DNA of 64,000 nt, from NCBI RefSeq assembly GCF_028368995.1, contig NZ_JAQNDL010000001.1, forward strand, positions 4,000,001 to 4,064,000, in the 5' to 3' direction. The DNA is from Nannocystis bainbridge (GTDB taxonomy: Bacteria > Myxococcota_A > Polyangia > Nannocystales > Nannocystaceae). The notes under the pieces are model-generated. The model made no database searches. It was not told the DNA's origin and saw nothing but the letters and a program-made list of their open reading frames with translations. The first letter of the stretch is position 1. Every line of letters begins with the position of its first letter. Below, in pieces: positions 1 through 64,000 of the stretch. Both the position numbers and the translations under genes were made by a program.

Positions 1-1079
1 TCGCCGTCGTACTTGCAGAGCTTGGTGAACAGCACCGTGCGGATCGGGATGTTGACCCCGACCCCGAGCGTATCGGTGCCGCAGATCACCCGCAGCTTGC
101 CCTGCTGCGCCAGCTTCTCGACCAGCAGGCGGTACTTCGGCAGCAGCCCCGCGTGGTGGACCCCGACGCCGTGCTTGAGGTAGCCCTGGATCTCCTTGCC
201 GTACGGCGTGTCGAAGCGGAACCCCGCCATCGCCTCGGCGATCGCCGCCTTCTCCTCGCGCGAGCACAGGTTCGTGCTCATCAGGTTCTGCGCCTCCTCG
301 GCGGCCTCGCGCTGGGTGAAGCTGACGATGTAGATCGGCGCGCGCCCGCGGTCGAGCAGGTAGCCGATCGTCTCGTGCAGCGGCGTCTCGCGGTACTCGA
401 AGTCGAGCGGCACCGGCCGGACCGCCGAGCGGACCACCGCGACGTCCTGCTTCGTCAGCCGCTTGAGCCCCTCCTCGACCTTGGTCGTGTCGCCGAGCGT
501 CGCCGACATCAAAAGGAAGGTCGTGTACGGCAGCGACAGCAGCGGGATCTGCCACGCCATCCCGCGGTCGCGGTCGCCGTAGTAGTGGAACTCGTCGAGC
601 ACCGCGTCGTCGACCGGCGCCGCCCGCCCGTCGCGCAGCGCCATGTTGGCGAGGATCTCCGCGGTGCAGCACAGGATCGGCGCGTCGCGGTTGACGCTCG
701 CGTCGCCGGTCATCATGCCGACGCGGTCGGGCCCGAAGTCGCGGCACAGGGCGAAGAACTTCTCGCTGACCAGCGCCTTGATCGGGCTCGTGTACACGCT
801 CCGGCGCCGGCGGGCCACCGCCGCCAGGTGCATCGCCGTCGCCACCAGCGACTTGCCCGAGCCGGTCGGCGTGTTGAGCACCACGTGCTTGCCGCCGAGG
901 ATCTCGAGGATCGCCTCCTCCTGCGCCGGGTACAGCTCGAGCCCCGTCTCGGTGACCCAATCGAGGAAGCACTCGAGGATCGCGTCCGACGAGGTGCTCT
1001 TGTCGGGGTGCTCGATCAGCTTGGCCGCGAACTCCCGCAGCGTGCGGGACCCGGCGCCGATGTCGTCGACCGCGCTCAC
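1..1079 (-). CDS. Ski2/HelY-like DEAD/DEAH-box RNA helicase (DUF3516-type); runs off the left edge
   Basis: Manual reverse translation from GTG 1079: LYPAQEEAI, Walker [47 protein letters not shown] overlap with the upstream stop codon. Confidence 0.88.
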
Positions 1080-2860
1080 TGCGGCAAGATCTCGCCGGCG
1101 AGCGGGTAAGAGGGGCGGATGTCGACCGGGATGTTGCCCAGCTTGTCGAGCGCGGCCTGCAGCAGCGGCGTGATCTTGCCGTACTCCTCGAGCAGCTTGT
1201 CGGCCGCCGCCTTGTCGCCGCTGTGCTGGATCAGGCAGATGTCGCGCACCAGCTCGGAGATCGCCGTCTCGAGCTTGGCGAGGTCGACCTTGAACTTGCC
1301 GCTCGAGCTCTCGGGCATCACGGCCCCGGCCGCGAGGAAGCGGTTCAGCTGCAGCGCCGCCCCGCGCCCGTGCGCCTCGGCCACGCCGAAGCGGGCGCTG
1401 CGGAACAGCCCGGCGAAGTACGACAGCAGCACCTTGTCCTTCAGCTCGGCCGCGAGCTCGCCCTTCTCGATCATGTAGAGCACGTTGTAAGCGCCCATCA
1501 CGTCGGCCTTGGCCTCCTCGAGCGGCGAATAGCTGGCCTCGAGCGCGACCCGGACGTCGACCTTGGCGGCCTTCTTGCCGTCCTTGTCCTTGGCCGCGTC
1601 GCCGCCGACGAACGCCGGCCCGAGGCTGTGCGACAGCTCGTGGAACAGCACCTGCAGGAAGAACGCCTCGCCCGACAGCGACGCGACGTGATCGGCGTGC
1701 AGCACCTCGTTGCCGATCGGGCGCATGATCGCCTCGAATTTGGTCTGGATCAGGTTGCGCAGCAGGACCTTCTTGGCGCCCTTCTCGGCCCGGACGCGCT
1801 CGTCGTTGGGCAGGTTGAACGCGATCGTCTGCACCGACTTGCGCGCGTCGCCGGCCGAGAACACCAGGTCGACCACGCGGATCGGGCTCTCGCTGCCGCG
1901 CTTCGTCTTGATGTCGTCGGGGATCGGCAGGTGCTGCTCCATCTCCGGCAGGTACTTCTTGTACTTGGCCAGCTCGGCCGAGGCCTTGGGGTCGCTGACG
2001 GTGACGAAGGCCTCGAACGCGGCCTTGAGCCCGAGCAGCTCGTCCTCGTAGGTCTCGTAGGGCCCGATGGTGATCTCGACCAGGCTGTCGAGGTCCATCC
2101 AGTCCTTGTCCGACTGATAATAGTCGTCGGAGCGGAACGCCTGCGCGCGCGAGCGCAGGAACTTCGTCAGCGACCGATTCTTCGTCAGCTTGGCCGCGTC
2201 CTCGAGCGCCTTGGCGGCCGGGCCCAACCACTCGCCGTACTCGGCGCTGTAGGGCCGCGCCTCGAGCTTGTCACCGACGCGGGCGATCACCGTGGTCAGG
2301 CTCTCGAACGCCGCCCTGTCCTCCGGGTGATCGGCGACCCACTTCTTGAAGGCGTCGGCGCTGAGGTCCTCGGGATAAAAACCACCGCCCGCGGGGTGCG
2401 GCTGCGTGGTCGCGAACGGGGCGTAGTGCGCCTGTCGGTCCCACGGCCCGCGCATCACCGTGAAGTAGTCGAGCTTGATGACCCCGAGCTCGCTGGTGTC
2501 CTTCTCGAGCTCCGCCCGCAGCGCCGGGTTGCCGGCCCACGCCTGGCGGTCGAAGATCGGGTCCATCAGCCGCGCCGCCTCGATCAGCTTGTCGAGCGCC
2601 GCCTTCTCCGCCGGCGGCAGCGCCGACACGTCGGTCGTCAGCGGCGAAGTCACGAACTGATCGATCTTCGCGCGCAGCAGCTCGGCCTGGGTCGGCGGCT
2701 TCACCTCCGGCTGCTTCGGCGCCGGCTTCGCCGGCTTGGCCGGCTTCACCGCCTCGTCCTCGGCCTCCTCCGCCGGGGCCCTGTCGCTCTTGCTCACGTC
2801 GGGGTTCTGGCACGCGGCGAGCGCGAGCGCCACGAAGATGGTCGAGCGGACAGGCGGCAT
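1076..2860 (-). CDS. Peptidase M49 (dipeptidyl peptidase III-like) lipoprotein
   Basis: C-terminal part of ORF 1076..4228. Lipobox [25 protein letters not shown] and EEAKAD zinc-binding motifs. Confidence 0.85.
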
Positions 2861-2979
2861 GGGGCCGCAGGATACACTTCGCGCCCCGCCCCGTCGAGCG
2901 CACCCCAGCGACTCGTCAGCGACTTCTCGGGCCACGCGCGCCGCCCGTCGTGCGCGCAGCGGGTACGCCGGCGTCGCTG

Positions 2980-4017
2980 TTACTCGGACTTCGCCCCGTC
3001 GAGCGCGCGCCACAGGAACGGCAGCGACACGTCGAGGCGGTAGCTGGTATTCGAATGGTCGTCGGGGAACTCCTCGTACGTGTGCGCGATGCCCAGCGCG
3101 CTCAGCCGCCGCACCAGCGCGCGCGCGCCGAAGTGGGCCATGTATTGATCGCGCGAGCCGGCGTCGATGAAGAGCCCGTGCAGCCGCCGCAGGTTGGCCT
3201 GCACCTCCGGCGCCTCGACCATGCGCAGCGGGTCCCAGCGCAGCCAGCGGGCCCACGCCTCGGCGTCGAGCTCGCACGTGTGCGGGTCGACCGGCAAGCG
3301 CACGCCCATGAACGCGGAGGGGTCGGGGTCGTAGGTGGCCGCCATCGCCAACAGCATCAGCGGCAGGTGATCGCCGCCGCCCCACTTCGGCGCCGCCGCG
3401 AACGCTTTTAAAAAGCCCTCGACCCCGCCGTGGCGCTGCAGCGCCGTCAGCAGCTTGGGGAAATCTGGCCGATAGACCAGGTCGAAGTTGCAGTCGCCGG
3501 CGTGACAGCCGACCGCCCCCCACACGTCGGCGCGGCGCATGCCGTGGACCAGCGCCCCGTAGCCCCCGCTCGAGTGGCCGAACAGCGCCCGCCCCGCGCG
3601 CCCGGGCTCGATCCGGAACTCCCGCTCGAGCCGCCGCGGCAGGTCCTCGGCCAAGAAATCCTCCCACAGCCCGAGCGCGCTCGAGTTGATGTACTGATTG
3701 CCACCGAGCGCCGTGAAGCAATCGGGGAACACGCCGATCACCGGCCCCATCGCCCCGCTGGCGATCAGCCGATCGAGCCGCTGCGGCATCGACTCGCCGA
3801 ACCCGGTCCACCCGAGCCGCTTGAGCCCCGAGCTGCTGTACCCCGCCAGATCGACGAAGATCGGGTAGCGCTCGTGCCCGCGCTCGTAGCCCTCGGGCAA
3901 GTACACCGCGACCGCCCGCGACGGCGGATCGCCGACCACGTTGGCCGCCAGCGCCGGCGAATCGATCTCGAGATGGACGGTGGTGCCGCGCGGCTGAGCG
4001 TAGTTGTGGATCGGCAT
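2980..4017 (-). CDS. Alpha/beta-hydrolase, Fes/enterochelin-esterase-like
   Basis: VYLPEGY, GHSSGG nucleophile elbow, C-terminal DDH catalytic His. Start MPIHNY. Confidence 0.8.
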   Translation of the reverse strand: MPIHNYAQPRGTTVHLEIDSPALAANVVGDPPSRAVAVYLPEGYERGHERYPIFVDLAGYSSSGLKRLGWTGFGESMPQRLDRLIASGAMGPVIGVFPDCFTALGGNQYINSSALGLWEDFLAEDLPRRLEREFRIEPGRAGRALFGHSSGGYGALVHGMRRADVWGAVGCHAGDCNFDLVYRPDFPKLLTALQRHGGVEGFLKAFAAAPKWGGGDHLPLMLLAMAATYDPDPSAFMGVRLPVDPHTCELDAEAWARWLRWDPLRMVEAPEVQANLRRLHGLFIDAGSRDQYMAHFGARALVRRLSALGIAHTYEEFPDDHSNTSYRLDVSLPFLWRALDGAKSE

Positions 4018-4170
4018 GTCGTTGCGCGCGGGAGCATACACCGCTCGGCTCGCGGCTCCGCCCGCCCGCTCGCGCTCGTCCGCGCAGCGAGCCCGTAGGC
4101 CGCGCACGGCCGCGCCACGCCCCGGAGCCGCGGTTGACAAGCTTCCGACGATCATGAGACCGTTTGCGCG

Positions 4171-5040
4171 ATGTCGCGCATTCAGGCCCTGCTGCCCGCC
4201 GCCCTGCTGCTGACCGGCTGCGTCGCACCTGGCCTGAAGTACATCCCGATGACCTCTTCGTCCACGGGCGACAGCGACTCGACGACCACCACCGATGGTG
4301 AGAGCAGCTCGACGAGCGGCCCGATCATGACGACCACCGAGGACGAGGGCACCGGCGCCGCGTCGCACTCCGGCACGACCTCGACCGGCACCGAGCCCGA
4401 TACGAGTAGCACCACCATGACCACCGACGACGGCAACCCCGTGTGCGGCGACGGCGTCGTCGACGGCGACGAGGAGTGCGACGACGGCAACGACGTCGCG
4501 GGCGACCGCTGCCACGCCTGCGCCAAGAACCGCTGGATCTTCGCCACGGCCGCGCTTCACAACGACCCCACCTGGGGCGGCGTCGAGGGTGCCGACAGCC
4601 TGTGCCGGCAATACGCGCTCCAGAGCGGCCGCGCCGACGACTCGTGGAAGACCTTCATCGCCTGGATGTCCGACGCCGACCACGACGTGCGCGACCGCCT
4701 CTACCCGGGCCGCGGCCGCTACGTGCGCACCGACGGCGTCGTCGTCGTCGCCTCGGTCGAGCAGTTCTTCTCGGGCTCGATCGACGCCCCGATCAACGTC
4801 GACGAGCACGACAACCAGGACCTTTTTGGCGCCGTCGTCACCGGCACCAAACCCGACGGTACGGCCGCACCTGGCACGCATTGCGAGAACTGGACCGTGG
4901 AGAAGCTCTCCGACTTCTCAGCCCACATCGGCTTCGTCACGGAGACCGACGAGCGCTGGACGATGGAACCCGATCCCCAATTCAATCCCGTGCGCTGCAT
5001 CGGCCTCAACGCCCGATTCTATTGCATCGAGGGTGAATGA
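4171..5040 (+). CDS. Lipoprotein with Thr/Ser linker, Myxococcus cysteine-rich repeat and DUF1554/endostatin-like C-terminal domain
   Basis: LLTGC lipobox, CGDGVVDGDEECDDGN, GGVEGADSLC, HCENWT...FYCIE. Confidence 0.7.
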   Translation: MSRIQALLPAALLLTGCVAPGLKYIPMTSSSTGDSDSTTTTDGESSSTSGPIMTTTEDEGTGAASHSGTTSTGTEPDTSSTTMTTDDGNPVCGDGVVDGDEECDDGNDVAGDRCHACAKNRWIFATAALHNDPTWGGVEGADSLCRQYALQSGRADDSWKTFIAWMSDADHDVRDRLYPGRGRYVRTDGVVVVASVEQFFSGSIDAPINVDEHDNQDLFGAVVTGTKPDGTAAPGTHCENWTVEKLSDFSAHIGFVTETDERWTMEPDPQFNPVRCIGLNARFYCIEGE

Positions 5041-6146
5041 ACATGCGACCCGAAATTTTCCTCGTCGGACTGGCGACCGTATTCATGGCAACAGCATGCA
5101 CCGACGACCCGCTGGTCTCGATGCCAGCCTCGGACGGAGGGAGCGGTTCGCAGACCTCCTTCGAGCCGCCGTCTTCCACGTCCGAGACCACCGCGGAGCC
5201 ACCGATCACCAGTACCCTCCCGACGACGGGCTCCGCCTCGACTGGCGAGCTCACCGCAACCAGCGGGCCTGACGGCTCGATCTGCGGCGACGGCGTCGTC
5301 GGCGAAGAGGAGCAGTGCGACCTCGGCGAGGCCAACGCCAACGCGGGCGCTTGCACGCTCGAGTGCAAGCTCGCCTCGTGCGGCGACGGCCTCGTCCAGG
5401 AGGGCATCGAGCAGTGCGACTTCGGCCTCGGCAACGACGACTCCTACGATGGCTGCCTCGATTGTGCCTTCGGCCCTCGATGCGGCGACGGGCTGCTCCA
5501 GGCCGAGCATGAGATTTGCGACCGGGGCGCTCTCAACGGCACGGGCGTCACGGACGACGAGCTCGCCCCGTGCTCCCTCGTCTGTGGGTACTTTGGTCGA
5601 TTGCTTTTCATCACCAGCCAGCAGTACTCGGGCAACCTCGGCGGTGTCTCTGGCGCCGACCTGAAGTGCCAGGCCGCTGCTGCGGCTGCCGGCTTGGAGC
5701 ACGCCCATACCTACCGCGCCTGGCTGAGCGACAATTTTCAGGCTCCAGAGACTCGCTTCGACCAGTGGGAACTGCCGGGAGTACCCGTCATCCTCCCCGG
5801 CGGAGTCGTCGTCGCCGACGACTTGGCCGACCTGGTCGGCAATGGCCCGCACACGGGAATCGCCCGCACCGAGCTCGGCGATTCTGTGTTCAACCGGCCA
5901 GTATGGACCAATACATCGGCGTTCGGCGAGATCTTCAGCATCGATGATCACTGCGAGAACTGGCTCGCCGCCGACATCATGCTGGTGGCCCGTCGCGGCT
6001 TCAACGCGCTTGTCCTCGAGCAAGGCGTCGACTGGGACCTCTGGCGAGCCGAACGCTGGTGGACCAGCTTCGAGACCTCGCAGTGCAAGCAGCTCGCCCA
6101 CCTCTACTGCATCGACGACGGCTTCGTCCTCGAGCAAGAGCGCTGA
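5037..6146 (+). CDS. Lipoprotein with three Myxococcus cysteine-rich repeats and DUF1554-like domain
   Basis: ATAC lipobox, CGDG...EQCD repeats, GNLGGVSGADLKC, HCENW...LYCID. ATGA overlap with its paralog. Confidence 0.7.
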   Translation: MNMRPEIFLVGLATVFMATACTDDPLVSMPASDGGSGSQTSFEPPSSTSETTAEPPITSTLPTTGSASTGELTATSGPDGSICGDGVVGEEEQCDLGEANANAGACTLECKLASCGDGLVQEGIEQCDFGLGNDDSYDGCLDCAFGPRCGDGLLQAEHEICDRGALNGTGVTDDELAPCSLVCGYFGRLLFITSQQYSGNLGGVSGADLKCQAAAAAAGLEHAHTYRAWLSDNFQAPETRFDQWELPGVPVILPGGVVVADDLADLVGNGPHTGIARTELGDSVFNRPVWTNTSAFGEIFSIDDHCENWLAADIMLVARRGFNALVLEQGVDWDLWRAERWWTSFETSQCKQLAHLYCIDDGFVLEQER

Positions 6147-6446
6147 GCCCGAGCCGCATCGGTCCGCGACGCTCGCCCCCTCTGCGTCGCGGTGAGAATC
6201 AGCCACCCGACCGGGCCTCGCGAGGTCTGCGGCCCCGCCGAATCCTCCAACGGGCAGAGCAAGCACAGCCGCGGCCGCGGCTCCTCGACGCTTCGCCCTC
6301 GCTTCGCCGCGGATCCCCGGCGTTGAACGTCGCTTGGGAGGCTCTCGCCCCGCTCGCCCGTCATTTTTTCCTCCCCCACGCGACCCGACTCACGTCCCGG
6401 TCTGTCCCGCTCGCAGCTTCCGCGGTTTACCCTCGCGCCGCTCCTC

Positions 6447-6935
6447 ATGGCGCGCACACCTCGGCTCACCCGTTCGCCTGCTCGAGAGCTGCGGCTCGGC
6501 GTCAAGTTGCGGGTCATCTACGCCGACACCGACCAGATGGGCGTCGTTTACCACGGCACCTACGCGCGCTACCTCGAGGCGGCGCGGGTCGAGTACATGC
6601 GGGACGCCGGGCAGACCTACGCCGACGTCGAGGCCGCCGGGTTCGCCTTGCCGCTGACCGACCTGCAGATCAGCTACCTCTCGCCGGCGCGTTACGACGA
6701 CATCCTCTCGATCATGGTCGGCGTCGTCGAGATCGGCTACGCGCGGCTCATCCTCGGCTACCAGGTGCTCGTCGCTGCTGGCGATCGCAAGGGCCTGGAG
6801 CAGCCGTTGACCCTCGCCTTCGCCGAGACTTGCCACTGTTGCATCGCCCGCGCCGATGGGCGCCCGGCGCGTTTTCCTGGCCCGCTGCGGGCCGCCCTCG
6901 CCAACCTGGCCCCCGAGCCAGAAGGAGACGACTGA
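6447..6935 (+). CDS. Acyl-CoA thioesterase (YbgC/4HBT hotdog family)
   Basis: RVIYADTDQMGVVYHGTYARYLEAAR signature. Confidence 0.88.
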   Translation: MARTPRLTRSPARELRLGVKLRVIYADTDQMGVVYHGTYARYLEAARVEYMRDAGQTYADVEAAGFALPLTDLQISYLSPARYDDILSIMVGVVEIGYARLILGYQVLVAAGDRKGLEQPLTLAFAETCHCCIARADGRPARFPGPLRAALANLAPEPEGDD

Positions 6936-6936
6936 C

Positions 6937-7899
6937 ATGGACCGCACCCTCGTGCTCGAGTACACCCGCGTCACCGAGGCCGCCGCGATCGCCGCCTCGA
7001 CCATGATCGGTCGGGGCGACCGCAACGGCGCCGACGCGGCCGCCGTCAAGGCCATGCGCGAGGCGTTCGAGCGCGTCGCGGCGCGCGGCACCATCGTCAT
7101 CGGCGAGGGCGAGCGCGACGAGGCGCCCATGCTCTACATCGGCGAGAAGGTCGGCCCCTCCGACCCTTCGCTGCCCGAGGTCGACATCGCCGTCGACCCG
7201 CTCGAGGGCACCAACCTGTGCGCCAACGGCTTGCCCGGGGCGATCACCGTGCTCGCCGTCACCGACCGCGGCCTGCTCCTCAACGCCCCTGACTGCTACA
7301 TGATGAAGATCGCCTGCGGCCCCGAGGGTCGCGGCAAGATCTCGCTGTCGAAGTCGCCGCGCGACAACCTCTACACCCTCGCCGCCGCCAAGGGTCGCCG
7401 GCCCGACGAGCTCACCGTCGTCGTGCTCGACCGGCCGCGCCACGAGAACCTCGTCACCGAGCTGCGTGAGGCCGGCGCTCGCATTCACTTGATCACCGAC
7501 GGCGACGTCGCCCCCGTGGTCGCCACCTGCATCCCCAAGAGCGGCATCGACATGGTGTACGGCATCGGCGGCGCGCCCGAGGGCGTGCTCGGGGCTGCGG
7601 CGATCCACTGCATGGGCGGCGAGTTCATCGGCAAGCTGGTGTTCCGCTCCGACGACGAGCGTCAGCGGGCGATCGCCATGGGGCACAAAGACCCCGACCG
7701 CGTGTTCGGCGTCGAGGATCTGGTCCGGGGCGACGTCATCTTCGTCGCCACCGGCGTCACCGGGGGCCCCCTGCTGAAAGGTGTGCGACGAATCGGTGAT
7801 CGCATGCACCTGCAAAGCCTGGCCATCCGCAGCAAGACTGGCACAATACGGTGGGTCGACACCTCGGTCGACGCACTCCGCTTCCTGAGCGAGCACTGA
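6937..7899 (+). CDS. glpX: Class II fructose-1,6-bisphosphatase
   Basis: RVTEAAA, IVIGEGERDEAPMLYIGE, AVDPLEGT, DRPRH, GIGGAPEGV. SD AAGGAG upstream. Confidence 0.95.
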   Translation: MDRTLVLEYTRVTEAAAIAASTMIGRGDRNGADAAAVKAMREAFERVAARGTIVIGEGERDEAPMLYIGEKVGPSDPSLPEVDIAVDPLEGTNLCANGLPGAITVLAVTDRGLLLNAPDCYMMKIACGPEGRGKISLSKSPRDNLYTLAAAKGRRPDELTVVVLDRPRHENLVTELREAGARIHLITDGDVAPVVATCIPKSGIDMVYGIGGAPEGVLGAAAIHCMGGEFIGKLVFRSDDERQRAIAMGHKDPDRVFGVEDLVRGDVIFVATGVTGGPLLKGVRRIGDRMHLQSLAIRSKTGTIRWVDTSVDALRFLSEH

Positions 7900-7904
7900 G
7901 CCAC

Positions 7905-8849
7905 ATGTCCTTCAAGACCTGTCTCTTCGTCACCGCCCTGGCCCTGCCCGGGCTCCTCCTCGGCTGCGGCGACCCGGCCCCGGGGGGCACCACGGGCGGG
8001 ACCGACGACACGACCGACACCGGCTCGTCGAGCGGCCCCGGCACCAGCCTCACCGAGCCGACCACCACCGAATCGGTGATGACCTCGGACACCCTCACCA
8101 CGAACACCACGGACGTGCCCGATGGTTGTGGCGACGGCGTGAAGAACGGCGAAGAGAGCGACATCGACTGCGGCGGCACCTGCAGCCCGTGCGGCGGCGG
8201 CCTCGCCTGCGACGAGGACGTCGACTGCAGCTCGGACAACTGCGACGCCGGGACCTGCGTGGCGCTGCCCGCCAGCTGCATGCAGCTGCTCGACGCCAAG
8301 CCCGACCTGCCGAGCGGCACCTACCCGCTCGACCCTGACGGCGACGGCACCGCGGCCGATTTCTACTGCGACATGGACCCCGAGAGCCCCGGCTGGACGC
8401 AGGTGTTCGCGGCCGGCGGCGAGGGCACCTGGACCCCCGAGGTCGAGGGCGCCTGCGGCGACCTCGGCGCCATGATGGGCCCGTTCGGCATGGGCGACGT
8501 GCTCCTGCTCGCCACCACCGCCGCCGCCGTCCCGCACAAGCAGCTGCGCGTGGTCGCCGAGGCGGTCGTGATGGACTCGTGGGACGCCTTCAACGGCGAG
8601 CAGCTGCTCATCAAGCTCGACGACGTCGACATCTTCTCGCACCTGTGCGACTCGGCCTCGCCGTTCAGCTGCAACCAGGACGAGGACGCCTGCGGCAGCG
8701 GCGGCGTCGGCGACGGCGTGTTGCCGATCGCCACCGACCCGGCCACGCACGAGGGCGACGCCATCGCCCTCAGCTTCACCAGCAACCTCGACGAGCCCAT
8801 CGAAGACGAGTCGTGGGGCATCCGCGACGTCGCGGTGTTCGTCAAGTAG
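7905..8849 (+). CDS. Cys-rich lipoprotein with fibrinogen-like N-terminal motif
   Basis: LLGC lipobox, Thr linker, CGDGVKNGEESDIDCGG, SC..L...PSGTY.LDPDG...FYCDM...GWT. Confidence 0.65.
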   Translation: MSFKTCLFVTALALPGLLLGCGDPAPGGTTGGTDDTTDTGSSSGPGTSLTEPTTTESVMTSDTLTTNTTDVPDGCGDGVKNGEESDIDCGGTCSPCGGGLACDEDVDCSSDNCDAGTCVALPASCMQLLDAKPDLPSGTYPLDPDGDGTAADFYCDMDPESPGWTQVFAAGGEGTWTPEVEGACGDLGAMMGPFGMGDVLLLATTAAAVPHKQLRVVAEAVVMDSWDAFNGEQLLIKLDDVDIFSHLCDSASPFSCNQDEDACGSGGVGDGVLPIATDPATHEGDAIALSFTSNLDEPIEDESWGIRDVAVFVK

Positions 8850-8856
8850 CGCCCGC

Positions 8857-9939
8857 GTGACCCACTTTTTCTTCTGCGTCTGCCAGCTCGGCGCCGAGCC
8901 GGCCGTCAAGGTCGAGCTCGCCACGCTGCGCCCCGAGCTCCGCTTCGCCTACAGCCGGCCGGGCCTCGTCACCTTCAAGTCGCCCGGGCCGGTGGCCCCC
9001 GACGCCCCGCTGCCGGCCGTGTTCGTGCGCGCCTTCGGGGCCTCGCTCGGCCCGGCCGACAGCCCCGAGCAGGTGTTCACAATGCTCTCCGGGACATGTC
9101 CCGAAGGCCAGCCAATTCGCCTGCACGTGTGGGAGCGCGACGTCACCCGCCCCGGCGAGGAGCCGCCCGGCTTCCGCTACGGCCCGCGCGCCGCCGAGGT
9201 CCGCGCCGCGCTGACGGCCGCCTGGCCCGCGCAGCGCCATCCGCTGCTCGCGGGCGAGGTCGCCGAGCCTGGCGATCGCGTGCTCGACGTCATCGTCGCC
9301 GAGGGCGAGCCGTGGTGGATCGGCCATCACGTCCACGGCCCCGGCCACTCCCCGTTGCCCGGCGGGCGGATCGCCGTCGACATGCCGCCCGAGGCCCCGT
9401 CGCGCGCCTATCGCAAGCTCGAGGAGGCGCTGATCTGGTCCGGCGCCCCGGTGCGCGCCGGCGACGTCGCGGTCGAGATCGGCAGCGCCCCCGGCGGCGC
9501 CAGTTATGCCCTGCTGCGCCGCGGCGTCACCGTCTACGGCATCGACCCGGCGCTGATGGACCCGGTCGTGCTCGATTACCGCGGCGAAAGTCCGGCCGAC
9601 AATCGCTTCATTCACTTGCACCGCCCGATGAGCCTGGTCCAGCGCGCCGACCTCCCGGCCGCGCTGCACTGGGTGCTGATGGACGTGAACCTCGCCCCGC
9701 AGGTCGCCCTCATCACCGCCCGCCGCCTCGCCGCCCGGCCTCGCCACGCGCTTCACGGTGTTCTCCTCACTCTCAAGCTCGACGACTGGCGCGCCGTCCG
9801 GCACGTGCCCCGCCTGCTCGCCTCGATCAGCGCCATGGGCATGGAAGAGGTCAAGGCCACGCAGCTGCCCAGCAATCGCATGGAGCTGTTCGTCTGCGGC
9901 CTGACCCGCGCCGGCCTCCAGCGCCTCACCGGCCACTGA
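8857..9939 (+). CDS. RlmM/FtsJ-like SAM-dependent RNA methyltransferase
   Basis: APSRAYRKLEEAL, EIGSAPGG, GIDPA, LMDVN, LTLKL. Confidence 0.75.
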   Translation: MTHFFFCVCQLGAEPAVKVELATLRPELRFAYSRPGLVTFKSPGPVAPDAPLPAVFVRAFGASLGPADSPEQVFTMLSGTCPEGQPIRLHVWERDVTRPGEEPPGFRYGPRAAEVRAALTAAWPAQRHPLLAGEVAEPGDRVLDVIVAEGEPWWIGHHVHGPGHSPLPGGRIAVDMPPEAPSRAYRKLEEALIWSGAPVRAGDVAVEIGSAPGGASYALLRRGVTVYGIDPALMDPVVLDYRGESPADNRFIHLHRPMSLVQRADLPAALHWVLMDVNLAPQVALITARRLAARPRHALHGVLLTLKLDDWRAVRHVPRLLASISAMGMEEVKATQLPSNRMELFVCGLTRAGLQRLTGH

Positions 9940-9981
9940 CTTCGTCGCTTCGTCGGCGCGGGTGTGGTGTATTTTCCGCGC

Positions 9982-11127
9982 ATGCGCAGCCACGTTCGTC
10001 ACCTCGTCGTCGCCCTCGCGCTCGCGGGCGGCGCCGGTTGTACGGCCTCCGCCTCGTTGAACGTATCGACCCCGCCGACCCGCGGCTCGGCCGAGCCGTC
10101 GATCGCCCGCGCCTCGGTGACGATCGTGCGCCACGGCGACAAGCTCGACTACGAGAACGGCGAGATCGAGTTCGAGACCGGCTCGGCCGCGCTGGTGGGC
10201 GGCGGCACCGACGACATCCTCGACCGCTACGCCGCCGTCCTCAAGCAGTACCCCGAGCTGAAGATCCGGGTCGAGGGTCACACCGACAGCCGCGGCAGCA
10301 CCAAGTCCAACCAGGAGCTGTCGGATCTGCGCGCCAAGTCGATCCGCAACGCGCTGATCCGCCGCGGCGTCGCCAGCGAGCGCCTCGACGCCCGCGGCTT
10401 CGGCGAGAGCCAGCCCGAGCGCGTCGAGCCTGCCGGCTGTCGCAACCGCTCGGAGGACACCGTCGCCGACGACAAGCTCGCCGAGTGCAAGGAGATCTGG
10501 ACCGCCAACCGCCGCGCCGGCTTCATCGTCACCGAGGGCGGGGGCAGCTTGCCCGCCGACGGCACGGTCGCCGACGCGCCCGAGCCCGCACCTGTCCCTT
10601 CGGGCAGCCCCGGCAAGAAGCACCCCGACTGGGCCCTGCGCATGTTCGGCGGCTACTCGCTGAGGTACCCGGGCGACGGCTTCCACGGCGGCCACTTCGG
10701 CATCGGCGTGCACGCCTCGCAGCGGTTCGGCGCGCGCCAGCGCGGCTACATCGGCGGCGGCCCGCGCCTGCACTACCGCGGCGTCCGTGGCCGCGAGACC
10801 GGCCTCGCCGGCTACGACTTCGCCACCCACTACATCGGCCCCGAGGGCAACCTCCTGGTCGGCGGCGGCAACGACCGCATCGTCGGCCTGTTCTCGTTCC
10901 GCCTCGGCCTCGGCGTCGGCATCACCCACGGCTCGGCCAGCGGCGTCGGCTTCGCCGGCTGGATGCTCGGCGGCCCGATGGTGCTCGGCAAGATCAACGA
11001 GCGCTGGAGCCTCGGCGGTCACGCCGAGTTCGGCATGATCGGGGGCATCGGCGCGGTCGCGTTCGCCACCGAGATCGGCCTCAACGTCGCCTGGCACTTC
11101 GGCCGTGGCCGCCGCAAGGGCCTCTGA
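9982..11127 (+). CDS. OmpA-family protein (N-terminal OmpA_C-like domain, C-terminal beta-rich domain)
   Basis: IEFETGSA, RVEGHTD.RG...NQELS..RA, GFGE, NRR. Alternating beta-strand pattern at the C-terminus. Confidence 0.8.
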   Translation: MRSHVRHLVVALALAGGAGCTASASLNVSTPPTRGSAEPSIARASVTIVRHGDKLDYENGEIEFETGSAALVGGGTDDILDRYAAVLKQYPELKIRVEGHTDSRGSTKSNQELSDLRAKSIRNALIRRGVASERLDARGFGESQPERVEPAGCRNRSEDTVADDKLAECKEIWTANRRAGFIVTEGGGSLPADGTVADAPEPAPVPSGSPGKKHPDWALRMFGGYSLRYPGDGFHGGHFGIGVHASQRFGARQRGYIGGGPRLHYRGVRGRETGLAGYDFATHYIGPEGNLLVGGGNDRIVGLFSFRLGLGVGITHGSASGVGFAGWMLGGPMVLGKINERWSLGGHAEFGMIGGIGAVAFATEIGLNVAWHFGRGRRKGL

Positions 11128-11204
11128 CGGCCTGTTTCATGCGACGCGTGCGGACGCCGAAGCGCTTGAACCATCCGGCTGCATCGACCGATACTCCCCC
11201 GCGC

Positions 11205-11846
11205 ATGGCCACCCACGTCTGCGTGAAATTGCTCCTCCTGCTCTCGCTCGCCGCCGTCGCGTGTGACGACAAGGGCTCGTCGGGCGCCCCGAGCCCGGGC
11301 GACAAGGCGGCCGTCTCGCCGCGCCGGGCCCTCTTCAACAAGGCTGCGGCGGCCTTCCCCGCCGGGGACCTCGCCGCCTGCACGACGCCGGTCGAGAAGC
11401 CGCTTCGGCTGGTGCTCCGCGGCCAGGGCGGTTCAGGCATCCCCCAGACGTGCGGTTCGACCGGGTTCGGCGAGGAAGAGGCGTGGTCCAACTACCGCGA
11501 CGGCGCGGGCGACTGGCAGGAGAAGAAGATCGAGGAGACGACCAAACTCGTGCTCTTCCAGCTGAAGAGCGAGAAGCTCCCGCAGGCGGCCGGCACCGTG
11601 CTGGTCCCGGGCGTCGTCGAGGGTCGGGCCGTCGTGTTCGACGACGAGGGCGCTCCGACCTGTCAGGTCGCCATCCGCGCCGAGGGCCCGTCGCAAGCCT
11701 GGACGGACCGGTCGAACGACAACAAGGACGCGAACCGGGGCCTCTGCAGCGAGCTCTCGCAGGCGGTCACGAAGGCCCTCGCGACCCCCGGGGCCGCACC
11801 GCCAGCGCCCGCCGACGGCTCCGCTCCTGCACCCGCCGCGAAGTGA
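11205..11846 (+). CDS. Hypothetical lipoprotein
   Basis: C-terminal part of ORF 9096..11846. LLLLLSLAAVAC signal/lipobox; normal codon usage. Confidence 0.6.
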   Translation: MATHVCVKLLLLLSLAAVACDDKGSSGAPSPGDKAAVSPRRALFNKAAAAFPAGDLAACTTPVEKPLRLVLRGQGGSGIPQTCGSTGFGEEEAWSNYRDGAGDWQEKKIEETTKLVLFQLKSEKLPQAAGTVLVPGVVEGRAVVFDDEGAPTCQVAIRAEGPSQAWTDRSNDNKDANRGLCSELSQAVTKALATPGAAPPAPADGSAPAPAAK

Positions 11847-11903
11847 CGCGACCGACGTCGCGCGCCGCATTTGCCCCGCCACTCGAGGCGGGCCGCGGGC
11901 GAT

Positions 11904-12872
11904 CTACCGCGGCGTCACCACGAGCGACGCCACCAGCGACCTCGCCGTCGCGTCGGTCACCGGCGCCGCGAGGCTCACCGCGCGCTCGGCGGGGAGCGCC
12001 AGCGGCGTGGTCGGCACGCCGTCGAGCATCGCCTCGACGATCGCGCTGACGGCCAGCCCGAGCACGATCCTGCCCTCCGTCGGCGCCAGCTCGATGGCGC
12101 TCGACGGCTCGGCCGGAAGCAGCGACCGGAGCACCAGCGGTTCGGCGAGCCTCGCCTGCTCCGACGTCTCCGGGGTCGTCAGCGCGACCGCGCCGAAGTC
12201 CCCCGCATCGACCACGATCTGCTTCGATACCGCCAGGCTCCACCGCTCGAGCGCGACGGCGGCCGCGATCGTCGCGTGACCGAAGAACCGGACCACCCGG
12301 CTCGCCGACGCCAGCCCCGCGGCCTCCAGCGCCTCCGCGGTCGCCGTCGCCCGCTGCGCGTCGTCGAGCTCGCCCCATTTCTGAGTCGAGAGCAGCGGCC
12401 GCTGCAGGTCGACCTCATGCAATCGCCGGAGGAGGTCCACCCCGTCGTGGATGTCCCCGAGAATCTCCGCGGCCGCGGGCAGACCGGCCTGAGCCGGCCC
12501 ATCCGCCACGAGGGCCTGCCACAGCGCCTCGAACCGCGCGTGCGCGGCCGCGAGGAGCCGCTGCCGCGCCAGCGCGCTCATCGTGTGCGTCGTCCGCACC
12601 AGCACGGTCGCCAGCAACCTCCGCCACACCTGCGCGAACTGGGTTGCGGCGCTCGCGTGCGCGGGCGGGGCCTCGGCCTCGAGGGCCTGCAGGCGGTGCA
12701 GATAGGCCTGCCCCGTCTTCCGCCCCTGATAGATGGTCGCGAGCAGCAGCTCGCGCGCGCTTCGGTCCCGGATGGACGCCGTGCGGACGGCCCACAGCTC
12801 GTGATTCGTCACGCCCCATACGATGGCGCTCAACTCCTCCGCGCTCGGATCGTCCTTGATGAGGCTCGGCAA
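11904..12872 (-). CDS. Hypothetical protein (helical)
   Basis: 322-aa ORF with protein-like composition fills the gap. No motif recognised; TTG start uncertain. Confidence 0.55.
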   Translation of the reverse strand: MPSLIKDDPSAEELSAIVWGVTNHELWAVRTASIRDRSARELLLATIYQGRKTGQAYLHRLQALEAEAPPAHASAATQFAQVWRRLLATVLVRTTHTMSALARQRLLAAAHARFEALWQALVADGPAQAGLPAAAEILGDIHDGVDLLRRLHEVDLQRPLLSTQKWGELDDAQRATATAEALEAAGLASASRVVRFFGHATIAAAVALERWSLAVSKQIVVDAGDFGAVALTTPETSEQARLAEPLVLRSLLPAEPSSAIELAPTEGRIVLGLAVSAIVEAMLDGVPTTPLALPAERAVSLAAPVTDATARSLVASLVVTPR

Positions 12873-13197
12873 TAGGCCCCTCCGACGCCGACGCTCGAAT
12901 GTCCACAGTCGAGCCGCCCACGTCCAAAAAAAATGTCGGCCCGCAAGCTATCACCAAGCCGCGAGCGAATGCGCCTATTTCGCGCCGCCGGCCGTGAGCT
13001 TCATCCGCGAACTGCAGGCGCTTGTTTCCGCGAATGTGGGCAGTCGGCGAGCGCCCTATCGGGCGCTGCCCCTCACCCCAATGGGCGCTGCGGCCGCGGG
13101 CGCGCAATCGCCAGAGGCCGGGGCGAGACCCGCGCCTGGCGATGGTATCCCCCGGACCGACGTGGAGCACGCACGAGACCGCGCCCTACTGACGCCG

Positions 13198-14091
13198 TCA
13201 TCGCTCCGGGAGGACCTGCAGCTCGAGCAGGATCTGCCGCAACACCTCGACCCGCCCCGGCTCAAGCGGACGCAGCGGCGCGCGCAGCGGCCCGACGCGC
13301 GTGCCCATCAGCTCCAGCGCCGCCGCGATCGTGCGCGGCAGCCCGTGCGCGACGATGAACTGCAGGAACGGCAGCTGCCGGTAAAACGATCGCCGCGCCG
13401 CCTCGAGGTCCCCGCGCGCGACCGCCTCCCACAGCTCGACGTTCAGCCGCGGGATCACGTGCGGCGCGGCGGTGCACCAGCCGCGCGCCCCGGCTACCAG
13501 CGCCGCCAGCGCCAGCGGATTGCTGCCGTTGTAAAACGCGACTTGCTCGCCGCACAGTTGCACGAGGCGGTGCATGCGATGCACGTCGCCGGTGCTCTCC
13601 TTGACCATCGTGACGTTGTCGATCTGCAGCAGCCGCGCGAGCGTCTCGGGCCCGAGGTCGAGGCCGCCGGTCGCGGGGTTGTTGTAGACGGCGATCGGGA
13701 TCGAGATCGCCCGCGCGACGGCCTCGAAGTGGCCGACGATCTCGTCGTCGGTGAGCTTCCAGTAGCTCAGCGGGATGACCATCACCGCGCTGGCCCCGAC
13801 CTGCTCGGCGTGCCGCGCGTGGTGGACCGTGCGCTCGGTCGTCAGGCTCGAGACGCCGACCAGCGTCGGCACCCGCCCGGCGGCCCGCTTCACCACCGTC
13901 TCGGCGACCGCCTCGCGCTCGTCGTCCGTCAGATACGGCAGCACCCCGGTGCTGCCGAGCGGCGCCAGCGCGTGCACCCCCGCGGCCAGCATGTCGTCGA
14001 CGATGCGCGTCAGCAGCCGCTCGTCGACCCGCCCCGAGTCCGTGAACGGCGTGATCGGGTACGCGACGATCCCCCGCAGCGGCGCGCTCAT
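13198..14091 (-). CDS. Dihydrodipicolinate synthase-family (DapA-like) lyase
   Basis: PITPF, LGSTG, YNNP, MVKESTGD (Schiff-base Lys). Confidence 0.88.
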   Translation of the reverse strand: MSAPLRGIVAYPITPFTDSGRVDERLLTRIVDDMLAAGVHALAPLGSTGVLPYLTDDEREAVAETVVKRAAGRVPTLVGVSSLTTERTVHHARHAEQVGASAVMVIPLSYWKLTDDEIVGHFEAVARAISIPIAVYNNPATGGLDLGPETLARLLQIDNVTMVKESTGDVHRMHRLVQLCGEQVAFYNGSNPLALAALVAGARGWCTAAPHVIPRLNVELWEAVARGDLEAARRSFYRQLPFLQFIVAHGLPRTIAAALELMGTRVGPLRAPLRPLEPGRVEVLRQILLELQVLPER

Positions 14092-14585
14092 CGGCCCCCC
14101 CCTTCGGCCTCGTGATCGACGTCGAACAGCCGGTCGCCGCGATCGGGCACCTCCTCGCGCAGCGCCACGCCGCCCATGTTCTGCAGCATCGGCGCGTTCT
14201 CGCAGGCGAGGTAGCGCGCGCGGCCCGTGCCCGTGTTGACGTGGTTGTGCCAGGCCCACACCGGCACGTACACCGCGTCGCCCTGCTTCCACGCCACGCG
14301 CCGGCCGCCGATGTACGAGTAGCCCTCGCCCTCGAGGATGTAGACCAGCGTCTCGTAGGTGTGGCGGTGGCGGTTGGACGATTGGCCCGCGTCGAGCCAG
14401 CCGATCGTCATGCTGATCGCGTGCGACGGCAGGTCGACGAAGAACACCGGGTGCTTCCTCGCCTTCGAGTAGTCGCTCTGCTGCCCGTCGGCCTCGACCG
14501 CGGGGTGGGCCAGCCGCTCGGGCATCACGACCCGCGGCCGCGGGGGTGTCTTGTCGAAGTCCGCCGAGTGATATCTGTCGGTCAT
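14088..14585 (-). CDS. Cupin domain protein
   Basis: HRHTYETLVYILEGEG...GDAVYVPVWAWHNHVN. SD AAGGAG upstream; ATGA overlap with the DapA-like gene. Confidence 0.85.
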   Translation of the reverse strand: MTDRYHSADFDKTPPRPRVVMPERLAHPAVEADGQQSDYSKARKHPVFFVDLPSHAISMTIGWLDAGQSSNRHRHTYETLVYILEGEGYSYIGGRRVAWKQGDAVYVPVWAWHNHVNTGTGRARYLACENAPMLQNMGGVALREEVPDRGDRLFDVDHEAEGGGR

Positions 14586-14623
14586 GTCTCTGCTCCTTGC
14601 GTCTCCACAGAGGTAGCGCGACA

Positions 14624-14668
14624 CTGGACCCGTGACAGGAGCCAGAACCGACATACCCACGGGTCCAG
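14624..14668. promoter_or_regulatory. Putative MocR-family operator (11-bp inverted repeat)
   Basis: CTGGACCCGTG (14624-14634) and CACGGGTCCAG (14658-14668) at the divergent cupin/MocR junction. Confidence 0.5.
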
Positions 14669-16131
14669 ATCGCCGGCCGTGGCGCTTCGATCTGGTGCTC
14701 GACAATTCCGCCGCGGTGCCGCGCCAGACCCAGCTGGCGCGCGCGCTGGTGGCGGAGATCCAGCGCGGCCGCCTGGCGCCCGGGTCGTTCCTGCCGGGCA
14801 GCCGCACGCTGGCGGCGCAGGTCGGCGTCAACCGCAAGGTGGTGGTCGCGGCGACCGACGAGCTGGTGGCGCAGGGCTGGCTCGAGGCCCTGCCGGCGCG
14901 GGGCATCCGCGTGGCGCTGGACCTGCCGACGTCGCCCGTCGGCGACGCCCAGGCGCGACGCTCACGAGCCCCTCGGCCGACCCCACGGCCGGCCGTGCAC
15001 ATGCGGATCGGCGACGGCGTCCCGGACGCGCGCATCGCCCCGGTCGACGCCCTGGCTCGCGCGCAGCGGCGGGCGCTCCGCTCGCTGGCCCGCAGCGCCG
15101 GGCTCGGCTACGGCGACCCCGCCGGCGACCCGGTGCTGCGCGACGTCCTCGCAACATTCGTCAACCAGGCCCGCGGCCTCGCCTGCACGCGCGACGAGCT
15201 GGTGCTCACCCGCGGCAGCCAGGGCGCCCTCGCCCTGTTCGCGCTCGCGGTCCTGCGACCGGGCGACGTCGTCGCCGTCGAGCACCCCGGCTACGCCCCG
15301 GCCTGGCGGGCCTTCGAGCTCGCCGGCGCGTCGGTGCTGCACATCGGCGTCGACCAGGACGGCCTGCGCACCGACCTGCTCGAGGCCGCGGCGAAGCGGC
15401 TGCGCGGGCGCCTGAAGGCGGTCTACGTCACCCCGCATCATCAATATCCGACCACCGTGACGCTGTCGCCGGAGCGGCGCATGCACCTGCGCCAGCTCTG
15501 CGACTCCTATGATTGTACCATCGTCGAGGACGACTACGATTACGAGTACCAATTCGACGGTGCCCCACGCCTGCCGCTGTCCGCCGCTTCGTTCGCCGGC
15601 CCGTCGTGCGTCTACGTCGCCTCGCTGTCCAAGCTGCTGGCCCCGGCGGTGCGGCTCGGCTACGTCATCGCCAGCAGGCCGATCGCCCAGCGCCTGCAAG
15701 CGACCCGCGAGTGCCTCGATCGCCAGGGCGACGTCGTGCTCGAGCGCGCCGTCGCCGAGCTCATCGAGGACGATGAGCTCCAGCGCCACGCCCGGCGCGC
15801 CCGCCAGCTCTACGTCCAACGCCGCGACCACCTGCTGCAGCGCTTCGCCGCCAGCCCGCTGCTGGCCGCCAACTTCGCCTGCGAGCCCCCGAGCGGCGGC
15901 CTCGCGCTGTGGGTCCGCCTGCACGGCGCGACCCGCCTCGACGACCTGGTCGCGCGCGCGCTGGTCCGTGGCCTCGCGCTCGCCCCCGGCGCGACCCACC
16001 TGGCTCACGGCTCCATCGAGGCGTTCCGCTTCGGCTTCGCCGCCCACACGCCCGAGGAGCTGACCGCGATCTGCGACACCCTCGAGGCGTGCGTCACCCG
16101 GCCGGCGCGACGCAGCAGCAAGCCGCGCTGA
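14632..16131 (+). CDS. MocR/GabR-type GntR regulator (wHTH + PLP aminotransferase-like domain)
   Basis: LPGSRTLAAQVGVNR HTH, YVTPHHQYPT, EDDYD, SLSK...RLGY. Confidence 0.92.
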   Translation: MTGARTDIPTGPDRRPWRFDLVLDNSAAVPRQTQLARALVAEIQRGRLAPGSFLPGSRTLAAQVGVNRKVVVAATDELVAQGWLEALPARGIRVALDLPTSPVGDAQARRSRAPRPTPRPAVHMRIGDGVPDARIAPVDALARAQRRALRSLARSAGLGYGDPAGDPVLRDVLATFVNQARGLACTRDELVLTRGSQGALALFALAVLRPGDVVAVEHPGYAPAWRAFELAGASVLHIGVDQDGLRTDLLEAAAKRLRGRLKAVYVTPHHQYPTTVTLSPERRMHLRQLCDSYDCTIVEDDYDYEYQFDGAPRLPLSAASFAGPSCVYVASLSKLLAPAVRLGYVIASRPIAQRLQATRECLDRQGDVVLERAVAELIEDDELQRHARRARQLYVQRRDHLLQRFAASPLLAANFACEPPSGGLALWVRLHGATRLDDLVARALVRGLALAPGATHLAHGSIEAFRFGFAAHTPEELTAICDTLEACVTRPARRSSKPR

Positions 16132-16134
16132 AGT

Positions 16135-16962
16135 TCAAAGAGCCGCCGCCGCGGGCCCGAACAGCTTACAAAACGCCCGCAGCGCCGCGGCATGAAAGAT
16201 CGTGCTGTGCCGCTCCTCGGGCATCGGCTCGTGGTGCCAGCGCACGCCCGGCACGGCCGCCTGGCCCAGCGCCCCGACGATCGCCTGCACGCCCTCCTGC
16301 ATGTCGCGCTCGTCGGAGGTCGCCACGTACAGCGTGCGCGGCGGCTGCCCCGGCTGCTGCAGCCGCGCGGCCGCCTCCCGCGCCAGCGCTCCGCGGTCCC
16401 ACCACACGCTCGGATCGATCGCCACGTAGGTGTCGAACAGCGCCGGCTCGACAAAGAACGTCTCCATCACGAACAGCCCCGCCAGCGACTCGCCCACGAT
16501 CGCCGTCTCCCCGGTGATGCGATGGCGCTGCTGGATCTGCGGCATCAGCTCCTCGCGCAGGAACCTGCGGAACGCCGCCGACCCGCCGACCCGCGGCGCG
16601 ATCTTGCGGTCCTCCGGATCGCTCGTCGGCCCCGTCAGATCGCGGCGCCGCTCGGTGTTCTCGATCCCCACCACCAAAAACGGCCGCATCGTCCCGTTGC
16701 CCGTCAAGACCTGCACGATCCCCGTGATGTGGTGAAAATCCTCCTGCATCCCCCCGTCCGGCATGTAAAGCACCGGCAGCGGCGGCCCTTCGGGCCCGTG
16801 CCCCGGCGGCGTGTAGATGTTGATCCGCCGCGTCTCTCCCAGCACCTGCGAATCGATCGTGATCGACCGCCCGATCACCAGCTCGCCCGGCGCCGCCGCC
16901 TCGTCCGTCCGCCCCGCCGCGCACCCAGACAGCAGCAGAATCAGCGCAATCACCCGCCTCAT
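16135..16962 (-). CDS. IroE/Fes-like alpha/beta-hydrolase lipoprotein
   Basis: LLSGC lipobox, VLYMPDGG, RRRDLT, GESLAG, EERH. Alternative GTG start at 17001. Confidence 0.82.
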   Translation of the reverse strand: MRRVIALILLLSGCAAGRTDEAAAPGELVIGRSITIDSQVLGETRRINIYTPPGHGPEGPPLPVLYMPDGGMQEDFHHITGIVQVLTGNGTMRPFLVVGIENTERRRDLTGPTSDPEDRKIAPRVGGSAAFRRFLREELMPQIQQRHRITGETAIVGESLAGLFVMETFFVEPALFDTYVAIDPSVWWDRGALAREAAARLQQPGQPPRTLYVATSDERDMQEGVQAIVGALGQAAVPGVRWHHEPMPEERHSTIFHAAALRAFCKLFGPAAAAL

Positions 16963-17109
16963 CCAGGCCGGGGGCGAGCGGCGAGCCGGACACGCGAGCA
17001 CGCGCGCACGCTACCACCCCCTCGCGGCCTCATCCACCCCCAGCGACGTCGCGCGGGGACGACAGCCTGTCGACCCCGCGCGAACCTCCTCTGTTGCGTC
17101 AGAGCGGCT

Positions 17110-17490
17110 TCAGATCCCGTCATCGTCGACGAAGTCGTACACCGCGCATTCGTCGTCGCACTGGACCGTGCAGGTTTGATCGGTCCCGCCCAGCACGGTC
17201 AGGATGTCGGAGATCTCGGTGGTCGGCACGTTGCAGCGGCTCGCGCAGACCTCGCGGGGTTGGTTCTCGTTGGCGCAGTTGAGCACGCAGATGCAGTCCG
17301 GGTCGTTTTGGCACGACGAGTACGCGCCGCAACAGCCGGTCTTGATGCACACGTCACAATCGGTGTCGTCGGCGTCCACGGCACAGACCGCCACTGCGTC
17401 GTCGTCGTCGTCCTCCGCGAGCGCACAGCCCAGCACCAGCGCCCCCATCATCAGGCCCGCGTGAAAGCGTCGCTTGTATTGAAAGAACAT
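17110..17490 (-). CDS. Small secreted Cys-rich acidic protein
   Basis: LVLGC signal, poly-Asp, CDVCIKTGCC...CICVLNC. SD AAGGAG upstream. Confidence 0.6.
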   Translation of the reverse strand: MFFQYKRRFHAGLMMGALVLGCALAEDDDDDAVAVCAVDADDTDCDVCIKTGCCGAYSSCQNDPDCICVLNCANENQPREVCASRCNVPTTEISDILTVLGGTDQTCTVQCDDECAVYDFVDDDGI

Positions 17491-17883
17491 CACTCGCACT
17501 CCTTCTCGTCTGCTGCGAGGGCGGCGCGGCGCCCTCGGGAATGTCACGAGTCTGGGCACGACCCGAATCACGCGCCGCCGCGCTCGGGTCTCGCGGATCA
17601 GGCTCAGGCCGCCGCGGACGCGTCGTGCTCCGGCTCCGGCGGCCCCGCGGCCCCGATTGTGCTCACCGTCACAGTATAGACATTCGCCGCGGGCGGCCCG
17701 CAAGAGCCCGTCACTCTATCCAATCATCGCGTCCCCCGCCTGGCCCGCACGAGCGCTGCGACCTGCACGGGCCGCTGCTGTGCGCCCCTACCCGCCGCCG
17801 TCCGTCGACAGCCGGGCTCTTGCGGGCGAGCGGCAGTCCCATGATTGTGCCGTCCGCCCGTCACGACCTGTCCCTGCGGACAG

Positions 17884-18417
17884 CTAGATCGCCTTGCTCA
17901 TCGGCACGAACGTGATCGTCAGCCCGTCGCGCAGCGGCACCTCCAGCGGCGCCGTCCCCTCGTAGCCCAGCGCCGCGTACAGCCGCACCCCTGGCAGCGT
18001 CGCCATCAGCTCCACCCGATGGAAGCCGGCGGCGCGGGCTTCATCCTCGCAGCGGGTCAGGATCGCGCGCCCGAGCCCACGGCGGGCCCACCCCGGATCG
18101 ACAAAGAATGCCCGGATCCTCGCCGCCTCGCGCTTCGGGTCGAGGCGCTCCGCCTCGCGCCCCGGCTGGTCGTCGCCGCCGAACAGCGTGCGGCGGAAGC
18201 TCCAGCCACCGCACGCCACCGGCGCGCCCTCGGCCTCGGCGACGAAGTACGTCCTGTCCGCGATCAGCTGCGTGTCGACCCCGAACGCCGAGCCCAGCGC
18301 CGCCTCGATCTGCGCCGGCGAGTAGTCCTCGCGTTGCAGCCCGCGCGCCGATGCGGCGATCAGCTCGCGCAGCGCCGGGATGTCGTCGAGGGTGGCGAGG
18401 CGGAGCGTCGGGCTCAT
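17884..18417 (-). CDS. GNAT N-acetyltransferase
   Basis: IRAFFVDPGWARRGLGRAIL, ATLPGVRLY..LGY. Confidence 0.9.
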   Translation of the reverse strand: MSPTLRLATLDDIPALRELIAASARGLQREDYSPAQIEAALGSAFGVDTQLIADRTYFVAEAEGAPVACGGWSFRRTLFGGDDQPGREAERLDPKREAARIRAFFVDPGWARRGLGRAILTRCEDEARAAGFHRVELMATLPGVRLYAALGYEGTAPLEVPLRDGLTITFVPMSKAI

Positions 18418-18460
18418 GGGCCCGATCTTGCTTCAACGCCCGCGCGTCTGCACAACGATT

Positions 18461-19462
18461 TCACGCCCCGAGCCGCTTGAGCTCCCCGAACTTGCCGACC
18501 CGCAGCAGCACCCCGTGCTGCGCCAGCATGTCGACGAACTTCGGCCCGTCGACCAGCTTGAGGTTCGGCTCCCCGTGGGCCGCGCCGATCGCCTGCGGCG
18601 AGAACTCCGAGGTCGTCACCAGCAGCGCCTCCGCGAATTGTTGCCGGCGGTACGCCCCCAGCAGCTCGTCGACGAAGCGGCGCCCGACCGGCGCCGCGTA
18701 GCGCTTGGCCTGCACGGCGATCCGCGAGCGATGGCCCCACGCGTCGATGTGCGCCGCCACCACGTCGACCCCGCCGTCGAGCGGACCGCCGCGCTCCTCG
18801 ACGTCGACGTAGCCCATCGCCTTGAGCAGCTCGGCCACGATCGCCTCGAACTTGCGCGGCTCGACCCCCATCAGCCACTGCAGCGTCTGCTGCTTCACCA
18901 GCGCGTTGTGGCGGGCCACCAGCGCCTCGATCTGCGGCGCCGGGTCGCCGAGCTCGAGCTGCCCCGCCGGCGTCGCGTCCGGCCCCTGAATGTAGCGACG
19001 CCACTTGATCAGCGTGTGCGCCCGTCGCTCCGCCGTCGTCCGCGACAGCCCCGTCATCACCTCGAGCCGGCGCGTCAGCGTCGTCAGGTCGAGCGCCTCG
19101 CCGGCGAAGAACGACGCGAACGGTCGCAGCGCCCGCGCCAGCCCGACCGCCTCCGCGAACACCTGTCGCTCCTCGCGCGAGCCCTCGCCCGTGGCCAGCA
19201 GCCGCTGTCCGAGCGACGTCACCAGCAGCTCGCCGCGCGCATTGAACTCCACCGCCCCGAGGATCACCGCCGCCTGTCGGTAGTAGAGGAAGTGTCGCCG
19301 GTCGACATCGAGCAGCTCGAGCAGCATGCCCGCGTGTTCGATGCCGTCGCGCACCGCCGCCACCAGCTGCCGGATGTTGCTCAGGCGATCGGCCTGCGGC
19401 ACGTCCAGGGTGCGGTGCAGGCGATCGACGCGGGCCGTCTCCTGCTTTTCAAGCTTCACCAC
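18461..19462 (-). CDS. Mrr-family (type IV) restriction endonuclease with N-terminal wHTH-like domain
   Basis: C-terminal FEAIVAELL..MGY, DGGVD, VQAKRY, LVTTSEF, LVDG. N-terminal DVPQAD...RRAHTLIKW. Start codon uncertain. Confidence 0.82.
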   Translation of the reverse strand: MVKLEKQETARVDRLHRTLDVPQADRLSNIRQLVAAVRDGIEHAGMLLELLDVDRRHFLYYRQAAVILGAVEFNARGELLVTSLGQRLLATGEGSREERQVFAEAVGLARALRPFASFFAGEALDLTTLTRRLEVMTGLSRTTAERRAHTLIKWRRYIQGPDATPAGQLELGDPAPQIEALVARHNALVKQQTLQWLMGVEPRKFEAIVAELLKAMGYVDVEERGGPLDGGVDVVAAHIDAWGHRSRIAVQAKRYAAPVGRRFVDELLGAYRRQQFAEALLVTTSEFSPQAIGAAHGEPNLKLVDGPKFVDMLAQHGVLLRVGKFGELKRLGA

Positions 19463-19740
19463 GCGCCGACCATCCCACGCCGCCAGCCCCTTGGGTACTG
19501 CTTTTTCGGCCAGATCGGCCGCGGCCCGGGGCGTTGTGGGCACTCGAAGGTACCCGCGGGGAATGACGGCACTCGAGGTCGTCGCAATGAGCGTATCCGC
19601 CCCGGAGTCTCGCACGCCCTCCGCCGGCCGCCCCGGGCCCTTCGCCGGCCTCCCCTTCCATGCAGCCCCGGGCGACCTCGGCCGCAAACGCAGCGAGGCG
19701 CCCCGCAGGAGCGCCTCGCCACGCTTCGAGCCCGCCGCGA

Positions 19741-21459
19741 TCAGGCCGCCGCGGCCTGCTTGCGCCGACGGAAGCCGACCAGCACCAGCAGCATCGGCCA
19801 CGCCGCCGTCGCGTTGGTCTCGCTCGAGCAGGCGCAACCACTCGCGTCGCCCTCGCCTTCGCCGGCGGTCGCCGCATCGGCGCCGGTCGAAGCGTCGTCG
19901 GTCCCACCGCTCGCTGAAGACGCCGAAGTCGTCGGCCCGTCGCCGGTGATGCCACCAGTGCTGCCGTTCGACTCGCCCTCCGACTCGCTGACGCTGCCGA
20001 TGCCGGTGTCGTCGCCGCTGTCGTCGCTGGTCGGCCCGCTCGTCGGCCCGCCCGTCTCGCTGTCACTCGACGTGCCCTCGGTCGGATCGGCGGTGGTCGA
20101 CGTCGTATCGCCGCCCGTCCCGGTGTCGGTCACCTCGAACGCGCCGACGTCCGGCGCCCCGTCGTCGCGCGGCACCCCGTCGTGATCGTCGACGATCTCG
20201 AACTCGGGCACCGGGAAGCCGACGTTGCGCAGCGGCGAATCGTCGGTCAGATGGAAGTCGCGCGCCGCCAGGTCGACGAACCCGAAGCTGGCAGGATCGC
20301 CGGCCATCTGGTTGCCCTCGTCGATGAACTCGGGCACCTCGCCGTTGACCGCGATCTCGCCCATGGCGGCCGCAGCGACCGCGTTGTTGCGCACGAAGCC
20401 CGGCCCGAGCGCCGCCCCGAACACCGCGATGCCCCACTCGCCCGAGTCGATCACGGTGTTGTGAGCGATCTGGATCTTCGAGCCCATGTTCAGGTTCTGA
20501 TCGTTGACGTAGATGCCGGAGTCGTCGAAGTTGGCGACCACGTTGTTGTAGAGCTGGGTGTGGCCGGCGCCGAAGATGAAAAAGCCGTTGGTGGGGCCGT
20601 CGAGCAGGGTATTGCCCCAAATCTTGCAACTCGAAGCGCCGCCGACCTGCAGCCCCTGCTGCTGGTACAGCTCGCCGGCGGTGCCGACGTTCTTGATGGT
20701 GTTGCGATAGAAGTGACAGTCGACCGGCGTCACCCCGATCTGCGCCCCGTCCCAGCCGGTGTTCTCGATGATGTTGTCGTGGATCTCCGCGCCGTGGTGC
20801 TCGTGCGGGTACAGCGTCACGTCTTTGCCGTCGCAGGTGAACACGCGCCCGCCGTAGCCGGTGCTGCCGAAATAGATGCCTTCGCCCTTCACGTCGTGGA
20901 TGTACATGTGGTGCAGCTTCGAGTTGTACATCACGAAATTGCCGAGGTTGGCCGTGCCGTCGCAGCGCGACTCCGTCTTCATCACCACCCCGGCGAAGCC
21001 CGCCTCGTAGACCTCCATGTGATCGATCTCGATGTCGCTGCTGAGACCGCCCACCGCCACCCCGAACGCCGAGTAGTCGGGCCCCGTCCGCGACGCCCGC
21101 ACCTTGAAGCCGTACGGGATGTCGCGGTCGCCCGCGCCGGTCACCCGCAGGAAGTGCGAGCCGTCGACCGTGAGCCCGTAGCCCTTGTCGTCGTTGTCGA
21201 TGTTGACCTGGCCCTCGCAGTTGCGGACCTCGATCGGCGAGCTCTCCTCGCCGACGAAGTCCTGCAGGCGCAAGAACGGCCGGTCGCCGCCGCGCACGCA
21301 CACGCTGTCGCCCGGCTTCACGCCCATCTGGGCGCCGTTCACGACCTCCCCCGCCAGCTCGATCACGTGGTCGCAGTCGCACGGCGACGCCGCCTCCGCG
21401 GCCTCCGGCGTGGTCATGATCAGCGCGACGAATGGTGCGACGACGACAAAGCGATGGGT
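19741..21459 (-). CDS. Secreted right-handed beta-helix protein with MYXO-CTERM sorting signal
   Basis: Signal peptide, PbH1-like repeats (IHDNIIENTGWDG, YNNVV, AHNTV), DFHL..DSP...DVGAFE, Thr/Ser linker, GCAC...LVGFRRRK. Confidence 0.8.
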   Translation of the reverse strand, partial: THRFVVVAPFVALIMTTPEAAEAASPCDCDHVIELAGEVVNGAQMGVKPGDSVCVRGGDRPFLRLQDFVGEESSPIEVRNCEGQVNIDNDDKGYGLTVDGSHFLRVTGAGDRDIPYGFKVRASRTGPDYSAFGVAVGGLSSDIEIDHMEVYEAGFAGVVMKTESRCDGTANLGNFVMYNSKLHHMYIHDVKGEGIYFGSTGYGGRVFTCDGKDVTLYPHEHHGAEIHDNIIENTGWDGAQIGVTPVDCHFYRNTIKNVGTAGELYQQQGLQVGGASSCKIWGNTLLDGPTNGFFIFGAGHTQLYNNVVANFDDSGIYVNDQNLNMGSKIQIAHNTVIDSGEWGIAVFGAALGPGFVRNNAVAAAAMGEIAVNGEVPEFIDEGNQMAGDPASFGFVDLAARDFHLTDDSPLRNVGFPVPEFEIVDDHDGVPRDDGAPDVGAFEVTDTGTGGDTTSTTADPTEGTSSDSETGGPTSGPTSDDSGDDTGIGSVSESEGESNGSTGGITGDGPTTSASSASGGTDDASTGADAATAGEGEGDASGCACSSETNATAAWPMLLVLVGFRRRKQAAAA

Positions 21460-21525
21460 CATCCCGCGAACGTCGACCACGGCCCGCCGGCCGTCAACCA
21501 GGACCTCACCGATCCGGCGCCACCG

Positions 21526-21921
21526 CTAGCCCTGCGCCACGCCGTCGACGTACACCCATCGCCCGTCTTCGCGGGTGAACCGGCTGCGCTCGCGCTGCAC
21601 GAAGCGGCGCCCCTCGGACTTGAGCGCCGCCTCGAACGCGACCACGCCGGTGTCATCCGCAGGCCCGCCGGCGACCGTATCGACGATGGTGAGCGACATC
21701 CCTCGCAAGCCGCGACAGTACGCGGCGAGCTGCTGGCGATCGATCGACCCGCGCGTCGCCGCGCTTGTGGTCTCGAGGAGATAGTCCACCGCCCCCTCCA
21801 CATACGCCGTGTAGCGGCTGCGCATCAGATCTTCCGCGGTCTCGGCCGGCCGCGCGCCGGCGAGGAGCGGGCCGCAGCAGCTCTCGTAGGTGCGACGACC
21901 GCACGGGCAACGCCTGGACAT
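21526..21921 (-). CDS. ychJ: YchJ-family SEC-C/NTF2-like protein
   Basis: CPCG...CCGP, AEDLMRSRYTAY, ERSRF...WVYVDG. Confidence 0.88.
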   Translation of the reverse strand: MSRRCPCGRRTYESCCGPLLAGARPAETAEDLMRSRYTAYVEGAVDYLLETTSAATRGSIDRQQLAAYCRGLRGMSLTIVDTVAGGPADDTGVVAFEAALKSEGRRFVQRERSRFTREDGRWVYVDGVAQG

Positions 21922-22078
21922 GCGGCGCATGATGCCACACGCCGCGACGCCGCGTCGCATGAGCCCGCCGCGCTCGCTGCACCGCGCTTGTCTTCTCGCG
22001 GCGGCGGGCTAGAACTCAGGCGCCGGCGTCACCTGCCCTTCCGGACAGCCTGCGCGGCGACCCCTGCGAGGACGACCG

Positions 22079-22546
22079 ATGAACGACGAATGGAAGCTCC
22101 CCTGGACCGGCGGCTGCCGCTGCGACCGCGTGCGGTTCCGCGTCACCACGCCGCCGCTCGTCACCAGCGCCTGTCACTGCCGCGGCTGCCAGCGCATGAC
22201 CGCCGGCCCGTTCTCGATGAGCCTGATGCTGCTGTCCGAGGGCTTCACGCTGACCAGCGGCGAGCCGGCGATCGGCGGCCTGCACGGTCCGAGCCGCCAC
22301 TTCTACTGCCCGCACTGCAAGTCGTGGATGTTCACCCGCCCGGACGGCATGGACCACCTCGTCATGATCCGCGCCACCATGCTCGACGACCACGCGTGGT
22401 TCGTCCCCTTCATGGAGACCGCGACCTCCGAGAAGCTGCCGTGGGTCACCACCCCGGCGAAGCACTCGTTCCCCGACCTGCCGCCGCCCGAGCAGTACGG
22501 CCCGCTCATGCAGGACTTCGCCGCTCGCGGCCCGCGCCCGCGCTGA
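22079..22546 (+). CDS. GFA/CENP-V family protein
   Basis: [19 protein letters not shown]. Confidence 0.88.
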
Positions 22547-22718
22547 TCGCCTCGCAGCCCGCGCACCCGTCGCGCCCGCGCGAATGAACCGCGGTCGGCC
22601 CCGCGACCCCATTCGCCGCAACGACGGCGCGGCGCGCCCCTCGCCCGCGTGTCGGCCACAGTCCCCACGCGCCCGCCCCCGCGCGGGAGTATCTTGGCTC
22701 GCGAGGAGCACCGACGTC

Positions 22719-24238
<1,520 letters not shown>

Positions 24239-24239
<1 letters not shown>

Positions 24240-24583
24240 TGGCCGCCGCGCCGCCCGCGATCGACGCCACGCCGGCCGCGCTGGCGCTGGTGGCCGCGCT
24301 GAGCGAGCGGCACGGCCCGCTGATGTTCCACCAGTCGGGCGGCTGTTGCGACGGCAGCGCGCCCATGTGCTACCCCGCCGGCGAGTTCAAGCTCGGCGCC
24401 CGCGACGTCCTGCTCGGCCACGTCGGCGGCGCCCCGTTCTACATCGGCGGCGACCAGTACGAGCGCTGGCGCCACACCCGCCTCACCCTCGACGTCGTGC
24501 GCGGCCGCGGCTCCGGCTTCTCGCTCGAGGCCCCCGAGGGCGTGCGCTTTTTGATCCGCTCCGACGTCTGCGCGGCCCCGTGA
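24239..24583 (+). CDS. DUF779 domain protein
   Basis: HGPLMFHQSGGCCDGSAPMCYP, GRGSGFSLEAPEG. TGATG coupling to aldB, its usual neighbour. Confidence 0.9.
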
Positions 24584-24591
24584 TCACCGGC

Positions 24592-24633
24592 TGTCTCTCG
24601 CGACATGTCCTCCATGACATGTCGTGATGGACA
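24592..24633. repeat. Tandem array of three perfect TGTC-N6-GACA 14-mers
   Basis: TGTCTCTCGCGACA TGTCCTCCATGACA TGTCGTGATGGACA, between convergent stop codons. Confidence 0.9.
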
Positions 24634-24635
24634 GC

Positions 24636-25043
24636 TCAAACAAGCTTCTCGAGCAGCCCGCGCAGCTGGGCCTGTTCGCCGCCGCTCAGGCGGCCCAGCC
24701 GGGCCGCGAAGGCGTCGGCGAGCAGCGTCAGCCCGCGCTGCATCACCTTGCGCCCGGCCGGCGTGACCACCAGCCGGTGCTTGCGCAGGTCGGCCGCGTC
24801 GATCTCCCGCTTGAGGAAGCCCGCCGCCTCGAGCCGCTTCACGTACAGCGTCATGGTCGGCTTCGGCATCACCAGCGCCACCGCCAGCTCGGCCGGGTAC
24901 GGGTGCTCGTCGACCTCCGACAGCACGAACAGCTCCTTGACCTCGAGGCCCAGCGCACCCACCTCGGCCGCCACCGTGGTGATCACGGACATCAGCAAAC
25001 GGTGATTGAGCGACCACAGCCTGGCGGCGTCGATTTTCGTCAT
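24636..25043 (-). CDS. MarR-family regulator
   Basis: PAELA...PKPTMT.YVKRLEAAG.LKRE.DAADLR..RL.VT.AG. Divergent from the aldo/keto reductase. Confidence 0.88.
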   Translation of the reverse strand: MTKIDAARLWSLNHRLLMSVITTVAAEVGALGLEVKELFVLSEVDEHPYPAELAVALVMPKPTMTLYVKRLEAAGFLKREIDAADLRKHRLVVTPAGRKVMQRGLTLLADAFAARLGRLSGGEQAQLRGLLEKLV

Positions 25044-25136
25044 GGCTCCCCTTGCGGTCGGGTTAGTTCAGGACTAAACCAGTTCAAGGTTGAACAAGTT
25101 CGAGCCTGAACCATCTCGAACATACCAGGAGTCACG

Positions 25137-26216
25137 ATGCCCCTCGACCATTATGTGACGCTCGGCCGCTCCGGCCTGCGCGTGAGCCCCTTCTGCCTCG
25201 GTGCGATGACCTTCGGCGAGGACCTCGGGTGGGGTTCCAGCGTCAAGGAGTCGCAGCAGATCATCGATCGCTACATCGAGCTCGGCGGCAACTTCATCGA
25301 CACCGCCAACTTCTACACCAAGAGCCACTCCGAGAAGATCCTCGGCGACCACGTCGGCCGCCACGCCGCGCGCCGCGACCGCCTGGTGCTCGCCACCAAG
25401 TTCAGCGGCAACCTCTACCCGGGCGACCCCAACGGCGGCGGCTCGAGCCGCAAGTCGATCCTCGCCGCGTGCGACAATTCGCTGCGTCGCCTGCAGACCG
25501 ACTACATCGACCTCTACTGGCTTCACAACTGGGACGTCCACACGCCGATCGAGGAGACGATGGCGGCGCTGGACGACCTCGTGCGCGCCGGCAAGGTCCG
25601 CTACATCGGCGTCTCCGACACCCCCGCGTGGAAGATCGCCCAGGCCAACGTGACGGCGCAGTTCCGCGGCTGGTCGGCCTTCATCGCCATGCAGATCGAG
25701 TACTCGCTGCTCGAGCGCACGGTCGAGCAAGAGCTGGTCCCGCTCGCGCTCGAGTTCGGCATCGGCATCACCCCGTGGTCGCCGCTGAAGAGCGGCGTGC
25801 TCAGCGGCAAGTACACCCGCAACGGCAACGAGAAGGCCGGCCGCGGCGCGTTCGTCGAGCCCTACCTCAACGAGAAGACCTTCGCGCTGGTCGACGTGCT
25901 GGTGGAGATCGCCCGCGCGCACGAGACCACGGTCGCCCGCGTGGCCCTGGCGTGGGTGCAGGGCCGCCCGGGCGTGACCTCGACGATCATCGGCGCGCGC
26001 CTCGTGGCCCAGCTCGAGGACAACATCAAGGCGCTCGAGGTCAAGCTGAACGCCAATGACCTGGCCCGCCTCGACGCGCTCACCAAGCCGACCTTCGGCT
26101 TCCCGCAGAGCATGCAGCCGGTGTTCCCCGCGATCCACAACGGCGGCACCACCGTCAACGGCGTGGGCGCCCCGCTGAGCCCGTTCGTCATCGGCCAGGG
26201 CGAGAAGCCCTACTGA
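25137..26216 (+). CDS. Aldo/keto reductase
   Basis: LGAMTFG, IDTANFY, LATKF, SLRRLQTDYIDLY..H, PWSPL. Confidence 0.93.
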   Translation: MPLDHYVTLGRSGLRVSPFCLGAMTFGEDLGWGSSVKESQQIIDRYIELGGNFIDTANFYTKSHSEKILGDHVGRHAARRDRLVLATKFSGNLYPGDPNGGGSSRKSILAACDNSLRRLQTDYIDLYWLHNWDVHTPIEETMAALDDLVRAGKVRYIGVSDTPAWKIAQANVTAQFRGWSAFIAMQIEYSLLERTVEQELVPLALEFGIGITPWSPLKSGVLSGKYTRNGNEKAGRGAFVEPYLNEKTFALVDVLVEIARAHETTVARVALAWVQGRPGVTSTIIGARLVAQLEDNIKALEVKLNANDLARLDALTKPTFGFPQSMQPVFPAIHNGGTTVNGVGAPLSPFVIGQGEKPY

Positions 26217-26227
26217 CGCGCGCGCGC

Positions 26228-27763
26228 TCAGTTGATCTGCCGCGCGCGCCCTTCCCAGTAGGGCGCGCGCAGCTTGAATTTCTGCAGCTTGCCGGTCGAG
26301 GTGCGCGCCAGCTCGGTGCGCAGCTCGACCGACGTCGGGCACTTGTAGTGGGCCAGGCGCTGGCGACAGTGGGCGATCAGCTCGGCCTCGCCGACCGTCG
26401 CGCCCGGCGCGAGCACCACCAGCGCCTTGACCGTCTCGCCCCACTTCTCGTCCGGCACCCCGATCACCGCCGCCTCGGCGACCGCGGGGTGTGAGCAGAG
26501 CGCGTCCTCGACCTCGATCGACGACACGTTCTCGCCGCCGCTGATGATCACGTCCTTCTTGCGGTCGGAGATCGCCAGATAGCCCTCGGCATCGACCGTC
26601 CCGCCGTCGCCGGTGTGAAACCACCCGTCTTCGAGCGCCGTCGCCGTCGCCGCCTGCTCCTGCCAGTAACCCTCGAGCACCGTGTTGCCGCGCGCCAGCA
26701 CCTCGCCGTGCGCGTCGACCTCGATCTCGGTGCCCAGCGCCGGCGCGCCCGCGCGGCCCAGCTTCTCGGCCCGCTCGTGGTCCGTCAGCCCGTCCCACTC
26801 CTCGCGCGTGCGCGTGATCGTCAGCAGCGGCGAGGTCTCGGTCAGCCCGTAGATCTGGATGAACTCCCACCCGAGCTCCGACTCCACGCGCTCGATCGTC
26901 CGCGTCGGCGGCGGCGCCCCGGCACACACCACGCGCAGCTTGCCGCGCCCCGGGATCGGCCCCTGCCACCCCTGTGCCGCCGTCAGGATCGCGTTCAGCA
27001 CCGCCGGCGCCCCGCACATCAGCGTGATCCCGTGCGCTGCTACCCGGCGCAAGATCTCCGCCCCGTCGACCTTGCGCAGCACGTGCTGCCGGGCCCCCAG
27101 CCCCGCCAGCGCGAACGGCATGCCCCAACCATTGCAGTGGAACATCGGCAGCGTGTGCAGGTACACGTCGCGGTCCGACACCCCCGTGTGCAGCGCGAAC
27201 GTGGTCGCGTTGATCCACAGGTTGCGGTGCGTCAGCTGCACCCCCTTCGGTCGCGCCGTCGTCCCGCTCGTGTAGTTGATCGTCGCCGTCGCCCCTTCGT
27301 CGGGTTGCCAGCGCGCCGGCGCGACGTCGTGGCGCAGCAGCAGCGCGTCGCTCTCGGCCCCGAGCACGAAGCGCCGCGCGCAGCTCACCTCTGCCAGCGA
27401 CGCGTCGAGCTCCGGATCGACCAGCAGCATCGAGGCCCCCGAGTGCGCGACGATGTACGCGATCTCGGCCGGGCTGAGGCGGAAGTTGATCGGCACCAGC
27501 GCGCGCCCGTGGGCCGCCACCCCGAAGAACGCCACCAGCATGCGCGCCGCGTTGTGCGACACGATCGCCACCCGCTCGCCGAACCCGACCCCCAGCGTGT
27601 CGAGCCCGGCCGCCTGCGCGCGGGCCAGCGCGGCCAGGCGGCCGTACGTCAGCGGGGCCAGCGGCGCCGCTGGTTGCATCGGTTCATCGAACACGGCGAC
27701 GCGCTCGCCGTAGACCTGCTCGGCGCGGCGCATGAAGTCGAGGATCGTGAGCGGGACCAGCAC
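26228..27763 (-). CDS. AMP-binding enzyme (acyl-CoA synthetase)
   Basis: YTSGTTARPKG, YGLTE, WFHTGDG, DRKKD..SGGEN, TGKLQK. Confidence 0.93.
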   Translation of the reverse strand: MLVPLTILDFMRRAEQVYGERVAVFDEPMQPAAPLAPLTYGRLAALARAQAAGLDTLGVGFGERVAIVSHNAARMLVAFFGVAAHGRALVPINFRLSPAEIAYIVAHSGASMLLVDPELDASLAEVSCARRFVLGAESDALLLRHDVAPARWQPDEGATATINYTSGTTARPKGVQLTHRNLWINATTFALHTGVSDRDVYLHTLPMFHCNGWGMPFALAGLGARQHVLRKVDGAEILRRVAAHGITLMCGAPAVLNAILTAAQGWQGPIPGRGKLRVVCAGAPPPTRTIERVESELGWEFIQIYGLTETSPLLTITRTREEWDGLTDHERAEKLGRAGAPALGTEIEVDAHGEVLARGNTVLEGYWQEQAATATALEDGWFHTGDGGTVDAEGYLAISDRKKDVIISGGENVSSIEVEDALCSHPAVAEAAVIGVPDEKWGETVKALVVLAPGATVGEAELIAHCRQRLAHYKCPTSVELRTELARTSTGKLQKFKLRAPYWEGRARQIN

Positions 27764-27828
27764 TTCGAGCTCCTGCGGCGAGAGAGAGGCCGTCAGGATC
27801 GCACGAAATCACCGGCGCGGCGATCGCC

Positions 27829-28710
27829 TCACGCGGGCTCCCAGGCTTCGGCGTCGAGGTCGGGAAAGTAAACCTCGCAGTTGCCTGCGGGGATCCGGCT
27901 GACCCGCGCGAAGCCGAGAGAGTCGGTGAAGCCGCGCCACTCGACCCCGTCCGGTGCCACGATCCGGTAGCGCTGACCCGGGATCCCCTCGCCGTCCTCG
28001 CCGACCAGCTGGACCCCCACCCAGTGCGTCGGCGGCCCCGCTTCCACCGCCGTGGACCGGCCCTCGTTCCGCGGCTCGCCCTCGGCTTTTTTGCCCGGCG
28101 GCCCGACGACCGGCGCCTTCCAGGCTTCGGCTACTTCGCCAGGCGGCCCGGCGATCGTCGCCGCGGGCTCCCAGGCTTCGCCGTCGAGGTCGGGAAAGAA
28201 CACCTGGCAGATGCCGGCCGGGATTCGGTTCACTCGCGCGACCCCGAGGGAGTCGGTGAAGCCGCGCCACTCGACCTCGTCCGGCGTGATGATCCGGTAG
28301 CGCTGCCCTGGGATCCCTTCGCCGTCCTCGCCGATCAGCTGGATCTCCACCCAGTGCGTCGGCAGCCCCGCCTCCACCGCCGTGAACCCGTCCTCGTTCG
28401 GCTGCTCGCCCTCGGCCTCCTCGCCCGGCGGCCCGATGATCGGCGCCTCGGTCGCCCCGCCGCGCGTGAGCACCAGGCGGCCCGCCACCAGCGCTCCCGC
28501 CAGGCGGCTCACCACGTCCTCGCCGGCGAAGAACTCGAGCTCGCCCGCCAGTCGCCGCAGCACCCACGCGTCGCGCGGGTCGGCGAGCAGCTGCGTCACG
28601 AAGGCCGCCGCCGCTCGCACGTCCGCGAACTCCAGCCGCGTCCCCGCCACCGGCCCTTCGCCGAACAGACGAACCTCGAGGTCGGCGACGCGGAGCGAGC
28701 GGAAGTCCAC
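27829..28710 (-). CDS. Hypothetical protein with a tandemly duplicated ~110-aa beta-sandwich-like module
   Basis: Two copies of THWVxxQLxGEDGEGIPGQRYRIxxPDxVEWRGFTDSLGxARVxRIPAGxCxVxFPDLD. DNA period 330 bp. Confidence 0.7.
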   Translation of the reverse strand: MDFRSLRVADLEVRLFGEGPVAGTRLEFADVRAAAAFVTQLLADPRDAWVLRRLAGELEFFAGEDVVSRLAGALVAGRLVLTRGGATEAPIIGPPGEEAEGEQPNEDGFTAVEAGLPTHWVEIQLIGEDGEGIPGQRYRIITPDEVEWRGFTDSLGVARVNRIPAGICQVFFPDLDGEAWEPAATIAGPPGEVAEAWKAPVVGPPGKKAEGEPRNEGRSTAVEAGPPTHWVGVQLVGEDGEGIPGQRYRIVAPDGVEWRGFTDSLGFARVSRIPAGNCEVYFPDLDAEAWEPA

Positions 28711-28760
28711 GGTGGCGCCCACGCTATCGCAGCCGCCCTGGCCCAGCAAGGCGCGCCCGC

Positions 28761-28910
28761 GCGCGCCCGTCCGCGCGCCTCGCAAGCACCTGTCTCTCGG
28801 GACATCTCATCGCCACGCCGATCCTCCGCCGGGGGACAGGCGCGCGCGGGCGCGCCCGTCCGCCCCTCGAATCAACCTGTCTCTCGGGACATCTCATTGC
28901 CACGCCCATC
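28761..28910. repeat. Imperfect direct repeat pair (period ~87 bp), each copy containing TGTCTCTCGGGACA
   Basis: CCTGTCTCTCGGGACATCTCATYGCCACGCC at ~28789 and ~28876, in a divergent intergenic region. Confidence 0.8.
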
Positions 28911-28945
28911 CCCCTTCCGCGCCCGCCCTCGCGTACGATGCCCGG

Positions 28946-30622
28946 GTGCGCCGCCGCAGCTTCCTCGCCGGGACCGCCGCGCTCGCGTGCGGTCGGCCGC
29001 GCAGGGTCGAGCCTGGCTTCGGCGAGACGCGCGACACCGTCGCCGCCCTGCTCGACGCCTGGCGCGAGAAGATGCCCGTCGTCGGCCTCAGCATCGCCCT
29101 CGTCGATCGCGGCGAGCTCGCCTGGGCCACCGGCTTCGGCATGGCCGACCGCGAGGCGCGGCAGCCTGCCACCGCCGACACCGTCTACGCGATCGGCTCG
29201 CTCACCAAGATCTACACCGCCCTCGCGGCCGTGCGCGCCGCGCAGGCCGGCCGGCTCGACCTCGAGGCCCCGCTGCAGCGCCACCTCCCGCAGTTGCGCG
29301 CGCTCGGCAGCGACGCCATCCGCTTGCGTCAGCTCCTCTGTCACCGCTCCGGCCTCGTCTCCGACTGGCACCGCGGCAGCCTCGGCGCGCGCCCGCCCGA
29401 CTGGCGACGCGTCGCCGACGAGGTCGCCGAGGAGCCCCTGCTCGCCGCGCCCGACAGCTGGTACGCCTACTCCAACGTCGGCTACACCCTCATGGGACAT
29501 GTCCTCGACGACATGTCCGATAAACCATATCAAGAGCACGTCCTCGACGTCGCCCGCCTCGCGCTCGGCGGCTCCGGCCTGGGCTTCGACCCGCCCCCCG
29601 GCATGGCCGCCAGCTACTGCGCCGGCCAGCGCGAGCACGAGCCGCGCCTGCGCCTGCAGCCCGCCGCCGGCATGTTCGGCAGCGTCCTCGATCTCGTCCC
29701 GCTGCTGCGCTGGCTGCTCGCCGGTGAGGGCGCCGCCGCGGCCATGCTCACCCCGCAGTCGGCCGGCCCGCTCGATTTCGACGAGCGCTGGGGCCTCGGC
29801 CTCGCCCTGCAGCACGTCGGCCTCGCCCACGCCGGCCGCGTCGCCTGGCACACCGGCCGCACCTTCGGCCACCGCGCCGCCCTGTTCGCCCTGCCCGATC
29901 GCGGCCTCGGCGTCGCCGTGCTCGCCAACTTCCGCGAGGCCGGCGGCGTCGAGGACCTCGCCGCCTTCGCCCTCCAGACCGCCCTGCTCGAGCGCGACGG
30001 CCTCGACCTCCCGCCCAGCGCCGGCGACGCCGAAGCCCGCCCGCGCGCCCCCTTCGACCCCGCCGCGCTGCAGGCCCACGTCGGCCGCTACGCCCACGAG
30101 TTCGACGTCGTCCGCCTCGCCGTCGAGCGCGGCGGCCTGGTCTCGCGCGCCGAGATCGGCAAGACCGCGCTGATCCCCGCGGCGGGCGGCGGCTTCCACA
30201 GCGCCGACAACCCCGACGCTCACGTCACCATCGCCGAGCGCGCCGGCCACCACGTCGTCACCAGCACCGTGCGCGGCGTCGAGACCCGGATCGGTGTGCG
30301 CTGTCCCTTCGAACATGTCCCCGAGGACTGGCTCCGCCGCGTCGGCCGCTACACCGTCGACGCCGGCCCCGACGAGGTCGTCGCCTTCAAGGCCGCCCAC
30401 CTCACCGCCGTCGAGGGCGGCCTCGAGCTCCGCCTCGAGCTGCCGCAAGCGTTCGCCACCAGCTCGACCCTGGCCCGCTACGCGCTCATCGTCACCGGCC
30501 CACACGAGGCCCGGACCTTCGGTGTCGGCCGCGGCAAGGGCCAGCGCGTCGCGGCCTTCGACGGCCCCGAGGGCCCCGAGCTGGCATGGGCCGGCTACCG
30601 CCTGCTCCGCAGCGACGCCTGA
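28946..30622 (+). CDS. Serine hydrolase, beta-lactamase/AmpC-like family, probable Tat lipoprotein
   Basis: RRRSFL...LAC signal, SLTK (SxxK), YSN, HTG motifs. Confidence 0.85.
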   Translation: MRRRSFLAGTAALACGRPRRVEPGFGETRDTVAALLDAWREKMPVVGLSIALVDRGELAWATGFGMADREARQPATADTVYAIGSLTKIYTALAAVRAAQAGRLDLEAPLQRHLPQLRALGSDAIRLRQLLCHRSGLVSDWHRGSLGARPPDWRRVADEVAEEPLLAAPDSWYAYSNVGYTLMGHVLDDMSDKPYQEHVLDVARLALGGSGLGFDPPPGMAASYCAGQREHEPRLRLQPAAGMFGSVLDLVPLLRWLLAGEGAAAAMLTPQSAGPLDFDERWGLGLALQHVGLAHAGRVAWHTGRTFGHRAALFALPDRGLGVAVLANFREAGGVEDLAAFALQTALLERDGLDLPPSAGDAEARPRAPFDPAALQAHVGRYAHEFDVVRLAVERGGLVSRAEIGKTALIPAAGGGFHSADNPDAHVTIAERAGHHVVTSTVRGVETRIGVRCPFEHVPEDWLRRVGRYTVDAGPDEVVAFKAAHLTAVEGGLELRLELPQAFATSSTLARYALIVTGPHEARTFGVGRGKGQRVAAFDGPEGPELAWAGYRLLRSDA

Positions 30623-30853
30623 GGCCGGGCGGCAGAGTCAGTGTCTCGGAATCACATGTCCCAAGGGACAGCCAATCTCGAAGCGCAAGCGCGTCGCTCG
30701 ACAGGTCGGCGCCGCTCCTCGGTCCAGCGCTGGGCCACGCGCGGCGGTTCCGCAGCCCGGCTACCGCCTGCTCCGTAGCGACGCCTGACGCCGGGCGGCA
30801 GCGCCCGACGCCTCCGAATCACATGTCCCGAGTGACAGCCAACCTCGAAGCGC
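30591..30853. repeat. Imperfect duplication (~166-bp period) of the gene 3' end plus downstream DNA
   Basis: CCGGCTACCGCCTGCTCCG.AGCGACGCCTGA at 30591 and 30757. GAATCACATGTCCC..G.GACAGCCAA in both copies. Confidence 0.85.
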
Positions 30854-30899
30854 GAGAACCTCTCTCGCGCCAGCAATCAACCTGTCTCAAGAAACAGCC

Positions 30900-32147
30900 T
30901 CAAGCCCGCGCCCGTCGCCGCCGCAACCCGACCAGCATGAGCCCCGCGAGCCAGCCCCCGCTCCCCGCTCCGCCGCCCGAGCAGGCGCACCCGGGCACGA
31001 TCAGCCCGTCCGCGGGGTTCGTCGTCGCCCCGTCCTCCGAAGTCCCCGCCGTCGTCCCGCTGCCCGGCTCACCCGTCGAGCCGCCCGTCGTCGGCCCGCC
31101 CGTCGTCGGGCCCCCCGTCGTCGGCTCGTCCGGCCCGCCCGTGCTGTCCTCGCTCGCCGGCCACGCCGTGCAGCGGTCGGGGTCCCACGAATCACCGAGC
31201 TCGTCGATCTCACACACGTACGGCGCGCCCACGCAGACCGCGAGCGCCGGCGAATCCTGCGTCAGCGTCTGCGCCCCGAGCTGATCGACCAGCGTATCCC
31301 CGTGACAGAGCTCCGACCCCGGGGCCGTCTCGCCGGTCACCAGGTTGCGCAGCACCACCTGCGCACAGAACGGCCCCGTGTTGCGCGAGCGGAAATCGAA
31401 GCTCGACGTCACGAACCTCTCCTCGACCACGAACCCGCCGACCACCAGCGTCGCGCTCACCATCGACGCGGCCTCGTCGCTCGCGCCCGGCACCTGCCCC
31501 TCGAAGTCGACGCGCAGCCGCCCCGTCCACTGCAGCGGCACGCACTCACCCTCGGCGAAGCCCACCGATCCCCCGCCGCTGCCGCACCCCCCGGAGAACG
31601 CCGGGAACGCCCCGTCGCAGCACACCAGGTTGTCGAGCGTCAGCACCTCGGTGACCTCCGCCGCCTCCTTGCTGCTCACCTCCGGCGCGACCAGCGGCGG
31701 CATCACCCCGCTGCCCGTGCTCACCTCGAACTCGAACGGCTCGAACTCGAGGCCGCAGGTCGGATCGCCCGGCGTCGCCTCGACGTTGTGGATCGTGCCG
31801 GCCACCACATACGTGCTGTCGGCCGCCAGCGGCCCCGCCGGCCGCCAGCCGAGCAGCCCGTCGATCCCCGTCGACTCGAGCTGCCCCGCCACCGGCATCC
31901 CGCCCAGCGTCACCTCCACCGTCATCACGTCGAGTGGCACCGGCACCTGCGACGGCCCCGACACCTTCAGCAAGATCATCGCGTCGAGCGGCAGCTCGCG
32001 GGACCCCGCCATCGACTCGACCGTCGTCCACGTCATGACATCCGCGCACGCCTCGCCGAGGTCGAGGCAAGCCGTCGCCTCGCGCGCGACGAAGCAGGTG
32101 ACGAGGGCGACGCCGAGCGCCGCGCGAGCCGAAAGGGAGAGAGCCAT
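30900..32147 (-). CDS. Secreted Cys-containing protein with Ig-like region and MYXO-CTERM
   Basis: Signal peptide, WRPAGPLAADSTY, PTTGG repeats, GCAC...LMLVGLRRRR. Confidence 0.72.
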   Translation of the reverse strand: MALSLSARAALGVALVTCFVAREATACLDLGEACADVMTWTTVESMAGSRELPLDAMILLKVSGPSQVPVPLDVMTVEVTLGGMPVAGQLESTGIDGLLGWRPAGPLAADSTYVVAGTIHNVEATPGDPTCGLEFEPFEFEVSTGSGVMPPLVAPEVSSKEAAEVTEVLTLDNLVCCDGAFPAFSGGCGSGGGSVGFAEGECVPLQWTGRLRVDFEGQVPGASDEAASMVSATLVVGGFVVEERFVTSSFDFRSRNTGPFCAQVVLRNLVTGETAPGSELCHGDTLVDQLGAQTLTQDSPALAVCVGAPYVCEIDELGDSWDPDRCTAWPASEDSTGGPDEPTTGGPTTGGPTTGGSTGEPGSGTTAGTSEDGATTNPADGLIVPGCACSGGGAGSGGWLAGLMLVGLRRRRARA

Positions 32148-32264
32148 CCCTCTTCCTATCACGACCGCGGCCCAGCAACGACGCAGCGACCAGGACCGGC
32201 CCAAACCCGCGGGAATCGCCGCAGGTGGCCGGACCGCGGCGATTCCGTCACGCCCCTGAGCGCG

Positions 32265-33479
32265 TCACCCGGCCTCGGCCTCGACCGGCTCGATCTGCCG
32301 CGCGGCCTCCTCGTACGCCAGCAGGATCAGCGGCCGCAGCCGGTACAGGTCCTTCACGCCATTGATATAGACGTACCCCTTGTCGACCTCGAACCCGGGC
32401 GACAGCGCCTTGGCCTGCTCGGGGGACACCTTGGTGAAGATCGATTTCTTGCGCTGATTGAAGTACAGCCGGACGAACCACCGCCGGATCGAGATCGTCG
32501 AGATCGTGAACCAGCTGGTCGTATCCTTGTGAAGAATCGGCGCGCTCGGGCTCACCGGCGAATCGGCGCAGATCGAGCGAATGATCTCCAGCGCCTCCAG
32601 CTCTTCGGCCGTCGTGACGATGTTGGGGGCCGCCGGAGCCGCCGGCGCCGCCGGCTTCTCCTCGACCTTGATCACCGGCGGCGGCGGCAGCACCGGCGGC
32701 GCCTCGACCTTCGGCGGCGGCGGGACCACCGGCACCTCCGGCTTAGACTCGCCCTGGTCCTTGATCGACCGCGTCGCCATGTCGAGCAGGGTCGCCTGGA
32801 TCGCCCGCTTGATCGTCGGCGTGAACTTCTCGATCACCCGCGGCGTGAGCCGCTTGCCGGCGAACACGCTGAGCTCCCCGAGCACGAAGCGGGTGAAGTT
32901 CTCGGGCGGGCTGCGCAAGATCGATCCGATATAGCCGCTGATCTTGCTGGTATAGATGATCTCTTCGGCCTGCTCGCGCACCCCCGTCGGGTTGAACCGC
33001 TCGCGCGTGAACGACTCCAGCACCTCGACGTCGGCCTCCGTGAACGACAGGATGTCGAACTCGAAGAACGCCTTCTCGCTGAGGATGTTGCGCTCCTCGA
33101 GGTCCGTATAAAACAGGTACTTCACGCCATTCGTCAGCACCGCCACCGGGCACACGGGCGTCGCGTTGAAGTAGCGCGCGAGCTGCCCGCTGAAGTTCTG
33201 CAGGTTCACGTCGGCCGACTTGCATTCGACGAAGATCACCGGCGAGCCCGCCAGGTGAATGGCATAATCGACCTTCTCGGCCGGGCCGCCCGGGCGCTTC
33301 TTGGCGAAGTCGGCGACATATTCCGGCCGGATCTCGGTCGGATCGTAGATATCGTAGCCGAGGGCGCCGATGAAGGGCAAAATCAGCGCCTGCTTCGTCG
33401 ACTCTTCCCCGTGCACGTGAGGCAGACGTCGGCGAATCTGCTCCGCGAGCTTCTGTAACTGCTCATGAAATGCGCCCAT
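32265..33479 (-). CDS. Stand-alone HsdR N-terminal-domain (PD-(D/E)xK) endonuclease-like protein
   Basis: EESTKQALILPFI..LGYD, EKVDYAI, IFVECK, QLARYF, LTNG..Y.FYTD. No helicase motifs. Confidence 0.82.
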   Translation of the reverse strand: MGAFHEQLQKLAEQIRRRLPHVHGEESTKQALILPFIGALGYDIYDPTEIRPEYVADFAKKRPGGPAEKVDYAIHLAGSPVIFVECKSADVNLQNFSGQLARYFNATPVCPVAVLTNGVKYLFYTDLEERNILSEKAFFEFDILSFTEADVEVLESFTRERFNPTGVREQAEEIIYTSKISGYIGSILRSPPENFTRFVLGELSVFAGKRLTPRVIEKFTPTIKRAIQATLLDMATRSIKDQGESKPEVPVVPPPPKVEAPPVLPPPPVIKVEEKPAAPAAPAAPNIVTTAEELEALEIIRSICADSPVSPSAPILHKDTTSWFTISTISIRRWFVRLYFNQRKKSIFTKVSPEQAKALSPGFEVDKGYVYINGVKDLYRLRPLILLAYEEAARQIEPVEAEAG

Positions 33480-33697
33480 GATCACTCCGAGTTCACGAGT
33501 GTAGGTCGACGGCGACCCTGGGGTCAACGAACCCACGAAGAGCGCGGGCGGTCTCGCTCAATTGCGATAGACCATTGTTCTCACCCCATTCCGTCGACCA
33601 CGGCGCGGCGCCTCCGGACGTCTTCGCCCCGCTGCTCTTCACCGCGCGCGCCGACCTCACCGGCCCGGGCCCCGCGGGATTCCGCTACGATCGTCGG

Positions 33698-34771
33698 ATG
33701 CAAGTTCGCCCATCGGAGAGACGCGCGCGGATCGAAGCGCTCGTTCGCTACCTCTGCTCGCCGGAGTGCGCCGGGAGGGCGCCAGACACGGCCGGGGGCA
33801 TCGCCGCGCGCACCCGCATCGTCGACGAGTTCCGCGCGATCGGGGCCGCGCCTGGCGGCACTGATGGCTTTTTGCAGCCCGTGCCCGGCTGCGGCGCCAA
33901 CGTCCTCGCCGAGATCCCTGGCCACGGCCCGCTCGCCGAGCACACGATCGTCGTCGCCGCGCACTACGATCATTTGGGCTCGCTCGGCGGCGACACTTTT
34001 TGGGGCGCCGACGACAACGCCGCCGCCGTGGCGATCCTCGTCGAGGTCGGGCGCGAGCTGCTCGCCCGCCGCCGTTCGGGTCGTCGCGTCGTGCTCGCCG
34101 CCTACGACGGCGAGGAGCCGCCGCATTTCCTCCACGGCACCATGGGCTCGATGTATCACGTCGCCCACCCGACCGCCCCGCTCGCCGGCATCGACATGAT
34201 GGTCTGCATGGACCTGTGCGGCCACGCTCTCGGGCCTGTCGGCTGCCCGAGCGAGGTCCGCGACTCCGTGTTCGTGCTCGGCGCCGAGCTCAGTCACGGC
34301 ACTGGCGAGCTCGTCGACGCCGCCGCGATCGCCGGCGGCATCTACCCGCGCCGCGCCGACCTCGACGTCATCCCGCCGCTCAGCGACTACCAGCCGTTCC
34401 GCGAGGCCGGCGTCCCGGTGCTCTTCCTCAGCTGCGGGCGCTGGGAGCACTATCATCAGCCCACCGACACCCCCGATCGGCTCGATTACGACAAGATCGT
34501 CTCCACCGTCGAGTACCTCGCCGGCCTGGTCCAGATGCTGCGCGAGCGGCCCGACGCGCCCACGTTCGACACCCACGCCCGCGACGACCTCGCCACCATC
34601 GCCTCGCTGCGGACCCTCGCCCGCCACCTCGCGCCCCGCGTCCCTGCCGTCTCGCAGGCCGCCGCCCACCTCGACGCCCTCGCCGCCGCCGCCAGGACCG
34701 GCCCCCTCAGCCAGCCCCAGCGCCAGCAGCTCGCCTGGATGGTCGCCGGCCTCGAAGACGCCCTGTCCTGA
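33698..34771 (+). CDS. M28-family peptidase
   Basis: AAHYDHLG, GADDNAA, DGEE, MDL.G, SDY.PF, YHQPTDT. Confidence 0.88.
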   Translation: MQVRPSERRARIEALVRYLCSPECAGRAPDTAGGIAARTRIVDEFRAIGAAPGGTDGFLQPVPGCGANVLAEIPGHGPLAEHTIVVAAHYDHLGSLGGDTFWGADDNAAAVAILVEVGRELLARRRSGRRVVLAAYDGEEPPHFLHGTMGSMYHVAHPTAPLAGIDMMVCMDLCGHALGPVGCPSEVRDSVFVLGAELSHGTGELVDAAAIAGGIYPRRADLDVIPPLSDYQPFREAGVPVLFLSCGRWEHYHQPTDTPDRLDYDKIVSTVEYLAGLVQMLRERPDAPTFDTHARDDLATIASLRTLARHLAPRVPAVSQAAAHLDALAAAARTGPLSQPQRQQLAWMVAGLEDALS

Positions 34772-34788
34772 GCGAAGTCAATCCATTG

Positions 34789-34830
34789 TGTCCCCAAGGA
34801 CATGCCCCTCCGCGCATGTCCTTTCAGCCA
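34789..34830. repeat. Tandem array of three TGTC-N6-GACA-like 14-mers
   Basis: TGTCCCCAAGGACA TGCCCCTCCGCGCA TGTCCTTTCAGCCA, between convergent stop codons. Confidence 0.8.
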
Positions 34831-34831
34831 T

Positions 34832-36535
34832 CTATGCGCTCCTGCGCCCGACGCGGACCGCCGCCGCCGCGCGGCGGATCGTCTCGCCCTCCGCCCGCCC
34901 GACTCCGTAGGCCGCGAACGTCGCGCGATCGATCGCTGCGAGGTCTGCGGGCGCTGCCGCGACCAGCGCGGCCCGGGCCTTCGCCGGCACCTCGGCCCAC
35001 GACGGCACCCGGATCCGCCGCAGGTACTGGGCCTGGAACCGCAAGAACCCGCCGGCCATCCGGATCCCGTAGTTGGCCACGAACAGCGTCGCCAGCGACG
35101 AGCGCAGGATCGTCGCCAGCGCTTGCAGGTCCCACGTCGGCGACGTCACGTGATAGAGGTTGTGGTGCGGATAATAGTCGCCCGCGTCGTAAGCGACCGT
35201 CGCCTCGCCCTTGATGTCGGGGATCAGCAGCTTGGGCGTGCGCGCCAGCGCAGGGTCGATGCGATCGATCGTCCGGTACCACGCCTCCGGGCTGCGGCGA
35301 GCCACGTAGCGCCGCTGCAGCGCCTCGCGGTGCGCATGCACGTAGGCCGCGAAGCGCGGATAACGGCCGGTCTCCGCCAGCGCCCCGTCCGCCTCGAACG
35401 GATTGACGATCCCGCGGCCGCCCCACGCGATCGTGCCCCCGCGCAGGTCGGCCGCCATCACCAGCGGCAGCTTGCGCGCCGGCTCCACCGGCAGCCCCGA
35501 ATAATCGCCGACGAACACCCGATCGGCGCCCGTCGCCACCCCGATCCCGACCCGACAATCGGTGTCCTCGAGCGTCCTGAACTCGCCCTCGAGCCGGCGC
35601 AGCACCGCGAGCTGATCGGCGCCGTCTAGCAGCCACGGGTCCTCGCCGCGGACCGCCTGCGCCACCACCTCGACCCGCGGATCGTCGACCGGGTCCGCGC
35701 GGATCATCGCCTGCACCACCGCCGGCAGCTCGCCCGCGATCTGCGGCCTGCGGGCGATCCGCGTCAGCTCGCCCGCACCGCGACGGATCACCGTGATCGC
35801 CGGATACGCGAACACCTCCGACTGGAACGCGTCCGTCCCCTCCATGTCGATGTAATGCGAGAGGTGATAGTCGCGCGCCACCAGCCCGCGCAGCGGCCCC
35901 CCGTAGCGGTTCTTCAGCCACCGATTGGCGCAGATGAACGCCAGCCGCCCGTCATCCGCGAGCAATTGCAGCCCGCGCTCGAAGAACGGCACGTAGAGGT
36001 CGGCCCGATCGTAGATGGTATGATAGCGCCGGCGATATTCTACGAGCAGGGCCTCGGGGATCCGCTCCTGCCGCACGTACGGCGGGTTGCCGACCACGAC
36101 CTCGAATTTCTCGGTCAGCGGCGCCAGCAAAAAGTCGCCGCGGATCAGCCACGCATCGCACAGCCGGCTCACCTCGCGGCTGCTCGCGCCCCACTCGTGC
36201 AGCCGCGCCCGCACCCGCTCGCGCGTCCGCTCGAACGACTCCGCGTGCACCTCGACCCCGCGCACCGTCGACTCGAGCCGACGCGCCTGCTCCGGTCCCA
36301 GCCCCGTGCGCGCGCACGCGGCCAGCAGCCGCTCGACGATCGCCATGATGAACTCGCCCGCGCCGAACGACGGCTCGAGCACCGACCACTGCTGCAGCGG
36401 CTGGTCGGCCGTATAGCCCGCCAGGTCGAGCATCGCCTCGACCACCTCGGGCCGCGTGAACACGGCCCCGCGCTCGCTCGCATCGGCCCCGACGAGGCCG
36501 GGTCGGGGCGCGTGGGGCTCGAGCGACGACTGCAC
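34832..36535 (-). CDS. N6-adenine DNA methyltransferase, M.PaeR7I/M.XhoI-like (Eco57I/TaqI-type fold; predicted target CTCGAG)
   Basis: [91 protein letters not shown]; matches the PaeR7I methylase as I recall it. Confidence 0.88.
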
Positions 36536-36694
36536 GGGCGCGCCGAGCTTAGCGCGTCCGTGCCCGCGTGCGCTGCGCTCGCCGGCCGCAATTCATCGAC
36601 CTCGCCGCGCGATGCCACGGCCCACCCCGGCAGCGATGCACCGATCTGCGCTCGCGGCCCCCGCCGACCCTCGCGGTCCTACACTCCGCCCGCG

Positions 36695-37654
36695 ATGCCG
36701 CCGCGCCTCGACTACTCCCGGCAATGCGCCGAGCTCGAGAAGATCGCACGCCTCGAGCCGCGCCCCGCCGCCCCCTCCGACCCTGCTGCGGGTCTCGCCG
36801 CCCCCTCGCCCGCCGCCACCTGCCTCGTGTGCGACGCCGGCCCCGCCCGCCCGTGCGACCGCTGCGGCGGCGTCGCCTACTGCGGCGACGAGCACCGCCG
36901 GCTCGACCTGCGCTGGCACGCCCCGGTCTGCCCCGCGCTGCGGGCGATCGCCGACGACCTCGCCTTCTTCGCCGCCCATGCGCGCCCCTGGCTCGAAGCC
37001 CGGCTCCTCGCCCGCGCCGGTCGGACCGCCGCCCTTCCCACCTCCTGGGACGCCTGGCTCGGCCCCGACCTCGCGCCCGTCGAGCGCCGTTGCCTCAGCG
37101 ACCTCGCCACCCGGCCGCTGACGCTCGCTCACCTCCTCGGCTTGCTCTCCGAACATGTCCCGAAGGACATCTCGAATCCCACCGCGATCCACGTCATCGC
37201 CGCCGCCCAGCGCGAGCGCGACGTCTCGCCGGCGCTGTGGCGCGAGCTCGAGCGCCTGCACCCCGACCGTCGCTTCGCCATCACTCTCATCGGCCCCGAG
37301 CTCGCGCCCGGCGACCTCGGACCGGGCGTGCGTGCCGTGACGGCCCTCTATCGGCGCGACCTGTGGCCCGCGCTCGGGCGCCCCGACCTCGTCATCGGTT
37401 ACGACTGCGGCCTCCTCCTCTATCCCACGTGGAAGCCGACCATGCACGACCTGCGCGGCTCGGGCGTCCCGTTCGCGCTCACCAGCTATCGCGCCTGGGA
37501 GGCCGCCGGCGAGGCCCGCCTGTTGCGGGCGATCGGCGCCGAACCGCTGCTCGCCCCCACGCCCAACCCGTTCGCCTCGCTCTCGGCCCGCCGCTCGTCC
37601 ACCCTCGCCAACGACCTCGCCCACGACAACGCATTCATGAGCGCCTGGCGCTGA
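36695..37654 (+). CDS. MYND zinc-finger + MSS51 C-terminal-like domain protein
   Basis: CLVC...CDRC..VAYCGDEH...WH..VC, then RPLTL, IHVIAA, LIGPE, PDLVIGYDCGL, FALTSY..WE, NPFAS. Confidence 0.7.
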   Translation: MPPRLDYSRQCAELEKIARLEPRPAAPSDPAAGLAAPSPAATCLVCDAGPARPCDRCGGVAYCGDEHRRLDLRWHAPVCPALRAIADDLAFFAAHARPWLEARLLARAGRTAALPTSWDAWLGPDLAPVERRCLSDLATRPLTLAHLLGLLSEHVPKDISNPTAIHVIAAAQRERDVSPALWRELERLHPDRRFAITLIGPELAPGDLGPGVRAVTALYRRDLWPALGRPDLVIGYDCGLLLYPTWKPTMHDLRGSGVPFALTSYRAWEAAGEARLLRAIGAEPLLAPTPNPFASLSARRSSTLANDLAHDNAFMSAWR

Positions 37655-37674
37655 CCCGCAACGCCACGCCCGCG

Positions 37675-39030
37675 CTACTTGTGGACAATGTCGAATTCGT
37701 CGATCACATCGCCCTGGATATTCTTGAAATAACCATGCGCCGCGTTGGGATCGCCGCCGACGTGGAAGCGAATGAACAGCGCCCCGTGGTCGGCCTCGAA
37801 GTTGTCCTCCTCGACCCCGTTCTTCAGCCAGTAATCTTTCGTGTAGACTGACGCCCACCAGTCCTCGTCGCCGTGCAGGCCCGCGTCCCATTCGCGGATG
37901 CTCCTGCCCCCGAGCCCTGACACCACCGAGAACGTGCGCCCCGGTCCGACCTCCAGCAGCTCGGCCATCCCGGTCGCGCCATGGGCCGCTCCCTTGTTCC
38001 CCACGTCGGTCAGCGTGCGCGTGCGCGCGTACGAGTGCTCGTGGCCCATCACGATGATCGACCCGTCGTTTTGACACGACTGCAGCGCCTTCCACGTCAG
38101 GTCGTCGGGCTTGTCCCCCGCCTGCAGGTCGCGCTGATTCTTGTGGAACGTACACAGGCTCCACAGGTGATCGTCGCTCGCCAGCACCCCGGCGATGAAC
38201 TCCTCGTGGTCCTTGTCCGAGCCCTTGGTGCCGAGGCCCGACAGCACGAAGTGCAGCCCGCGGTACGTGCAATTCGACTTCACCCCCAGATCGCCCACGC
38301 AGCTGGCCCCTGCGATCTTCGCCAGCCTCGCCTCGAGCTTGTTCTGGTAGCCCGACCACGCGTCTTTGTCGTGATTGCCGATCACCCCGAACACCGGGAA
38401 GCTGTCGCCGAGCACGCTCTCCATCTCGTTCGCCCACGCGTCGGGGTTGTCGCCGTAATCGAAGTCGCCGAGGATGATCACGAAATCGGCCTTCTCCGCC
38501 AGCAGCAGCGAGTACACCGCCTTGGTGTCCTTGCCCGTGCCCTGGTCGCCGAGCAGCGCGACCAGCAGGTCCGCGTCGGTCGCGTTGTCGGGCACCGGCG
38601 GCTTGCCCTGGCCGCCGGTCGTGCCGTCCCCGGTCGTCGTCGTCGTCCCCGACGTCGTCCCCGTCGTCGTCGTCGTATCGGCCCCGGTCGTCGTCCCCGG
38701 CGTCTCGCTCGTGGTCGTCGGTGCGCCGCTGCTCGCGCTCAGCTCCGTCGTCTCGAACGCCCCGCTCAGGTTGCCGGTCGTCGTCGAGCTGCTGCTCGTG
38801 CCGGGCGCCGGGTCCACGGTCGTCCCGCCGTCGCTGCTCCCCTGCGTCTCGCTGCTGCTCGACCCACTGCTGGCCGCGTCGGCCTCGGTGAGCCCCATCG
38901 TCGCGGGGGACGTGGCGCCGCTCGCGCTGAGCGTCGCACTGGTGAATCCGGAATGCTCGATCCCCGCGCCGCTCGAACAGGCGATGCCCACACACGCAGG
39001 GAGGCCCAGGAGGAAATGACGGGAGTGCAT
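37675..39030 (-). CDS. Calcineurin-like metallophosphoesterase lipoprotein
   Basis: GIAC lipobox, Thr linker, LGDQG, LGDFDY, GNHD, FHKN, GHEHSY. Confidence 0.85.
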   Translation of the reverse strand: MHSRHFLLGLPACVGIACSSGAGIEHSGFTSATLSASGATSPATMGLTEADAASSGSSSSETQGSSDGGTTVDPAPGTSSSSTTTGNLSGAFETTELSASSGAPTTTSETPGTTTGADTTTTTGTTSGTTTTTGDGTTGGQGKPPVPDNATDADLLVALLGDQGTGKDTKAVYSLLLAEKADFVIILGDFDYGDNPDAWANEMESVLGDSFPVFGVIGNHDKDAWSGYQNKLEARLAKIAGASCVGDLGVKSNCTYRGLHFVLSGLGTKGSDKDHEEFIAGVLASDDHLWSLCTFHKNQRDLQAGDKPDDLTWKALQSCQNDGSIIVMGHEHSYARTRTLTDVGNKGAAHGATGMAELLEVGPGRTFSVVSGLGGRSIREWDAGLHGDEDWWASVYTKDYWLKNGVEEDNFEADHGALFIRFHVGGDPNAAHGYFKNIQGDVIDEFDIVHK

Positions 39031-39727
39031 AAGAACGCAAACTACTCGATGTCCTCCACGCGGTGTACACATTGATTTCGGCGCCGATACCGCCATTCGA
39101 CCCTGGAGCAAGGAGTCATTGCCACAGAACGGTGCGTAGCCGAGATTTGACCGTTTCCAACCTCGAGACCGGCGCCCGAACATCGCAGCAATCTGGGCAC
39201 AAACTGTGCTACAAGCCTCCCAGATCGGCTCACGGACGCGCGGACGACCTCGCCCATCGCGGCACCGCCTCGCACACGAACAGACAGCTCGGAGGGCCGA
39301 CGAGCATCGGCGGTGACAACGCGATCCATTTTGACACGCCGATCCTCGCCTTGGACCGTCCGTCATGTACGAGCAATGAATGCATCCTCTCATCGGGGAT
39401 CGCCGCCCCGGTCATCACGATGTCGATTGATTCCTGCGACCCCCGGAAACGAAGTCCCCCCATTCATTCGGAGGTCACGAGCCCCCGACCCGAATCCACA
39501 TGCTGGCGCGACCACGCACGCGGCTTCACCGCGCCAGCCCTGCCCCCGTTCACGATTTCGCCCGCGCAGCCGTGGCCCACGGGCCCCATCCACGCCCGCG
39601 ACCCATCCATGCCCCGCGCGTTCTCCGGCCCTGCGACAAGCGGCCGCAGCGCGGCCCCTCCGCCACCTCGGCTACAGTGCTCGGCCGGTCTACCCGCCCC
39701 GTTCGGGCGTACCGCCGACCACGCGCC

Positions 39728-40222
39728 ATGAAGACGATCCTCGCGCCCCTGCTCCTCGCCGTGACTGCCTGCGGGACCACCCACTCCGGCACCGACCACG
39801 ACTCGCACGACACCAGCGGCCACGTGCACGACACCGAGACCGGCACCACCGCCTCGACCGGCCACGACCACGCCACCGAGCCGACCTCCACGGGTCACGC
39901 GCACACCGAGACCGGTCACGATCACACCTCCTCATCCACCTCCTCCGATACCACTACCGATACGACCACGGGCGGTGGTTCGCCGATCGCCGATTATTGC
40001 GAGTGCATGCTGGTCAATTGCCACGACCAGTATCATGGCACCTGGGGCGAAGAGCACCCGCAGTCGGAGGAGAACTGCAGCGCCGCCGCCGCGATGTGGC
40101 CCACCGTCGGCATGCCGGCCATATCCGGCGATTCGCTCGAATGTCGGCTCTACCACTGCGAGCAGGCCCTGGTCGACGCCTCCCAGTGCGAGGCCGCCAT
40201 CGGCGGCGCACCGTGTGCCTGA
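39728..40222 (+). CDS. His-rich, Cys-rich lipoprotein
   Basis: VTAC lipobox, HDSHD..GHVHD..GHDH..GHAH..GHDH tract, C-terminal YCEC..NCH, GDSLECRLYHC. Confidence 0.75.
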   Translation: MKTILAPLLLAVTACGTTHSGTDHDSHDTSGHVHDTETGTTASTGHDHATEPTSTGHAHTETGHDHTSSSTSSDTTTDTTTGGGSPIADYCECMLVNCHDQYHGTWGEEHPQSEENCSAAAAMWPTVGMPAISGDSLECRLYHCEQALVDASQCEAAIGGAPCA

Positions 40223-40340
40223 CGGCCCGACGCATCGCGACTGATTCGCCGCCGCTGCCAAGGCCGCCCTCGGCGGCGCACCGTGTGCCTGACGGCCCGA
40301 CGCATCGCGACTGATTCGCCGCCGCTGCCAAGGCCGCCAT
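40191..40340. repeat. 70-bp tandem duplication spanning the stop codon of the His-rich lipoprotein gene
   Basis: AGGCCGCC.TCGGCGGCGCACCGTGTGCCTGA...GCTGCCA at 40191 and 40261, with a partial copy at 40331. Confidence 0.92.
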
Positions 40341-40446
40341 CCCCTTGCCGCACGGCCCCGGCAGAACAGCGAAAACCATCGGTCCGCCGACGGACCTCCG
40401 CGCCCGCCTTCGCCCTGTCGCGGGCCACCTCCGCTAAGCTCGGACC

Positions 40447-41271
40447 ATGCGCGCGCTGCTCTTGATCGTCGCCGTCCTCCCCGCCTGCACCGCCCGCGAC
40501 ACCGACGACGGCGCCGTCGAGCTGTTCTTCCGCCCGACCGTCGCCGGCAGCTACTTCAGCTGCGACGAGATCTACCGCGAAACTACCGCCAACGTGAAGC
40601 CGCAGGACTTTCGGCTGTTCGTGCACGCCATTCGCCTCGTCACCGCCGCGGGTGACGAGCACCCGCTCGAGCTGCTCGACGACGGCCAGTTCCAGGCCCG
40701 CGGCGTCGCCCTCCTCGACTTCGAGGACGCCACCGGCGAGTGCCGCCGCGGCACCCCGGCCCTCAACAAGACGATCCGCGGCGTCCTCTCCGACGAGCAC
40801 CGCAATCAGCGCGCCGACTACATCGGCCTCCGCTTCCGCGTCGGCGTCCCGCCCGAGCTCGACACCACCGAATTCGCCGACCTGCCCGCCCCGCTCGACG
40901 AACCCACCATGCGCTCCGCCGTCACCGGCGCCCACCTGTTCCTCACCGCCTGGGCCAAGCAGGAGCCCTTCGCCGCCGGCGCGCCCCTGTTCTCCGGCGT
41001 CGGCCTCGACCTCGGCGCCGATGGTGGACGCCCCAATCAATTCGAAGTCGCCCTCGACAACTTCGACCCCGACACCAGCACCATCATCGCCGACTGGCGC
41101 AGCATTTTTAATAAAGTGGACCTCGGCTTCTGCAGCCAGAGCGCCGGCACCCCGTGCGGCTGCTGGTCGCGCCAGGTCGACCCCCTGTGCCCGCAGTTGT
41201 TCCCTCGTCTCGGCCTCGACCTCGCCACCGGCGCCAGCATCGGCGGCCAGGTCGTCTTCAGCGTCGATTGA
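40447..41271 (+). CDS. MbnP-family (metallo-mystery pair) lipoprotein, divergent
   Basis: LPAC lipobox, FSC, DFRLFVH.IRL, GVALLDFEDATGEC..GTPALN, GLRFRVGVP, C-terminal C.S...DPLC..LF.RLGL. Confidence 0.72.
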   Translation: MRALLLIVAVLPACTARDTDDGAVELFFRPTVAGSYFSCDEIYRETTANVKPQDFRLFVHAIRLVTAAGDEHPLELLDDGQFQARGVALLDFEDATGECRRGTPALNKTIRGVLSDEHRNQRADYIGLRFRVGVPPELDTTEFADLPAPLDEPTMRSAVTGAHLFLTAWAKQEPFAAGAPLFSGVGLDLGADGGRPNQFEVALDNFDPDTSTIIADWRSIFNKVDLGFCSQSAGTPCGCWSRQVDPLCPQLFPRLGLDLATGASIGGQVVFSVD

Positions 41272-41578
41272 TCGCTGGGGTCAAGGCGCAGGTCACTCGC
41301 GCGTCGAGAGGCGCTCCCGTGCGTCGACGGTCAGGTGGCGCGTCGCAGGGTCTCACCCGGGCAAACGCCACTGCGGAAAACTGCCGAGGTTGTTGCGCCG
41401 GTCCGGATCAGCCACCGTGTTGGCCAGGGCCTGCAGGAACTTACGCTGATTTGAAGGTATGCGCTGGTTCAGGGCTTCGAGGAGCCGGGTGAGGGTTCGA
41501 CTTAGCCACGTGCTCTTGCAATAGTGATGCATGAGCAGGCTTCGGATTTCACTAATATCCCGGGGGCAGCGATTTAAT

Positions 41579-42916
41579 GGCTCTTCAGGGTTTGTGGTGG
41601 ATACCGCTGATTCAGCGCGTGATCCCGGCAGGATAGAGGTCGAGGCCGCCGAGGTGGAAGTAGATCGCATCTCGGAAGCGCTCGCGGTTACGGAAGCCGC
41701 GGGCGACGTACTTGAGCTTCTGGATGACCGAGTTGAGGCCCTCGGCAGAGGCGTTGGTGATCCGTTCGGTGGCTGCATGGATGATGCCGCCGAGGTGATT
41801 CTTGACCATGCGCGCGGCGGCCTTCATCGGCTCCAGGCGAGAGCGGATGGCCCAATCGTACCACATGGCCCATTGATCCCGCATGTTGCTCGGCGAGGTG
41901 TGCTCCCAGACCTCCATCGCCGCCTCCTTGAGCGCCCACGCGCGGGCCGTCCGCAGCGAGCTCGTCCGCAGCGCCTCGAAGTCGTCCCAGACCTCCTTGC
42001 TCATCCGTTCGGGGTTGCGCAGCCAGAGGTACTTGGTGCCCTTGAGCCGGTCGTCGCCGAGGCCGTGGAGAGCGCGGTGTTCCTCGCGTCGCACGTGGTC
42101 GACGGCTTGACCGAGGCGCGCGGCGACGTGGTACTTGTCGAAGGCGATCTTCGCGTCGCCATCGGGGATGGCCTCGCGGACAGCTTGAATGTAGGGCTCG
42201 TGCATGTCCATGACGACCACCGAGACCGCAGCCCTCTCTGGGCGCGAAAAGCCGCTCAGGAAGCCCTTGAGGGCCCCTTTGCCGCGTCCGTCGGCGACGT
42301 GGATGACCCGCTTGCTGGCGGACTTCGGGTCATGCACGATCGTGACGTACTCGTGGCGCCGCTGGAAGGAGGTCTCGTCGACGGCGAGCATCGACGGCAG
42401 CGCGACCTCGCGGCGCTCGAGTCCACGTTGTACTGCACGCTCCTGGACGCCGGCGACCTGATCCCACGAGAGGCCGAGGCGCTCCGCGACCACTGCGATC
42501 GACGCCTCGCGGAGCCAGTCGATCACCAGCGCCTCGAACAGCGCGGTGAGCCGGGCGCTACCGTCCGCCCAAGAGACGCGCATCGTCAGCGTACCGTGCT
42601 TCGGGCACGACGTCCGCGGTACGCCGGCTTCGATGATCGTCCGATACTGACACGTATCGAGGTGCCGCCATCGACGAGTCCGTGTATCGTGACGGGGAAC
42701 AGCCTGGTCACACTCCGGGCACCTCGTCGGCACATCGGAGTCGTGCTCGACCTCGATGACGATCTGCCCCTGCCCGAGCTGCAGCTTCACCGCAGCAACA
42801 CGCCAGGGAGCCTCGATACCGAGAATGCGGGCATAGAGTTCGGTCTCTGCCATTCGCGCACGGTATCACGGCGCGATTTCGCGCGCAACCCACGCCACCC
42901 TCAACCCTGAAGAGCC
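41579..42916 (-). mobile_element. ISL3-family insertion sequence (1338 bp)
   Basis: Terminal inverted repeats GGCTCTTCAGGGTT (14/14). 8-bp TSD GATTTAAT at 41571-41578 and 42917-42924. Confidence 0.95.
41612..42853 (-). CDS. ISL3-family transposase
   Basis: CPEC, WRHLD, CPKHG, AVDETSF, VMDMH, FDKYH, TNASAEGLN..IQ..K..ARGFRN. Confidence 0.95.
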   Translation of the reverse strand: MAETELYARILGIEAPWRVAAVKLQLGQGQIVIEVEHDSDVPTRCPECDQAVPRHDTRTRRWRHLDTCQYRTIIEAGVPRTSCPKHGTLTMRVSWADGSARLTALFEALVIDWLREASIAVVAERLGLSWDQVAGVQERAVQRGLERREVALPSMLAVDETSFQRRHEYVTIVHDPKSASKRVIHVADGRGKGALKGFLSGFSRPERAAVSVVVMDMHEPYIQAVREAIPDGDAKIAFDKYHVAARLGQAVDHVRREEHRALHGLGDDRLKGTKYLWLRNPERMSKEVWDDFEALRTSSLRTARAWALKEAAMEVWEHTSPSNMRDQWAMWYDWAIRSRLEPMKAAARMVKNHLGGIIHAATERITNASAEGLNSVIQKLKYVARGFRNRERFRDAIYFHLGGLDLYPAGITR

Positions 42917-43120
42917 GATTTAATTGCGAGCGATCTATGGAAGCCCGCGCATACAGGCCACATTTGCGTGAACGATGCCACGCCGTTCCGCACCGCGAGA
43001 AAGCGCCTGTTCGGCGGCCAGCCCCGGCCGTCGAACAGGCGCCGACGACCTGCCCCAAGAGACACCTTCCCATCGAAGCCCGCACCGGCGAGGCGGCCTC
43101 TCACGGCTGCAGCCGTGCTC

Positions 43121-43222
43121 GGGGTTCGGGGAAGGGTCGGCGACGAATACGAGGCAGGGTGGGCGCGAGGCACGAGCGCCCACCCCGACGCTGAACTCGT
43201 CGCCGACCCTTCCCCGGACCCC
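43121..43222. repeat. Long stem-loop (26-bp outer arms, 10-bp inner arms)
   Basis: GGGGTTCGGGGAAGGGTCGGCGACGA pairs with TCGTCGCCGACCCTTCCCCGGACCCC (25/26). Inner arms GGGTGGGCGC and GCGCCCACCC. Confidence 0.85.
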
Positions 43223-43243
43223 ATGCGAGGCGCAGGCGGCAAT

Positions 43244-43368
43244 TCGCGAAGCCCCCTCAAGCACTCCGCGAACCAAGTCACTCCGAGATCGCAGGCACCG
43301 AAGTCGCGAAGCGCCCCATCAAGCGCTCCGCGAACCAAGTCACTCCGAGATCGCAGGCACCGAAGTCG
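43244..43368. repeat. ~62-bp tandem duplication spanning the thioesterase stop codon
   Basis: 43-bp exact CTCCGCGAACCAAGTCACTCCGAGATCGCAGGCACCGAAGTCG at 43264 and 43326. Confidence 0.9.
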
Positions 43369-43750
43369 GATGCCCATGCGCATCGAGGGCCACCAGCACG
43401 AACCGCCCGCGCGTCCCCAGCTGCCGATCCCCTGTCAGCAGGTCTTCGGCAAAGACCTCCACATCGACCGTGATCGAAGTGCGCCCCGTCGCCACCACCC
43501 GCGCGATCAGCTCCACCAGCTGTCCCTGGCGGATGGGCACATGGAAATCGACCCGCTCGCTGCTCGCCGTCACCACCGTCCGGCGGGCGTACCGCGAAGC
43601 TGCCACGAACGCCGCCTTGTCCATCAGCGCCAGCGCTTGCCCGCCGAACAGCGTCCCGTAGTGGTTCGTCTGCTCCGGGAACACCATCTCGATCAGCCGT
43701 GCCTCGCGGACCCGGCCGGCGTCGATGCGCTCGTTCTCAGAAGGCGGCAT
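43340..43750 (-). CDS. Acyl-CoA thioesterase (YciA-like hotdog)
   Basis: VFPEQTNHYGTLFGG..L..MDKAA, VVTAS, TGRTS. Overlaps the nrdB stop. Confidence 0.9.
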   Translation of the reverse strand: MPPSENERIDAGRVREARLIEMVFPEQTNHYGTLFGGQALALMDKAAFVAASRYARRTVVTASSERVDFHVPIRQGQLVELIARVVATGRTSITVDVEVFAEDLLTGDRQLGTRGRFVLVALDAHGHPTSVPAISE

Positions 43751-44759
43751 CGAGCACCACCTGTCCCGTCACCCCGACCTGGTACGCCGACACCCGGCGC
43801 TCGAAGAAATTTGCCACCTCTTGCACGTCCTGCAGCTCCATGAACGCCAGCGGGTTCTTCACCCCGTAGCGGCGCGCCATCCCCAGCGTCGTCAACCGCT
43901 GGTCCGCGCAGAACTCGAGGTATTGCCGGATGTCGTGCACCGACAGTCCTGCCACCCCGCCGCCGACCAGGTCCTCCGCGAATTGTGTCTCGCAGTCGAT
44001 CGCCTCCGCGATCATCGCCTGCACCTCCGCCTCGAGCGACGCGTCGAACAGCGACGGCTCCTCGCGGCGGATCGTGTTCACCACCTCGAACGCGAACCGC
44101 ATGTGCGCGCTCTCGTCGCGGAACACCCAGTTCGTCCCGGCCGCCAGCCCGTGCAGCAGCCCGCGCGAGCGCAGGAAATACACGTACGCGAACGCCCCGA
44201 AGAAGAACAGCCCCTCGACGCACGCCGCGAAGCAGATCAGGTTGAGCAAGAACCGGCGCCGATCTTCGCGCGAATCGAGCCGGTCCACGCCTTGCACCGT
44301 CTCGAGCCAGCGCATGCAGAACTCGGCCTTGCGGCGGATCGACGGGATCGTCTCGATCGCCGCGAACGCCCGGTGACGCTCCTCCGGGTCCGGCACATAC
44401 GTGTCGAGCAGCGTCAGGTAGAACTGCACGTGCAGCGCCTCCTCGTACAGCTGGCGCGACAGGTACATGCGCGCCTCGGGGGCGTTGATGTGGCGGTACA
44501 GGCTCAGCACCACGTTGTTGGCGACGATCGCGTCGCCGGTGGCGAAGAACGCCACCAGCCGCTGGACCAGGTGGCGCTCCGCCTCCGACATGCGGCCGCG
44601 CAGGTCGGCCACGTCGGTCGCGAAGTCGACCTCCTCGACCGTCCAGGTGTTCTTGATCGCCGCCCGGTACATCTCGAAGAACACCGGGTAGGCCATCGGC
44701 CGCAGCGTGAGGCAGAGCCCGGGTTCGAGCAGGCGGGCGGGGCGGTGGACGTGACTCAT
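43737..44759 (-). CDS. nrdB: Ribonucleoside-diphosphate reductase beta subunit (class Ia)
   Basis: WTVEEVD, FFATGD, EEALHVQFY (radical Tyr), VEGLFF, RDESAH, NFFERRVSAY. Confidence 0.95.
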   Translation of the reverse strand: MSHVHRPARLLEPGLCLTLRPMAYPVFFEMYRAAIKNTWTVEEVDFATDVADLRGRMSEAERHLVQRLVAFFATGDAIVANNVVLSLYRHINAPEARMYLSRQLYEEALHVQFYLTLLDTYVPDPEERHRAFAAIETIPSIRRKAEFCMRWLETVQGVDRLDSREDRRRFLLNLICFAACVEGLFFFGAFAYVYFLRSRGLLHGLAAGTNWVFRDESAHMRFAFEVVNTIRREEPSLFDASLEAEVQAMIAEAIDCETQFAEDLVGGGVAGLSVHDIRQYLEFCADQRLTTLGMARRYGVKNPLAFMELQDVQEVANFFERRVSAYQVGVTGQVVLDAAF

Positions 44760-47185
44760 TGGCAGGCCTCGCAAGATTCGGGGTTTTCCAGCGAACACGC
44801 GACCGCGGCTCGCGGCGCGATCGGCTCGGCGGTCGGGGTCGAATCGACCGTCGCCTTGGCGATCCGCGTCGCCGGGCGCGAGCGCAGGTAGTATGTCGTC
44901 TTCAGCCCGCGCTTCCACGCGTAGAAGTACATGCTCGAGAGTTGACCGATGCTCGGGCTCTCGATGAACAGGTTCAGCGACTGGCTCTGATCGATGTATG
45001 CCCCGCGCTCGGCCGCCATGTCGACCAGCGAGCGCATCGGCAGCTCCCACGCCGTGCGGTACACCAGCTTCAGCGCCTCCGGCAGCCCCTCCAGCTGCTG
45101 CACCGAGCCCTCGGCCAGCTTGAGCTGGTTGCGCGTCGCCTCGGTCCACAGCCCGAGTCGCTTGAGCGTCGCCACCAGGTAGCGGTTGACCTGCAGGAAG
45201 TCGCCCGACAGCGTCTCGCGCTTGAAGAGGTTCGACACCTGCGGCTCGATGCACTCGTAGCAGCCGGCGATCGCCGCGATCGTCGCCGTCGGCGCGATCG
45301 CCACCAGCAGCGAGTTGCGCAGCCCGTGCTCGCGGATGTCCGCCCGCAGCCTGTCCCATCGTTCAGGTTCGCTCGGCGTCACGCCCCAGGCGTCGAACTG
45401 CAGCTCGCCGCGGGCCACCCGGGTCTCCTCGTACGTCGGGTGCCGCCCGCGCTCCCGCGCAAGCGCGCACGAGGCCGTCAGCGCGTGGAAGTACACCGCC
45501 TCGGAGATGTCCCGCGACAGCTGCCGCGCCGCCCCCCCGTCGAACGACAGCCCGAGCTGGAAGAACACGTCCTGCAGCCCCATGAGCCCCAGCCCGACCG
45601 GCCGCCACTGCACGTTCGAGTCGCGCGCGCCCGGCAGCGAGTAGTAGTTGAGGTCGATCACCCGGTCGAGCTGCCGCACCGCCAGCGCGACCGTCTGCGC
45701 CAGCTTCTCGAAGTCGAAGGCGACCTGTCCGTCGGGACATGTATTGACGTGGCGCCCGAGGTTGATCGAGCCGAGGTTGCACACCGCCACCTCGTCGCCG
45801 GCCGTGACCTCGACGATCTCCGTGCAAAGGTTCGAGAGGTGCACCACCCGCCCCGGCGCTCCGGTCTGGTTGCAGGTGGTGTTGCAGCGGTCCTTGAAGG
45901 TCATCCAGCCGTTGCCGGTCTGCGCCAGCGTCCGCATCATGCGCGCGTAGAGGTCGCGCGCCGGGACGGTCCGCACGGCCAGGCCGGCCGCCTCGTACTC
46001 GACGTAGCGGGCCTCGAACGCCTCGCCGTACAGGTCGGGCAGGTCCTTGACCGTCTTGGGGTCGAACAGGCTCCACGCCGCGTCGGCCTCGACCCGGCGC
46101 ATGAACAGGTCGGGCACCCAGTTGGCGAGGTTGAGGTTGTGCGTGCGGCTGGCCTCGTCGCCGGTGTTGTCGCGCAGCTCGAGGAACGCCTCGATGTCGG
46201 CGTGCCACGACTCGAGGTACACGCAGCAGGCGCCCTTGCGCTTGCCGCCCTGGTTGACCGCCGCCACCGACGCGTCGAGCGTCTTGAGCCACGGCACGAT
46301 CCCGCACGAGATCCCGTTCGTCACCGTGATCAACGAGCCGCGCGAGCGCACCCGGTGGAACGCCATGCCGATCCCGCCGGAGAACTTCGACAGCATCGCC
46401 ACGTCGTGGTAGCGCTGATAGATGTGCGACAGCTGATCGCGCGGCGAGTCGAGCAGGAAGCAGCTCGCCAGCTGCTCGTGCCGCGTGCCGCTGTTGAACA
46501 GCGTCGGCGAGCTCGGCAGGTACTCGAGCGCCGACAGCAGCGCGTACAGCTCGCGCGCCTCCGCCACGGACTCGGCCAGCGCGCACGCGATCCGCATGAA
46601 GAACTGCTGCGGCGTCTCGATCACCAGCCGCGTCTGCGGGTGGCGCAGCAGGTAGCGGTCGTAGACGGTGCGCAGGCCGAAGTACTCGAACTCGAGGTCG
46701 CGCGAGCGATCGATCGCCGCGTCGAGCTCCTCCGCGTGGGCGCCCACGAACGCCTGCAGGCGCTCGTGGATCAGGTTCAGCGCGCGCCCGTGCGCGACCG
46801 ACTGCGAGAAGCTGCGGACCCCGGACAGTTCGACCTCGGCCTCGACATAAGTGGAAAGCAGCCGCGCCGCCAGCCGCGAGTACTGCGGCTCCTCGGCGAT
46901 CAGCCCCGCGGCGGTCTGGATCGACAGCAAGTCGAGCTCTTGCGTGGTCGCGCCGTCGTAGAGCCCGCTGATCGTGCGCGTCGCCACCCGCACCGCGTCG
47001 ACGGCGTCGAGCCCGGCGCAGCAGCGGTCGACTGCCTGCACGATCTTGTGGATGTCGACCGGCTCGAGCGCGCCGCTGCGCTTCTTCACCCGCATGCTGG
47101 TCTGAAAGCGCGTGCTGACCGAAAGGTCAGGTCGGGTCGGCTCGCCCGCCAGCGCCGCCTCGCTCGTCGTCGTGTCCCTGTCCAT
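44756..47185 (-). CDS. nrdA: Ribonucleoside-diphosphate reductase alpha subunit with ATP cone
   Basis: VKKRSG ATP cone, SPTLFN, SCFL, NQGG.RKG, SNLCTEI, CNLGS, APTAT, KTTYYLR, C-terminal CEACQ. Confidence 0.96.
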   Translation of the reverse strand: MDRDTTTSEAALAGEPTRPDLSVSTRFQTSMRVKKRSGALEPVDIHKIVQAVDRCCAGLDAVDAVRVATRTISGLYDGATTQELDLLSIQTAAGLIAEEPQYSRLAARLLSTYVEAEVELSGVRSFSQSVAHGRALNLIHERLQAFVGAHAEELDAAIDRSRDLEFEYFGLRTVYDRYLLRHPQTRLVIETPQQFFMRIACALAESVAEARELYALLSALEYLPSSPTLFNSGTRHEQLASCFLLDSPRDQLSHIYQRYHDVAMLSKFSGGIGMAFHRVRSRGSLITVTNGISCGIVPWLKTLDASVAAVNQGGKRKGACCVYLESWHADIEAFLELRDNTGDEASRTHNLNLANWVPDLFMRRVEADAAWSLFDPKTVKDLPDLYGEAFEARYVEYEAAGLAVRTVPARDLYARMMRTLAQTGNGWMTFKDRCNTTCNQTGAPGRVVHLSNLCTEIVEVTAGDEVAVCNLGSINLGRHVNTCPDGQVAFDFEKLAQTVALAVRQLDRVIDLNYYSLPGARDSNVQWRPVGLGLMGLQDVFFQLGLSFDGGAARQLSRDISEAVYFHALTASCALARERGRHPTYEETRVARGELQFDAWGVTPSEPERWDRLRADIREHGLRNSLLVAIAPTATIAAIAGCYECIEPQVSNLFKRETLSGDFLQVNRYLVATLKRLGLWTEATRNQLKLAEGSVQQLEGLPEALKLVYRTAWELPMRSLVDMAAERGAYIDQSQSLNLFIESPSIGQLSSMYFYAWKRGLKTTYYLRSRPATRIAKATVDSTPTAEPIAPRAAVACSLENPESCEACQ

Positions 47186-47402
47186 CTCGCCTCCTCGTGT
47201 CGCGTGTGGACCGCGAGGAAAAGCCGGGGCAGCGAATCAGCGCGAGCGGACGCCCTGCACCGACCTCTCGCCCCCGCGGGCGACCGGAAGTCGGCGCGGG
47301 ACGGGGGCAGAGGCGAGTCGCGGGGTCACCGCTTCGCTTGCACCGCGCCTCCCGCGAGGCTTCCAGGTCGTTCCGGCGACGGATGTCTCCCGTCGCCGGG
47401 CG

Positions 47403-47590
47403 CAGGCAGGTCTTCGGGCTCACGAGCTGCTCGACGTCACCGCCGAGTCCCTACTACCCACACTTCCCGGCCGCGTGGCCAGTGCTCCGTGGGGTTCGTT
47501 CTCGCTTACCGCTGCGGGGCAGCCCCGGATTCTCACCGGGTTCCCTATTAAACCCTCGGCGTCTTGCAAACGCAGAAGGTACCAGCGCCG
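47403..47590 (-). ncRNA. Cobalamin (B12) riboswitch
   Basis: Minus strand AATAGGGAACCCGGTGAGAATCCGGGGCTGCCCCGCAGCGGTAAG...GCACTG...GGGAAG...GAGCCCGAAGACCTGCC, upstream of nrdA. Confidence 0.93.
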
Positions 47591-47591
47591 A

Positions 47592-47639
47592 CCGCAATAT
47601 ATGGGGGTGGTCCTGTGGCGTCAACACAAAATGTGGGAG
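47592..47639. promoter_or_regulatory. Tandem NrdR boxes
   Basis: ccgCAATATATGGggg (47592) and acaCAAAATGTGGgag (47624), 32 bp apart, resembling acaCwAtATaTwGtg. Confidence 0.78.
47596..47624 (-). promoter_or_regulatory. Sigma70-type promoter of the riboswitch-nrdAB operon
   Basis: TTGACG - 17 nt - TATATT on the minus strand, immediately 5' of the riboswitch and overlapped by the NrdR boxes. Confidence 0.72.
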
Positions 47640-47696
47640 ACCTGCGCATACGCACAGCGCTCTCCACCGTGCTCTAGATGTCCCAAGAGACAGGTA

Positions 47697-48560
47697 CTAC
47701 GGGGTGCACGCGACCTCGCGGGAGATCCACGCCAGGAAGTCCACGTAGGCCTCGTCGCTCTTGTCGGCGAACTTGGTGTGGCCGCCGTGCATCACCCCGC
47801 CCTCGCTCTCGGCCAGCGGCTTCAGCAGCAGCAGGCTCTGGTCCGGCGCGGCGAAATCGACGAGCCCGCGCTCCAGCACGTTCCGCATCGTCATCAGCGA
47901 GCCGAGCTCGCACGAGCCGGTGGCGATCCACTTCGGCGCCTCGAAGTCGTGGCTGTCGAAGTGGCACGGGAAGCAGCGGTCGCGCCACGCGTACACCTTG
48001 TGGCGAAACATCGACTCGCGGGTCAGCGGCGAGCAATCGCCAGGGTCGACCCACGCCGACGCCGCCTCGTCCTCCTCGCATTTGGCCCCGCTCGGCTCGC
48101 CGCACGGCGAATCACCGGACCAGCACAACCCACATTCGGCGGTCGCCTCGATCCACGCCAGAAACGCCGCGTACTCCTCGTCGATCACCGACTGGTCGAT
48201 CAAAGGGCTGGCCGGGTCGGCGCGGGAGATCCACTGCAGCACGAGGCTGGCCTGCGGATCTGTCAGGTCGACCAGGCCCCGGTCGTCGAGGCACGCCATC
48301 GTCTGACACGGCGTGTCCTGCACGAACATCTCCATGTCGACGCCCGACAGGTGGCAGGTGTTGCAGGTCTTCGGCCGGTCGGTCGCCAGCAGCGGCGCGA
48401 TTCTTTTAATGAAGAGCGCGTCGGGCTCGACGGCGCAGTCGATCGGCGCGGCCGTGGTGCCCGTCGAGCTCGTCGTGGTGCTCGTGCTGCCGTCGGTGCT
48501 CGCGGGCGCAGAGCCGCCGCAGGCGACGAGGACCAGGGCGGCGGCGAGGGCGAGGCGCAC
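47697..48560 (-). CDS. Putative di-heme c-type cytochrome lipoprotein
   Basis: LVAC lipobox, CNTCH and CFPCH, two similar modules (LVD..P..SL.L), HGGH. Confidence 0.65.
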   Translation of the reverse strand: MRLALAAALVLVACGGSAPASTDGSTSTTTSSTGTTAAPIDCAVEPDALFIKRIAPLLATDRPKTCNTCHLSGVDMEMFVQDTPCQTMACLDDRGLVDLTDPQASLVLQWISRADPASPLIDQSVIDEEYAAFLAWIEATAECGLCWSGDSPCGEPSGAKCEEDEAASAWVDPGDCSPLTRESMFRHKVYAWRDRCFPCHFDSHDFEAPKWIATGSCELGSLMTMRNVLERGLVDFAAPDQSLLLLKPLAESEGGVMHGGHTKFADKSDEAYVDFLAWISREVACTP

Positions 48561-48640
48561 GCCTCACGGTACCGAAGTTCGCGGCCCCGCGCACGCGCGG
48601 TCGCAGGCGCGCGCGGATGACACGCACGACCTCGCCGTCG

Positions 48641-49111
48641 TCACGCCGCCGGGGTGAACTGGATCGCGCCTTGCGGCAGCAGGTACAGCACGAACGCTCG
48701 CCCACCCGCGACCGTCGGCGTGTGCGCGCTGCCCGGCGGATACACGCACCAGCCGGCGCCGTGACCGTCGAACTGGGCCGCGTCGGCGAGCGGCATCACC
48801 ATGTCGATCTCGCCGTTCGGGTGCACGTGGTGCCCACCGGCCACCTCGTCCATGTCGACCACGTCGACCGAGAACCCATGCGTCGCCGGCCCGGCCTTGA
48901 TCACCCGCCCGTACTTGATGCCCGCGTGCTCGCGGCTGCACATCCACCCCGCCGCCACAGCCTCGCGGCAGGCCTGCGCGATCGCGGCGAACTCGGGCCC
49001 GTCGGCCGGCACCTCGCGGTTGAGCCACTCGGCCAGATCGGCGTCGAGCGGGCGGCCTGCGACCTTCGCGGTGAGGTCGACCATCAGGGCTTCGAAGCGC
49101 GGCAGATCCAT
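48641..49111 (-). CDS. DUF4863 / PnbB (4-hydroxylaminobenzoate lyase)-like protein
   Basis: GIKYGRVIK, FSVDVV, HVHPNGEID, GWCVYPPGSAH.PTV.GG..VLYLLP.G.I.F. Confidence 0.8.
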   Translation of the reverse strand: MDLPRFEALMVDLTAKVAGRPLDADLAEWLNREVPADGPEFAAIAQACREAVAAGWMCSREHAGIKYGRVIKAGPATHGFSVDVVDMDEVAGGHHVHPNGEIDMVMPLADAAQFDGHGAGWCVYPPGSAHTPTVAGGRAFVLYLLPQGAIQFTPAA

Positions 49112-49154
49112 GGGCGTGCCGACGCTAGGCCGTTTCGCCCGCCCCTGCAACCTC

Positions 49155-50441
49155 TCACTTCGCGGTCCACGGCGGCAGCGCCGCGAGCGGCAGCCGGCGC
49201 ATCACGCTCGGCCGACCGCTCGTGTCGGCGTGACCGATGCGCACCGCCACCTCGTCGCGCGTCAGCCACAGGATCCGCTCGATCGCCAGATCGTCCGGCG
49301 CCCGCAGGGCCAGCTGCGCGCCCGACTCGACCCGCACGATCATCGCCTCGTGGAGCTCCTGCGGGATCGCCACCACCCCGTCGGCGAAGCTCGGCGTCCT
49401 CATCGTCTTCAGCGGCAATGTCAGCACCTGCCGTGCGTCCGCCAGCGCCGGCCCGTCGACCACCGCCGCCGTCCACAGCGCGATGCTTTTATAAAAATTG
49501 TTGTTGTTGCGACCGCGGCCCTCGAGCCACACCGCCTGCGAGCCGTCGATCATCACCGGGCTGGTGCCCCCGATCGTTCCGGATCGCAGCGGGTGCGCGC
49601 GCTCGCCGAGGCGCGCCGCCATCGGTCGCTCGGGGATCGACGCCAGCAAGAACACCACCGCGTCGCCGTGGCCGCTGGCGCAACACTCCCAGCCGGCGCG
49701 CGAGCCTGGCACCTCGTGCCAGCGCTTTTCGCCCGGGTCGTACCAGCGCAGCGGCCCGCCGTTCTGCTCGACCATCACCCGCCCGCCGACCGACAGCATC
49801 GACTCGCCGATGAACTCCGGGAACTGCCGCCGCGGCAGCACCGCGGCCACCTCGCGCCAGCTCGGATCCCCGGCCAGCGGCCCTCGCAGGTACGCGCGCG
49901 ATGCGTAGCCGTCCTTGTTGTCGAACACCACCTCGATCACCGCCCCGTCGTCCGACAGCCCGATCTGCCCCAATGAGCATTGTTCGGAGCGCGGGCCCTC
50001 GACCGCGAAGAACGGCAGCCCGTCGCGCGGCGCCAGCGAATAGCGCGACCGCGACCCCGGCAGCGATCGCAGCGCCGCGATCGTCACCTGCCCGCCGCGC
50101 GACAGCCCCACCACGTCGAGATCGGGCGCCAACCCCTCCGGTGATTGCGTCGGCGCCTCGAAGCAACCATTCGGTCCGCCCTTGCACGGCGTCCAGGCGA
50201 TCGGCGGCCCGAGGCTCGCCGGCGCGTCGGCGATCTGCAGCTCGCAGCCGGGCGCGACCGTCAGCGTTGTCCACGTCGTGGTCGCCGGCGCCGGCTTCGG
50301 CGGCAGCGGCTCGCGCGGCGGCGGCGGCCCGGGCGGCGCCTCCGCAGGCGCTTCGACCTTCGCCTCCTCCAGCGTCGGCGCCGGCGCGTGCGGGCTGCAG
50401 GCCGAGATCGTCAGCACCAGGGTGAGCGTGGGGCCTCGCAT
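49155..50441 (-). CDS. Hypothetical lipoprotein
   Basis: ISAC lipobox, Pro-rich linker, W.PC..GC motif, beta-rich body. Confidence 0.65.
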   Translation of the reverse strand: MRGPTLTLVLTISACSPHAPAPTLEEAKVEAPAEAPPGPPPPREPLPPKPAPATTTWTTLTVAPGCELQIADAPASLGPPIAWTPCKGGPNGCFEAPTQSPEGLAPDLDVVGLSRGGQVTIAALRSLPGSRSRYSLAPRDGLPFFAVEGPRSEQCSLGQIGLSDDGAVIEVVFDNKDGYASRAYLRGPLAGDPSWREVAAVLPRRQFPEFIGESMLSVGGRVMVEQNGGPLRWYDPGEKRWHEVPGSRAGWECCASGHGDAVVFLLASIPERPMAARLGERAHPLRSGTIGGTSPVMIDGSQAVWLEGRGRNNNNFYKSIALWTAAVVDGPALADARQVLTLPLKTMRTPSFADGVVAIPQELHEAMIVRVESGAQLALRAPDDLAIERILWLTRDEVAVRIGHADTSGRPSVMRRLPLAALPPWTAK

Positions 50442-50559
50442 CGACCGACCCTATCACGCATGTTCTCCAGCTCGCGTCCGCTCGATGTCGCACGATTGGC
50501 GATCGGTCCGCGCTCGGTGCGCGGAGTCGATCCGTCACATCGCGTGCTAACCGAGGAAC

Positions 50560-51735
50560 ATGCCCACCTCCTATTCTCGCGGCGTATGCATGCTCCTGCT
50601 CGGCGGCCTCGGCCTCGCCGGCTGTGGCCCCGGCGGCGGGGCCGAGACCGGCACCACGGGTGACGCCTCGACCACCGGCGATCTCATGCCGGACGAGCTC
50701 GGCCCGCGCGAGGGCCCGTGGGAGGTCGCCCTCGAGGCCTTGCCCTTCCCGCTCGCCGACGTTCACACCCTCACCGTCGGTCGCAAGGAGTACGACGACA
50801 ACTTCGCCAACCGCGGCGTCGTCGAGGTCCTCTTCGACCACGACGAGCCGACCATCACCATCGAGACCCGCAAGTACGTGTTCGGCATCGCCAGCGACAT
50901 CGATGCGTTCGAGCGGCTGTCGCTGTGGGCATTCGTGCACGCCGGCAACCCCGCGCGCAACCCCGATCCATCGACCGATTGCACCAAGGGCGCGTGGAAG
51001 GACAACTGTGCCATCTACGCCTATTACGACGGCAAGTCCCAGCCGAGCCGCACCGGCATGGACCTCCGCGTCCACCTGCCCCGGGCGTATCGCGGCGAGC
51101 TGCTGGTCGCCACCGAGGACAACACCGCCGAGGACGGCTGGCCGCGCCGCGGCGACGTCACTGTCCTCGATCTGTGCAGCGGCGGCGAGATCGACCTCGA
51201 GGCCGGCCGGGCCCAGGTCCGCCTGTGCCGCGACCTCTCGCCGGCCCCGGCCTGCCCGCCCGCCAGCGTCGAGGCCTGCGAAAAGTTCCCCGACGGCAGC
51301 GGCCTCGAGGCCTGGTCGCCCGAATGTCCGTGCGGCATCGACAACTTCGGCCAGCTGGTGGTCCGCGCGCCCGAGCCCTGGGCCGCCGACATCACCGTCG
51401 ACGTGCCCACCGATACGTGGCTGAACGCCACCCTGCAGAACAGCGCCCCCATCAAGCAGCCGCAGTGCCTGCCGGAGCTCGCCGACTGCGACCCCCGGTC
51501 CTGCCTCCTCGACGAGACCGACCCGTTCGCGCCGACCGCCGAATTCAACTACCCGAGCGAAGCCGCCCCGCACGGCGCCGGCTTCAACGTCTTCGCCGTC
51601 ACCAGCGGCTGCACCTTCATCCCGTTCGTCGAGCCCGGCGCCGCGTGGACCCCCGGCGCCGCGCCCCCGGAGGAGCTGCGCGGCAAGCTCCGGCTGTGCA
51701 GCGGCTGCCTGTCGGACCCGGAGGACATGCCCTGA
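50560..51735 (+). CDS. Hypothetical Cys-rich lipoprotein
   Basis: LAGC lipobox, many Cys, high third-position GC. Confidence 0.68.
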   Translation: MPTSYSRGVCMLLLGGLGLAGCGPGGGAETGTTGDASTTGDLMPDELGPREGPWEVALEALPFPLADVHTLTVGRKEYDDNFANRGVVEVLFDHDEPTITIETRKYVFGIASDIDAFERLSLWAFVHAGNPARNPDPSTDCTKGAWKDNCAIYAYYDGKSQPSRTGMDLRVHLPRAYRGELLVATEDNTAEDGWPRRGDVTVLDLCSGGEIDLEAGRAQVRLCRDLSPAPACPPASVEACEKFPDGSGLEAWSPECPCGIDNFGQLVVRAPEPWAADITVDVPTDTWLNATLQNSAPIKQPQCLPELADCDPRSCLLDETDPFAPTAEFNYPSEAAPHGAGFNVFAVTSGCTFIPFVEPGAAWTPGAAPPEELRGKLRLCSGCLSDPEDMP

Positions 51736-51783
51736 CGCGCATGTCCTTTCCGTCATGTCCCTTTGAACATGTCCATGAATTCA
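51728..51783. repeat. Tandem array of four TGTC-N6-GACA-like 14-mers
   Basis: (GGACA) TGCCCTGACGCGCA TGTCCTTTCCGTCA TGTCCCTTTGAACA TGTCCATGAATTCA, at a convergent junction. Confidence 0.82.
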
Positions 51784-51793
51784 CCGGCCCGCC

Positions 51794-52744
51794 TCACGGC
51801 GCCACCGTCGCCAGCAGCGCCGGGTCGTCCGTCATGATCCCGTCGACCCCACGCGCGACCAGCTCGACCATGCGGCTCTCCTGGTTGACCGTCCACGGGT
51901 GCACCTTCATGCCCAGCCCGTGCGCGAACGTCACCAGCTCGGCGCTCGCCAGGTCCCACGGCGCGTGCACGAACTGCGCCGGCGCCACGTAGTCCGGGCT
52001 GCCGACGTTCAGGTGCAGGTCGAGCATCTCCGGCGTGCTGAGCGACGTGAACACCATCGGCGCCGCCGCGCGCACCGCCTGGATCGTCTCGAGCTCGGTC
52101 GCCGCGATCACCACCCGCTCCAGCGCCCCGTGCTCCGCGAGCGCCGACAGCAGCCCCTCCACGATCGGCGGATCGTTCTGCTTGATCTCGATCAAGCAGT
52201 ACGACTCCGGGAATTTTTCGAGGATCTCCTCCAGCGTCGGGATAACGATCCCCGCCCCGCGGTACGGGAACGTCTGCCCCCCGTCGGTCGTGAAGCGATA
52301 GCCCGCGTCGAGCGCCCGTAGCTGCGCCAGCGTCTGCGCCTTGATCGGCCCTGTCCCGTCGGTCGTGCGGTCGACCGTCCCGTCGTGCATCGCCACGATC
52401 ACCCCGTCGCTGCTCGCGTGCACATCGAACTCGAGCACGTCCGCCCCGACCGCCAGCGCGTGCTCGAACGCCAGCAGCGTCTCCTCCGGCCGCAGCGACG
52501 CCCCCCCGCGATGCGCGATGTTCAGAAATTTGTCCGACAGCAACAGGTTGCCGACCGGCTCGCCCGTCGTGCTGCTCGAGCTCGTCGGCACCTCGCCCGT
52601 GCTCGTCGTGCTCGCCGTGCCCGCCGTGCCCGTCGTGGACCCCGTCGAGCCCGTCCCACTCGTACTACCTGTCTCTCCGGACATATCGGTCGAACCACAG
52701 CCGATCCCGGCGATCACGAGGACTGTCCCGAGCGCTCGCAGCAT
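51794..52744 (-). CDS. Glycerophosphodiester phosphodiesterase lipoprotein
   Basis: GIGC lipobox, IAHRGG, PEETL.AF, EFDVH, MHDGTVDRTT, IEIK, WTVN, GIMTD. Confidence 0.9.
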   Translation of the reverse strand: MLRALGTVLVIAGIGCGSTDMSGETGSTSGTGSTGSTTGTAGTASTTSTGEVPTSSSSTTGEPVGNLLLSDKFLNIAHRGGASLRPEETLLAFEHALAVGADVLEFDVHASSDGVIVAMHDGTVDRTTDGTGPIKAQTLAQLRALDAGYRFTTDGGQTFPYRGAGIVIPTLEEILEKFPESYCLIEIKQNDPPIVEGLLSALAEHGALERVVIAATELETIQAVRAAAPMVFTSLSTPEMLDLHLNVGSPDYVAPAQFVHAPWDLASAELVTFAHGLGMKVHPWTVNQESRMVELVARGVDGIMTDDPALLATVAP

Positions 52745-52810
52745 TCTTTTAAAGAGTATCACGCGGCCGCTCACGTCTCAGCCTCGGGTTTGCGCATCGT
52801 CACGCGGCCT

Positions 52811-53713
52811 TCAGCCGGCGCGCAGCGCCGCCGAGCGCTCCGCGAACGCCCGCACGTGCTGCAAGATCGATCGCAGCTTCGGCAGCCCTGCCTGGGCCGC
52901 GGGCACCACCACGTGCAGCCCGCGCGAGCGACCGACCAGCTCCGGCAGCACCGGCACCAGCACCCCGTCGGGCACGCCCGGGTCCGGCAGCAGCGCATCG
53001 GGCAAGAAGCCGATCCCCAGGCCCGCGAGCACCATCTGGCGCAGGCAATGCACATCGGCCGAGATCAGCGACGGCTCGACCTCGAACGACTCGCCGGTCA
53101 ACGTCGGCAGCACCCGGGGGTCCTCGCCTGGCGGCGCCCATGCCAGCACCTCGTGGCGAGTCAGCTCCTCGAGTGATTTCGGCGTCCCGCGGCGCCCCAC
53201 GTACTCCGTCGTCGCCACCAGCCACTCGCGCAGGCGCCACACCTCATGCGACAGCCACGGCCCCGCCGGCCCTGTCGGTCCGAAATGGACCAGCAGATCG
53301 ACGTCTTCCAGCGCGCTCGCCACCGGATCCTCGCTGAAGCGCAGCTGCAGCGACAGCCGCGGGAACGCCGAGCGCAGCGCCGCGAACAGCGGCGTCAACG
53401 CGTGCGGCGGCAGCCCCATCGGCAGCAGCGCTCGCAGCACCCCCACCGGCTCGCGCCCGATCTCCCGCACCGAAGCCACCAGCGCGCTCGCCTCTTGCAG
53501 CACGTGGCGGCCCCTCGCTGCCAGCACCGCCCCCGCCTCCGTCACCACCACCCCGCGGGCGCTGCGCTCGAGCAGCGGCACCCCGGCGCGGGCCTCGAGC
53601 GCCTCGACGCGGCGCCGCAGCGTCGCGCGGGCCATGTTGAGCTGGGTCGCCGCGGCCAGGAACGAGCCGGTCTCGACCACGCCGACGAAGGCCCTGAACT
53701 CCTCGAGATCCAT
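52811..53713 (-). CDS. LysR-family regulator
   Basis: FVGVVETGSF.AAA..L...ATL.RRV..LE...GVPLLER HTH plus substrate-binding domain. Confidence 0.9.
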   Translation of the reverse strand: MDLEEFRAFVGVVETGSFLAAATQLNMARATLRRRVEALEARAGVPLLERSARGVVVTEAGAVLAARGRHVLQEASALVASVREIGREPVGVLRALLPMGLPPHALTPLFAALRSAFPRLSLQLRFSEDPVASALEDVDLLVHFGPTGPAGPWLSHEVWRLREWLVATTEYVGRRGTPKSLEELTRHEVLAWAPPGEDPRVLPTLTGESFEVEPSLISADVHCLRQMVLAGLGIGFLPDALLPDPGVPDGVLVPVLPELVGRSRGLHVVVPAAQAGLPKLRSILQHVRAFAERSAALRAG

Positions 53714-53934
53714 CCCGACCGCGAGCCTACCCGAGTTCTCCTGGCCTCGCGTCGGCCCGGCAGCGGCTGCTCGGGGCGAACGCGCGCAATCGCCCCGACG
53801 AACGACGTACCGCTCGCAGCATGCGCGCTACATGTCCCAAGAGACATCCCCACTCCCGCCGCGCTCGTCCGCGCTCGCCGGGCGATCGCACGCAGTGGCA
53901 CCGGCCTTGTCGGCGGCATACCCTCAGCGTCCTC

Positions 53935-56900
53935 ATGGATCTCGAGCACCTCGAAGCCCTCGCGCTCTCCGACGACCGCGCCGCCGCCCTCGCCGGCCTG
54001 TTGCCCGGCACGCCCGAGCACGATTACTGGCGCGGCGTGCACTCGCAGCACCACGGCCGGCTCGACGAGGTCGACGCGATCCTCTCGGGGTGGAAGAAGC
54101 GACACGGCCGGACCGATGATTTTCACGCCCGCCTGGCGCGGCGTCAGCTGCTCCTTCGGTCAGGTCTCGACCTCGGCAAGCACGCCGACGCCCTCCGCTT
54201 CGAGGCCCACGTGCGGCTCGACGACGAGGCCGAGGCCGTCGCCGCCGCCCACCGCTACCCCACCCGCCTCGATCCCGCGCTGATCGATCAGGACGCGCTC
54301 GTCGACGAAGCCCGCCGCCGCGGCTCCGAGCTCGGCTACCTCACCGACTGGGCCTTGCCCGACCTCGTCGATCGCGACCTCGACGCCACCGAGCGCCGCA
54401 ACCTGCTGCAGCGACTGACTCGCACCAACTTCCCCGGGCTCGTCGCCCTCGTCGCCGCCGACCTCGGTGAGAAATCCTCGCACAGCTTCGGCTCGCTGCC
54501 GGTCCACGCTCGCCTCACCCGCGCCCAGCTCGACGAGCTCGCCGCCTTGCGGCCCGAGCTGCGCAAGCACCCGCAGTTCGTCGACGCCGTGCTCGTGCGC
54601 CTGCGGCCGCCGACTCATATCGACTGGCGCACCGACCTCGAGGCGCGCGCCGCCTACCTCGCCGAGCTGTGGGCCTTCGTCGCCGGTCTGCCGGCCGCCT
54701 TCAACGCCCTCAAGGCCCAGGTCCTCTATCACCAGCTCGACCTCGACCGCCGCCGCGGCGTGCTCGACCGCGAGCGCTTCCTGCGGTACCTCGCCCTCCC
54801 GCGCAAGGTCGCCTACGCCCCCGCCGAGCGCCTGCGCCACGTCCCCTCCGACCAGCAGGTCGCGCCCGGTGGGCACGCCGCCCAGTCGGCCGGCCTCGAG
54901 TCGATCGGCGACGACGAGCCGCTGGTGCGCGAGTACCTCGAGCTGTTGCTGCTGCAAGAAGACGGCGACGCCTTCGCCGAGTACCTGCGCGCCGACTGGC
55001 TCGCCGAGCAGCTCGCCACCGCCCGCCTGCTCGCCGGCGCCCCCGAGCCCGAGCGCTGGGCCGCCCTCCTCGGCCCGGCTCGCCTCGCCGCCCTGCGCGA
55101 CCGCGTCGACCTCGAGCTCACCCTCCGCAACCCCGCGCGCTTCGCCGCCGACGCCCCGGTCGCGCTCGAGGTCGAGGTCAAGAACGTCCCGCGCCTGGTC
55201 GTCAAGACCTACCGCATCGACGCCGTCGCCCACTTCCTCGCCCGTCGCGCCGAGGTCGACACCACCATCGACCTCGACGGCCTGGTCGCCAGCGACGAGC
55301 AAGTGTTCCTCGGCGACGCCCCCGCGATCCAGCGCGTGCGTCGGCGCATCGACCTCGCCGGCTGCGGCCGCCCCGGCACCTACGTGATCGAGCTGATCGG
55401 CGGCGGCAAGTCGAGCCGCGCGCTGATCCGCAAGGGCGGCCTGCGCCACACCGTGCGCGTCGGCGTCGCCGGGCCGACGATCCGCGTCCTCGACGACCTC
55501 GGCCATCCGCTGCCCGACGCACGGATCTGGCTCGCGGGCCGCGAGTACGCCCCGCGCGACGACGGCTCGATCACCATCCCGTTCTCGACCGCCCCCACGC
55601 GCGCCACCATGCTGCTGGTCCACGGCGACATCGCCCAGGCCGAGGCCCTGCAGCACCCCGCCGAGCAGTATCACTTCCACGCCGGCATCCACCTCGAGCG
55701 CGAGTCCCTGGTGCCCGGCAAGCAGGCCCGCGCGCTGCTGCGGCCGATGCTCACCGTCGCCGGCTGGCCCGCGACCGTCGCCCTGATCGACGACCCGATC
55801 GTCGAGATCGCCGTCACCGACAACGCCGGCACCACCTCGACGCGGAGCCTGCCGGTGGTCCTGCGCGACGACGCCGAGACCCTCGTCGAGCTCGTCGTCC
55901 CCGAGGACGCCGCCCAGCTCACCCTCACCGCCCGCGGCCAGGTCCGCGTCGCCTCGACCCAGAAGACCGCCGACCTGCTCGACAGCGCCAGCGCCGAGGT
56001 CGGGCGGATCCACCGCACCGAGTACACCGAGGCGGTGCACCTCGCCAGCGGCGCCGAGGGCCACGTCCTCCACCTGCTCGGAAAGACAGGTGAGCCCCGG
56101 GCCGGCCGCGCGATCGCCCTGAGCTTCAAGCACGTCGCCGTCACCTTCGAGCTGTCGACCACGCTCGAGACCGACGCCCGCGGCCGCATCGAGCTCGGCC
56201 ACCTGCCCGGCATCGAGCGCATCACCGCCTCGCTGCCGACCAGTGAATCGCAGCACTTCGCGCTCTGGCCCGAGCTCGACGCCGCCCGCACGATCCACGC
56301 CGTCGCCGGCCAGCAGGTCCTGCTGCCGCGCCCGCCCGCGCTCGGCGACGGCGACTCCTCGCTCGTCGAGCTCCGCGGCGGCGCCCCCACGCGCGACCTG
56401 ACCGCCCGCGTCTCCCTCGACGAGCGCGTGCTCGTCGTCGCCGGCGACCTCCCGGCCGGCGAGTACCTGCTGCAGAGCCGCGGCGTCGCCGACGTGCGGA
56501 TCGTCGTCGTGCCTGCCGACACCCCGATCGTCGATGGTTGGGCCGCCGCCGGTCCGACCTCGATCGAGCTGTCGCCGCCGCTGCCGCTGATCACCGGCCT
56601 GCGCGCCGCCGCCGATCAGCTCGAGCTCGAGCTCGACGGCGCCGGTCCCAACACTCGCGTGCACCTGCTGGCGACCCGCTTCCGCCCCGATCGCGTGCTG
56701 CCGCGCAGCCTGCGTCGCGCCCCGCGGCCGCCGCTCGCCGGCGCCGTCGCCCCGGTGCTCTCGCACTACGTCTCGGGCCGCGACATCGGCGACGAGTACC
56801 GCTACGTCCTCGATCGCCGCAACCATGCGCGCCGCCCGGGCATGCTGCTCGAAAAGCCAGGTCTCTTGCTCAACCCGTGGGCCGTGCGGACCACCAGCAC

Positions 56901-59900
56901 CGGGGTCCAGCACGCCAAGGGCGGCGGGGCTTACGCTGCCAGTCCGGCGCGCCCCGCTGCCGCGCCGGCCACCGCCGCGCCGCGGACCCAGGCGGCCTTT
57001 GGCGGCGAGCAGGTCGGCTTCGTCGCGCTCGATTTCCTGCCCGCGCCCGCGGTCGTGCTCGCCAACCTGCGCCCCGACGAGAGCGGCCGCCTGCGCGTCC
57101 CGCTGGCCGACCTCGGCCCGGCCCAGAGCGTGCGCATCGTCGTCGTCGACCCCGCGCTGACCAGCGTCGTCGACCTCGGCCTGCCGGCCACCGACCTGCG
57201 CCCGCGCGATCTCCGGCTGCGCTTCGCCCTCGTCCACGACCAGCACTTCACCGAGCTGCGCGGCGTCGACGGGGCCCCTGCCGGCGCCACCCTCGTCGTC
57301 GAGGACCTGCGCTCCGGCAAGCTCGAGCTGGTCGACACCGTCGCTCGCGCCCACCAGGTCCTGCTCTCGCTCGGCGCCCCCGACACCTTGCGCGAGTTCG
57401 CCTTCGTCACCCAGTGGCACGCCCTCGACGACGCCACCCGCCGCGCCCGTTACAGCAAGTACGCCTGCCACGAGCTGCACCTGTTCCTCCACTTCCGCGA
57501 CCCCGAGTTCTTCGCCCGCGTCGTCAGGCCGTACCTCGAGCACAAGCGGCGCAAGACCTTCGTCGATCACTGGCTGCTCGGCGCCGACCTCTCGGGCTAC
57601 CTGGAGCCGTGGGCGTTCGGCCGCCTCAACGCGCTCGAGCGGGCCCTGCTCGCCCGCCGCCTGCCCGACGCCCGCGCCTCGATCGTGCGCTTGCTCGGCG
57701 ACGCCGTCGACCTCATCCCGCCCGACCCCGAGCGCGACGATCGCCTCGTCGACACCCTGCTCGGCGCCTCCGCCCTCGAGGGCAGCCCGCTCGCCGCGGC
57801 CGCCCCCGCCACCATGGAGCTCGCCGAGGACTCGTTCGGCAGCGAAGGCGCGCCTGTCAAAGAGCACAAGAAGATGGCTCGCCGCAGCCGCCGCGAGATC
57901 GACGCCATGGACCGCGACGAAGAAGAGGCGGGCGACGGCTTCAGCGCCGTCGGCGGTGGTGGCCCGCCGCCGCCGCCCCCCGGTGCACCGGCCGCCGCCA
58001 AGGCCATGCGCGCCGGCAGCCGCGGCGGCGGCGGCGACTTCGACGACACCACCATCACCGCCGACCTGCGCGAGCGTCGGCGCTCCGCCCCGCTCTACCG
58101 CGGCGCCGACAAGACCCAGGAATGGGCCGAGTCGGATTGGTGGCACATCCGCGCCACCAATGCCACCAGCTTCCTGATCGCCGTCCATCGCTATTGGCGG
58201 GACTTCGCCCGCCACGACCCCGCGACCGGCCCGTTCCTCTCCCCGCATTTGGACGAGTGCGCCGGCGATTTCGCCTCTGCCCTTTGTGCACTGGCCGTGC
58301 TCGACCTCCCGTTCGTCGCCGGCGCGCACGCCGTCACCGTCGAGGACACCCGCCTCAGCCTCACCTGCGCCTCCCCGGCCCTCGCCGCGCGCACCCGGAT
58401 CGCCGCCGTCGAGGCCGCCGAGGACACCCGCGCCGCCCTGCTCGTCGGCCAGAGCTACGTCCGCAGCGACGACCGCTGGGAGTGGGACGGCGCCGAGCAG
58501 CGCGAGAAGGTCGTCGACGGCGAGTTCCTGGTCGGCGTCGTCTATCGCTGCCAGGTCGTCGTCACCAACCCGACCAGCCGCCACCGCCGGATCGCCGCCC
58601 TGCTGCAGATCCCCCGCGGCGCCATGCCGGTCGCCAGCGGCTTCTACACCCGCACCTTCAACCTCCAGCTCCACGGCTACGGCACCCAGCTGCTCGAGTA
58701 CGCCTTCTACTTCCCCGCCGCCGGGCAGTTCACCCACTTCCCGGCCCACGTCAGCGAGCACCGCGGCGAGCGGGTCGAGCTCGTCGGCGCCGGCCCGCCG
58801 GCCGTGCTGGCCGTCGTCGTCACGCCGACCCGCGTCGACGCCGGCTCGTGGGCCCACGTCTCGCAGCACGGCACCACCGACGAGGTCCTCGGCTTCCTCG
58901 CCGGCGCCAACCTCGGCCGCGTCGAGCTCGAGCGGATCGCCTGGCGCATGCGCGACCGCGACGCCTTCACCCGCGTGCTCGCCCTGCTCACCGATCGCCG
59001 CACCTACAACGATCGCCTGTGGGCCTACGCGCTGGCCCACGCCGACCGCCCGCGCGTCGCCGAGTGGCTGCGCCACCAGGACGCCTTCGTGCGCAAGGCC
59101 GGGCCCGCGCTCGTCGGCGGCGTCATCGAAATCGACGCCGCGGAGCGCAATTGGTACGAGCACCTCGAGTACGCCCCGCTCGTCGGTGCCCGCGCCCACC
59201 GCCTCGGCAGCAAGCGTCAGGTCCTCAACGACGCCCTCGCCGCCCAGTACAACAACTTCCTCGAGCTCGTCGCCCACCGCCCCGCCGCCGGCCCCGACGA
59301 TCTGCTGGCCGCCGCGCATTATCTGTTCAGCCTCGACCGCACCGACGACGCCCTCGCTGCCCTCGCCCGCGTCGACCGCGGCCAGCTGGCGACCCGCCTG
59401 CAATACGACTACCTCGCCGCCTACGCTGCCTGCTGCAGCGGCGACCTCGCCACCGCGCGGGCCCTCGCCGAGCCGTGGCGCGCCCACCCCGTCGACCGCT
59501 GGCGCAGCCGCTTCGCCGCCCTGCTGGCCATGCTCGACGAGGCCGAGGGTCGCGGCCCGGCCGTCGCCGTCGACGACGACAGCCGCGAGCAACGCATGGA
59601 CGAGCTGGCCGCGCGTCAGCCTGCGCTCGCCGTCACCGCCGAGCAGGGCCGGATCATCCTCCAGCACCACAACGTGACGACCTGCCAGCTCCGCTTCTAC
59701 CGCATGGACATCGAGCTGCTGTTCTCGCGCCAGCCGTTCGTCCAGGGCGACGTCGAGCGCTTCTCGTGGATCGAGCCCGGCGCCACGCTCGAGGTGCAGC
59801 TGCCCGCCGGCGAGAGCCGCACGACCGTCGAGATCCCCCAGGGCATGCGCGGCGCCAATCTGGTCATCGACGCCGTCGCCGCCGGCCTGCGCCGATCGAT

Positions 59901-60192
59901 CACCCACTACTCACACGACCTCGCCACCCAGCTCGCCCACCAGTACGGCCAGATCAAGGTGCTGCGCGCGTCGACCCAGACGCCGCTGCCCGCGACCTAC
60001 GTCAAGGTCTACGCCCGCCAGCACGGGGGCAACGTCGCGTTCTTCAAGGACGGCTACACCGACATGCGCGGCCGCTTCGACTACGCGACGCTCTCGACGG
60101 ATGACCTCGACCGCGTCGAGCAGTTCGCAATCCTGGTAGTCAGCGACGAGGCCGGCGCGACGGTGCTCGAGGCCGCGCCGCCGCCGCGGTGA
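53935..60192 (+). CDS. Giant 2085-aa protein of unknown function (helical N-terminus, macroglobulin-like beta modules)
   Basis: Uninterrupted ORF with strong coding bias. ALSDDRAAALAGLLPGT, YSKYACHELH, HLEYAPL, DIELLFSRQPF, YVKVY...FFKDGYTD.RGRFDY. Confidence 0.8.
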   Translation: MDLEHLEALALSDDRAAALAGLLPGTPEHDYWRGVHSQHHGRLDEVDAILSGWKKRHGRTDDFHARLARRQLLLRSGLDLGKHADALRFEAHVRLDDEAEAVAAAHRYPTRLDPALIDQDALVDEARRRGSELGYLTDWALPDLVDRDLDATERRNLLQRLTRTNFPGLVALVAADLGEKSSHSFGSLPVHARLTRAQLDELAALRPELRKHPQFVDAVLVRLRPPTHIDWRTDLEARAAYLAELWAFVAGLPAAFNALKAQVLYHQLDLDRRRGVLDRERFLRYLALPRKVAYAPAERLRHVPSDQQVAPGGHAAQSAGLESIGDDEPLVREYLELLLLQEDGDAFAEYLRADWLAEQLATARLLAGAPEPERWAALLGPARLAALRDRVDLELTLRNPARFAADAPVALEVEVKNVPRLVVKTYRIDAVAHFLARRAEVDTTIDLDGLVASDEQVFLGDAPAIQRVRRRIDLAGCGRPGTYVIELIGGGKSSRALIRKGGLRHTVRVGVAGPTIRVLDDLGHPLPDARIWLAGREYAPRDDGSITIPFSTAPTRATMLLVHGDIAQAEALQHPAEQYHFHAGIHLERESLVPGKQARALLRPMLTVAGWPATVALIDDPIVEIAVTDNAGTTSTRSLPVVLRDDAETLVELVVPEDAAQLTLTARGQVRVASTQKTADLLDSASAEVGRIHRTEYTEAVHLASGAEGHVLHLLGKTGEPRAGRAIALSFKHVAVTFELSTTLETDARGRIELGHLPGIERITASLPTSESQHFALWPELDAARTIHAVAGQQVLLPRPPALGDGDSSLVELRGGAPTRDLTARVSLDERVLVVAGDLPAGEYLLQSRGVADVRIVVVPADTPIVDGWAAAGPTSIELSPPLPLITGLRAAADQLELELDGAGPNTRVHLLATRFRPDRVLPRSLRRAPRPPLAGAVAPVLSHYVSGRDIGDEYRYVLDRRNHARRPGMLLEKPGLLLNPWAVRTTSTGVQHAKGGGAYAASPARPAAAPATAAPRTQAAFGGEQVGFVALDFLPAPAVVLANLRPDESGRLRVPLADLGPAQSVRIVVVDPALTSVVDLGLPATDLRPRDLRLRFALVHDQHFTELRGVDGAPAGATLVVEDLRSGKLELVDTVARAHQVLLSLGAPDTLREFAFVTQWHALDDATRRARYSKYACHELHLFLHFRDPEFFARVVRPYLEHKRRKTFVDHWLLGADLSGYLEPWAFGRLNALERALLARRLPDARASIVRLLGDAVDLIPPDPERDDRLVDTLLGASALEGSPLAAAAPATMELAEDSFGSEGAPVKEHKKMARRSRREIDAMDRDEEEAGDGFSAVGGGGPPPPPPGAPAAAKAMRAGSRGGGGDFDDTTITADLRERRRSAPLYRGADKTQEWAESDWWHIRATNATSFLIAVHRYWRDFARHDPATGPFLSPHLDECAGDFASALCALAVLDLPFVAGAHAVTVEDTRLSLTCASPALAARTRIAAVEAAEDTRAALLVGQSYVRSDDRWEWDGAEQREKVVDGEFLVGVVYRCQVVVTNPTSRHRRIAALLQIPRGAMPVASGFYTRTFNLQLHGYGTQLLEYAFYFPAAGQFTHFPAHVSEHRGERVELVGAGPPAVLAVVVTPTRVDAGSWAHVSQHGTTDEVLGFLAGANLGRVELERIAWRMRDRDAFTRVLALLTDRRTYNDRLWAYALAHADRPRVAEWLRHQDAFVRKAGPALVGGVIEIDAAERNWYEHLEYAPLVGARAHRLGSKRQVLNDALAAQYNNFLELVAHRPAAGPDDLLAAAHYLFSLDRTDDALAALARVDRGQLATRLQYDYLAAYAACCSGDLATARALAEPWRAHPVDRWRSRFAALLAMLDEAEGRGPAVAVDDDSREQRMDELAARQPALAVTAEQGRIILQHHNVTTCQLRFYRMDIELLFSRQPFVQGDVERFSWIEPGATLEVQLPAGESRTTVEIPQGMRGANLVIDAVAAGLRRSITHYSHDLATQLAHQYGQIKVLRASTQTPLPATYVKVYARQHGGNVAFFKDGYTDMRGRFDYATLSTDDLDRVEQFAILVVSDEAGATVLEAAPPPR

Positions 60193-60716
60193 GGTGATTT
60201 CCTCGGGACCGCGAGCACATCCGTGCTCGCGGTCGGCGACCATAGCGCCGCCGCGATCTCTCGCCACAGTCGCCGCCCCCACCCAATCGTCGCGGCCCGC
60301 TGCCACCCAGGCGCCACGCGGCTGCGGACGCGTCTGGCTGCACGCGCGCGCCGCGGCCCACGGCGGGGGCAAGGAGGAGCATGCATCCCACGATCGCCGC
60401 ACCGATAAATGTAATGGGGCTCAGAACGGGGGAGGGCCGAGGGAGATGAGACAAATAGCGACGCTCAAGCCATTGCCGCCCCAGAGTCTGAGGTACTCGT
60501 TCGACAAACCTCGTCGTGACGGCTACCACCCGGCCGGCCTGACGCTTGCGAAGTGCTCGTTCGACAATCGTCCACGGGGCACGGGCGGGACTTTTGCGGC
60601 GACGACCAGCGCGGCGTCTGTGTCGCACGGGCCGAGCACGGGGCAGCCAGCACCCGGGCGTGGTCTCCAGTCGGCTGGACGGTGTCGAGGCGCGGTGTTA
60701 TCTCACTCCCTCACCC

Positions 60717-61385
60717 ATGCACACCAGCAGCGTCAGACCCGACGAACTTCGTCGCTGCGCCCGGTGCGGCCAGGCAGCCCTGGTGTGCGCCCGTGACTGG
60801 CAGCACCGGGTATTGGGGGTCGCCACGGGCACCTGGACGCGGGAGCTCGAGTGCCGGTCGTGCGGCGCCAAGGTCACGCTGTACTCGCCGAAGCACATCG
60901 CGGTCGAGCGCGTGTTCGCCTTCGTGATGCTGCCGGCGATCTTCCCGGGCCTCTACTTCATGGCCAGCGCTCGCCGCAAGGCGCGAGCTTGGAGTGACAA
61001 CCCGGTGGTGGATGGTGCCTCGACCTCGCCGCCCCGCGGGCCGGGGGACCGCGTCTGCGCCGGGTGTCGCGGGCGGGCGCGCTGCACGGCCATGCACCGG
61101 CGGCAGATGTGGGGGATGGACGTCGGCACGCGCTGCCGCTACGCCTGCAGCCGGTGCGCGAAGGTCTTCACCGTCCATGACGGCCGCGGCGTCGCGTTCT
61201 CGCTGGCCGTCGCCAGCTTGCTCACTGTGATAGCCGCGCTGGTGGTGGCGATCCCGCCAGGATCGGACGTCGGGGCCGAGGCGAGTAACCGGTGGGTCGG
61301 CGTGGGCCTGTCGGTCATCGCCGCGCTCGGCTGGATCGCGCTCGCGCTGCAGCTCCGAGCGCGGCGCGTGCATCCCATGGCCTGA
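60717..61385 (+). CDS. Hypothetical membrane protein with two CxxC-pair zinc ribbons
   Basis: CARC..CRSC, TM, CAGC..CSRC, TM, TM. Confidence 0.62.
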   Translation: MHTSSVRPDELRRCARCGQAALVCARDWQHRVLGVATGTWTRELECRSCGAKVTLYSPKHIAVERVFAFVMLPAIFPGLYFMASARRKARAWSDNPVVDGASTSPPRGPGDRVCAGCRGRARCTAMHRRQMWGMDVGTRCRYACSRCAKVFTVHDGRGVAFSLAVASLLTVIAALVVAIPPGSDVGAEASNRWVGVGLSVIAALGWIALALQLRARRVHPMA

Positions 61386-61598
61386 ACGAGCGACCGGCCG
61401 CCTGCACGCCGAGGCGCCTGGCAGCCAGGCGTTTCTACCGCTCTGCGCCGAGCGCGGGCAGACCTCGGCTCAAACCACCGCCCAGCTCTGCGCGTCGACG
61501 CCACCGGGATCCTCCGGTTCGAGGCTCCCGCCTGGCGACGACCGGTGACGTGACCCGATCGTCACGCGCCGTTTCCCTGCGACGGATTCAGATCGTCA

Positions 61599-61868
61599 TC
61601 AACGCGACACGCAGCGCCGCGCGAACACCTCGACGCTGCCCAGCGAATCACCGGTGGCGACGGCCGCGAACGGGTGCCAGCCGGCGGGCAACGCGTCGAC
61701 CGAGGCCGGGTCGTACTGCGTCCAGGCGGAGACCTCCCATTGGCCACAGTCGCCCTCCTCGGCCCACGCGACCGCGGGGCTGCTGTCGAACGGACAGCCG
61801 ACGACGAACACCAGCCCGGCCGCGAAGCCGAGCGCCAGCATCATTCCCGAACGCATGTCGAAGCTCAT
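61599..61868 (-). CDS. Small hypothetical secreted/lipoprotein
   Basis: SD GGAGG, hydrophobic signal ending VVGC, CGQWEV...LPAGWHPF...RRC. Confidence 0.55.
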   Translation of the reverse strand: MSFDMRSGMMLALGFAAGLVFVVGCPFDSSPAVAWAEEGDCGQWEVSAWTQYDPASVDALPAGWHPFAAVATGDSLGSVEVFARRCVSR

Positions 61869-62023
61869 CCCAGGACCTCCATCCGGCGAACCCGCCGCTC
61901 CACGTTCAAGCGGCGCCCGGCCCGAATTATTCCTGTCGCCGCGAACAACGATCCGCAGAGGTCCGCGCCGGTTCGCTGCGCGGCGTCGGTCGGCCGCGCG
62001 CCGCGTGTTACCGTGCTGCGGTC

Positions 62024-62572
62024 ATGAGAGCTCCGCACGACACGCTGACCTCCGAGCGCCTGGTGTTGCGTCGTTACACCGCCGACGACCTCGACCTGCT
62101 GGTGCGCCTGCACACCGATATTCGGGTCATGCGCTTCGCCGGCGGCCTCCAGGACCGGGCCCGCAGCGAGGCGATGATGCGCGAGCGGATCCTCGCCTAC
62201 TACGACCAGCACCCCGGCCTCGGCATCTGGCTGACGAGCGAGCGGGCCACGGGCGCCCCGGTCGGCATGCACCTGCTGAACCACGTCCGCGACGACACGG
62301 TCATCCAGGTCGGCTACCTGCTCTACCCCGAGTACTGGGGCCGCGGCTACGCCACCGAGATGGCCGCGCGCCTGCTGCGATACGGCTTCGCCGAGCTCGG
62401 GCTGCCGCAGATCTCCGCGATCACCGACCTGCCGCACGTCGACTCCCAGCGCGTCCTTTTAAAAGTTGGCCTGCACCGCGACGGCGAGCGCCACTTCCCC
62501 GCGTATGGCGAGGAGCCCCTGGCGTTCTTCACCCGCGACGCCGCGGCCTGGCTCGCCGAGAACCCGACCTGA
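62024..62572 (+). CDS. GNAT N-acetyltransferase (RimJ/RimL-like)
   Basis: SERLVLRR, VGYLL.PEYWGRGYATE, SQRVL.KVG. Confidence 0.9.
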   Translation: MRAPHDTLTSERLVLRRYTADDLDLLVRLHTDIRVMRFAGGLQDRARSEAMMRERILAYYDQHPGLGIWLTSERATGAPVGMHLLNHVRDDTVIQVGYLLYPEYWGRGYATEMAARLLRYGFAELGLPQISAITDLPHVDSQRVLLKVGLHRDGERHFPAYGEEPLAFFTRDAAAWLAENPT

Positions 62573-62623
62573 CATGTCCCATCGAGCCTTCGAGCGGCCC
62601 ACTTGCGCTTCGCCCAGCAGCAC

Positions 62624-63175
62624 TCAGAACAACAGAAGGCCAGCAAATACACCGAAATGTGGCAGCGGTACGCCTCCAAGAATGCCGACGATCCGAGCTT
62701 CGCCCCCGACGATGCCCTTGACACGCTCTTGCCGCCGCGCTCCGAGGACGACTCCCAGACGTACCTCTGCTTCGAGTGCGACGAGCGTGGATCGCCAGAG
62801 CATGACGCCACCGCCGAACTGATAGAACAGACGATCACCGGGCCCTCCATATCCAAGGGCAGCCACGTGGTGGCGGTGATAGACCAAGCCGTAGTTCCCC
62901 CCCCAGCTAAAGAACGCCGTACCGCGGTCGGCGCCGCCGACGCTCACCGCGAATTCGTAACCAAGGGCAGTTTTCCACGGTCGATTGTGGCGATCGAAGC
63001 GCGGGCGCAGTGAAGAACCGAGAAAGAGCCCGAGCTCTCCGCCCGGCACACCGGAGACGATGCTCCACTGGACGCTGTAACGGTTGGCAAAGACCAGCTT
63101 GCGCGCGCCCTCCGACGGTGGACCGGCAGAGGGCGCGATGGTGAGCAGCACCGTGAGGGCAGCGAGGACGAGCAT
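62624..63175 (-). CDS. Hypothetical secreted beta-rich protein (possible outer-membrane barrel)
   Basis: Signal peptide, Gly/aromatic beta-strands, C-terminal Phe. Confidence 0.55.
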   Translation of the reverse strand: MLVLAALTVLLTIAPSAGPPSEGARKLVFANRYSVQWSIVSGVPGGELGLFLGSSLRPRFDRHNRPWKTALGYEFAVSVGGADRGTAFFSWGGNYGLVYHRHHVAALGYGGPGDRLFYQFGGGVMLWRSTLVALEAEVRLGVVLGARRQERVKGIVGGEARIVGILGGVPLPHFGVFAGLLLF

Positions 63176-63198
63176 CGGCCCGTACAGGATGCCAAGGA

Positions 63199-64000
63199 TC
63201 AGACCGGCGGAACCGTGTGCAAAGACACGGACACGATCCCGTAGAACGGCATCATGTCGATGGTGAGGTTGAGGGTAAGCGGGGCATCGGTGGCGCGGAG
63301 ACTCCCTACGAGCTGATCCGTCTCAACGTTATACGCTCCGTAGCCCGACGTGACTGGCGTCCCGTCCACGATCACGGCGTCCGCCCAAAACTGGGTGTTC
63401 ATGGTGGCGTCGGGGAACGTCACGGTACCTCGGGAGCGGTTCCACGTACCAGTGAACGGAGCGATCGTCTGGAACCCCATGTGCTGCACCTCGAAGAGGC
63501 CCCCCGCACCGGCCGCATCGGAGTAACCCCCCTCGACAGCCTTCGTCAATCCGACAAGACTATCGATGGTGAGCGTACATTGAGCAGGGCTACATGCCGT
63601 GAGCGTATACCCCAGGTAGCCGTGAAAGCTACTTACTCCCGCAGAATCACCCTGTGGCGTGACAAGCGTGGCACTCCCTTCGAATTGATGATAGGCACCG
63701 TCCTTAGGAAGGAGCGCTTCGCCGTCGCACTCCCAGCCGGAGAGCGTGGACTTCAACACGGGCCGTTCTCCGCTCGGGTTTCCGGTGATCGATACGCCAC
63801 TGGAGTTGACGTAGCTGCCATCCAGATCACAGTCAATACTCCCCACGATGGCGCAGTCCGGGTCGACCGCACAAGCTTCTTCCATACCCTTGCGGTACTC
63901 TTTGCAATCATCTTCGCAGATGCTCGCCGCGTCGGCTTCACTGAGACCCATCACGCATTTGGAATAGTGGTATGGCGTCCCGTCCACCTCAACCCGGCTC
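63199..64000 (-). CDS. Hypothetical Cys-rich protein, 5' end beyond the window; atypical lower-GC codons
   Basis: ORF of at least 262 aa continuing to the right edge; many A/T third positions. Confidence 0.55.
   Translation of the reverse strand, partial: SRVEVDGTPYHYSKCVMGLSEADAASICEDDCKEYRKGMEEACAVDPDCAIVGSIDCDLDGSYVNSSGVSITGNPSGERPVLKSTLSGWECDGEALLPKDGAYHQFEGSATLVTPQGDSAGVSSFHGYLGYTLTACSPAQCTLTIDSLVGLTKAVEGGYSDAAGAGGLFEVQHMGFQTIAPFTGTWNRSRGTVTFPDATMNTQFWADAVIVDGTPVTSGYGAYNVETDQLVGSLRATDAPLTLNLTIDMMPFYGIVSVSLHTVPPV

Follow-up and report, generated by a model that had tools for sequence, protein, structure and literature searches.

TGTC-N6-GACA, a hyper-abundant palindrome of Nannocystis bainbridge and candidate genome-wide recognition mark

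What is a 14-bp palindrome, TGTC-N6-GACA, doing in so many places along a 64-kb stretch of the Nannocystis bainbridge genome (the window, 64,000 nucleotides in full), and does anything read it? A preliminary description of the window listed 15 perfect and 12 one-mismatch copies and proposed a binding site for a dimeric chromosome-organising protein. All 15 perfect copies lie where they had been placed, and the 12 imperfect ones are likewise genuine, out of a total of 30 one-mismatch matches that the window contains; the half-array reported at 62571 reduces to one GACATGTC octamer. Shuffled versions of the window contain 0.74 perfect copies on average (sd 0.80, maximum 3), and none of 100 reaches 15. 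Perfect and one-mismatch copies together number 45, as compared to 19.7 ± 5.3 after shuffling, and again none of 100 shuffles reaches that count. The sites discussed below are listed without strand; signs in brackets give the strand of open reading frames (ORFs).

17869..17882, perfect site, 2 nt past the stop of ORF 17884-18417 (-)
24592..24633, three abutting perfect units with a 14-bp period, filling the convergent gap between ORFs 24239-24583 (+) and 24636-25043 (-)
28791..28804, perfect site between divergent genes (gap 28749-28946), in the first of two copies of an 87-bp unit
28878..28891, perfect site with a spacer identical to that at 28791, second copy of the 87-bp unit
29500..29513, perfect site with GACATGTC on both flanks, within ORF 28946-30622 (+)
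30302..30329, two abutting one-mismatch units toward the 3' end of ORF 28946-30622
30657..30670, perfect site between convergent genes (gap 30622-30900)
30824..30837, perfect site in the same gap, its flanks paralogous to those of 30657 (a unit of ~167 bp)
30883..30896, one-mismatch unit after the 30824 site, same gap
34789..34830, perfect site (34789-34802) and one-mismatch unit (34817-34830) that together fill the convergent gap 34771-34832
37156..37169, perfect site within ORF 36695-37654 (+); perfect in one of five congeners, near-perfect in the rest
45726..45739, perfect site within ORF 44756-47185 (-)
47679..47692, perfect site just past the stop of ORF 47697-48560 (-)
51742..51769, pair of abutting one-mismatch units between convergent genes (gap 51735-51794)
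52670..52683, perfect site separating two same-strand ORFs, 51794-52591 (-) and 52811-53713 (-)
53833..53846, perfect site in the divergent gap ahead of a 2085-aa ORF, 53935-60192 (+)
62571..62578, isolated GACATGTC junction octamer that overlaps the stop codon of ORF 62024-62572

The site at 47679-47692 lies 78 nt upstream of a cobalamin riboswitch.

The signal is much stronger genome-wide than is visible in the window. The 11.05-Mb genome holds 3663 perfect copies with the six-base spacer (k=6), whereas each of the spacers k=0-5 and 7-19 yields 29-175; the 984 copies at k=20 are pairs of abutting units. The spacer count by which the preliminary description proposed to judge itself is thus specific for k=6, and the proposal survives it. 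Enrichment is 37-fold over N5/N7, and the motif ranks first among all 256 dyads of the form X4-N6-rcX4. Intergenic DNA alone contains 2333 copies, as compared to 12-35 for k=3-10. Each of the five contigs carries 272-410 sites per Mb with no regional pattern. These counts confirm a hyper-abundant palindrome, present in thousands of copies along the chromosome of this soil bacterium, both inside and between genes.

Second, the half-sites are conserved between species while the spacers drift. In 925,499 aligned bp shared with a second genome (G005, 88.7% identity), all eight core bases are kept at 93 of 127 genic sites but in only 27% of 493 composition-matched control windows (p 9e-27). Between genes, the full core is kept at 41 of 79 sites, with per-base identities of 0.82-0.92 (core), 0.65-0.71 (spacer) and 0.61-0.70 (outer flanks). 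Within the window, an array occupies the position of 24592-24633 in all five congeners compared; each unit position is perfect in one to four of them and near-perfect in the others, with unrelated spacers. The counterpart of the genic site 29500-29513 reads TGTC-N6-AACA in all five. Conservation does not distinguish selection from an ongoing drive, for example through biased uptake or biased repair. Only three genera of one family carry the motif: the extended form CATGTC-N6-GACATG occurs in all 15 genomes of genera g1, g2 and g4 (11-944 copies) and in 0-2 copies each in 31 genomes of 14 other genera.

Placement relative to genes, as positioned by a crude in-house gene caller, is strongly uneven. 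Perfect copies lie inside genes in 36% of cases. In 5649 confident genes we count 1156 sites, whereas ten synonymous-codon shuffles give 78.9 ± 7.1 (maximum 92) and control spacers stay within about a factor of two of their own shuffles; at a depth of more than 100 nt, such genes still contain 1020 sites, as compared to 9-85 for k=3-10. Densities per kb are 2.84 in convergent gaps, 1.16 in tandem gaps, 0.43 in divergent gaps and 0.14 in coding DNA, and at least one site is found in 39%, 17% and 12% of convergent, tandem and divergent regions, respectively. As the preliminary description had held, the dyad is chromosome-wide and tied neither to promoters nor to one regulon. An operator for an ordinary transcription factor with a very large regulon is hardly credible on these figures, since divergent gaps are the poorest intergenic class and copies run to thousands, some of them genic. 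The 5-N4-5 geometry would suit it, being typical of helix-turn-helix dimers, as would the sister genera, where the extended form is limited to 11-102 copies and two of five loci examined in one genome (G013) lie between divergent genes.

Density peaks 5-20 nt past stop codons, at 4.7-5.2 per 1000 available positions, and falls to 1.2 at 200-400 nt. A 42-kb block of ribosomal-protein, rpoC, EF-Tu and EF-G genes has zero sites, a 44-kb site-free desert holds efflux, P-type ATPase and hydrogenase genes, and genes longer than 10 kb carry 0.025 sites per kb as compared to 0.12-0.21 in genes of 0.6-10 kb. Intervals between sites vary more than expected at random (CV 1.25 versus 1.08 ± 0.02), which means clumping and not even spacing.

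A signal for DNA uptake or gene exchange, comparable to DUS/USS and spread by molecular drive through preferential uptake or recombination and not serving the adjacent gene, is possible though improbable. It would account for thousands of lineage-specific copies, genic and intergenic, over the whole chromosome, for multi-gene stretches without sites such as the 44-kb desert, for the paucity in very long genes and for the preference for positions just past genes, where Neisseria DUS are likewise commonest. The genome also encodes a ComM homologue (65% identity to a protein of G040) and a gene with a TfoX_N domain. However, the uptake sequences known so far are asymmetric words of 9-12 nt, a format unlike a dyad around a free spacer; the spacing is no more even than random; and the largest desert examined, the ribosomal-protein block, is core rather than foreign DNA. 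Adjacency of sites to comM and tfoX-like genes in sister genera was noticed post hoc, in two cases; in N. bainbridge that adjacency is absent, the sites there being located at the genes' 3' ends. HIP1, the cyanobacterial palindrome discussed below, has been linked to transformation in a recent uptake proposal (PMC13756078; bioRxiv 10.1101/2024.09.10.611283).

Third, we analyzed how the site itself is built. The fuller consensus is R-A-C-A/C-TGTC-C-Y-n-n-R-G-GACA-T/G-G-T. The YYNNRR spacer tendency seen in the window extends to the whole genome (C at spacer position 1 in 75%, C/T at position 2 in 77%, A/G at position 5 in 74% and G at position 6 in 72%). Conservation ends about four bases beyond the 14-mer on either side, and hence the copies are not pieces of a longer repeat; the lack of a long conserved body had been rightly described, and the sequence is not a mobile repeat. 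Half-site centres are ~9 bp apart. In arrays, neighbouring units share a GACA|TGTC junction at a period of 14 bp, and arrays gain and lose such units between species. G1 and C12 are the least replaceable positions, no covariation was found among spacer positions, and the logo oriented by transcription is mirror-symmetric. Watson-Crick-compensated double variants are not enriched above uncompensated ones (for instance TGCC-N6-GGCA, 295 versus 239 for the control), which indicates that base identity is read, not pairing.

These properties bear on a role in RNA, either as a bidirectional terminator or through hairpins that stabilise mRNA 3' ends, which we consider very unlikely. The peak past stop codons and the 39% occupancy of convergent gaps would be expected of it; 9% of intergenic sites extend by at least 5 bp as perfect palindromes, as compared to 2.3% of control dyads, and wobble-type variants show a secondary sense-strand bias of about two-fold. 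Against it stand the missing compensatory changes, the symmetry of the logo to transcription, more than 1000 genic copies and a polarity of imperfect copies that tracks replication first (see below). As single-stranded DNA, nine single intergenic and genic sites form weak hairpins (-1.4 to -6.2 kcal/mol), and the 24592-24633 array folds at -16.9 kcal/mol (z -7.1). No Rfam family falls on the sites, and none of six terminator-like predictions in positions 17000-36999 coincides with one, which speaks against a terminator.

A REP-like selfish hairpin, copied through single-stranded lagging-strand template by a transposase other than the known Y1 type, is quite unlikely. Palindromy, abundance past genes and between convergent genes, and the between-species variation of arrays by 14-bp units are in its favor, and the replication-strand polarity recalls IS200/IS605-type elements, which target the lagging-strand template (bioRxiv 10.1101/279083). 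However, a 14-bp insertion would break the frame at the 36% of copies that are genic, and these arise through codon choice; the sites have neither a conserved body nor a GTAG-type head, and orthologous sites are conserved in place. Y1_Tnp was not found in any of the 15 motif-bearing genomes searched but is present in 11 of 31 other genomes of the family, and a REP/RAYT system is accordingly rejected.

Finally, one-mismatch copies are polarised by replication strand. Taking the G-rich strand as the presumed leading strand by GC skew alone, intergenic variants on that strand number 626:249 for A11>G versus T2>C, 550:206 for T2>G versus A11>C, 283:125 for C3>T versus G10>A and 53:18 for C3>A versus G10>T, while controls at k=5, 7 and 9 are close to 1:1. 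The polarity tracks the replication strand, not transcription, is seen again in G005 and G001, and amounts to 47:20 in orthologous pairs of perfect and one-mismatch sites. It exceeds the neutral substitution bias measured here (polarised substitutions 0.7-1.9, transitions 0.8-1.3; flanking intergenic DNA G:C 1.32, T:A 1.00). The neutral bias of the N. bainbridge lineage runs partly in the same direction (up to 1.9, C>G versus G>C), so a purely mutational origin, amplified at sites, may hold. A purely double-stranded binding site would not predict the polarity: a protein that binds only double-stranded DNA is blind to which strand is G-rich, and an added single-strand or repair step is therefore needed.

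Another explanation follows Elhai's model for HIP, in which an orphan methyltransferase marks the dyad and very-short-patch-type repair converts near-sites into sites. Type I and some Type II enzymes recognise sequences of this format, bipartite dyads with a 6-nt gap; HsdS-type genes are present in N. bainbridge, and C3>T and A11>G are in strand-asymmetric excess, as deamination of a single-stranded template would produce. Transversions are, however, as polarised as transitions (T2>G and C3>A above), which deamination does not explain. Moreover, HsdS is sporadic in the family and was not found in G011, which nevertheless has 623 sites as compared to 98 for the reversed control. We therefore hold this explanation to be distinctly doubtful. 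HIP1 abundance has been reported to follow cognate methyltransferases (PMC4390886).

Based on these observations, we propose, with a probability of roughly 0.55, that TGTC-N6-GACA is a recognition sequence whose individual bases are read by a symmetric, sequence-specific factor, with reading or upkeep coupled to replication. The independence of the half-sites, the symmetry to transcription and the conservation between species fit a symmetric sequence-specific protein, and the polarity of imperfect copies argues that reading or upkeep is coupled to replication. We infer that the reader is (i) a protein, (ii) dimeric and (iii) linked to replication; most likely, one subunit of this putative DNA-binding dimer would contact each TGTCC half-site. 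Selection, or a selection-like drive, would create the sites and hold them in place in coding and non-coding DNA alike. They would accumulate where they are least harmful, past stop codons and between convergent genes, and be excluded from promoters and from the ribosomal-protein/RNA-polymerase superoperon. The coupling would probably run through the G-rich strand while it is transiently single-stranded, when the palindrome could fold back on it. A search for the binding protein in this genome found none: PadR, the only family nameable from the dyad geometry (site ATGT-N8-ACAT), was rejected because no PadR gene is present. By analogy with proposals for HIP1, our guess is that the role may be chromosome upkeep or the marking of resident DNA.

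Recognition by a symmetric protein, proposed as a dimeric one in the preliminary description, fits these features; the analogues named there do not. RacA ram, Noc NBS, matS, SlmA SBS and parS share with TGTC-N6-GACA a palindromic site and a dimeric chromosome-organising protein (putative here), but they number tens of sites, mostly in one chromosomal region. With 3663 perfect sites, clumped, 36% genic and on all five contigs without regional pattern, a parS/matS-type site is rejected. HIP1, Neisseria dRS3 and DUS, and REP elements are the closer analogues.

REP/REPIN elements are likewise short, palindromic, high-copy and found past genes and in convergent gaps (PMC3116915), and are linked to single-stranded lagging-strand template (bioRxiv 10.1101/279083); TGTC-N6-GACA differs in its genic copies, free spacer, lack of body and head, conservation in place and lack of RAYT (Y1_Tnp) in the 15 genomes searched. 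Neisseria DUS (GCCGTCTGAA, 1831-1910 copies; PMC3898611) resembles it in its thousands of lineage-specific, chromosome-wide copies in genes and gaps, but DUS and Haemophilus USS are asymmetric contiguous words. dRS3 (ATTCCC-N8-GGGAAT) is a 20-bp dispersed element with 646-725 copies per genome, which also has short terminal inverted repeats around a variable spacer and forms intergenic arrays; in NIME arrays it alternates with RS units of 30-160 bp, and it serves as an integration site for filamentous prophage (PMC3898611). TGTC-N6-GACA units instead abut directly, a third of copies are genic, and no phage link was found, the sole hint being one copy in G011 ~400 bp from an integrase gene.

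HIP1, the highly iterated palindrome GCGATCGC of cyanobacteria, is 15- to 300-fold over-represented, and its conservation between genomes indicates that it is maintained, not neutrally replenished (PMC5861425, PMC13756078). Nucleoid structure, methylation-linked repair and DNA uptake have been proposed as its function (PMC5861425, PMC13756078, PMC4390886). Both are short over-represented palindromes, conserved and lineage-wide, within and between genes. TGTC-N6-GACA differs in being bipartite, with 4+4 fixed bases (~9+9 with the weaker flanks) around a free spacer, in building arrays with a 14-bp period, in being ~20-fold denser in convergent gaps than in genes and in occurring in another phylum, restricted to three genera; to our knowledge, it has no cognate methyltransferase. 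Replication-strand polarity of imperfect copies is a further difference, as abstracts on HIP1 contain no description of it that we found. TGTC-N6-GACA thus looks like a mark recognised throughout the genome and comparable to cyanobacterial HIP1, itself a palindrome that still awaits explanation.

The 14-bp dyad TGTC-N6-GACA is a real, selected, lineage-specific and hyper-abundant interrupted palindrome. The window holds 15 perfect copies, exactly where the preliminary description had placed them, compared with 0.74 ± 0.80 in dinucleotide shuffles (maximum 3; 0 of 100 shuffles reach 15). The 12 one-mismatch copies it had claimed are all present among 30 such matches, giving a perfect plus one-mismatch total of 45 (19.7 ± 5.3 in shuffles), and a half-array claimed at 62571 is instead a single GACATGTC octamer lying on a stop codon. 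The proposed genome-wide count by spacer length singled out k = 6: the Nannocystis bainbridge assembly (11.05 Mb, 5 contigs, 71.5% G+C; window at C1:4000001–4064000) contains 3663 copies of TGTC-Nk-GACA at this spacer (a mean of 3.3 sites per 10 kb), where ~80–120 copies are expected, and 29–175 at k = 0–5 and 7–19. In intergenic DNA the corresponding numbers are 2333 and 12–35. When all 256 X4-N6-rcX4 dyads are ranked, TGTC comes first, 37-fold over N5/N7, and the second dyad reaches 13-fold on 40 copies.

Units are often directly adjacent, with a period of 14 bp, as shown by genome-wide counts of 984 at k = 20, 2237 for GACATGTC and 1305 for GACA-N14-TGTC. Each of the 11 further palindromic octamers with this base composition is rarer than GACATGTC (17–505), and 972 of its 2237 copies have no perfect partner on either side. 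Arrays of at least three units number 221, and whole convergent gaps are filled by arrays of up to 5–6 near-perfect units. The logo, R-A-C-A/C-TGTC-C-Y-n-n-R-G-GACA-T/G-G-T, comprises the 14-mer and ~4 weaker bases per side; outside these flanks it drops to background, and there is thus no longer repeat body.

Inside genes the DNA sequence itself is under pressure. After within-gene synonymous shuffling of 5649 confident genes (7.96 Mb), the codon-preserving control that had been called for, 78.9 ± 7.1 sites are expected (maximum 92) and 1156 are found; control spacers agree with their own synonymous shuffles to within ~2-fold. More than 100 nt inside confident genes there are 1020 sites, versus 9–85 for k = 3–10. 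Since a 14-bp unit could not be inserted in frame, the genic copies arose by substitution.

Conservation between species was evaluated by aligning 1.2 Mb of a congener, G005, to N. bainbridge (925,499 bp aligned, 88.7% identity). All eight core bases are kept at 93 of 127 genic sites, compared with 27% of 493 control windows having the same A/T–G/C pattern (p = 9e-27), and G005's own sites are fully kept at 93 of 120 genic and 41 of 64 intergenic positions. For N. bainbridge intergenic sites the figure is 41 of 79; intergenic control windows are kept at 44% and 40%, and because these windows sit in better-conserved DNA than the sites, the local comparison of core with flank is fairer, per-base identity being 0.82–0.92 in the core, 0.65–0.71 in the spacer and 0.61–0.70 in the outer flanks. 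All five congeners compared have an array at 24592–24633; spacers are unrelated, and each of its three positions is perfect in 1 to 4 of the five; in intergenic arrays, whole units are gained and lost between species.

The spacer shows no covariation beyond its marginals, and Watson–Crick-compensated double variants are not above uncompensated ones, with TGTT-N6-AACA (63 vs 28) as the sole exception. Among core bases, G1 and C12 are nearly irreplaceable and T2 and A11 the most tolerant, and a logo oriented by transcription is mirror-symmetric. Single-strand DNA folding of nine single sites is weak (−1.4 to −6.2 kcal/mol); folding is stronger for the genic site at 29500, which has full flanks (−8.3), and for the triple array (−16.9). 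None of six terminator-like matches in 17000–36999 lies on a site, and no Rfam family coincides with one. Together these results indicate that what is recognized is base identity in two independent half-sites. This is compatible with a symmetric protein and disfavors a structure-only element. An intrinsic terminator, with its G+C-rich stem and T run, does not fit the terminator-like matches in 17000–36999, the lack of compensatory change and the weak single-site folds.

Placement was analyzed with genes from our own simple codon-usage scorer (8073 genes, 84% coding), on whose calls every placement figure rests; 1328 of the 3663 sites (36%) fall in predicted genes. Per kb, convergent gaps hold 2.84 sites, same-strand gaps 1.16, divergent gaps 0.43 and coding DNA 0.14, and at least one perfect site is found in 39% of 1430 convergent, 17% of 4388 tandem and 12% of 1455 divergent gaps. 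Within tandem gaps, 806 sites are closer to the upstream stop and 346 to the downstream start, and normalized density is maximal 5–20 nt after stop codons. This position speaks for a role at the RNA level, which remains a rival; the mirror-symmetric logo and the Rfam result speak against it.

All five contigs carry sites at 272–410 per Mb, with 33–130 in each 250-kb bin. The suggested likeness to parS, NBS, matS or ram therefore fails on number and distribution, systems of that type having few sites in one chromosomal region. Gaps between sites are more clumped than under a class-preserving null (CV 1.25 vs 1.08 ± 0.02), which rules out even spacing or gap filling, and genic sites filling the gaps between intergenic ones were not seen. 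The 42-kb superoperon at C2:2100542–2143127 (loci L085–L087), with ribosomal-protein, rpoA, secY, EF-Tu (two copies), EF-G and rpoC genes, contains no perfect site at all; a further desert of 44 kb holds efflux, ATPase and hydrogenase genes, and genes longer than 10 kb are nearly without sites genome-wide (0.025 per kb). Several features of the window adjoin sites:

28760–28900, 87-bp unit, duplicated, with sites at 28791 and 28878 and identical spacers
30620–30900, ~167-bp unit, duplicated, with sites at 30657 and 30824 and similar flanks
44756–47185 (−), 809-aa ORF
47388–47601 (−), cobalamin riboswitch (RF00174, 109.5 bits) preceding the 809-aa ORF, with a perfect site 78 nt upstream of the riboswitch
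53935–60192 (+), 2085-aa ORF preceded by a perfect site and containing a single one-mismatch site (57855)

Intergenic one-mismatch copies are polarized relative to the locally G-rich strand, assigned from GC skew over ±50 kb, which on this skew would be the leading-strand sequence, that is, the lagging-strand template. On the G-rich strand the ratios are 626:249 for A11>G vs T2>C, 550:206 for T2>G vs A11>C, 283:125 for C3>T vs G10>A, 294:161 for A11>T vs T2>A, 53:18 for C3>A vs G10>T and 88:30 for C3>G vs G10>C; at control spacers k = 5, 7 and 9, counts are low and roughly even between strands. The polarity turns with the replication strand and not with transcription (14:123 where the sense strand is G-rich, 101:53 where it is not), with a secondary sense-strand effect of ~2-fold for the two transitions. 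Perfect sites are polarized alike in their flank pairs (e.g. G.G 495 vs C.C 132 at flank position f2) and in their spacers (CTCGGG 58 vs CCCGAG 14; CGAAGG 51 vs CCTTCG 8). Two further genomes repeat the polarity, G005 (78:45, 100:61, 41:22) and G001 (31:16, 31:17, 24:7), whereas their k = 7 controls are near 1:1; A11>T vs T2>A shows none in either (33:40 and 18:14, respectively). Where one ortholog is perfect and the other has one mismatch, the G-rich strand carries G or T as its variant base in 47 cases and C or A in 20. For neutral substitutions, polarized over 233,409 positions of a three-way alignment, the rate ratio between strands is 0.7–1.9 (transitions 0.8–1.3), and intergenic DNA 9–40 nt from sites has G:C of 1.32 and T:A of 1.00.

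The favored variants leave G.T, G.A, G.G or T.T appositions on the G-rich strand and the disfavored ones C.A, T.C, C.C or A.A, an order that resembles the ranking of DNA mismatch stability. The polarity could reflect (i) selection for fold-back on the single-stranded template or (ii) a strand-asymmetric mutation process amplified at sites; these two are not separated by the data, and either points to single-stranded DNA at the fork. GC skew changes sign in contig C3 at ~1.5 Mb, positive before and negative after, marking a candidate origin or terminus; the given strand is C-rich nearly throughout in C1, C2 and C5 and G-rich in C4.

The family-wide comparison that had been proposed was made with the extended form CATGTC-N6-GACATG in 46 genomes, among which kin are not independent. 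Copy numbers rise above 0–2 in three genera, in five of five genomes each: 33–944 in g1, 28–54 in g2 and 11–102 in g4. The 31 genomes of 14 other genera carry 0–2 copies each, as does every genome for a reversed control pattern, and 12 genomes from other families of the class have no copy of a 20-mer form. Counts of the 14-mer against the reversed control are 623 vs 98 and 422 vs 18 in G011 and G013, from sister genera, and 84 vs 18, 102 vs 44 and 48 vs 23 in three further genera; there, spacers appear codon-driven. We assume that g1, g2 and g4 may be one clade, for which reason phylogenetic profiling for the reader was judged underpowered. One protein chosen for placing the genome proved too widely conserved, its best named relatives being in a Kofleriaceae MAG (83%) and Labilithrix (75–76%).

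Conserved site–gene pairs in sister genera were rejected as a route to the binding protein, identical spacers of different genera lying in unrelated gene contexts; two small ORFs adjoining sites there are not related and match no Pfam family. A screen of N. bainbridge genes with a site upstream returned 618, of which 203 encode at most 260 aa, too many for use. Individual loci were as follows:

G040:C50:158914–164931 (L084, genus g4), extended site 117 bp upstream of a ComM-like (Mg-chelatase family) gene
G040:C42:20708–26725 (L078, same genome), extended site ~300 bp beyond a TfoX_N-domain gene
G011:C8:13738–19755 (L079), site beside a Ser/Thr kinase gene and ~400 bp upstream of one for a tyrosine integrase (PF00589)
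G011:C8:36997–43014 (L080), region partly duplicated with L079, same site and spacer; no integrase ORF called in the ORF screen
N. bainbridge C1:4516431–4535487 and C2:3027637–3032708, near contig ends, five matches (95% identity) to a 1.76-kb G005 segment; the neighboring 6 kb align in either orientation, and these repeats probably caused the assembly breaks

An uptake signal remains a rival. N. bainbridge has a ComM homologue and a TfoX_N-domain gene; the adjacencies fail in this genome, sites lying instead at the 3′ ends of both genes.

Based on these observations, we propose, with a probability of roughly 55%, that the palindrome is the site of a symmetric sequence-specific protein linked to replication, the reader protein being hypothetical. 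A bolder version, which we consider rather unlikely, is that the palindrome would be a replication-coupled genome mark. While the lagging-strand template is transiently single-stranded, the palindrome would form a small fold-back there, and the sequence-specific factor reading it would be no relative of the known HUH/Y1 hairpin enzymes. Selection for such reading would have written thousands of copies into the genes and gaps of a whole clade, with only G-containing mispairs tolerated on the strand read. If true, chromosome-wide cis elements would gain a new class, distinct from a transposon, an uptake signal or a nucleoid-protein site.

Hyper-abundant short palindromes such as HIP1 have been unexplained for three decades and, to our knowledge, almost all such work concerns one motif in one phylum. 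The present motif, interrupted and from another phylum, would provide a second, independent system with different handles: (i) copy number graded over three genera, from tens of extended copies to ~1000, (ii) clearly selected half-sites with a free spacer, which tells "sequence read" from "structure formed", and (iii) a measurable polarity relative to the replication strand, which points to a step at the replication fork.

Literature searches on Nannocystis palindromic repeats and myxobacterial REP, made outside subscription journals, found no description of such a motif, the Nannocystis papers being judged by title or the opening of the abstract. REP palindromes are conserved over 20–40 nt, imperfect, and carry a GTAG-type head, whereas here only the 14-mer and its weak flanks are conserved and the spacer is free; REP/REPIN copies are extragenic, unlike the 36% of sites in predicted genes. 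The Y1 HUH transposase (PF01797) of REP/REPIN–RAYT systems has no match in N. bainbridge (90.5% complete by marker genes) or in any of 15 genomes of g1, g2 and g4, with matches in 11 of 31 other family genomes, and REP/RAYT is rejected accordingly. A transposase of unknown type remains a rival, favored by the gain and loss of whole units in arrays and disfavored by the origin of genic copies by substitution. The geometry fits a PadR-family operator, ATGT-N8-ACAT, which is rejected on 0 matches to PF03551 in N. bainbridge (E ≤ 0.001), the control being positive in 14 of 14 named genomes.

Like HIP-type palindromes, the motif is many-fold over expectation both within and between genes and is kept between genomes beyond neutral expectation (73% of genic sites vs 27% of controls). 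HIP-type motifs are contiguous octamers with cognate orphan methyltransferases, whereas the present motif is interrupted. HIP-type motifs are also periodic along the chromosome (10–90 kb); for the present motif the analysis covered the dispersion of gaps (CV 1.25 vs 1.08). A methylation/repair origin remains a rival; HsdS (PF01420), the only methyltransferase-system profile run, is sporadic in the family and not found in G011, and a Type I specificity subunit is therefore rejected as the reader. Neisseria dRS3, as described in PMC3898611, shares its form with the present motif, with hundreds of dispersed copies in which short terminal inverted repeats enclose a variable spacer. In dRS3/NIME, units alternate with RS units of 30–160 bp and a prophage integrates at the element, whereas here units abut at a 14-bp period without RS-like conserved bodies. 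The palindrome is closest in kind to HIP1 and closest in form to Neisseria dRS3.
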